DNA of 41,282 nucleotides from Bigelowiella natans CCMP2755 (Eukaryota; Protista; Cercozoa): positions 1-41,282 of the forward strand of contig ADNK01000836.1 of assembly GCA_000320545.1 (NCBI GenBank), written 5' to 3'. The position numbers were made by a program, and so were the translations under genes. How positions within the stretch are numbered: the stretch's first letter is position 1; each line of letters begins with the position of its first letter. Positions 1 to 41,282 of this stretch are shown here, one piece after another. Under the pieces are notes generated by a model, which made no database searches, was not told the origin of the DNA, and saw only the letters and a program-made list of their open reading frames with translations.

Positions 1-28
1 GGGGCGACAATGGTGCATCGACCCTCAG

Positions 29-172
29 CCCGCAGTCCTTGCTGCAAAAAAACGACGAGGCAATGATGATAATGAGCAAGCGCAAGATGCAGTCCGCACG
101 CGCCAGCAGCCCCAAAGCTGATTTCCTGCTAAAGAGTAGGAAGGAAATGGAAGAAGGCAGACGGCGACGTCA

Positions 173-203
<31 letters not shown>

Positions 204-350
204 CAACAGCAGGGAAGATCCCGGCAGCATGAGAGGGGGCGAGGAGGAGGCAGAGGAGGACAGGGTGATAGCAACAACAAGAAGAACAACGATGATCGCA
301 AGGAGGAGGACGGTGAGACCGAACCATCTGGCGCTGGCGCAGCACACTAG
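29..350 (+). CDS. Terminal exon of a gene starting upstream of the window; low-complexity, polyQ/charged C-terminus
   Basis: Acceptor ccctcag at ~28, then an open frame PQSLLQKNDEAMM...GAGAAH to TAG at 348-350. No recognisable domain. Confidence 0.6.
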
Positions 351-780
351 CATGCAATGCATAATTTGTTGGTAAGAGGAAGCTTGGTGCTGTCAGATAC
401 GTATTTACGTACAGCAAGTCTCTCTTTCGATGCCGTCAGCAAAGAAATCATGCCATAATAGAATGATAGTGACGTAACAATGCAAGGGTGTCTGCTCTAG
501 TGCTGTCCGCATGACTACATGGCATCGACACATGCATGCTATCATGGTATCTCTAGAAATGCGTTTTGTCCAGCATTGTTCAAGAACATCTCGATCTCAT
601 GTCTAGATGTGCTCATTGCTCATGCATCAGTGTGGCATGCGCTAGTGCGCGTCGGCATCGAGTGCACATTGTACTTCTATGATGCGTGTATATTTAGAAT
701 TTATAATTTTACAGCACGGCGACATGCACTACGAGAGAGTTTGTTGTCAGTCACTGGCTTCGATACGTTTATTAGAATGA
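350..780. other. CATG/TGCA/CTAG-rich intergenic island 1
   Basis: Dense gcatgc, ctag, tgca and catg words, no microsatellites; lies between convergent stops at 350 and 848. Confidence 0.65.
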
Positions 781-847
781 AGACTCCATCAAGAGCAGCT
801 TAAGTGCTGCGCTCTCCTAGGAGTCCTCGCTACACCGTTGTTGCTCA

Positions 848-1057
848 TCAGCTTTTCCTTCTTCTGGCGCCTGCATGGATGTCGCTCCCAAGCCTTTGTT
901 GCTATCTAACAACACGACGTAGATGGAGTGAGATCAAAGCTACTATATACGACCGAACTCAATAACATGCGCATTATAAAGACCCTCTCCCCCCCCCCTC
1001 CCTGCACAGCTATCGCGTCACATGCAACAGCTTATCACATCCTCCTCCTCGTCCTCC

Positions 1058-1093
<36 letters not shown>

Positions 1094-1184
1094 TCGCCAC
1101 CAGCCAGTAGACAGCTGAAACCTGGCTCTAGCAGCCCCCCCGCCGATGTATCTTGAGCGACTTCCATTGATGCTACCACCGCTG

Positions 1185-1231
<47 letters not shown>

Positions 1232-1842
1232 TGATTATAATAATAAGGGGAAGGGGAGCAGAAATAAGGAATCATCCGTCGGATGGATGACGACGCCGAG
1301 TAGAGGGAAGATAGCCCAATGAGTCGTACATAATGAGAATCTTGCAAAACTGGGAAAATCGCGAATTTTGACGGCATTAACGCAAAACAAAACCAAACCC
1401 CGAGGAGGCAACTTTCGCCTGGCGACAAATTAAACGGCCAGGACAAAAGGGGGGCATCGAAGGCTGCTGCTGCTGCTGCTACCTTCGTCGTCCCACTGGT
1501 GGTTGTATTTCCGAGCCCATTCGCGAAGAGATTGCCTCTGTGCTCCGTTCATCCGAGCTCTGATGTATGCATGCATGTGTGTGTGTGTGTGTGTGTAACA
1601 CTCATCGCATCGCCTTCTCCATCTAGTCTGTGGCTCCATGAGGCCACCCCCCCCCCCCCCCCTGTCTTGCTTCCCGTTGGTACGTCGGTAGTGTCAGTAG
1701 CGCTAGTAGGTATTTGTAGTGGTAGCGGTAGCATATTGTACGTACTTGGGTCGAAATGCTTTGATCTGCTGGAACGCCTTCACACAGGACGGCGCCTCGC
1801 CCGCACATAACATAGCAGCAGCCAACACCTGAATGTAATATT

Positions 1843-1882
<40 letters not shown>

Positions 1883-1890
1883 CATTTATT

Positions 1891-1929
<39 letters not shown>

Positions 1930-2289
1930 AGGTGCGCGCCACTCACCGTAGCGCTCCTGCCATGACCGTGGGCACAGTGAACCTTGGTGGACCAACAAAG
2001 TCAAGAGACAGTGGGGAGGGGGTGGGGGGAAGCATTATCATCTACATAAAAGTGTCATCAAGGAGCAGACGGAAGGGAGATAAGCGTTGATGTGTCTGTG
2101 GTTTGCTGTCAAAAGAAACGTGTGCTTGGAAAAGTTATGGCCGCACGCACCAGCACGCTGTGGTTCTTCTTCCGTAGATCTGCAGCCCAACTTTTGGAGA
2201 GAGGAGCACCCATCAATATAGATTATAAGAGATTGTGATGTGAAGGAGGAAAATGCGCATGTACACACGCACTCACATAGAAAGAGAGC

Positions 2290-2340
<51 letters not shown>

Positions 2341-2494
2341 GCCATCAACGCCCTCCCCATCATCATCATCATGATCATCATCGCTGAACTCCACGACATG
2401 GTATCTCTTCGCAGTTGAATCTCTGCATGGGAAGGGAAGGTACAATGGTGCTCTCTATAATCGGTAAGGAGGAGGAGGACTACGGCTACTACTG

Positions 2495-2530
<36 letters not shown>

Positions 2531-2734
2531 TCAAACACAATGTGTGTGTGTTGTGTGTGTGTATGTGTGTGTGTGTGTGTGTGTCTGTGCATTACTTTGC
2601 CACAGAGTCCATTTGCTCGGGGCTTGGCCCAGCCGCATCCCACAACGGCACGCATCGGTAGTGTTTCACCTGAAGGAGGAGGAGGAGGAGGAGTAATGAA
2701 GAGAAGAAAGGTGGTGCAAACAAGTGTGCGGGCA

Positions 2735-2785
<51 letters not shown>

Positions 2786-4027
2786 GATGTTTAATTGCAC
2801 TCCTCTCATTTAGCAGAACGAATGCATGCACGGGCGCCATCAGGAGGGAGGTAGTATAATTACACACATATCTCTCTCTCTCTCTCCCCACCCCAAACAG
2901 ATGTTGTTCCCATCCCACATCATCATCATCATCATCATCACACCTTATGCTGGGGCCCCACAGGATATTGGCGGGGGAGCTCGCAGGTGCAGTCCACGAC
3001 CTGAGTAGCAGTAGCAGTAGCAGTCGTTTGTTTGCTGGTTTTTAATAGGAAATAATAGGAGGAGGAACCCTCGAAGAATCAGGTAAACACAGCACACCCG
3101 CACCTCAAATAATACATGCATGTCGTGCCATATCGCGAGTGAAGATAAGCGGTCTTCTCGCAGTAGCTATAACAGAATTACAACTAGCACCAACAAACAG
3201 CCACCGACCGCGTCTGCAAGGGGGGGCAGTGCACTTTGGTCATGAGGCCATCCACTGATGTGCCAGCTCCCATTGCTGCTGGTGTCGCTCAGAGCCTCAG
3301 ATCTACGAATAGCAGCGGACGATGATGATGATGAAGAAGAGATGATGACGATGACGAGACTGCGAGGAGGACGATGACCGTCTTCACGTGCTCGATTCTT
3401 GGCGAAGTTGATGGTGATAATGATGCTGACATTCCATAATCGCACACACATGCACAAGCATGCAATTTATCATCCGTTCTTACATCAAGGCTCGGCGCGC
3501 GTGCAGGCGAAGGCGGTAGAGAACGTGGAACGGCATGAACGCAAAGTACGACCACCTAAGGAAGAGAAGCGGGAAAGGAGGAGGCGGGGGGGGGGGGGGG
3601 GATATCGACGCAATATCAATGCAAGTAGGGATGTAGACAGGCACATACTACACAAACAACGCTAGGCAGATGTCTTCTGAGAACTACGAGACTGTACTAC
3701 AAACTTCTTTGTATTCGCCAGCCACGTCAGCGTTTCTAGTATTCTCTCAGGGCCCCATCCTCCTACTCCTCCTCCTCCTCCTCCCCCGTTCTCAATCGTG
3801 GGGGCCATCGTCGTGTTTTGACTCATGTGTGAATCACCACCTACCATTGTATTTCTCCATCGGGACGCTTTCCGAGAAGCTGCACGTAATTTAGCTATTG
3901 CACGATATAAGCAACGATAATGAGAACAGAGGATGGATGCTGAAATTGAAACGTTTATGCATCATAACACCGTGCATGATTCTTTGCGCAAAGTCCTTTG
4001 CTACTTCTTCTACTACTACTACCACTG

Positions 4028-4058
<31 letters not shown>

Positions 4059-4176
4059 CACTATTACCGTGTCTGTGGAGGCGATGCTGATTGCCAGTCC
4101 AGCAAGCGCAGCGTGCAGAAGAAAGCCACGGAGGATACTATGATTTGTCACGTCGAAGCCATCTGAGACCGTGTCG

Positions 4177-4227
<51 letters not shown>

Positions 4228-4239
4228 ATTGATATATGA

Positions 4240-4276
<37 letters not shown>

Positions 4277-4640
4277 TAAATTATGCGTGTTTACATGTTT
4301 ATTGAAAAGGAAAAGAAAGGTATAGCAAAAACATGCAAGTGTGTTGTTCTCAACGGATGAAAGGGCAGTCTATCAATTTGTTGCAAGGACCCATGATCAT
4401 TAAAATTCCTGCTCCACACATGCCTGTGATCGTGTTAAGAATAACTATGAGGACGATGAAGATGACGATTATGCTGCCGAAAAGCTGAAATGTGAGGCGC
4501 AGACAACGATATCAGGATGTGCAGGAGCTCTATGTCTTCCGCTTCGTTTGTGTTGTGATTACCAAGCTGCGACGGATGTCAGCACTGTAGTTAGGCTGTA
4601 GATTGCGCTTGAGCCGCTGGGCCGGTTTCTGTTTGCCCAT
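848..4640 (-). CDS. Dual-specificity protein phosphatase, YnbD-like, with N-terminal membrane segment (multi-exon)
   Basis: Spliced exons read LNYVQLLGKRPDGEIQW / SYFAFMPFHVLYRLRLH / GSWHISGWP / VVDCTCELPR / YRCVPLWDAAGPSPEQMD / WAADLRKKNHSVL / VHCAHGHGRSAT (1947-1982, the HCxxGxxRS active-site loop) / VLAAAMLCAG...IKAFRP / ARMNGAQRQSLREW. Stop TGA at 848-850. 5' exons and start are uncertain. Confidence 0.88.
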
Positions 4641-4696
4641 GCTGCAACCTAGAAGGGAGAACGAACGATTACACAATAGCATTGGAACGTAGCATC

Positions 4697-6300
4697 TCAA
4701 GGTATATGCGTGGTAGGTGATGAGGAATATTTCGAAGGAGAATTAACTACATTTTCTGAGAGCTTGATGGCGGTATTGGTATTTGATTTCCATAATGCGG
4801 AAGGAGACGGCAGCAGCATGGAGGGCAGGGAGAACCTTCTACCAAGTTTTGGCCCACTTCCCTTCTTGGACTCTACAGTATCCGCGATAGCATTTTCTAG
4901 CCACTGCGTTGCCGATGTACCAGTTGATTCTTGCACTGATGTTTCATTTCTTTCCATCTTGGTGTCGTTCTTTTTTTTCTTCATCTTTGAAATGACCTCA
5001 TTTCCCCCATAGAGTTCCATCCAAGATTTGCGCGTACGAACGTTCTTTTGGGTCGAAATTTCGGAAAAGCGCGGTATAATTCTAGAATCTGAATTGGATG
5101 ATGAAGGGCTCATTTGTCCCTGTCTATTGGACGCGTTTTGATCTTCATCTGCCGTGCTCTTGAAGAATAGTCTGAACTTGACAGGCTTCCCATTCCGTCC
5201 CGTTTCCTTCAGCGTCTCCGCGAGTCGAGACCTGCGAGCTTCATCTTTGGGTAAGGTGTTCTTTGCATTTTGGTCCAAATTTGAAGGATTTAGAGCATGG
5301 GGATTTGTATTGTGCGGCAGGACGAGAAGGAGGGATAGAAACACACAGTAGGGGTGGCGGCCTCGCCGCCACACCATCGATGTCTAAAGGAGTCCCAGTG
5401 TTTCACGGTTTTCTCCCAGTTTTAATAAATTCTCCAACCCTCAAATCACCAAGGCTGGAACTATCGAGCGCAATCTCACTCCTCTTGGTGACACAGACTG
5501 CCTGAACAACCAAGGTGAGGGGGACCACAAGGGTATGCCAGTTAGAATCCAGAATTATTAAAGCGCTCTTGTCCTCGTTTGAGCATCTTCGCTGCACAAC
5601 GTCCCCGCAGTCTGGGCGGTAAAACAATGGAATAATAAATCTACGACAAGGAATAAAACCATATTTAGACTTGAATATCCATGTGACCCCGATTCAGGTA
5701 AGTGTGCATCAAGATGAATAATCTCTAAACTCGTGGAATTCTGCAACGGAAATAAAATCTCGCCTTGGTCTAAGCGCGCTGGATTCGGGTTTAGGCTGAC
5801 CTAACATCTGTTGTCGCAGAACAGCAATCTTAACTCTGAGTGGCGCGAATGTGTTTTGTTTCGCTTCTTTAGCTAAAATTTTCCGATACGGGATACTTTC
5901 TGAACTTCTTCAGAATTCGGTTTCTCTTTGACATTTCAGGCAACGCAGAACTCCCAGAACTTTCTCAAGATTCCTTGTAAATTGCTCGTTTCCCGCTCAT
6001 CTAGTCATTTCGGGCCGTCTCAAATGTCGTATTATGGAAACGCCATGTCCGGTTCAAATACCCCTGGAGCATCTAGGTTATTATCGTGCGACAATGGATT
6101 GGAGTTGACTCAGAAGGAAAAAAGGCCAAGACAACCAAATAATCCTCCGACATCGGAAGGCGGCTAGTCTCGACACACGTTGGAAGATTTGAGCAGTGGC
6201 TTCTTGGAGCTGGCGACGCTGGATAGCAGCACCCAACTTCGACGATGGGTACGAGCTTCTTTTACAAACCAAAACTGTAGCGGGCTGACCCGAAGGCCCA
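4697..6300 (-). pseudogene. Hypothetical gene with apparent in-frame stop and frameshift (pseudogene or unresolved splicing)
   Basis: Microsatellite-free 226-aa ORF at 4697-5377, Ser/Lys-rich. The upstream frame AVCVTKRSEI...GRKP hits TGA at 5403-5405, continues NTGTPLDIDGVAARPPPLL..., then must shift frame to join the downstream ORF. Further exon-like pieces lie at 5660-5800 and 6170-6280. Confidence 0.4.
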
Positions 6301-6416
6301 ACTTTAAGAATGGGGCAGTAATTTGTCGCAGATCAACGTGTGCAACTCTGCAAAACAGGACAAATGCAATCTCACAACCCGTCGGTTGCGTGCGATGAAA
6401 AACGTGTTCGGAAAAT

Positions 6417-8055
6417 ATGAAAAATAATACATTTGAGAATAAACCGACATTGTATTTTCAATCGTGACGAACTCTGTTTCTTTAAAAAAAAGGGGGGACT
6501 ATCAGCCTCACGGACAAGCTCTTCAATGCCATCGATGTGGATAAGGTTATTAGTGCCGAAGAGAGTGTGTTGGCACCGCGTATGGGCGAGTGGCGAGTTG
6601 ATACCTTAAAGCAGGGAGCTTTGAAATTCCATGGTGAATTTATTTGCAATTCAATGATGAATTTCACATTCAGAGTGGGTACCTGACAAGGGACGAGTTA
6701 CAAGATTGGTAAAAGCTTATGAAATTAACCGACAATGGTGAGTGTGCTAAGTTGATGTTATGCTAAACAGGTTCGGTCATCGGATCCCGAATCTAACGGA
6801 CGATGATAAAGAATCAATGCTACGATCCTTCCAAGGTGCCATTCCCTGCATCCCGTGCCTCCTTTTCCTCCCCTTAAATCCACGTTTGCAGATCATAAAG
6901 AAATTGGAAGGGAAGATTTCGCGCAATTTTTTAAGAATTGGACTGGAAATCAGCTTGAATCTGCGTCAGTCACAATAGTAAGGTCAGTAGCTGCGAAAGT
7001 CACTAGGACTCTGGTTGATTCACACATGTATTGTACGTGCGACATCATGTGTGTGTGTGTGTGTGTTTGAGTGCGTGTGTCTTGGGTCTGACTGAGACAA
7101 GCTGCAATGCGAATGGTTTTCCCCTATTCATAGGTTGTTCAATATGGAAAAGGAGGTAGCCCATTTTCCCAGTTGCCCCTCACTATGAAATGAGAACAAA
7201 ACTTAAGTTACTCTAATTCTTCCGTAGGTGCTTGACATCCTACATGAAATGGATATAAATGATGTAATAACCAGGCGGCAGAGACCGTGTCATTGCTTGC
7301 GTTTCACGTTCTTCATTTCTATATTAACCCATTTAGGACGGCCTGTTAGAGAGGGATGAAATAGCTGCCATATTGAACCCTGTAATATCATATCCATCTT
7401 AAAGTTAAACAAATGGCGTGATAGAACTGTGTTTGTGTTTTGATGTAACAGAGCGGAAGACTCGGGAATCACGCGAAACAGATCAGAGGTATGATTAAAG
7501 AGTCGACGATTTTTTGTCTCTCTGATCATTCTACTCCTATGATTCTATACAGGGCTTTTCCGGCTTCTAGATAAGGATGCGAGCGGTCGTACTATATACT
7601 CGCTTGTTATCACTTTCAATTTTGTTTGTCTTTCCGCTTCCTTCGATCTTTTATTCTCCCACACCCTCTTTATCCCTCTATTTCACCCACTAATTTGCTT
7701 CGTATATCATTCCAATAGGCTATATAACAGTTGAGGCAATGGGAAAGGAGTTCCTACGACATTACAAACTCGCAAGTAAAAATTATATGAAACCAAGAGA
7801 GTGTGTTAGCCGAACGAATAGGCGCATAATAATGAGCTTTTATTTCAGGCAAGAGCCGCTCCATATGTCCCTGCTTGTTCTGCGAACACATATATGACTC
7901 AATCTACAAAAGACGGCAAGATTCGGTACGTGAGCATTTTGTATCTTAAGCTTCTCACTAATAATCTGATATATGTAAAGATGTGCTGCGGAATGTGTAC
8001 TGGACTTAAATATATGGAAGCGTCCCAAGTTAACCATCTTAAGGCTCATAAGTGA
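6417..8055 (+). CDS. EF-hand calcium-binding protein (3 recognisable EF loops, possible Cys-rich tail), short introns
   Basis: Splicing rebuilds LFNAI-DVDKSGYLTRDE-LQDW, LHEM-DINDDGLLERDE-IAAIL and LFRLL-DKDASGYITVE. Tentative tail SICPCLFCEH...MCCGMC...HK* with TGA at 8053-8055. Start and last two exons are less sure. Confidence 0.82.
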
Positions 8056-8179
8056 GAAGCTGGCCCCGCATAGATTCACCTTCTGAGAATACATGGAATT
8101 TCAAATTTAGCTGCTACACCATGATCATCATTACTATCAGTCCAGCTGTTTTCAACATTAGATCTGATTAGCATTTTTT

Positions 8180-8870
8180 GATGATATGTGCATGAGAGTC
8201 GTGTGCTTTGACGGAATGCATCGCCCATTAATGAGCTGCTTGCGGTGCGCATGCAATAAAAGAACATTTTGTCTTGAAAACATCATGCTAGCAAATGACA
8301 CGTGCGTGCGCCGCACACCGGTCTAGCGGTAAGGTCTAGAGGTAGTGCATGTGGCATATTCTTCATGACACAATCACATCACAGCAACATTAGCGCTGTA
8401 GCCACTGCTTTGCACAGCTACATGAGGATGACCATAGAACAAATTTAGTTTGATTCATTACATCCGTCTTACAGCAGCACTACACACAGTGCATTATAGC
8501 ATGTGACATAATGCATGCCATTTCTTCTGCTGCACACATGCGCAATCATCGTCGCGCATCCGACGTCTGTCTGGCACAGCACAAGATGTGCGTGGCACCA
8601 TGCTCACTATATCACGTCTAAGCCGCCGCTGGATCTGTGCAGAGATGTGTCCATGCGCACAGACGTACATGCTAGCATGTGCTAAAGTGGGCTAGAACAC
8701 ATGGCACATTGCAATCATCCTCTGAACATGAGCAGAATGCATCGAGCAGGCATTGCGTGAACTCGCACGCAGGCGAAATGACAGCAGATGCACGACCGAA
8801 CGATGCACAGCTGCCAGCATGCCTAGATGCACCAGTGCTGTGCAAATTCAAACAACGCACAACGAGGCAA
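8180..8870. other. CATG/TGCA/CTAG-rich intergenic island 2
   Basis: Same composition; lies between convergent stops at 8055 and 9021. Confidence 0.7.
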
Positions 8871-9020
8871 GGACGTCATTGTTCTTGCTGTTTTTCTTAG
8901 TGCTGAGAGAAAACGCACTAGACCACCAAAAAGGAGCCCTGATGGGGGCCAATGAGGCATGAATGGGTGGATGAACAAGCATTCTGTTCCACTTGACAAC
9001 GATTGAACTTGTTTCAGCTT

Positions 9021-9499
9021 TCAAACTTCATTTTTCGGGACCTTCCGCATCTGTTTCTCCAGTGGGGCACCCAAAGCTCGTTCCAGTTCTTTGTTCAACA
9101 TTTGCAAGTGTGTCATGTCTCTGGCGAACACACGGATTCTATTTTCGATGATCTTTTGCTTGATCACATTCGTGATGTCAGAACGATATGGGCGGAACCT
9201 ACTCCTCAACACCGTATCACCGAACAAGCCTTTCGCCTCGATGTTTGCATTCACACCAACCAGATACTTGACGATCTCCAAATGGCCATTTCCAGCACCC
9301 TCAATCAATGACGTGTTGCCGTTACTGTCCCTCGCCTCAATATTTGCCTTCACATGACGGCCTCCAAATGACCATTTTTAGAGCCAACAATCAACGGCGT
9401 ACCTCTCCAGTCCTTCGGCTCTATATTTGCTTTTTGCTCAATTAAACGCTTCAGGTGAGGAAGGTCGTTATCACGTGCTGCTTCGTTGATGCCAGACAT
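9021..9499 (-). pseudogene. Intronless ankyrin-repeat gene with a frameshifting deletion
   Basis: MSGINEAARDNDLPHLKRLIEQKANIEPKDWRGTPLIVGSKNGHLEAVM* switches frame at ~9352 into KANIEARDSNGNTSLIEGAGNGHLEIVKYLVGVNANIEAK. The expected KYLVE-like residues of the repeat are missing at the junction. Confidence 0.8.
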
Positions 9500-9722
9500 T
9501 GTCCTCCGGACATGAGGTGAGATTTGGGCATCTTCCGAGACGCCATTTTTTACAGAACGACAACACGTCACGGAAGAAAATCCTAGAATCGGCATAGTTT
9601 TTTAGCCGTCGCTCAAAAGTTTGATGCTTTCGATATTTCCGGCGCGTATATTTACCAGGAATATAACGAGGAGCGTGCAAACGGAAGAAGGAAGGACGAA
9701 CACTCGGAAGAAGCTGCTCGTG

Positions 9723-10477
9723 ATGGAGTCGGAAGAAGTGCAGGAGCCGGCCATGGACGAGATAGGTGCGCCCCTTGCCGATCATATCTCTCAGCTTCCT
9801 TCTCATCATAACGAACATGCGTTGTTTCCTTCCGGTTGGGTGTGTGGGGCCCCCAACGGCGACGACGCGGCGTCGCTCGTTCCGTTAGGCCGGAAGAAGC
9901 ACTCTCGGCTGACGGTCGCCCGGCGCCTCTCCATCGCCATACCCAAACCCACCTACCGGTAGCACAGCATTTTTCCGAAAACGAAGCCATTTACCTGGAT
10001 TTACGGCCTCTTTCAACGCAGGCCTCAGAAAGCGCTGGGGTACACCGACACATCCAGCGTATTCGTGGCCGAAAACACCATCACGAGTACCAAGCATGCA
10101 CTGAAGAAGGTGAGCCGTGGGTTTGGGAAAATATTCTCCGCCTCACCACTCCGCACCACTAATAAAGGGGATGTTGAATTTATTCGGTGTGAATAAATAA
10201 CCGCGTGTCTACTTGCAGGTCTCCAAAGTGATACCGAAGAACGACGTGCGAAATGAGGCAAAATGCAACTACACACACACACACACGCGCACACACACAC
10301 ACACACACACACACATGCATACAAATGTGTATGCATATACTCTCTCGTGCGCACTGAAATATTATATCTCGAGGCGGGTCTTCATAATTCTACATTTAAT
10401 ACAAAAACTGCTACCACTACAACTCGTACTACTGCCGCTACTACTGTAATGCTGTACAATCAAGTTAAGAATTCATT

Positions 10478-10520
<43 letters not shown>

Positions 10521-11609
10521 CACCCAGGTCGAGATTATGGCGCGTGTAGCAGGTAATGCGTCTTTGCTATGCATTATAAGAGAGAACGGCAATGTTTATC
10601 ATGCTGATTTTCTTGCAACCGATGATGATACCGGTGGGATACAATAACTACCCCCGCTGGGAGGTTGCTGGTAGCTCGCTTCTCCTCACCCTTCTTCTTA
10701 CCCAGGACATCCCAACGTTGTGTCCCTGCACGACGCATACGAAGACAGGTCGTTGATTTACTTTCGATCGATAATGAAAGAATCGAGAAGTGATGAGCTT
10801 TTGAATCCCTCTAATTGAATTGAGTCTCGGGGGCAAGATTATTTCTGTTTTCGGATGAAACGAGTGTTGAGACTGACCGCTTGTCATCGGCTGTAAAGCA
10901 TAAGCTACGAAAGTAGCAGTGGCAAGTAGCAATGGCCTTAGTAGTCACGGTGGTGGTGGTGCTGGCGGCGATAATAAGAGCTTGTGAGTTTTTGGTCATA
11001 ATTGTTGTCGTGGAATAGTCATTGCTCATGCATACGTACCAGTAGTGACTTGCGTACTTTTTGGTTGCCGGAAACCACCTCCCCCATTCAGGAATCACTA
11101 TAATATCGTGATGGAGTTCCTCAAAGGTCGCTCCTCCCGTGCCGCCATTGATTATACTATTGCGCACACTTTGCCCAAAAACATAAAAGGCTGCATTCAG
11201 ACATTTTGTAGAGTGCCAGCCGCGTAGCATCTCCTCCTCTTCCTCCTCCTCCTCCTCCTCCTCCTCCTCCTCCCCCTCTTACCTACCTAACAATCTGCCA
11301 ACGTACGCTTCCTCAGGGGCATCACTCACGGAATTGCTCCTGAGGCATCGTATTGAGTCGGAGTACCAGGCCAGCCTGCTAATACGGTGAGCAGCAGCAG
11401 CAATAGTTCTCCCAACCAAAGCTTTTGTATGTGCACCCGTCCTAAATGAAGACGGACACCACGTTGCTTATGACCAAATAAATGGCAGCGCTGATGATTC
11501 CCGCACCGTGACAACGCGAGCGGCCTTGCCAGTGAGCAGGAAAATCATCAGCGTTTTCTTTGTAGCAAGTTCGGAGATTAGTATTCAAGATCCCATTCCT
11601 ACATGTTTA

Positions 11610-11655
<46 letters not shown>

Positions 11656-12275
11656 GAGCTACCTTTTCGAACCTATGATGCAATGGGAATACGAACGCCA
11701 AACTGCTATTTCTAACTGTGCTGCTGCGGGGTCTCATTGATGTGATGCAGGTGCATGCTGCTAGCCATCCAGCATATCCACAAGCTTGGGGTACATGATG
11801 ATAAAAGGGGAGGGGGGGGGGAGGGCGAAGAGAGAGTCATTACAAAAAAAAGAAAGCTCTCACCGCAGTATCATTTTTCAAAGGTAACATAAAAAACACC
11901 CCCCCCCCGCCCTCTTCCAGGTGGTACACCGTGACCTCAAACCGTCAAACTTCGTCTTCAGCGCTTCGATATCGAGCGCGAGCTTGGAGGCAGAAAAAGA
12001 CCAGCGGCATCGTCAGCCGCTCGCTCCGAAAGCTGCAGCAGCAGCAGCAGCAGCATCGACGGGAATGGGGGTGGCGATGACGACGGAAACAGCATCGTTG
12101 CTATCCTCATCATCATCTTCTTCTTCTTCTTCTTCTCCTTCGTCTTTATCGTTATCATCACCATTGCCAAATCAGCTCAGGACAATAAAACGGAGCAAGA
12201 GCTACGACGGTGCCCTACACACACACCATACACACACACACACACACACGCACGTACACACACGCACGTACGCAC

Positions 12276-12326
<51 letters not shown>

Positions 12327-13562
12327 CACTTTGGCTATATATTGTACATATATACTGCATCACCTTAGTATAGTACTCTTCCTCACCCTTTGTTGTCGTG
12401 ATAGGGAAATCCTCACATCGAAGCGCTAACGATGCTCTGGTCGAGTCACTGGCAGAATCGATAAAACTCGTCGATTTCGGGGTTCGGAAGGAGTCGTCTA
12501 TTTTTTATGCGTTTTTGTCTTTGCGTGACATCTCGCCAAACCGTCATCATCATCATCATCATCATCATCATCACCGACAACAACCACCTAGCCTTGATCA
12601 TCGTCATCTCTGGTCGCCATTCAATCATCCATGCCTGCACACATACTCTTCGCGCGCGCGAGGGGCATCTCATGAGCAGATTCATCGTTGCCGCAGGTTG
12701 CAAGAAGAGTGGCGGACAACGGTGCGGCTGCTCCTGGCAATGACGATCAGAGAAAAGAAGTGAATCAGCATCACACCAACCGCTATCATCAGCATGGCCG
12801 CCGATGTGACGACGAGAAGGCAGGACCGATCCAAGGTCTCCTGCCATGATGCACACGGGCAAATCCCCAAAACAACAAACAATTGATATTTATAACAACA
12901 ACAACGACGACGACGATGACGACGATGACGACGAAATGGAGGTCTCGTACGTGTCGTTTGTTGGCTCATGTCTGTTTTTTGACCACAGGCGGCAGCAGTC
13001 CTTTGAGCGCTGCTGGGACTTTACACTTCATGGCACCGGAGGTCTCCTTCCGCGAATGATAACAGATATTGCAGAGCAGCAGCAGCAGCAGCAGCAGAGC
13101 ACAACCCCCCCCCCTCACCCCTTTCCGTCAGGTATGCACGTGGTGAGCGAGTGTGAATGTGTGTGTGTTTACGAATTAAAGGTGATGGAGTTATCTAAAA
13201 GAGCAATGAGAGGAGCGGGATGGAAGAGAAGAGGGGGGAGCTTCTCCACAACACAGCACCGTCATCACGGAGCAACCGACGGCAGTAGCATCAGCAGCAG
13301 TAGCAGCGATAGCGGTCGGGGGGGGTATCTTATCTCTGCCAAGCCCGGGGGTAAGTAGCCATCGCTGCACAACTGCTACCTGCTTCGCATCATTACAGTG
13401 CTGATTGCCATTGACGACGACTTGTGGCCCTCTCCACCACCATCCTCTCCTCCTCCTCCTTCTCCTTTTCCTCTGCCTCTTCTCTACAGAGCTGGGAAGG
13501 GTCTTAAAGGCTGCGGACATGTGGTCTCTGGGTGTCATTGCATTCCTGATGGTATGTTGTGC

Positions 13563-13595
<33 letters not shown>

Positions 13596-13988
13596 GAGGA
13601 GGAGGAGGAGGAGTAATAGGTAGTAGTAATTCTAGTAGCGGCCAAAGCAGCACGAAGCGATAGACGTTTCCTTGTAACGACGTACTCGATCCTCGCCCCC
13701 CCCCTTCCGCCCTCAACCCATCACCATCATCATTATCTTCAATCGATAAAGACTCATCACCGGTCAGGTACGAGGGTATCCTCCTTTTGACGGCCCCGAT
13801 CCAAACGTGGTATTTGCTAGTAGAGTGCCTCCTCCTCCTCCTCCTGCTGCTGCTGCTGGCGATGGTTATCAGCTTCTGGAATGGGCATGTTGGCCCGAGA
13901 GAGGGGAGGGGTGGGAGTGTTTGGAATAAATTTGAAAACGTGAGTATGCGGGGAACATATTGCGTGCGTAAATATTACAAAATGTGCA

Positions 13989-14046
<58 letters not shown>

Positions 14047-14175
14047 TATTTGACCCACCACGCCAACGATACGTCCACCATGCAGGTGGTTCGCAAGATC
14101 ATGGAAGGCAGGTCTCAGGATGATGTTTGCTTGCTGCTGCTGTATATACACATATCAACTATAGCTATGCATGCA

Positions 14176-14209
<34 letters not shown>

Positions 14210-14980
14210 AAACGTCGTCATATCACCAGGTTTGACATCGGCCCCTTCTCCGCCTGTTCGGATGAATTTCGCGATTTTATTTCCAGGCTCTTGGTACGTG
14301 CGAAGCCAGCAGTGCGATTCGTATGACTGTAGATTATGAACATGTACGTGGTCTAAAGCTTCTGCTCCTCCTCCTCCTCCTCCTCCTCCTCCTCCTCCTC
14401 ATTTTCTCTTTCTCTTCATATCATCATCATCTTCATCATCATCATCATCTTCATCATCATCATCATCATCTTCATCATCATCATCATCTTCATCATCATC
14501 ATCATCACTACCGCCACCATCACCACCACCATCTCGCTGTGTGTTGCTGAGCAGACGGTTGACCCTTACGCTCGAATGACCGTCGATGAAGCCTTACTTC
14601 ACCCGTGGATCCTTCGCACATCAAGCGGGTAGTAAGAGACGAATAAGGAGAGAAGATGGCGCAGGAGGGGGAGGAGAAGGAGGAGGAGGAGGAGGAGGAG
14701 GAGGAGGTGGTGGTGCTGCTGCTGCTGCTGCTTCTTCTTCTAGATGTCCTTATCACCCATCATCGTCGTCGTCATCGTCGTCTATGCTGTCGTGTTATCA
14801 AGAAAACGCGATCGGATCTCTGTGGACGTGCGCGCAAGCCTGCAAACGTTCTTCACCAAGTCTAGGTCGTGGGTCTTTCGGGGGGGAGGGGAGGGGGGGG
14901 GGGGGGGAATACCGAATAGCCATGGCAGCACTACTTCAGAAGAGGGGACGATGACGATGATTACGATGGTCATGATGGTT

Positions 14981-15012
<32 letters not shown>

Positions 15013-15352
15013 TGGTGATGGTGATGGTGATGATCAATAATGTGACTGCTAGCTCAGCGAAGATAATAAAGCATATACTACTCATCATGCAGGCTCAAGC
15101 GCGTCGTGGCGAAGTGCGTTCGTAATCAACTGACTGCTTCGGATGAGGTAGTACGTAGTGGTATTATCAGGAGAGTCATGTCCTCCCCTCCTCCTCCTCC
15201 TCCTCCGTCATGATGCACATTATCAGTCAGCAGTGTGGCACTGGGAGAGGCAGGCTGGCCACCTCTGCTGCAGCCTTTTATACGACTACAAAACAATATA
15301 AATCATATAATGCGCGCGCGCGCGCACACACACACACACATATTATATAATT

Positions 15353-15399
<47 letters not shown>

Positions 15400-15436
15400 T
15401 ATATCTCCCGTTCGCTGTCTGTTCTCCTTTACACTA

Positions 15437-15482
<46 letters not shown>

Positions 15483-16369
15483 ACAACCGGCCGATAAATG
15501 GCAACAATGGATTGCAGGCGTATCTGCGACAAATCTTCTTTCGATTTGACGGCGATGGGGATGGTAGGTGCATTATTGCACGTCTTATAATCTCTCTGCC
15601 ACGCCCCCCCCCCCCCCCCCCCTCCATCTCTCTCTTTCTTTCTCTACAAATACTACTACTACCACTAGTACTAATCACCCTCCTTCTCGATCATCGAAGA
15701 AGTGGGAACACGCATGGTTATTCTGACGATTGCACCGCGACACCATCGTCATCATGATGACGAGTAGCGAGTAGGACAATCATCATCATCATCTTCTTCT
15801 TCTTCTTCTTCTTCATCCATAAACGAAAAGGTGTTCTTGCGAGGGGGGAGGTCGTGAACCTCATGGCATTCTTGGGGTACTGACTATATAGCACTACTCA
15901 CTAGCACTACGGCTACTACTACTACTACTACTACCACGACTACTCTTTCTAGATGAATGGGGTGATAATTCATCAATGAATCGTCGTGTGGTTGCTGATG
16001 ATTCCTGCCCATGTTGCGTATACATCTACACGTCCTTTCCTGGGATGAAATCTCTCTCCGCTCGTTCGTCCATCCGTCCATCCGTCGCCCCCAGCCGTAT
16101 TGTCATCGTCGTCATCATTTATCATCGCATCAGTCATTGAAGAGCTCTCTTCTCTCTCTCTCTCTCTCCTCCCCCTCCCCCCCCCCCCAACCCCGTAAAT
16201 TCGGCCCTCCGGTCCCGTACGTCCCTTCCTGTACTCGGACCGAAACCGGGTAGGAGCACTTCCCCTTGCACAGAAGAAGGGGCTTCGAAAACCCAGGGGG
16301 GGGCGGAAAAAGGGGGGAGGGGGGAGACGGCTAGGGCTGGAGAGGGACACTGTAGTAACGATAGCAGTC

Positions 16370-16414
<45 letters not shown>

Positions 16415-16491
16415 TTGGAGAATTATCTTCATCATCATCATCATCATAATCATCACTTCGCAGCCGCTCGATGCTCTTGAGCACCCCCCTA

Positions 16492-16525
<34 letters not shown>

Positions 16526-16752
16526 CGATGACGATGAGACGATGATGATGATAATGATGATGATGAGGGGGATAACAACGACGTTACCGTTAATGATCCG
16601 CAATCAACAGCCGCTTTTGGAGCTGCCCTCGCCTCAGCCGTCGTCCAAGCAGCACGCGAAGAAGGTCAAGAGGGCGGCAACGATGACAGAGACGGCCGCA
16701 CACAAGAGTGCATTGGGGATAGAGAAAAACCAGGGTCGCAGCCCTGGAAGGA

Positions 16753-16788
<36 letters not shown>

Positions 16789-17365
16789 TCATGATGATGA
16801 TAACGCCCCCTTCCTTGCCAATCTCTTCTACTAGCATGACGATGGAGGAGAGGGATCCTTGGTAAGCAGCGATAAACAATCGATCACAGAACAATAGCAA
16901 TATCTTTATTGGGTTGACAATAATGACAAGAATACAGCCGCAGCCGTGCATCTCGAGCGTGCCGGCGGAGCTAGGGCTGGGTGGGTCGCCGGGAGGATAG
17001 GATAGTCGTCGAAGTGACTGATGACGATGACGATGACGATGACAGACGCAGTATGCGGTACCATCACTAACGACGATTCACACTCGACAGGCTGTTTGGC
17101 GGCAGGGGGGGCGGGATCAACTTCCAACAGTTTGAAGACCTGTACAACGCCGGTAGTATGCATGCATTAAACACATGCATGTGCTCACACCTGCACATGA
17201 CGCATCCACACATTCCCTCCGCAACAATCCGACGATAACAGCGAGGAGGAGAAGGATGAGGGTTTTAGCAGCATTCACCCATATCCCCCCCCCCAAAGAC
17301 TCCAACCAAAACGGTGTCAGTGAAGCACCGAGCACCCGACGAATTTAGCACTGCTATAGAGCTCA

Positions 17366-17438
<73 letters not shown>

Positions 17439-18232
17439 AAACGTGCAAGCAGCGTTCCGAATTATCTTAGCCTTTGTTGCATCATCCTTCATCCTCCTCC
17501 TTCCCTCCCACCCGCCGATGAAACTGATCAGGCAAGATCGCTACGTCGCAGGAGGCAATGCTCGCAACGTAAGTGTATTAAATCGGCTCTGGTTGATGAT
17601 CTTTCCCTCGCTATAGCGTTTCGCGTTCTCCTCTCTCTACCACTCATCAACAAACCCGCCACAGAGAGGGGGGGGGGGGGGGGAGAGAATATTATGTAGC
17701 AGTTCGGAAAACACGGGTGATCTCGTCGAATCACTCTCTTTCGCTCCTGCGACATGACTCTCTCGCGTTATGTCGCAGAAGAGCTGAACCCTTCGCAAAA
17801 ATGACGATTCGTCCTCCCGTACTTGTTAATATTTCCTCTCATTATCTTGACTGAACGGTTGTGTTCTCACCCGGGGCACATGGCTTTTCCTTGTCGTCGT
17901 AACTCGAAGATTTCGATGTGCGGACACGGACGGTGATGGTGTGGTGTCTTACAAGGTGGTAGTAGTAGTAGCTAGTAGCTAGTAGAAGGAGGAATAAGAA
18001 TGGAGAGTAGGAGGAGAGGGGGAGAGCTAGAGAGGGTATTGCAAAGCATTGTCGTGGTAGCTATATTGTCGCCAATCACGCGGTTGCTCTTTGTCGAGAG
18101 TGCACGTTGGCGTCGTGTGTTTCATTCTGCGCAGCCTGTGCGTGTGCGTGTGCGTGTGTGGGGGTGAGTGAAATGATTCTTGCACATATTTAACCGTCTC
18201 AGTTCGACAATGACAACACACGCACATACACG

Positions 18233-18268
<36 letters not shown>

Positions 18269-18626
18269 GGACGCGCGAAGATTCATAGAAATCGGTTTCA
18301 CACATGCCGACGAGCGAAAGATAGCTCGATCCCGCCTCAAGCGAATCTGGAATAGATTGATGGCAGTAGAAGAGGAGGAGGAGGAGGAAGGCCGGGGAGG
18401 AGTTATCACGGGCAGAAACGAAGATGATTGCAAGCATAAGTTGGAAGGAATGGGAGGAAAAGATGGCGAGACGACGTTGGGTACCGGGTGCAACACTGTC
18501 CTTGAGGTAGATCCTCCTCATGCCAAGGCCCACAGCAGCAACAATAGCAGCAGCAGCGAGGAGAGGATGAGGAGGAGGGGGAGGACCGCAACTATATCGA
18601 GAAAGAAGAAGGAGGAGCGCGGGTAA
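9723..18626 (+). CDS. Calcium-dependent protein kinase (CDPK-type: kinase, junction, EF-hands) with large low-complexity insertions; >20 exons
   Basis: Exons give HALKK / RNE-VEIM / GHPNVVSLHDAYED / IVMEFLKG / VVHRDLKPSNF / IKLVDFG / AGTLHFMAPE / AADMWSLGVIAFLM / GYPPFDG / RMTVDEALLHPWI / junction LKRVVAKCVRNQL / EF loops DGDGDGVLARGE and DTDGDGVVSYKD. Last exon ends at TAA 18626. Confidence 0.92.
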
Positions 18627-19016
18627 ATACATATTATCATAATCTATTCTACAAGAAAATAATGAGGAGGAGAGGAGACGAGTGTGATGTGAAGCAACTC
18701 GTTAGCCATTGTTTTTACACCGTTGCTCGAAATGCCAGCATCGATGTCGCGAAACCTTTTTGTTGCCCTCCTCAGCTCATCATTCACATGTATTTGGGCT
18801 CATTGTATCGAAAGGATATCGTTCGTGGAATGGATGTTGGCGATGCAGGAGGTAGAGTCGGAATAATCGGGTTTTCGTTGGTGTCGTGAATTGCAAATCA
18901 TCAATATTTCGTTCCTCCATGCACATAGAACATTCTGTACATGGTTTCCATTTGTTTAGTTTTCGTTGTAACAAAAATAGGGCGAGAACGTAGTGCTTGA
19001 TTTACAGGATACCATG

Positions 19017-19087
<71 letters not shown>

Positions 19088-19096
19088 GGATGTATG

Positions 19097-19159
<63 letters not shown>

Positions 19160-19239
19160 ATGTGTGTGTGTTGTATACAATTGAGAACCACGTGCATCCC
19201 GCAGGTCGATGTCCCTTTAATCTTGTCGCAATTCATCCC

Positions 19240-20430
19240 ACACAAGACAGTTGGCATAACGATTGCTTACGCCGGACTTGCAGTTGTGCTTTCGAGGCTT
19301 CATTACACTGATGACTAGAATAGCTTCTACTGCGAGGTCGTGCTAAATAAATCTAGACATGTCTACCATAAATCTAGACAATTTTGTTGCGTACAAGCAC
19401 CATTGTGACTGGACACTGTATTTGTTGATCTTCACATCGAGAAATGTGTGCCATGGGCCGTTGTGCTCGACATGACTAGATGAGGATGCGCAGCTTTTCT
19501 TGAGATGTCGAATGACATTGACATGCGCGTTTGCATCCTGAATGCACAGCATGCATGTGTTCCACTAAGCTAGCTAGGGCCATGCACGTACGTGAACGTT
19601 TAGATGGAACGCACCCGCCGCCCCGCCAAAAAAATGACAATGTCAAGAGGAGAGAAAGAGGGAAGTGTTGGAAGTGTTTGCACGTGCCAGCTGTCAACCA
19701 GCATGGTCATTTCCACGATGCACGGACAACACGCTGCGTTGCTGTGAAGACGCTCCTCAAGGTTCAAGGTTCCATGAATGAATGAATGAACTTGATGAAG
19801 ATCACACTTCCAAAACGTGACGGGACGTTTGCAAAGTGCGAAACGCAGTCTGGCAGTGCCAGAGCTAGAGAGTGCCTCGAGCCAAACCCAGAGAGGTCTT
19901 GAATCTGGTGCACGATGCCATGACAAAGCTGCAGCACTCGGAGTCAATGTGTTGACTCATGCATGATGTGGATGCTGCTCTGGACTGGACAAACATTGCT
20001 TCCGTGCCCTTTCCACGCACAACAGGCAGCGCTTGACAGCCCTGCTAGCCTGCTAGCCTGCTGGCCTGCTGGCCTGCCAACTCTCCTGTCCACCAACTTT
20101 GAGCCTGAGGGCATGCCAAGTAGAACTTTGACCTTGTGGGAGTCATCGCTGTCTTCGAACGCCAACCCAACAAAACGGTTTAGCGAACCCAGCTAGCCAG
20201 GGCGGACCAAACTTTGCACAACATTGCCTCTCGAAGCACAACAGTGTCTGCTAGTCTGGTGTGGGCACAATGCAACAACAGGTGACGAAGATCCTCCACA
20301 GCGCCCGAGCCACACATGTAACAACATGCTGCTTCGGCTGGGAGGTTGTGAATTCTAGCCATCACTCCGGTCCTTTGCCCAATTGTCCTTGCCCTGAGAA
20401 CATGAGCAATGATCATGTGGGTGATCAAGG
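19240..20430. other. CATG/TGCA/CTAG-rich intergenic island 3 (contains the LINE remnant)
   Basis: Same composition; downstream of the CDPK stop. Confidence 0.7.
19760..20430 (-). mobile_element. 5'-truncated, decayed non-LTR retrotransposon (LINE) 3' end
   Basis: ORF 20180-20428 contains LRART...CYMCGSGAVEDLRHLLLHC, the CCHC zinc finger found C-terminal to RT in many LINE ORF2 proteins. The frame continues through stops. A candidate tail of (TTCA)4 then (GAACCTT)2 lies at ~19758-19790. No RT core is visible. Confidence 0.7.
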
Positions 20431-20929
20431 TGAATGTGTGAATTGCGAAGAGCTGAAAGAGAGAGAATCTGTGAAAAAGAAGGCAAAAAGAAGAAAAAGA
20501 AAACGAGAAAACGAGAAAACATAGTCCATCGAACGATGAAAATCAAATGGGGAAAATGTACTGCGACAACCTATATGTGCTCAACCCAGCGAGAACGCCA
20601 TCTATGAAGGGCCCAAGAAATGCGCACTTCCGAAGTTCTCCCGTGCATTTAGCCCCCCACAAGAGCACGGGAAGTTGTCCAACCGCGATGTCCGAAGTTG
20701 TCGCAGGCGCACAACCCCCTGTCTTAGCATGGCGGCAGCGCTCTTGCATGCTCTTTAGTGACGTGGGCGACAAGGGAACGCAGGGCGTTCTCGCCGGAAA
20801 TCAAGGGGATTAGACAGCGATTGGGTCTCTTGGGAAGGGTGGGGTGGGGGGTCGACGTCGGCTCGACAAGAGAACACTCTTTTCCTCCCAGAACCCGCTC
20901 TCTCACCGGTGTCTAGACTGTTTTCCAAG

Positions 20930-21674
20930 ATGGCCCGCAGCAACTTCGCCTTCCTTGCCCTCTGCGCAGTGGTACGTTTCTCTCCTTACTATCTTGCACC
21001 TGGTGTTGCCCTGTGCTCAAGAGGAAAGGTGTGACGTTCTGTCTATGTTTTCTTGTTCTGTCTATGTTTTCTTAGCTCTCCGTTGCATGCTACTTCGCAT
21101 TCCTTCATGAACCCCGCCTCCAAATGGCTCCTGTCCGTGCACGCATGGCATCCCGCAGCGTGGCTACCCACGGTAATTATGAAGGTCCACTGGATCATGT
21201 TGTACTAGAGGAAGGAATGTGCGTGTAATTTTATAACGTTGTTTGTAATCGATCGGGAGAGGAGGGAGATTTCACGTTCTTGACGAGACCCAAATGTGAA
21301 AGAGATCGATTTGTATTATGTAATGTAGCCGCGAAAGGGGCTCTTGGATCTTGGGGAGATCTGATCTCAAAGAATGCTAAGGGAGGTGGAATGCCAAAGA
21401 AAGTCGTTACTGAGAAGACGTGGTGGAACTGCCTTGACCCAAAGTGGAAGAAGGGTGGCGCTGGATCGGTACTCGATTGATTGATACATGAGACAATTAT
21501 GCGTCTAAAATATACAAAAAATTCGACATTGATCATGGGCATTTAGAAAGAGATTCGAGTCGTATTTTAAGATTGCATACTAAGTTTTTGTTTCTTTGGG
21601 GTGTGTGTGTATGTGTGTAGAACTCCGAGGCTCAGCAATGGATCAACGGGTGGAAGAGTAAGGTTGGCAAGTAA
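20930..21674 (+). CDS. 110-aa protein with bipartite (signal + transit peptide) plastid-targeting presequence; function unknown
   Basis: Four phase-consistent GT-AG exons (20930-20971, 21076-21172, 21329-21468, 21621-21674): MARSNFAFLALCAVLSVACYFAFLHEPRLQMAPVRARMASRSVATHAAKGALGSWGDLISKNAKGGGMPKKVVTEKTWWNCLDPKWKKGGAGSNSEAQQWINGWKSKVGK*. Confidence 0.82.
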
Positions 21675-21859
21675 ATAGTTGAACTTCAGACCGTAGCAGC
21701 TCCTCGAGAAACTTCACAAAAGAAACGGATTGGAGAATGTACTGGCTTTGTATAGTTCTATCCGTGAAAATGCATAGAAAACCCAAGTATCGAAACAATA
21801 TACTTGTTTCATTTATCATTTAATCTGTTCATGAAACCAATTACAATGATGTATCTATT

Positions 21860-22610
21860 TCACGAGCCATACTAGCATGAGGCACGTACGCGGACGTATC
21901 ATGTAACGCATCGTCTCTAGCGTTCATTCGATTAATGCCATCCGATTAATGCCACTGAAATTTCTGCATGCTGTGGCATGTTCGCGGTTGCCGGTGTCCA
22001 TTGCTAGATTGAGCTAGCTTGGGTAGAATAACGAATGTACACGTTGTCGTCTAGCCGTACATCGCGCATCTACCTAAGATGTGTCGTGCTCACATGACTA
22101 GATGATAATCGTGCTGTGTAGATCGATCATGCATGGAATACATGTAGACATTGTATAGATGAAATCTTATTCATACGCTATTTGTCTATTTCGTGTGCAT
22201 CATGTAATAGGGACTACAAGTCCATATGCATGTACGGCATGGTATATGGTTGCAATCGACAATGACAGCTACAGCAGATGATTCATGCATCGGGGGATGA
22301 CCTCTTTTGCACACACGTCTAGACGTCTAGACATGCAGATCACACGTGCATATGCATGCACATTTTTCAATGAGTGCAATTGCGAGCACGTCTAGCAGAC
22401 GTCGACACATTGCTAGCTTGCGACCTCTAGCTAGCCAGCTAGATAGCCACACATTGCATCAACATAAACTTCGAGTCATTGTTGCACGTCTCTAGGTCTA
22501 TCATGCACCTCTTGATCCAGATGCTTGCTAGCTTGGCGCTTGTACTTGTTGTGCGATGCACATTTACCTGCTTTCTTGCCATTTAGTAGTAGCTAGCTGG
22601 CGCTACGACC
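21860..22610. other. CATG/TGCA/CTAG-rich intergenic island 4
   Basis: Strongest example (ctagctagccagctagatag, gtgcatatgcatgcac); lies between convergent stops at 21674 and 22630. Confidence 0.75.
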
Positions 22611-22629
22611 TTGGGCAATTTTTACAAAG

Positions 22630-22842
22630 TCAGTAATGCCATTGCTTGTACTCTCTGTTTGTGCTCAGCCCCTGAGCCATTCCCAAGTTTAAGTAGCTGA
22701 TGAGAATTTATGAAGCTAGTGGTGAGATAGTGAGGGAGTCGATCGTAGTCCACATACATGATCACAGGTAACACCCCAGGCAAATCAACCGAACGAAGAC
22801 CTCCTGGGTTCCTCCCCCGTGCATGACTATGAATCATGATCG

Positions 22843-22888
<46 letters not shown>

Positions 22889-23697
22889 AATCATCATTGT
22901 CATTAGTGACGGGGTCTTGAGCGTGAGAGGACAACGTGCGCAGCAAAAACAACGGTAAAAACTTAAGATTCCGAAGCTCTTTAAAAAAACTACCCCTCGT
23001 TGATCTGTAAAGAAAAAGCCCCTCCCCGACCCGAGGTGCCTCTCTGTGCAAACGATGAGGAGGAACGAAGGGAACGGGATAGGATTAGAAGCTTTTCACC
23101 GACGTATTCACTTATTGTGTCGATGCAAACTGCTTTGGGTTTGCGAAAAGAGAGAAAGGGATTGCAAAGCGCCATTGGCTCTCATTGGGAACACACAGAT
23201 TATGTAACCGTGCCCATATAACAACAAAAAAATTATCCGTGTTCCTAGATCGTCGTCGTCGTTCTTGCTATCGTGTCTACCTGTACCGTCGCCCTCATCC
23301 CCTTCTCTATCCTGCTTTCTCCCTTTTCACGCCCCTCCTGCTGCCAAGGGGCGCGACAATAGGGGCACATAGGCTGCTGGTTGCGCTTGCGTTGGCTGAT
23401 ACAGTACCGATCGATGCATTCGGTGTGCACGTTCTGCCCGCACTGAGCCTGCATGAAAAGGTAGGGCCAAGAGTGACGTGATGCTGAGCATGATGATGAT
23501 GACGATGATGGTGATTGAGGAGCATGGAAAACACAAAAAGTAGTGCGAACTACAACGAAATCCGTGAAGAACGACACCTTGCAATACGTAACCTCCTCGG
23601 CTGGCACCCCCTCAAGGTCGTCCATGCAAATAGGGCACTCGCCCTTTATCTATCGCGGAAAGAAAGAAGGATACCTCAGTTTTGGCACGCGAGTGCG

Positions 23698-23740
<43 letters not shown>

Positions 23741-24937
23741 TGTGGGATATATATGGGTGTGGTGCTCGTCTTTAAGTGTAAAAATAATAAATAGTTGAAT
23801 GGTAATAGTGAGTGTCCTTAGCGCGAATGTGCATAACTACCTCTTTACGAATGGAGCTGCTGCTGCTACTGCTGCTGCTGCTGCTACTGTTCTTATTGCT
23901 GGATGTTCCATGGTCTTTTGCTGTCTTCCCCTTTTCTTCGTCATCGCCACGGCCCTTCTCGTCGTCGCCCAGAGCACCTTTTTCGTTGACAGAAGTTACT
24001 TTTGAAAAAGAGAGCTGAGGAGACGGACTATTTGGTGCTGGCCTGGCGCTGATGACTCACGGGGATCAACACACACACACACACACACACAAACACAAAC
24101 GCATACACCAGGATGGAAATTGCAATAAGCGCAGGTAGTAGCTGGGAGCAGCACGCACCTGTTAAAATGCTATAGGCCCGCTGTACTCGCGTGTTCGCAC
24201 GTATTCCCCGACTCCGTTCCCCTCCACCATGATCTTCATGTCGGCTTGGAGCAGCAGCGAAGATCCCCTTCAATTCATCCTTAAAAACAGAAGGGAGTAG
24301 AACAAGGTTGGGAAAGAATCGCCGTCGCCGTCGTCATCGTCGTAGTCGTAGTAGTAGCAGCGGTAGAAAATGATTAAAGACACGAACGTGGAGAGGGGTG
24401 CTCAATTGATCGATACGCAAAGCAAGCAGAACTGCGAAAGAACTACGGGAGAAATACAAGATGAGAAGAAAGAGGAGGAAGCACAAAAGGATTGGGGAGG
24501 GGGGGCAGGGGGGAGAGGGGGAGGAGGAAGAGCGGATACTTCTAAAAGGCCTTTTTGATAGATAAGCGGCGAAGATGGCGGCAACCTGAGCACCTAAATG
24601 ATGAGATGGTTGAATTGAAGAAGAAGAAGAAGAAGATGATGACGATGATGATGACGACAACGATGATGACTTAGTATTAAGACAACAACGTGTCAGATTA
24701 CAAAGCAAAACAACCATAGCACCTTGAGATAGATGAAAAGGATGTGTTTGCACAGGTTTCCTTTCAGGAAATCAGGGCACGTGCACGAAGGCCTTTGTGA
24801 GATGTTCACGCCGTATATGTTCCCTTGAGCAAGCAGCAGAGAGGAAAATCCGTTAGAAATAATGATTTATTACAATCGAATATATGAGCGATGATGATCC
24901 TGACAAATGTACTACTAGGTAGCGTTGCAGTTCGCAC

Positions 24938-24971
<34 letters not shown>

Positions 24972-25873
24972 TGTATCATTGCGTGTGCTGCGTAAAACCT
25001 GTGGAACCCATGACTGCATACTCGCGGCAGAAGTCGTTAATGTGGTCGGAAGATACGAGAAATAAACGTTGACTGGAGGATAGTAATGGTGTGCATTAAT
25101 GCTACGATTCTGCTAGATCAGTATTCGTAGACGCTTTCTTCTAGCTCATAAATTCCAAACACGTTTCACACGGGCGATAGTACAGACGTCACGTTCATAC
25201 AACACGATATGTAGCTACAAATTTGTGACCTCCGAGCTCGTTCGATCCTATCTCTTGTCTTCGAATTCGGCTTCGATCGCCATCGGCAAATTCGTTTTTC
25301 CTTTGTTCTTATCCGTTCCGCCTTGTTCGGTCTCGGCAGTGACATTTTGGGTAAGGAGGAGGAGGACAAGGAGGGTGGTGATGATGGCGATTTTACACTT
25401 GTAGCCGTGAGCGGGAAAAATGTCTGCTGCCTAGTAGTCGTTCGAGGAGTTCCACACATGATGCAGCAAGCATTTGCCAACCTACGATCGTACAAAAGCA
25501 AGGGGAAGGAAGGGGGTGGGTCACGAGAGGGTGGTGGGAGTTGTTGCAGCCAATTTTACTGGTTGTGGAAGGTGCACGCCTCACATCCCCAGATTTCTGC
25601 AAGAGAAAAATGTTTTGGTCAGCACGAGGAAGGAAGTTAGTCTGATCATCTCATTCTTACCACTAATCGTTGTATGGGGGCGATAGAGCAACGCAGCGGC
25701 CGTCTCGTCGTCCATTAACCATCCCTCGTTACAGGTTCTCGCTTTCGTCTTGGTTTTCATTCCTCTGAGTTCATGTTTTCCGCGTCGTTTCGCCGATCCC
25801 CTCGCTACTTCTACTTTTTCGTCATTGTCGTCGTCGCCATGAGTCAAGTCGATGACATCCCTCCTTACCCTGG

Positions 25874-25904
<31 letters not shown>

Positions 25905-26334
25905 GTGACCGTGTTACTGCTGCCAATGACAGAGGATGATACATGTAAATCCCTGCCCCCCTTCCGCTACCTTTCACCCTTGCTGCTGCGTTCGCGCTTC
26001 CGGGATGACATGGAGCTCGAGTTCGCCCCCTTCCGCGACCGCATGAGTGGTGATGGTGATGCAATCAGCGAGCGAGCGAGAACATACAACCCGTTCGTAT
26101 CCTGCGACAACACCAAGTCTTTGTCGCACAATGAGAATCAATCGCACTCATGTGAGCCTGAACGCTGCAAAGCGGCTGCAGGAAAACGAGAAGGAAACGA
26201 TTGGATTCTGGTGGTGCGACTTGGAATATAAACAGAAACTCGAATTTCGCACAAAATTGCGATACGATCGTAGGGAAGTAGACTAGAAAGATCCACACCT
26301 CCCCACCACTACCCCTCCTCTGCAAGTACCGCAT
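22630..26334 (-). CDS. SWIM zinc finger + C4HC3-type RING finger protein (ZSWIM2-like putative E3 ligase)
   Basis: Exons: RDRIERARRSQ / YAVMGSTG / NIYGVNISQRPSCTCPDFLKGNLCKHILFIYLK (SWIM CxC...CxH) / VLRLPPSSPLIYQKGLL / ECPICMDDL...YCK / AQCGQNVHTECID...CPYCRAPW (RING) / EGYLNLGMAQGLSTNREY. Stop TGA at 22630-22632. 5' region above ~25450 is uncertain. Confidence 0.88.
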
Positions 26335-26382
26335 CTCGTCCCCCCTTCTCCAAAACGACCCGACGCACCTAGTTGGAACGGC

Positions 26383-27001
26383 ATGATTGCAAACCTAACA
26401 CCTCAGGAAGGTAAAACAATAACACTCGAATCAGTTTGGGATCGATATTGCATCGAACAAACTTTTCACGTTCCGAGCTCTGCTCACCACTCATCAACTA
26501 CATACATCATGATCGTCGTCATCGCATTAGGCGTGGTGATGGCGAAGACCTACGAAACACAACGAGAGGCCTTGAAACGAAAGGATCGCCATGCACCCTC
26601 CAAGGCAAGAGATGACAGAGAAACGTGCGCGTTTATCAGATATTTGCTTATATGTTATTACTATATGTTGCTTTCCTGCAGCCTGTGACGGGGCTCGTCC
26701 AGCAAATTAACACACTCAACCAATTTCACAGGTACTAGGGTTAGGGGGTTTAAAGAACACGTGTTGATCATTTTTTAATTAGACTTGGGCAATGGAGAAA
26801 TTTTCGAAACGAACTCCATTTGTAGGCTTTTTGCGACTACATGTGGACCATTGCTTGTTTCGATTCACAAGACAAAGAACGAATCAACTTAATGTCTGTG
26901 TATAAAATGTATACATGTATCCCTCTCAGCACATTCCGACCTATGATCAGCAAGTACAAGTTCCCAAGCGCGGTGGATCACACAAACAAGCACAAACACA
27001 C

Positions 27002-27047
<46 letters not shown>

Positions 27048-27571
27048 ACACACATGAATGAGGGAGGTGGAGAGTGAGAGAGAGAGAGAAAAGAGAGAAC
27101 TAGAGAGTCTCCGTGCTTGTTGCAAGAGTACCTTCCTTATGTTTAACCGCCATCATCATTTTTCTGATAGGCATGTGGGGCGTTCTCTATCGCTAACTCC
27201 ATATTGCTTGCGAAATTGCTGTCAGAGAGAAGAAAGGTGTATTTTACGCATGCGGGCATTTTTGTGCCGAATTAATGAATTAAAGAGCTCAAATTGTTAA
27301 TGCAGTCCTAGGGTTTGCCATCGTCCTTCACCATGATCTCCCCTCCTTTCCCCCCTCCCCTGCTGCTCAACCTGTCGCCTTTTTGCTCACCAGAAAGCAA
27401 AGGGTGTGGACAAGGCCATGAGTGCGGAGGAGCTGGAAGCCATCGTAGCGGTCCTGCGCTCGCCGGCCAAAGTCACTCCGCTGGTGAGTACGACATACGA
27501 CAAACGCCCCTTACACCTAGCATCAAACTATTGAATGGTCCCAAGCCTATGCATGTGTGTATCCTTGTGGT

Positions 27572-27612
<41 letters not shown>

Positions 27613-28442
27613 TGCGTGTGTCTGAGTTGGCGATCTACCGACGCAGGTTGAGAGGGTGATGAAGAAAATTAGCGAGGACCGCGCGAAATACGTGGCCAAA
27701 CACAAGAAAACCGCCTTTACCTCCAAGTCGTCTTTGCACGCATACTACGCATAATACGTTTATGTTTATGAAGGATAATATAATTATATATACATATTAT
27801 ATTTATGAATATTATGCTTGGTCAATGCTCCTAGATCGATTTCTGTTTAGTGTGCTTTTCCTTGCTATCCGCTCTCCTTCTCCCCCCCCCTTTTCATCAC
27901 GTTGGCTGAGCTGTCCCTGCGGTTGGGAATGTTGTGGGTAATGTTGTTGTTGTTGTTATTGTTGTTCTTGCCGTTGTTATTCTAGGAAAGCTGAAGATAA
28001 GTATATGCAAGACTGGGTCGCGAACTACGAGATAAGCGACTGGTTCATAAAGGTGATGATAACGATGATGATGATTGTAGTGCCTTCGTCTGGATATAGG
28101 CTTCTCGTTCTTCTCCTATTTTTTTTTTAAGTTTTTGACGCTTTGTGGTCGTTATCGTCATTGTTTGCTTCCTTCTTCCGTTTCCGAAGAAATCGCTCAC
28201 ATCTGTAGTTAGTTGATCTCTCATGAGAGACGCTAGATCTGAAATGGCGCCATCCCCGCACACATTCACAGTTCTCGTCGTCATTGCTCAAGAAAGAGGG
28301 GTCCGATACTGCGACTGATGACACCGACGATGCATGCAGTGCGGCAGACATGACGAATGTCCATTTCCTGCGGTCTGTCGGTGTAGTAGTAGTAGTAGTA
28401 GTAGTGGTAATGGTAGTAGTATTGGTAGTAGTAATAGTCGTG

Positions 28443-28478
<36 letters not shown>

Positions 28479-28643
28479 TATCTGCACCCATGCGTTTATT
28501 TTAGTCGATGTGGAGAAGTAGAAGAAGAAGAAAAAAACGAAAAAGAAGCAACAGTCGCAGTAAGAGCCTGCAACGCCCTTCCCCCCCTCCCTACTTGTTC
28601 ATAGGTACAATCAGTGGCCGGAACGCAACGGCTCAACATGTGA
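26383..28643 (+). CDS. Hypothetical multi-exon protein
   Basis: GT-AG bounded exons such as ACDGLVQQINTLNQFHR / KAKGVDKAMSAEELEAIVAVLRSPAKVTPL / VERVMKKISEDRAKYVAKHKKTAFTS / KAEDKYMQDWVANYEISDWFIK / VQSVAGTQRLNM*. No domain recognised. Confidence 0.6.
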
Positions 28644-29023
28644 TTACCTCAGACTAACGGAATGGCTTGCTTACATTTCTTCGAGACACACGTTATCTTT
28701 CGAAACCAATATGATGGAGGGGGGGGGGGGGGGGGATGCAAAAAAAAAAGGGGAAAAAAATGGCCAAGCAATATTACTACTCACAGCAAAAAAAACCGCC
28801 AAACACTATCACTACTCACAAGCAGTGATGGATTAACCCCCTCCTCCACGCTGCACCGATGATAATACATAGTCGAAGAGAAAGAGCGTTTGGTGGAGGA
28901 GAAAGTGTTTGGTGGCGAGAAAACGGGCGATAAGGTGAAGTATTAAGACCATTCTGAACGACAGATTCATGGGGAGGAGAGAGGGATAGATGACTTCCCC
29001 GACTACTGCTTCCTTTCCCTGGC

Positions 29024-29071
<48 letters not shown>

Positions 29072-29247
29072 AATGTGGGAGACTTATGACTGGCTAATAA
29101 TAATGAGAATAAAAATAATAATAATAATAATAATAATACATTTATATTATCCTGTGTATTGTGAAGGTGAAGGTGGAGCTGGAAGAGGGCGCCAGTAGAT
29201 TCATCGTTGAGTCGTTCGTTCCGGTAGTAAGTAATCTTGCTCTCTCT

Positions 29248-29338
<91 letters not shown>

Positions 29339-29503
29339 TTTTGAAGGTGTGCATGCGAATTTTTAGTTCTTGGTCTTCTTTTTGTTGTTATTTCATTCCC
29401 CATAATGTACATTTTCATCATCATATCACCATCGTCGTCGTCGTCATCTATCATCCATCCGCACGTGGTTTTTGAAGGAGAGGAAACTTAGACGACCCGA
29501 GGA

Positions 29504-30155
29504 ATGGTTAGCGATGAAGAGTGAGGGGAAAGGAAAGGAAGGGGCAAAGTCTCCCGCAGAGGTGGCAGACATTTTTCCTTTCTGGCAGTTCTATCATAAC
29601 ATCGGGAGAGAGGCTAGCTAGGGCGCGCTCCCGTTTCTCCTAGTGACGAATACTATTTAGATTATATGTAATAATAGCACGTTGGGCTGTGGTGCGCCGC
29701 TGCCCGGATTGGTCTTGGAGGTTGTCGCGTGCATCTGATTGTGTGTTCGATCTTGTTTTTGGGTAAATACGTCACAAAGGGGGCTCGGAGCCACCTCTCG
29801 GAAGTATTTCTGTTGGATGTCAACGGTGAGAACGACGATAAATTGCAACAGCGCGCGCGCGCGCGCGTGCGCGCACATACGCTCTTAAACGTGTCGCATC
29901 GACGGGTCGGCTTAGATTTGTTAGAGGAGTGCCTCATCGGTGAGCGATTGTTACTTTGTCGCAACTGTAGGCCACTTCGTTACATCGTTTTCTTGTCATT
30001 TGGAGAAGAAAGTAAGTAGCGACTGCAGACAAGGGCAAAGGGAGGGGTGGTGGCAGTTAAATCCCGAGAACGCGCTGCGAAGAATGTACCAACAAATGTG
30101 TCAAATACCCATTGGTGATGTGTAGATAACATGCAAAAGAAATGTATATTAATGT

Positions 30156-30228
<73 letters not shown>

Positions 30229-30665
30229 GCAATATGCTTATAATCATTCGACCAGGTTGTGCTATTATTGCGTGTTCTTATCTGTGTACCTTTGTCTTCT
30301 CTTTTGTGCAAAGGATAAGTCCATCACCCCATGTTTGGTGGTCATCAACACGACAGGGGTACTACTACTACTCCTACTACTTCTACTTCTACTATCACAT
30401 CCATCAGGAACGTCATTCAGGCTCTTGTTATCATCACCTAACAAAATGTGCACAAAATAACTATTAGGCGAGCTATATTAGCCCGGGGGCTCCGGCGGCA
30501 GCCTACGATCTCTCCTTCATCTCGCCTGCTCCTGCAAACCCCTTTGCGGAAGGTGTGGAACAAATCAAAGCAATGGGAATCCAGAAGACAGATCAAGAGA
30601 TTTCGCGTGCATTGCTCTCGGCTGATGGTGACATCAGTACGGCTGTAGCAATGCTCCTTTCATAA
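29504..30665 (+). CDS. Small multi-exon protein with C-terminal UBA domain
   Basis: Last exon 30468-30665 ends FAEGVEQIKAMGIQKTDQEISRALLSADGDISTAVAMLLS*, matching the UBA pattern (MG turn, AL...GD...AV..LL). Upstream short exons TLGCGAPLPGLVLE / GHFVTSFSCHLEKK / DKSITPCLVVINTTG. Start uncertain. Confidence 0.75.
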
Positions 30666-30779
30666 GACGTGGTGGGTTTGCACGTGGAAATCACTCTTAA
30701 TTCGACGTTTCGTTCAAAAATTATAAAAGCTGACTGCTACGTGCGCGCAGAAGCGTATATTAAATATATAGCCGCATAC

Positions 30780-31460
30780 TGTTTCTAGATATTGTCAGCT
30801 CGTGCGCGACCGTCGGTGCGACCAGCTACGTAATTGTTTCCCCCCTCCCTCGCTCTTGCGGCGTAATTGCATGTGGGAATGTGAGGTGTACGGACACACA
30901 CGTGCTGTTCCGTACTTGCGCTACTATGTATGTACATCCCCTTTAATTTGTATCTGCTGTCGACGTCGCGGCTGAATGACAGCTATGTCCTCATGCACAC
31001 TGGCGATGTCGTCAAATGCTTGCTGATTCAAAATGCTACACGGCTACAGAAATACACAGCATTATGCTCTGTTGGTCAACGCATATTCGACACATGTGCA
31101 TGATGCGATGTAACCTATCGATTGCGTCGCTCTGTACGTTACTATTTATTGCATCATCTGTCCATTGCATGTGCTCCATTTCGCAAGTTGTAGACATTTC
31201 CTCAGTTGCCAATTTATGAAGACTGTTGCGCAGAAGTGGTTCGACAATAATTAATGCAAACTACTCAGTTGAAATATGGGCACTAATCACTACTATTGCA
31301 GTGGCGACGAATAAGATAGAGCATGCACGCTTACGTTATCAAGATAATTCAGTCTATTCTAAAATTGTCGCAGATTACATGATCGCAATAATAATGGCAG
31401 CGCTTATCACTCATTACTTTGAGCAACGATACCCTTGTGCCATGTCTCATGCATTCAAAG
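30780..31460. other. CATG/TGCA-rich intergenic island 5 (weaker; abuts the AT-rich HAD fragment)
   Basis: Many catg and tgca words, fewer ctag; lies between convergent stops at 30665 and 31814. Confidence 0.55.
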
Positions 31461-31504
31461 CATAACCGTAATATCGTTTAATAATGTAAAATTGAAGAAA
31501 TCAT

Positions 31505-31753
31505 ATGTTCGAATCTAAAATGAAACCTTATCCACTTGTACATATTTATTTTGAAAAATTAAAAAAAAATAAATATCAAAATGTATTCTTTGAAGATAGG
31601 GTAGAAAACCTTGTATATCCTAAAAAAATAGGATGGATTACAGTATTAATAGACCCTTATATTTATCATAATAAAGTTAAAATAGCTTATGTAGATTTTG
31701 TATTCCCAGATATATATAAAGCATTGAGTTTTTCAATAAATAACATAAAGTGA
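31505..31753 (+). pseudogene. C-terminal half of a HAD-superfamily hydrolase (Sdt1/pyrimidine 5'-nucleotidase-like), AT-rich and intronless, probably foreign
   Basis: MKP (motif III Lys) ... FFEDRVENL (motif IV) ... KKIGWITVLI ... VDFVFPDIYKAL. The N-terminal DxD motif is absent. Third codon positions are almost all A/T, unlike neighbouring genes. Confidence 0.72.
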
Positions 31754-31813
31754 AAAATTATAGATAATAAATGGTAAATATTAAAAATATTATAACCAGA
31801 AAGGCTAACGTGA

Positions 31814-32369
31814 TCATGCATACAAGGGCGTGCGGTGTTTTTTTTGCATTTTTGTTTGCTGGGAATCTCTCTTTGCCTTGAGGGTCGGTGTACTCGCCCT
31901 GGGGGTGGGGTTGATAGCTCTGTGTGTGGGGGTGCTGGCTCTACGTGAGGTGCGTGTAGTAGTTCTGATGGTAGGTGCGTGCACTCTATTCCTGGGTGTG
32001 GGCGTGCTGGTCCTGCGTGTCCTAGGTCTGTGTGGGCTTGAATCGCCTTCTTCAGTTGATGAAAAACCTGAGCTTCCTCCGGTTTGCTTGAAGTTGAAAA
32101 CGGTGTGTGGCTTCTTCTGTGGCGTGCGTGGCGGGCTCTTCAGAACCTTCTGTTATTGTTAAATGCATCGAAGATGTTGAAGGCGATCAGTGTGATGCTT
32201 GATGATCTCAGAATCACTATCATTGAAGCAGCCAAAGACAGTTCGGTTGCAGGGCAGGAAACGCATTCGAAAATTGCTTGTGCTATGCAGACATATATCA
32301 TTTTTATAAACAAATTATGCGTACTGTCATTGCGTTGAGGAAGATTGGAGCCAGTCGACAACATATGAG

Positions 32370-32416
<47 letters not shown>

Positions 32417-35400
32417 TTCTCATAATTGCGCATTCCTGCTATGGGGAGATAATACCCTGCCGTCGTGAGTTGGTTGGTATCGTGAAGTGACGAGCTTAGG
32501 GTTATGCGCCTTCCAAGCCGTCTTTTTCTTCATCGATTTGATATGCTTATACTTCAATGACGCAAGATTGTGGTTGTATGAAGCATCAGGAGTTAAAGAG
32601 CTAGGGGGAGTAGCAGATGAAGCAGATTCACTACCGGAATAATCATCGATGACCTGATCACAATCAAAAACATAAATTAACGCAAAAATTATAATTTAAT
32701 TCCAAGACTTGGAAGAGATAAACCCCCACTTCTATATTTTCGATTTCGTCAAAAAAACAATGCAGTGAGACTCGCGACCTTCACAAACTTGGCTTTGCAA
32801 GTTTTTCGCGTGGCGGAACAAGCGCGAAGCTGGGCTGATCTTTCGGGAACCTGCGCCAACATCGATGTTTTGAGCAACATAAACGCATAGCTCAACACCA
32901 CAGCCACAACCATGCAAAACTGCCAATGGAGGGATTTGTCGGCAGCCAACATGTCTAACAACCGAAGGACAAGAAATCAAAGTTGGAATTCTGCTGCAAA
33001 AAGCATCTACTGACACCATTCCTGCTTGGAGATTGGATGCGTTCAGGTTAAAGTTTGTGTGGAGGAGAATAATAAAGGCGGCGATCGAATGGAAACGTGA
33101 GTGAAATAGCATACACTAAGTTTTTACTTGATCGCGCATGTTTGTTACTATGATGTGTCAGTTTTACAATGAGGCGTGGCGGTCTTGGAATGCTGAATCT
33201 CCGAGAGTTGTTACGCGGTTCGTCAGATTTTGCTGCAACGAATTCCTTCTCCCTTTTCTGCAAAAATGCGTAGTTCAGAGCCATCCTCAGCTGCTTTGCT
33301 GCCATGGAATATATTATCTCTTCTCATCACAGGGGATCTCAACTTACCACTTCTCTCTTTATTTTGTCCATAAGCTTGATCTGGTGGCGCCGATTTCGCT
33401 CTTGAGCTTCCATTACTGATTGCGTGTTCGGGACTTTGTCTGTGGAATGTGGTGCCATGTTGGCGAGAATGACACACAGAAGCATAACAGAACCAGATGA
33501 ACGTTGGGGATCATTACGAAGGCTCGCCGCATGAAAACACGGATGCCATGATTTAGATAGCAGGCGGGAACGGTTTCTCATCATGCGATATTGGGTATTA
33601 CCGGAATTTGATCTTCTTTTCGAGCCCCTTGAAGTGAGGCGTTTCATTTTTTGCATCCACGAAGAAGAGCAGATCTCAAAAGCCTTGATGCGAGAGTTGC
33701 TCTTCTGCAAAAGTGCATGTGGTGCATTGTCAGTGTGAGTGGTGTGTAAAGAGAAGGAGAGAGAAAGAGAAAGAGAGAGAGGGAGAGGGAGAGGCGAGAG
33801 GGGGGTAAGAAAAAGGAGTATTGGACTGCGACAAGAAATGTAAACGCTGAGAAATCTGCTCGAACACATACCTTGTTAAGCATCGCAGCAATGAGCTGTC
33901 GGAGTTCTTGTGAGATGAAAGGTGGGAATTTATAGGTCCCAAGGCAGATCGACTGCATGAGCGTGAGATCGTTGTCATGATCGAACGGGAGAAACCTGCG
34001 GTCGTAGGATATATACAGTATATTGGAATAAAACATCGCCGCCTGCATACTCGTGTTGCTTGCCATCTGTCCGTGTTAGCTCATTTGTAGATGATGTGAG
34101 AGAAAGAAGCTCCTCCTACCCGTGAGAGAGAGCGAACAGCATGATGCCGAGTGACCAGACATCGCAGCTCTCTGAGTAGCAGTTTCCAGATAAGACCTCG
34201 GGCGCACAGTAGTACTTTGTGCCGCAGCGCGAGCGCCTGATAGTGGATAGCGAACATCAATTCTTGCTCATCCTATAGAGAAGAAGAATCAAAGCGGCAT
34301 CCATCCACCGCTTGTTGATTGTTTGTTTGTTTTTTTATTTTAAATATTGCTTTCGTGATGGTGGCATGACATTGTCTCATCCGCTTCATGGGAAAGACCG
34401 AAGTCGGCCAGCTTCACCTTGTAGTCCTTGGTCTGATAAAACATCCAAATGAGAACGGAATCATTCAATACTTTCAGCGACATTTCTGAGCGATTTAGTG
34501 TAGGAAGCATAGCTAGCATTTGTTGTTGTGGTTTGTTTGAACAATGCACGTTGATATTTCAGTATATTGTCAATAACGTTTCTGAGGTGAAGGTGTTGAA
34601 CTTGAAGAAAGTGGATGATATTATCCTTTCGTATTGGGTAGCCCCAGGGTAGTTTATGATACAACAATTATTCTGATGATGCGATGTATGCATTGACTGT
34701 GTTCCTCATATTGATGCTATGGTGCTGCTACAGCTGATAATGATGATGATGATGATGGTGATGATGCCGTACGTAAAGAATATTCTCCAGCTTGATGTCG
34801 CGGTGAACCACTGACTTCGAATGACAATGAACGATCGCGGACAATACTTGTTTGAATATATTGTAAGCTGGGATTTTGCGCAAAAGTATACAGAAACACG
34901 AAAAAATATATGTGAATATGCGTACACAAATGCACAGGACACATTTATTGTGGTGTGCATTAGATATCACATTCTTTCTCCGACATGACTCCCATGTTGT
35001 CCAGTAATCTGTGATGCCAAATAATACACAAATGGTCACATACGCATGAAGACTACGCTATGTGCGAATCTTCTATAACCACAGATTTAACAAGGCTGTA
35101 TATCGATTCGTCATATGTGTGATATAATCATACTCGTAAAGTTCGCCGCCTTCCACGTACTCCATCACAATGCCCACTTTGTTTGGAATGTTCGCGATAT
35201 AGCCTGTGTATTACAGAGATGCACACGTGTTTTTTGAGTTTATGTGTGTGTGTGTGTGTGTGTGTGTGCATGTGTGCATGTGTGCGTGTGTGCGTGTGTG
35301 CGTGTGTATGAGTGGGTTTATGTGTGATTTCAGTGTGATCTGACCGAATGTCCGCACTATATTTTTATGGCGCAGAGAGCTGAGTAAGAAGTATGCAAAG

Positions 35401-35833
35401 TAATAACTAAAAACAAGATCGCCCATATTAGATCAAAAGCCAATGGAAAGAGATATAAAAATCATAGATGCAAAGAAAAATATAAGTATAAGCACATTCA
35501 CATGCACGTTCACGCACATTACATCCTTAGACGCACCTTCCAATTTTGATCTCTCTTTGTAGATTGAGTATATCACGCTCAGTTTTCAGTTTGGACAGAT
35601 CCACAAATTTTATTGCAAACTTTTCAAATGTTTTTCGAAGGATGGCGATGCAAACCTGCTCGAAAATCACCAGAGTGCGTTAGAGAAATGTCATCTTCTT
35701 GAATCTGGTCAAGGACTCTCACCCTTCCCATCTTTCCCTTTCCGATGCAATGCTTCGAAATGCTGAAATCTTCCTTGTTGAACTTGCGAAGTTCCTTGCA
35801 TTCCGACAGAGGGCCAAAGATTTGGTCATTCAT
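31814..35833 (-). CDS. Ser/Thr protein kinase, CAMK group (SNF1/AMPK-related-like), with long disordered C-terminus
   Basis: Exons: IGKGKMGRV / FAIKFVD...LQREIKI / LRHKNIV / IVMEYVEGGELY / VVHRDIKLENIL / VKLADFGLS / RCGTKYYCAPEVL...CDVWSLGIMLF / FLPFDHD...ISQELRQLIAAMLNK. Last exon ...KKHRTPLYA* with TGA at 31814-31816. Confidence 0.92.
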
Positions 35834-36070
35834 CACAATGGTCGTCTATAGCTGAATAGGGGAAGGAGGGGGCTTAATTTCTCATTTTTTACGAAACCAC
35901 CAGTGGGGGTCGGCAGGAAAAGAAGGAAGCAACAAGTGTGCAGACAATAGGACATTGCAACATTGGCTTATGGAATTTTGTTGCCTGCCACCAGGTGGGT
36001 GCGCAATGAATGGTCTTAGAGAAACACCGTGGTTGTCAAGTGATCACTCGTCGATTACCTTTGTAGAGCA

Positions 36071-36260
36071 GAATCAGCGCTGTTTGGACCAGAAGTGCAG
36101 ACCCTCATTTTGGTGTTGCGTTTCACTGAAGTTTTACGTTACTTTTCGCGGACTTTTCGCGGCAGTTGGCTATAAAAAGGGCGAATCAGCGACCAGAAGT
36201 GCGGACCCCTCATTTTGTTGTTACGTTTCACTGAAGTTTTACGTTACTTTTCGCGGCAGT
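36071..36260. repeat. Imperfect ~80-bp direct repeat (2 copies) in a divergent promoter region
   Basis: gaatcagcg...gaccagaagtgc.gaccc(c)tcattttg.tgtt.cgtttcactgaagttttacgttacttttcgcgg...cagt starting at 36071 and 36183. Confidence 0.85.
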
Positions 36261-37332
36261 AGGTTTGAGGGACAAGCGTAACTCGCCCTCGGGACTCCGG
36301 ACGCTACGAGGTACAAAGTCGGAGCTTCTCGAATGCAAACCGGAAGAAAACGCCTAAAATCATTCCAGTCGAATTCTCGAAGAAAACGCCTAAAATTATT
36401 CCACAAAACTTCCATGGACTCCTCGAGAAATATCTTGCAGGAGTTTTATCGAGATTTATCCGGCACGAGGCTGAACCGTCTTTACAGGATGTTGGTCTTC
36501 CCGAATTTCGTCGTTTCGGTGCGACAAGCACAGAGGTGTTCAGGGAAAATTCACGAAAACCTGAAACCACTCGAATTTACTACTCAACGCATCATCACCG
36601 CATGGGTGTTGTCGCGAATGAATTCAGGAGCTGAAAATTCTGTGGTTTGCGATTCTCACCGATTTAACTCTCATTTCTCTTGTCACACAGATGAAACGCC
36701 ATGTGTGCCGAGGTGAGACGCCTTGCTAACATGTTATCCAAGGCTTATGCGCCGACGTTCTAAGAGCGACATGATTGGTTTGGACGTCTCAGTAAAAAAC
36801 GTAGGCTTAAAAACCCCTGACAAAATCGGAAATGTGGCCGGGCTGGCAAAGAGAGTTCTAATTTTTAAAAATCTTGTCGTCGAGATAAATTTGCCTACTT
36901 CAGAGGAGCAACCTTCGAAAGTACCGGTTGTAGCATTACGTTGGATGAATTGTAGAGGTCCAAGCTCACATTCTATGCAACCCCGCAACCCAAACGGGAA
37001 ACTGCAGACCTACGGAGCGACCATGCCATCGGTAATCTCACACCTCTCCCTATTCTTTCGGTCGTTTTTGATCAGAGGAAGGAACTTACTCAGTCCCCTA
37101 TGTTTTCCCTGCCCGTTTCGTATGTGCCGCGCAAGCGATTGAGAGTTAACGCGAGCAGCGTTCGAGCTCGTCTTCTCACATCGGAAGTATCTGCTTTTTT
37201 GGGGGGGAAGCCCCGGGGAGTTCGTGGGACCCAAAACATTTCCACCAACCACATATCAAATGAAATTAATTAGAGCGAGAGGTATTGTGACACACCTCGA
37301 TTCAACCAACTGTCCCTTCCTTTCCCTTCCAG

Positions 37333-41282
<3,950 letters not shown>

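What the first reader, a model, noticed from the sequence alone, without database searches (positions are those of the whole stretch)
350..31460. Recurrent CATG/TGCA/CTAG islands mark convergent gene ends and hold foreign DNA: candidate position-specific methylation/hypermutation system
Seen: five microsatellite-poor tracts (~350-780, 8180-8870, 19240-20430, 21860-22610, 30780-31460) are saturated with short palindromic words such as gcatgc, acatgt, gtgcac, gctagc and tctaga. Four sit between convergent stop codons. The fifth follows the CDPK stop and contains an oppositely oriented LINE remnant. The divergent junctions (~6350, ~9600, ~26350, 35900-37300) lack the signature. Three islands contain or abut foreign-looking DNA (ankyrin, LINE, AT-rich HAD). 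Established: 5mC deamination turns CG into TG/CA, so CGCG becomes CATG or TGCA, and deamination of the inner C of CCAG gives CTAG. Inference: these 3' junctions may be insertion sinks that are methylated in CG and non-CG context and eroded by a RIP-like process, or the words may be a termination/boundary code. I judged enrichment by eye and did not count it.
Basis: partly seen in the sequence, partly recalled or inferred. Interest (0 to 1): 0.78.

Follow-up and report, generated by a model that had tools for sequence, protein, structure and literature searches.

The report
Edited spacers between head-on algal genes
In this likely marine alga, the short stretches where two genes end head-on have a distinctive palindrome-rich sequence and collect retrotransposon fragments whose relatives change TA to TG or CA, so these gaps are likely hot spots of the alga's own A-to-G hypermutation rather than of cytosine-methylation decay.

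Summary
The islands are real. CATG, TGCA and CTAG run at 18, 16 and 10 per kb against 4.9, 5.9 and 1.7 elsewhere. A model trained on two outside loci picks exactly these five segments. All 4 convergent junctions carry one; 0 of 4 divergent ones do.

CpG is not depleted in four islands. Island 2 holds the 3' tip of a very high-copy LINE shared with Bigelowiella natans. Among copies of that LINE, 16 of 30 derived transitions are TA→TG/CA, 2 are CpG and 0 are CC→CT. This is the TpA hypermutation reported for B. natans viral insertions in a 2026 preprint, here on LINEs at gene ends.

It does not explain everything. Islands 1, 4 and 5 are not TA-poor, the AT-rich HAD fragment is unedited, and no substitution-only model gives the purine/pyrimidine alternation or palindrome excess. 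Best reading: post-poly(A) spacers under a local mutational regime; a selected termination code remains open.

The parts
350..790 (.). Island 1, between a + strand stop (348-350) and a - strand stop (about 789-791)
   Evidence: no RNA laid here
8190..8900 (.). Island 2; + strand RNA ends in the 8081-8279 bin, unique part 8479-8876 has no RNA
8346..8473 (+). 5'-truncated LINE 3' end (last ~25-30 codons of ORF2 plus 3' UTR); 8385-8473 at roughly 2,000-4,000 times unique-flank depth
9021..9499 (-). Frameshifted, multi-copy ankyrin gene remnant; TpA rho 0.32
19250..19600 (.). Island 3 core, after the kinase gene stop at 19309-19311; RNA on both strands at 19424-19667
19600..20440 (-). TA-depleted non-LTR retrotransposon remnant (weak zf-RVT match at about 20255-20380, E=0.0044); TpA rho 0.23, 6 of 9 remaining TA are in CTAG; minus-strand RNA at 19424-20033
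20930..21853 (+). Highly expressed small spliced gene; stop 21673-21675, poly(A) tail behind 21853; its 3' UTR lacks the island signature
21855..22620 (.). Island 4, from the poly(A) site to the stop (22622-22624) of the minus-strand RING gene, overlapping that gene's 3' RNA (22230-22620)
30780..31460 (.). Island 5 (core about 30850-31300), between a + stop at 30663-30665 and a minus-strand kinase gene ending near 31814
   Evidence: no RNA laid here
31480..31810 (+). AT-rich (22% GC) HAD/pyrimidine 5'-nucleotidase-like fragment, not TA-depleted
   Evidence: (TIGR01993 E=0.0066)

Best explanation
The islands are spacers that begin at or near the poly(A) sites of head-on genes in what is likely Bigelowiella natans or a close relative; they hold truncated retrotransposons and are likely shaped by a local mutational regime, made of the alga's TA→TG/CA hypermutation plus a likely second process that builds short palindromes. 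Shown: the signature, its position, the LINE fragments, and the TA→TG/CA polarity among copies of that LINE on both strands. Shown: the outside full-length copy loses silent TA over its last 1.2 kb and takes on the island texture at synonymous sites over its last 160 codons. Inferred: editing works poorly on TAG, so CTAG survives and no new CC/GG is made. Inferred: slippage or template switching at self-complementary 4-mers, (ATGC)n and (AGCT)n, supplies the alternation and palindromes. Inferred by analogy only: overlapping read-through RNA addresses the machinery to these gaps.
For: LINE tail in island 2 at very high depth belongs to a family whose cluster holds a B. natans gene model. 14 close copies: 43 derived differences, 30 transitions, 16 at TpA against 9% expected (p=1e-9), CpG 2, CC 0; without the most diverged copy, 9 of 19. 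In a second subfamily with B. natans reference copies, Tyr changes in 6 of 30 cells, Arg 2 of 250, Trp 0 of 85; a marine relative 1 of 255 Tyr. Silent sites in L001 ORF2: NNT|A 51:89 in codons 1-750, 2:41 in codons 880-1100; NTA:NTG 25:24 then 1:28. Codon-randomised null for the last 120 codons: alternation z=3.8, GC 4.6, CA/TG 5.9, TA -3.7, CG -0.3. Only 8401-9500 and 19301-20500 meet the preprint's TpA thresholds. On the islands' purine/pyrimidine skeleton, TA-edit sparing TAG fits at log-likelihood -959 against CpG -1006 and CpG+CC -982. Window islands have 37 4-nt tandems against 15.5 and 91 6-nt palindromes against 66 in shuffles.
Against: Islands 1, 4 and 5 have TA/YR of 0.22-0.24 against 0.21 elsewhere, so no net TA loss. 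The HAD fragment beside island 5 is unedited (TpA rho 0.99). None of 11 substitution-only equilibria exceeds alternation 0.545 or CATG 8.6 per kb, so the second process is needed and is not shown. TA-edit+CC→CT fits equally well (-961; coarse grid). Divergent and promoter regions also show some 4-nt tandem excess (26 against 14.8, 10 of 300 shuffles). Polarity comes from outside LINE copies read as proteins, not from the window's own remnant, for which no useful homologue was found. The LINE's 3' gradient could follow copy number, not position. Only one window and two outside loci, both fetched by the LINE motif, were examined; the species is inferred.
Confidence: 0.45

Rival explanations
1. 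The texture is a selected code for termination or a chromatin boundary between head-on genes, read by a DNA-binding protein or nucleosomes; transposons are merely tolerated there, and the LINE's 3' end mimics the code.
For: Island 4 starts within about 10 nt of the poly(A) site. 4 of 4 convergent junctions carry it. Substitution models fail. 13 of 16 palindromic tetramers exceed trinucleotide expectation in islands, 4 of 16 elsewhere. The LINE's synonymous imprint fits mimicry too.
Against: No shared motif longer than about 24 nt between islands. No 10-nt period; only lags 4 and 8 stand out. Islands are interrupted by LINE pieces. The strongly expressed gene ends its RNA before the island begins.
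Confidence: 0.22
2. Islands are piles of ordinary decayed LINE/SINE 3' ends whose own sequence has this composition.
For: The LINE's last 400 nt have CC 0.51, GC 1.65, alternation 0.59. About half of the L002 island is three LINE ends. Two B. natans gene models end in this LINE's C-terminus.
Against: Protein and DNA profiles of the family find nothing above reversed-sequence controls in islands 1, 3, 4 or 5. Composition should fade along with homology. Other families could not be searched without the genome.
Confidence: 0.12
3. One reading: CG and non-CG cytosine methylation with RIP-like C→T erosion.
For: CG/YR is 0.15-0.19 against 0.21. The C share after C is lowered in all four contexts and CTAG:CCAG is 3:1. 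B. natans has a DNMT6 (PMC9998398, passage).
Against: CpG rho 0.84-1.16. LINE copies: CpG 2 and CC 0 of 30 transitions, though 0 of 30 alone is weak (p=0.10). CG is unchanged at LINE synonymous sites. Islands are 43-51% GC, not eroded to AT.
Confidence: 0.1
4. No targeting at all: these gaps are the only unconstrained, little-transcribed DNA and simply show the genome-wide mutational equilibrium.
For: Signature begins where RNA ends and is absent from promoters and introns.
Against: The published background is AT-biased 2.65-fold, which would give AT-rich spacers. The LINE gradient is local. Island 4 overlaps transcribed 3' UTR.
Confidence: 0.11

Closest known systems
TpA hypermutation of Bigelowiella natans (bioRxiv 10.64898/2026.01.13.699255)
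   Same: A→G/T→C at TpA on both strands, TpA loss with TpG/CpA gain, foreign or mobile DNA as target; the preprint already notes reverse-transcriptase domains among TpA-poor genes.
   Different: Reported for long viral insertions. Here it is seen on LINE ends beside convergent gene ends, with a gradient from the LINE 3' end and a likely spared TAG context. The text read (parts 1-4 of 5) does not describe convergent spacers, CC/GG loss or palindromes; its supplements were closed.
Fungal RIP (recalled; named in the preprint)
   Same: Mutagenic defence acting on repeats on both strands.
   Different: RIP is C→T and raises TpA; here polarity is A→G and TpA falls. Homology dependence is not shown.
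Convergent-gene heterochromatin of S. pombe (Gullerova and Proudfoot 2008, as cited in PMC3380556)
   Same: A mark addressed to head-on gene ends through read-through RNA.
   Different: No mutagenesis described there in the passages read; no small-RNA or chromatin data here.
Base J at convergent strand-switch regions of kinetoplastids (recalled)
   Same: A DNA feature at convergent termination sites and repeats; T→C at TpA could equally come from a modified T.
   Different: No T(N)12A spacing signal (z=0.4; spacing recalled); no JBP enzyme tested.
Non-LTR retrotransposons with 5'-truncated copies
   Same: ORF1, endonuclease-RT ORF2 and many short copies sharing the 3' end.
   Different: No clade assigned; no description of this B. 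natans family found.

Membership tests
5mC CpG decay | CpG depletion | tested here: not met
   rho 0.84-1.16 in islands 1, 2, 4, 5; mild drop of CG/YR only
5mC CpG decay | TpG/CpA surplus | tested here: met
   rho 1.4-1.8; also produced by TA editing
5mC CpG decay | C→T polarity among repeat copies | tested here: not met
   5 of 30 transitions G→A/C→T, 2 at CpG
5mC CpG decay | Measured 5mC on the DNA | not testable with these tools
   no methylome found
RIP | C→T transitions with TpA gain | tested here: not met
   TpA rho 0.23 in the LINE remnant; A→G polarity
RIP | Dependence on repeated sequence | tested here: inconclusive
   LINE 3' gradient fits copy number or position; preprint target is single-copy
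B. natans TpA hypermutation | A→G/T→C at TpA | tested here: met
   16 of 30 transitions in LINE copies; Tyr→Cys/His
B. natans TpA hypermutation | Both strands hit | tested here: met
   NNT|A and NTA both lost at silent sites
B. natans TpA hypermutation | 1-kb windows with TpA rho <=0.43 and CpA+TpG >=1.52 | tested here: inconclusive
   met at 8401-9500 and 19301-20500; not met at islands 1, 4, 5 or the HAD fragment
B. natans TpA hypermutation | Raised de novo mutation rate | not testable with these tools
   three DNA runs show 0-1 differences in unique contigs of 4300-10250, no power
Non-LTR retrotransposon (element in island 2) | Full-length copy with ORF1 and endonuclease-RT ORF2 | tested here: met
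   L001: 489-aa and 1160-aa frames, PF14529 and PF00078
Non-LTR retrotransposon (element in island 2) | Truncated copies sharing the 3' end | tested here: met
   window 8346-8473 and three copies in L002
Non-LTR retrotransposon (element in island 2) | Structured 3' recognition stem-loop | tested here: inconclusive
   folds no better than shuffles, z -0.7 to -0.8
Non-LTR retrotransposon (element in island 2) | Target-site duplication and tail | not tested
   looked at by eye only; none clear
Convergent-gene RNAi heterochromatin | Overlapping sense and antisense RNA | tested here: inconclusive
   both strands below depth 1 at 19424-19667; abutting near 22230; none at 8479-8876
Convergent-gene RNAi heterochromatin | siRNA and H3K9 methylation | not testable with these tools
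   B. natans has an H3K9me3/H3K27me3 state on TEs, not mapped here
Base J termination mark | T(N)12A spacing (recalled) | tested here: not met
   z=0.4 at lag 13

The most novel reading that the evidence does not exclude
This alga addresses a DNA-editing defence by position: every head-on gene junction is a mutagenic sink where retrotransposons land and are rewritten TA→TG/CA from their 3' end inward, TAG is spared, and long exposure leaves the palindrome-rich texture. That would supply the missing targeting rule for the TpA hypermutation, whether the enzyme deaminates A or oxidises T.
Probability: 0.25. Interest if true: 0.85.

Novelty: new variant of a known kind. Interest (0 to 1): 0.58.

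Why it matters
The 2026 preprint leaves open how B. natans picks DNA for TpA hypermutation and whether transposons are targets. This finding gives direct copy-level evidence for LINE editing, a testable context rule (TAG spared) and a candidate address (convergent 3' spacers). All three can be checked with existing public genome, mutation-accumulation, ChIP and RNA data. If the texture is instead selected, it is an undescribed termination code in Rhizaria.

Tried and rejected
No whole genome was held, so nothing is genome-wide. Island-to-island blastn and repeat search found no shared family. My first reading of the 88-bp repeat as a MITE or Helitron end was dropped once it matched a LINE ORF2 end. 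No 10-nt nucleosome period. Viral-contig scans for the LINE motif, LINE ORF2 and HAD fragment found no relatives. 49 viral and 4 prokaryote loci matching short motifs were chance matches: none extends beyond 34 nt. The window's LINE remnant found only its own sequence and one weak repetitive hit. Three of seven silent-site test segments were out of frame and were discarded; the ankyrin one was redone (NTA:NTG 0:14, NNT|A 5:12, too few to prove editing). ESM Atlas gave no answer. One literature search timed out. Earlier-findings look-ups returned nothing.
Full report
Setting. The window is intron-rich eukaryotic DNA with microsatellites covering 8.8%. No genome was held. The species is inferred: the repeat in island 2 belongs to a LINE family whose 90% cluster contains a Bigelowiella natans gene model, and further B. 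natans models are its nearest named relatives. I did not match a window gene to a named protein. L001 and L002 are metagenome contigs whose species is not shown.

Observation. Counts and shuffles are in the observation check. The core signature is loss of CC/GG (rho 0.37-0.55), gain of GC, AT and CA/TG, and purine/pyrimidine alternation of 0.60-0.64 against 0.49. A model trained on the L002 island and the L001 3' end, with no window island in the training set, picks five segments, the five islands; that training set includes LINE tail copies related to 130 bp of island 2. RNA from one 3'-biased run (about 6% read, reads up to 60 nt) places a poly(A) tail behind 21853, with island 4 starting there, and shows minus-strand RNA inside island 3, so that island is head-on at RNA level too. 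At island 2, plus-strand RNA ends near 8200 and the partner is a frameshifted multi-copy ankyrin remnant with trace RNA.

What lies in the islands. Three DNA runs pile up on 8385-8473 at summed depth 217,000-251,000 against 50-113 on unique flanks; the tool warns this is no copy number, so I read it as thousands at a rough guess. A motif scan returned 2 metagenome loci. L001 is a full-length LINE whose ORF2 ends in this element and whose 3' flank is island-like. L002 is a gene followed by an island holding three such ends. Family profiles find no further copy in the window. Island 3 abuts a different LINE remnant (weak zf-RVT) and island 5 an AT-rich HAD-like fragment.

Direction of mutation. 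The preprint 10.64898/2026.01.13.699255 (parts 1-4 of 5 read; supplements closed) reports TA→TG/CA hypermutation of viral insertions in B. natans. I tested polarity on LINE copies. Among 14 close proteins, with the majority residue as ancestral, 43 derived differences comprise 30 transitions, 12 transversions and 1 double change; 16 transitions are at TpA against 206 of 2,213 opportunities, 2 at CpG, 0 at CC (counted by hand from its rows; tests). Seven of the 16 come only from one 91%-identical gene model; without it 9 of 19 remain. These are proteins from assemblies, so stops and silent changes are unseen. A second subfamily (20 proteins) shows Tyr changed in 6 of 30 cells and no reverse change; a third from marine samples (30 proteins) shows 1 of 255. 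In L001 itself silent TA vanishes from about codon 850 onward on both strands. In the window, only 8401-9500 and 19301-20500 pass the preprint's thresholds.

CTAG. In the window's LINE remnant 6 of 9 surviving TA are CTAG, against 4 of 181 in the unedited part of L001; in the edited part of L001 it is 1 of 16, which has no power. Across islands the T share in N(T/C)AN is 0.46-0.81 after C and 0.19-0.51 after A or G. This fits editing that spares TAG, or a CC→CT process; the skeleton-conditioned fits do not separate them (-959 and -961, against -982 for CpG+CC, -1006 for CpG, -930 saturated).

What editing does not explain. Transitions cannot change purine/pyrimidine alternation, and 11 equilibria with transversions reach at most 0.545. 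Islands 1, 4 and 5 keep normal TA/YR. Window islands have excess 4-nt tandems and 4-, 6- and 8-nt palindromes but not 10-nt ones; with the outside loci, autocorrelation peaks at lags 4 and 8 only. The last 120-160 codons of the LINE carry the alternation at synonymous sites, graded from the 3' end (z -0.4, 2.6, 3.5 over three blocks). So something local imprints the texture even on coding DNA: mutation (my preferred reading) or selection.

Mechanism, step by step. Shown: position, composition, LINE content, TA→TG/CA polarity in the family, 3' gradient. Inferred: LINE ends accumulate in these gaps by tolerance or preference; editing is stronger there; TAG is spared; palindrome-building slippage or template switching adds the rest. 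Analogy only: read-through RNA guides it, as for convergent genes in S. pombe (PMC3380556, passages); B. natans has an H3K9me3/H3K27me3 state on transposons (10.1101/2025.03.17.643675, passages).

Literature. No B. natans methylome was found: PMC12695648 and PMC12344493 do not name it in their main text (word searches); PMC9998398 mentions its DNMT6 (passage). Searches (listings) showed no description of these spacers or of this LINE; search 68, aimed at the palindrome islands, timed out, and the library lacks most subscription papers. PMC13196603 (passages) reports a TGCA 6mA motif in viruses of this algal class; I see no link beyond the word.

Verdict. New variant of a known kind; interest 0.58.

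Noticed in passing
L001:216-5130: Apparently intact full-length LINE (ORF1 489 aa, ORF2 1,160 aa) with near-identical copies in several marine assemblies; the 3' third is stripped of TA and ORF2 runs almost to the element's end.
   Followed up: yes
window 31480-31810: 22% GC HAD/pyrimidine 5'-nucleotidase-like fragment just beyond a kinase gene's stop; looks like a recent foreign insert, unedited, no relative found in viral contigs.
   Followed up: partly
window 9021-9499: Frameshifted ankyrin remnant; 9261-9290 is multi-copy and a related record skips 9040-9428.
   Followed up: partly
window 19424-20033: Minus-strand RNA from the decayed LINE remnant, head-on to the kinase gene's 3' end.
   Followed up: partly
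P0002, P0003 (B. natans gene models): A kinesin model and another model end in this LINE's ORF2 C-terminus; likely annotation fusions with LINE copies lying downstream of genes.
   Followed up: no
window 20930-21853: Small, highly expressed spliced gene; by eye a signal and transit-like leader and a tryptophan-rich C-terminus (labels recalled, not tested).
   Followed up: no
window 36087-36260: Two copies of a roughly 75-bp direct repeat in the long divergent junction, seen by eye.
   Followed up: no
window 20043-20078: An 8-bp unit repeated four times, two copies with TA and two with TG at the same place; direction cannot be told from this alone.
   Followed up: no
window introns: Introns are dense in 1-3-nt microsatellites while islands hold almost none (17 masked bases in 3.7 kb).
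   Followed up: partly
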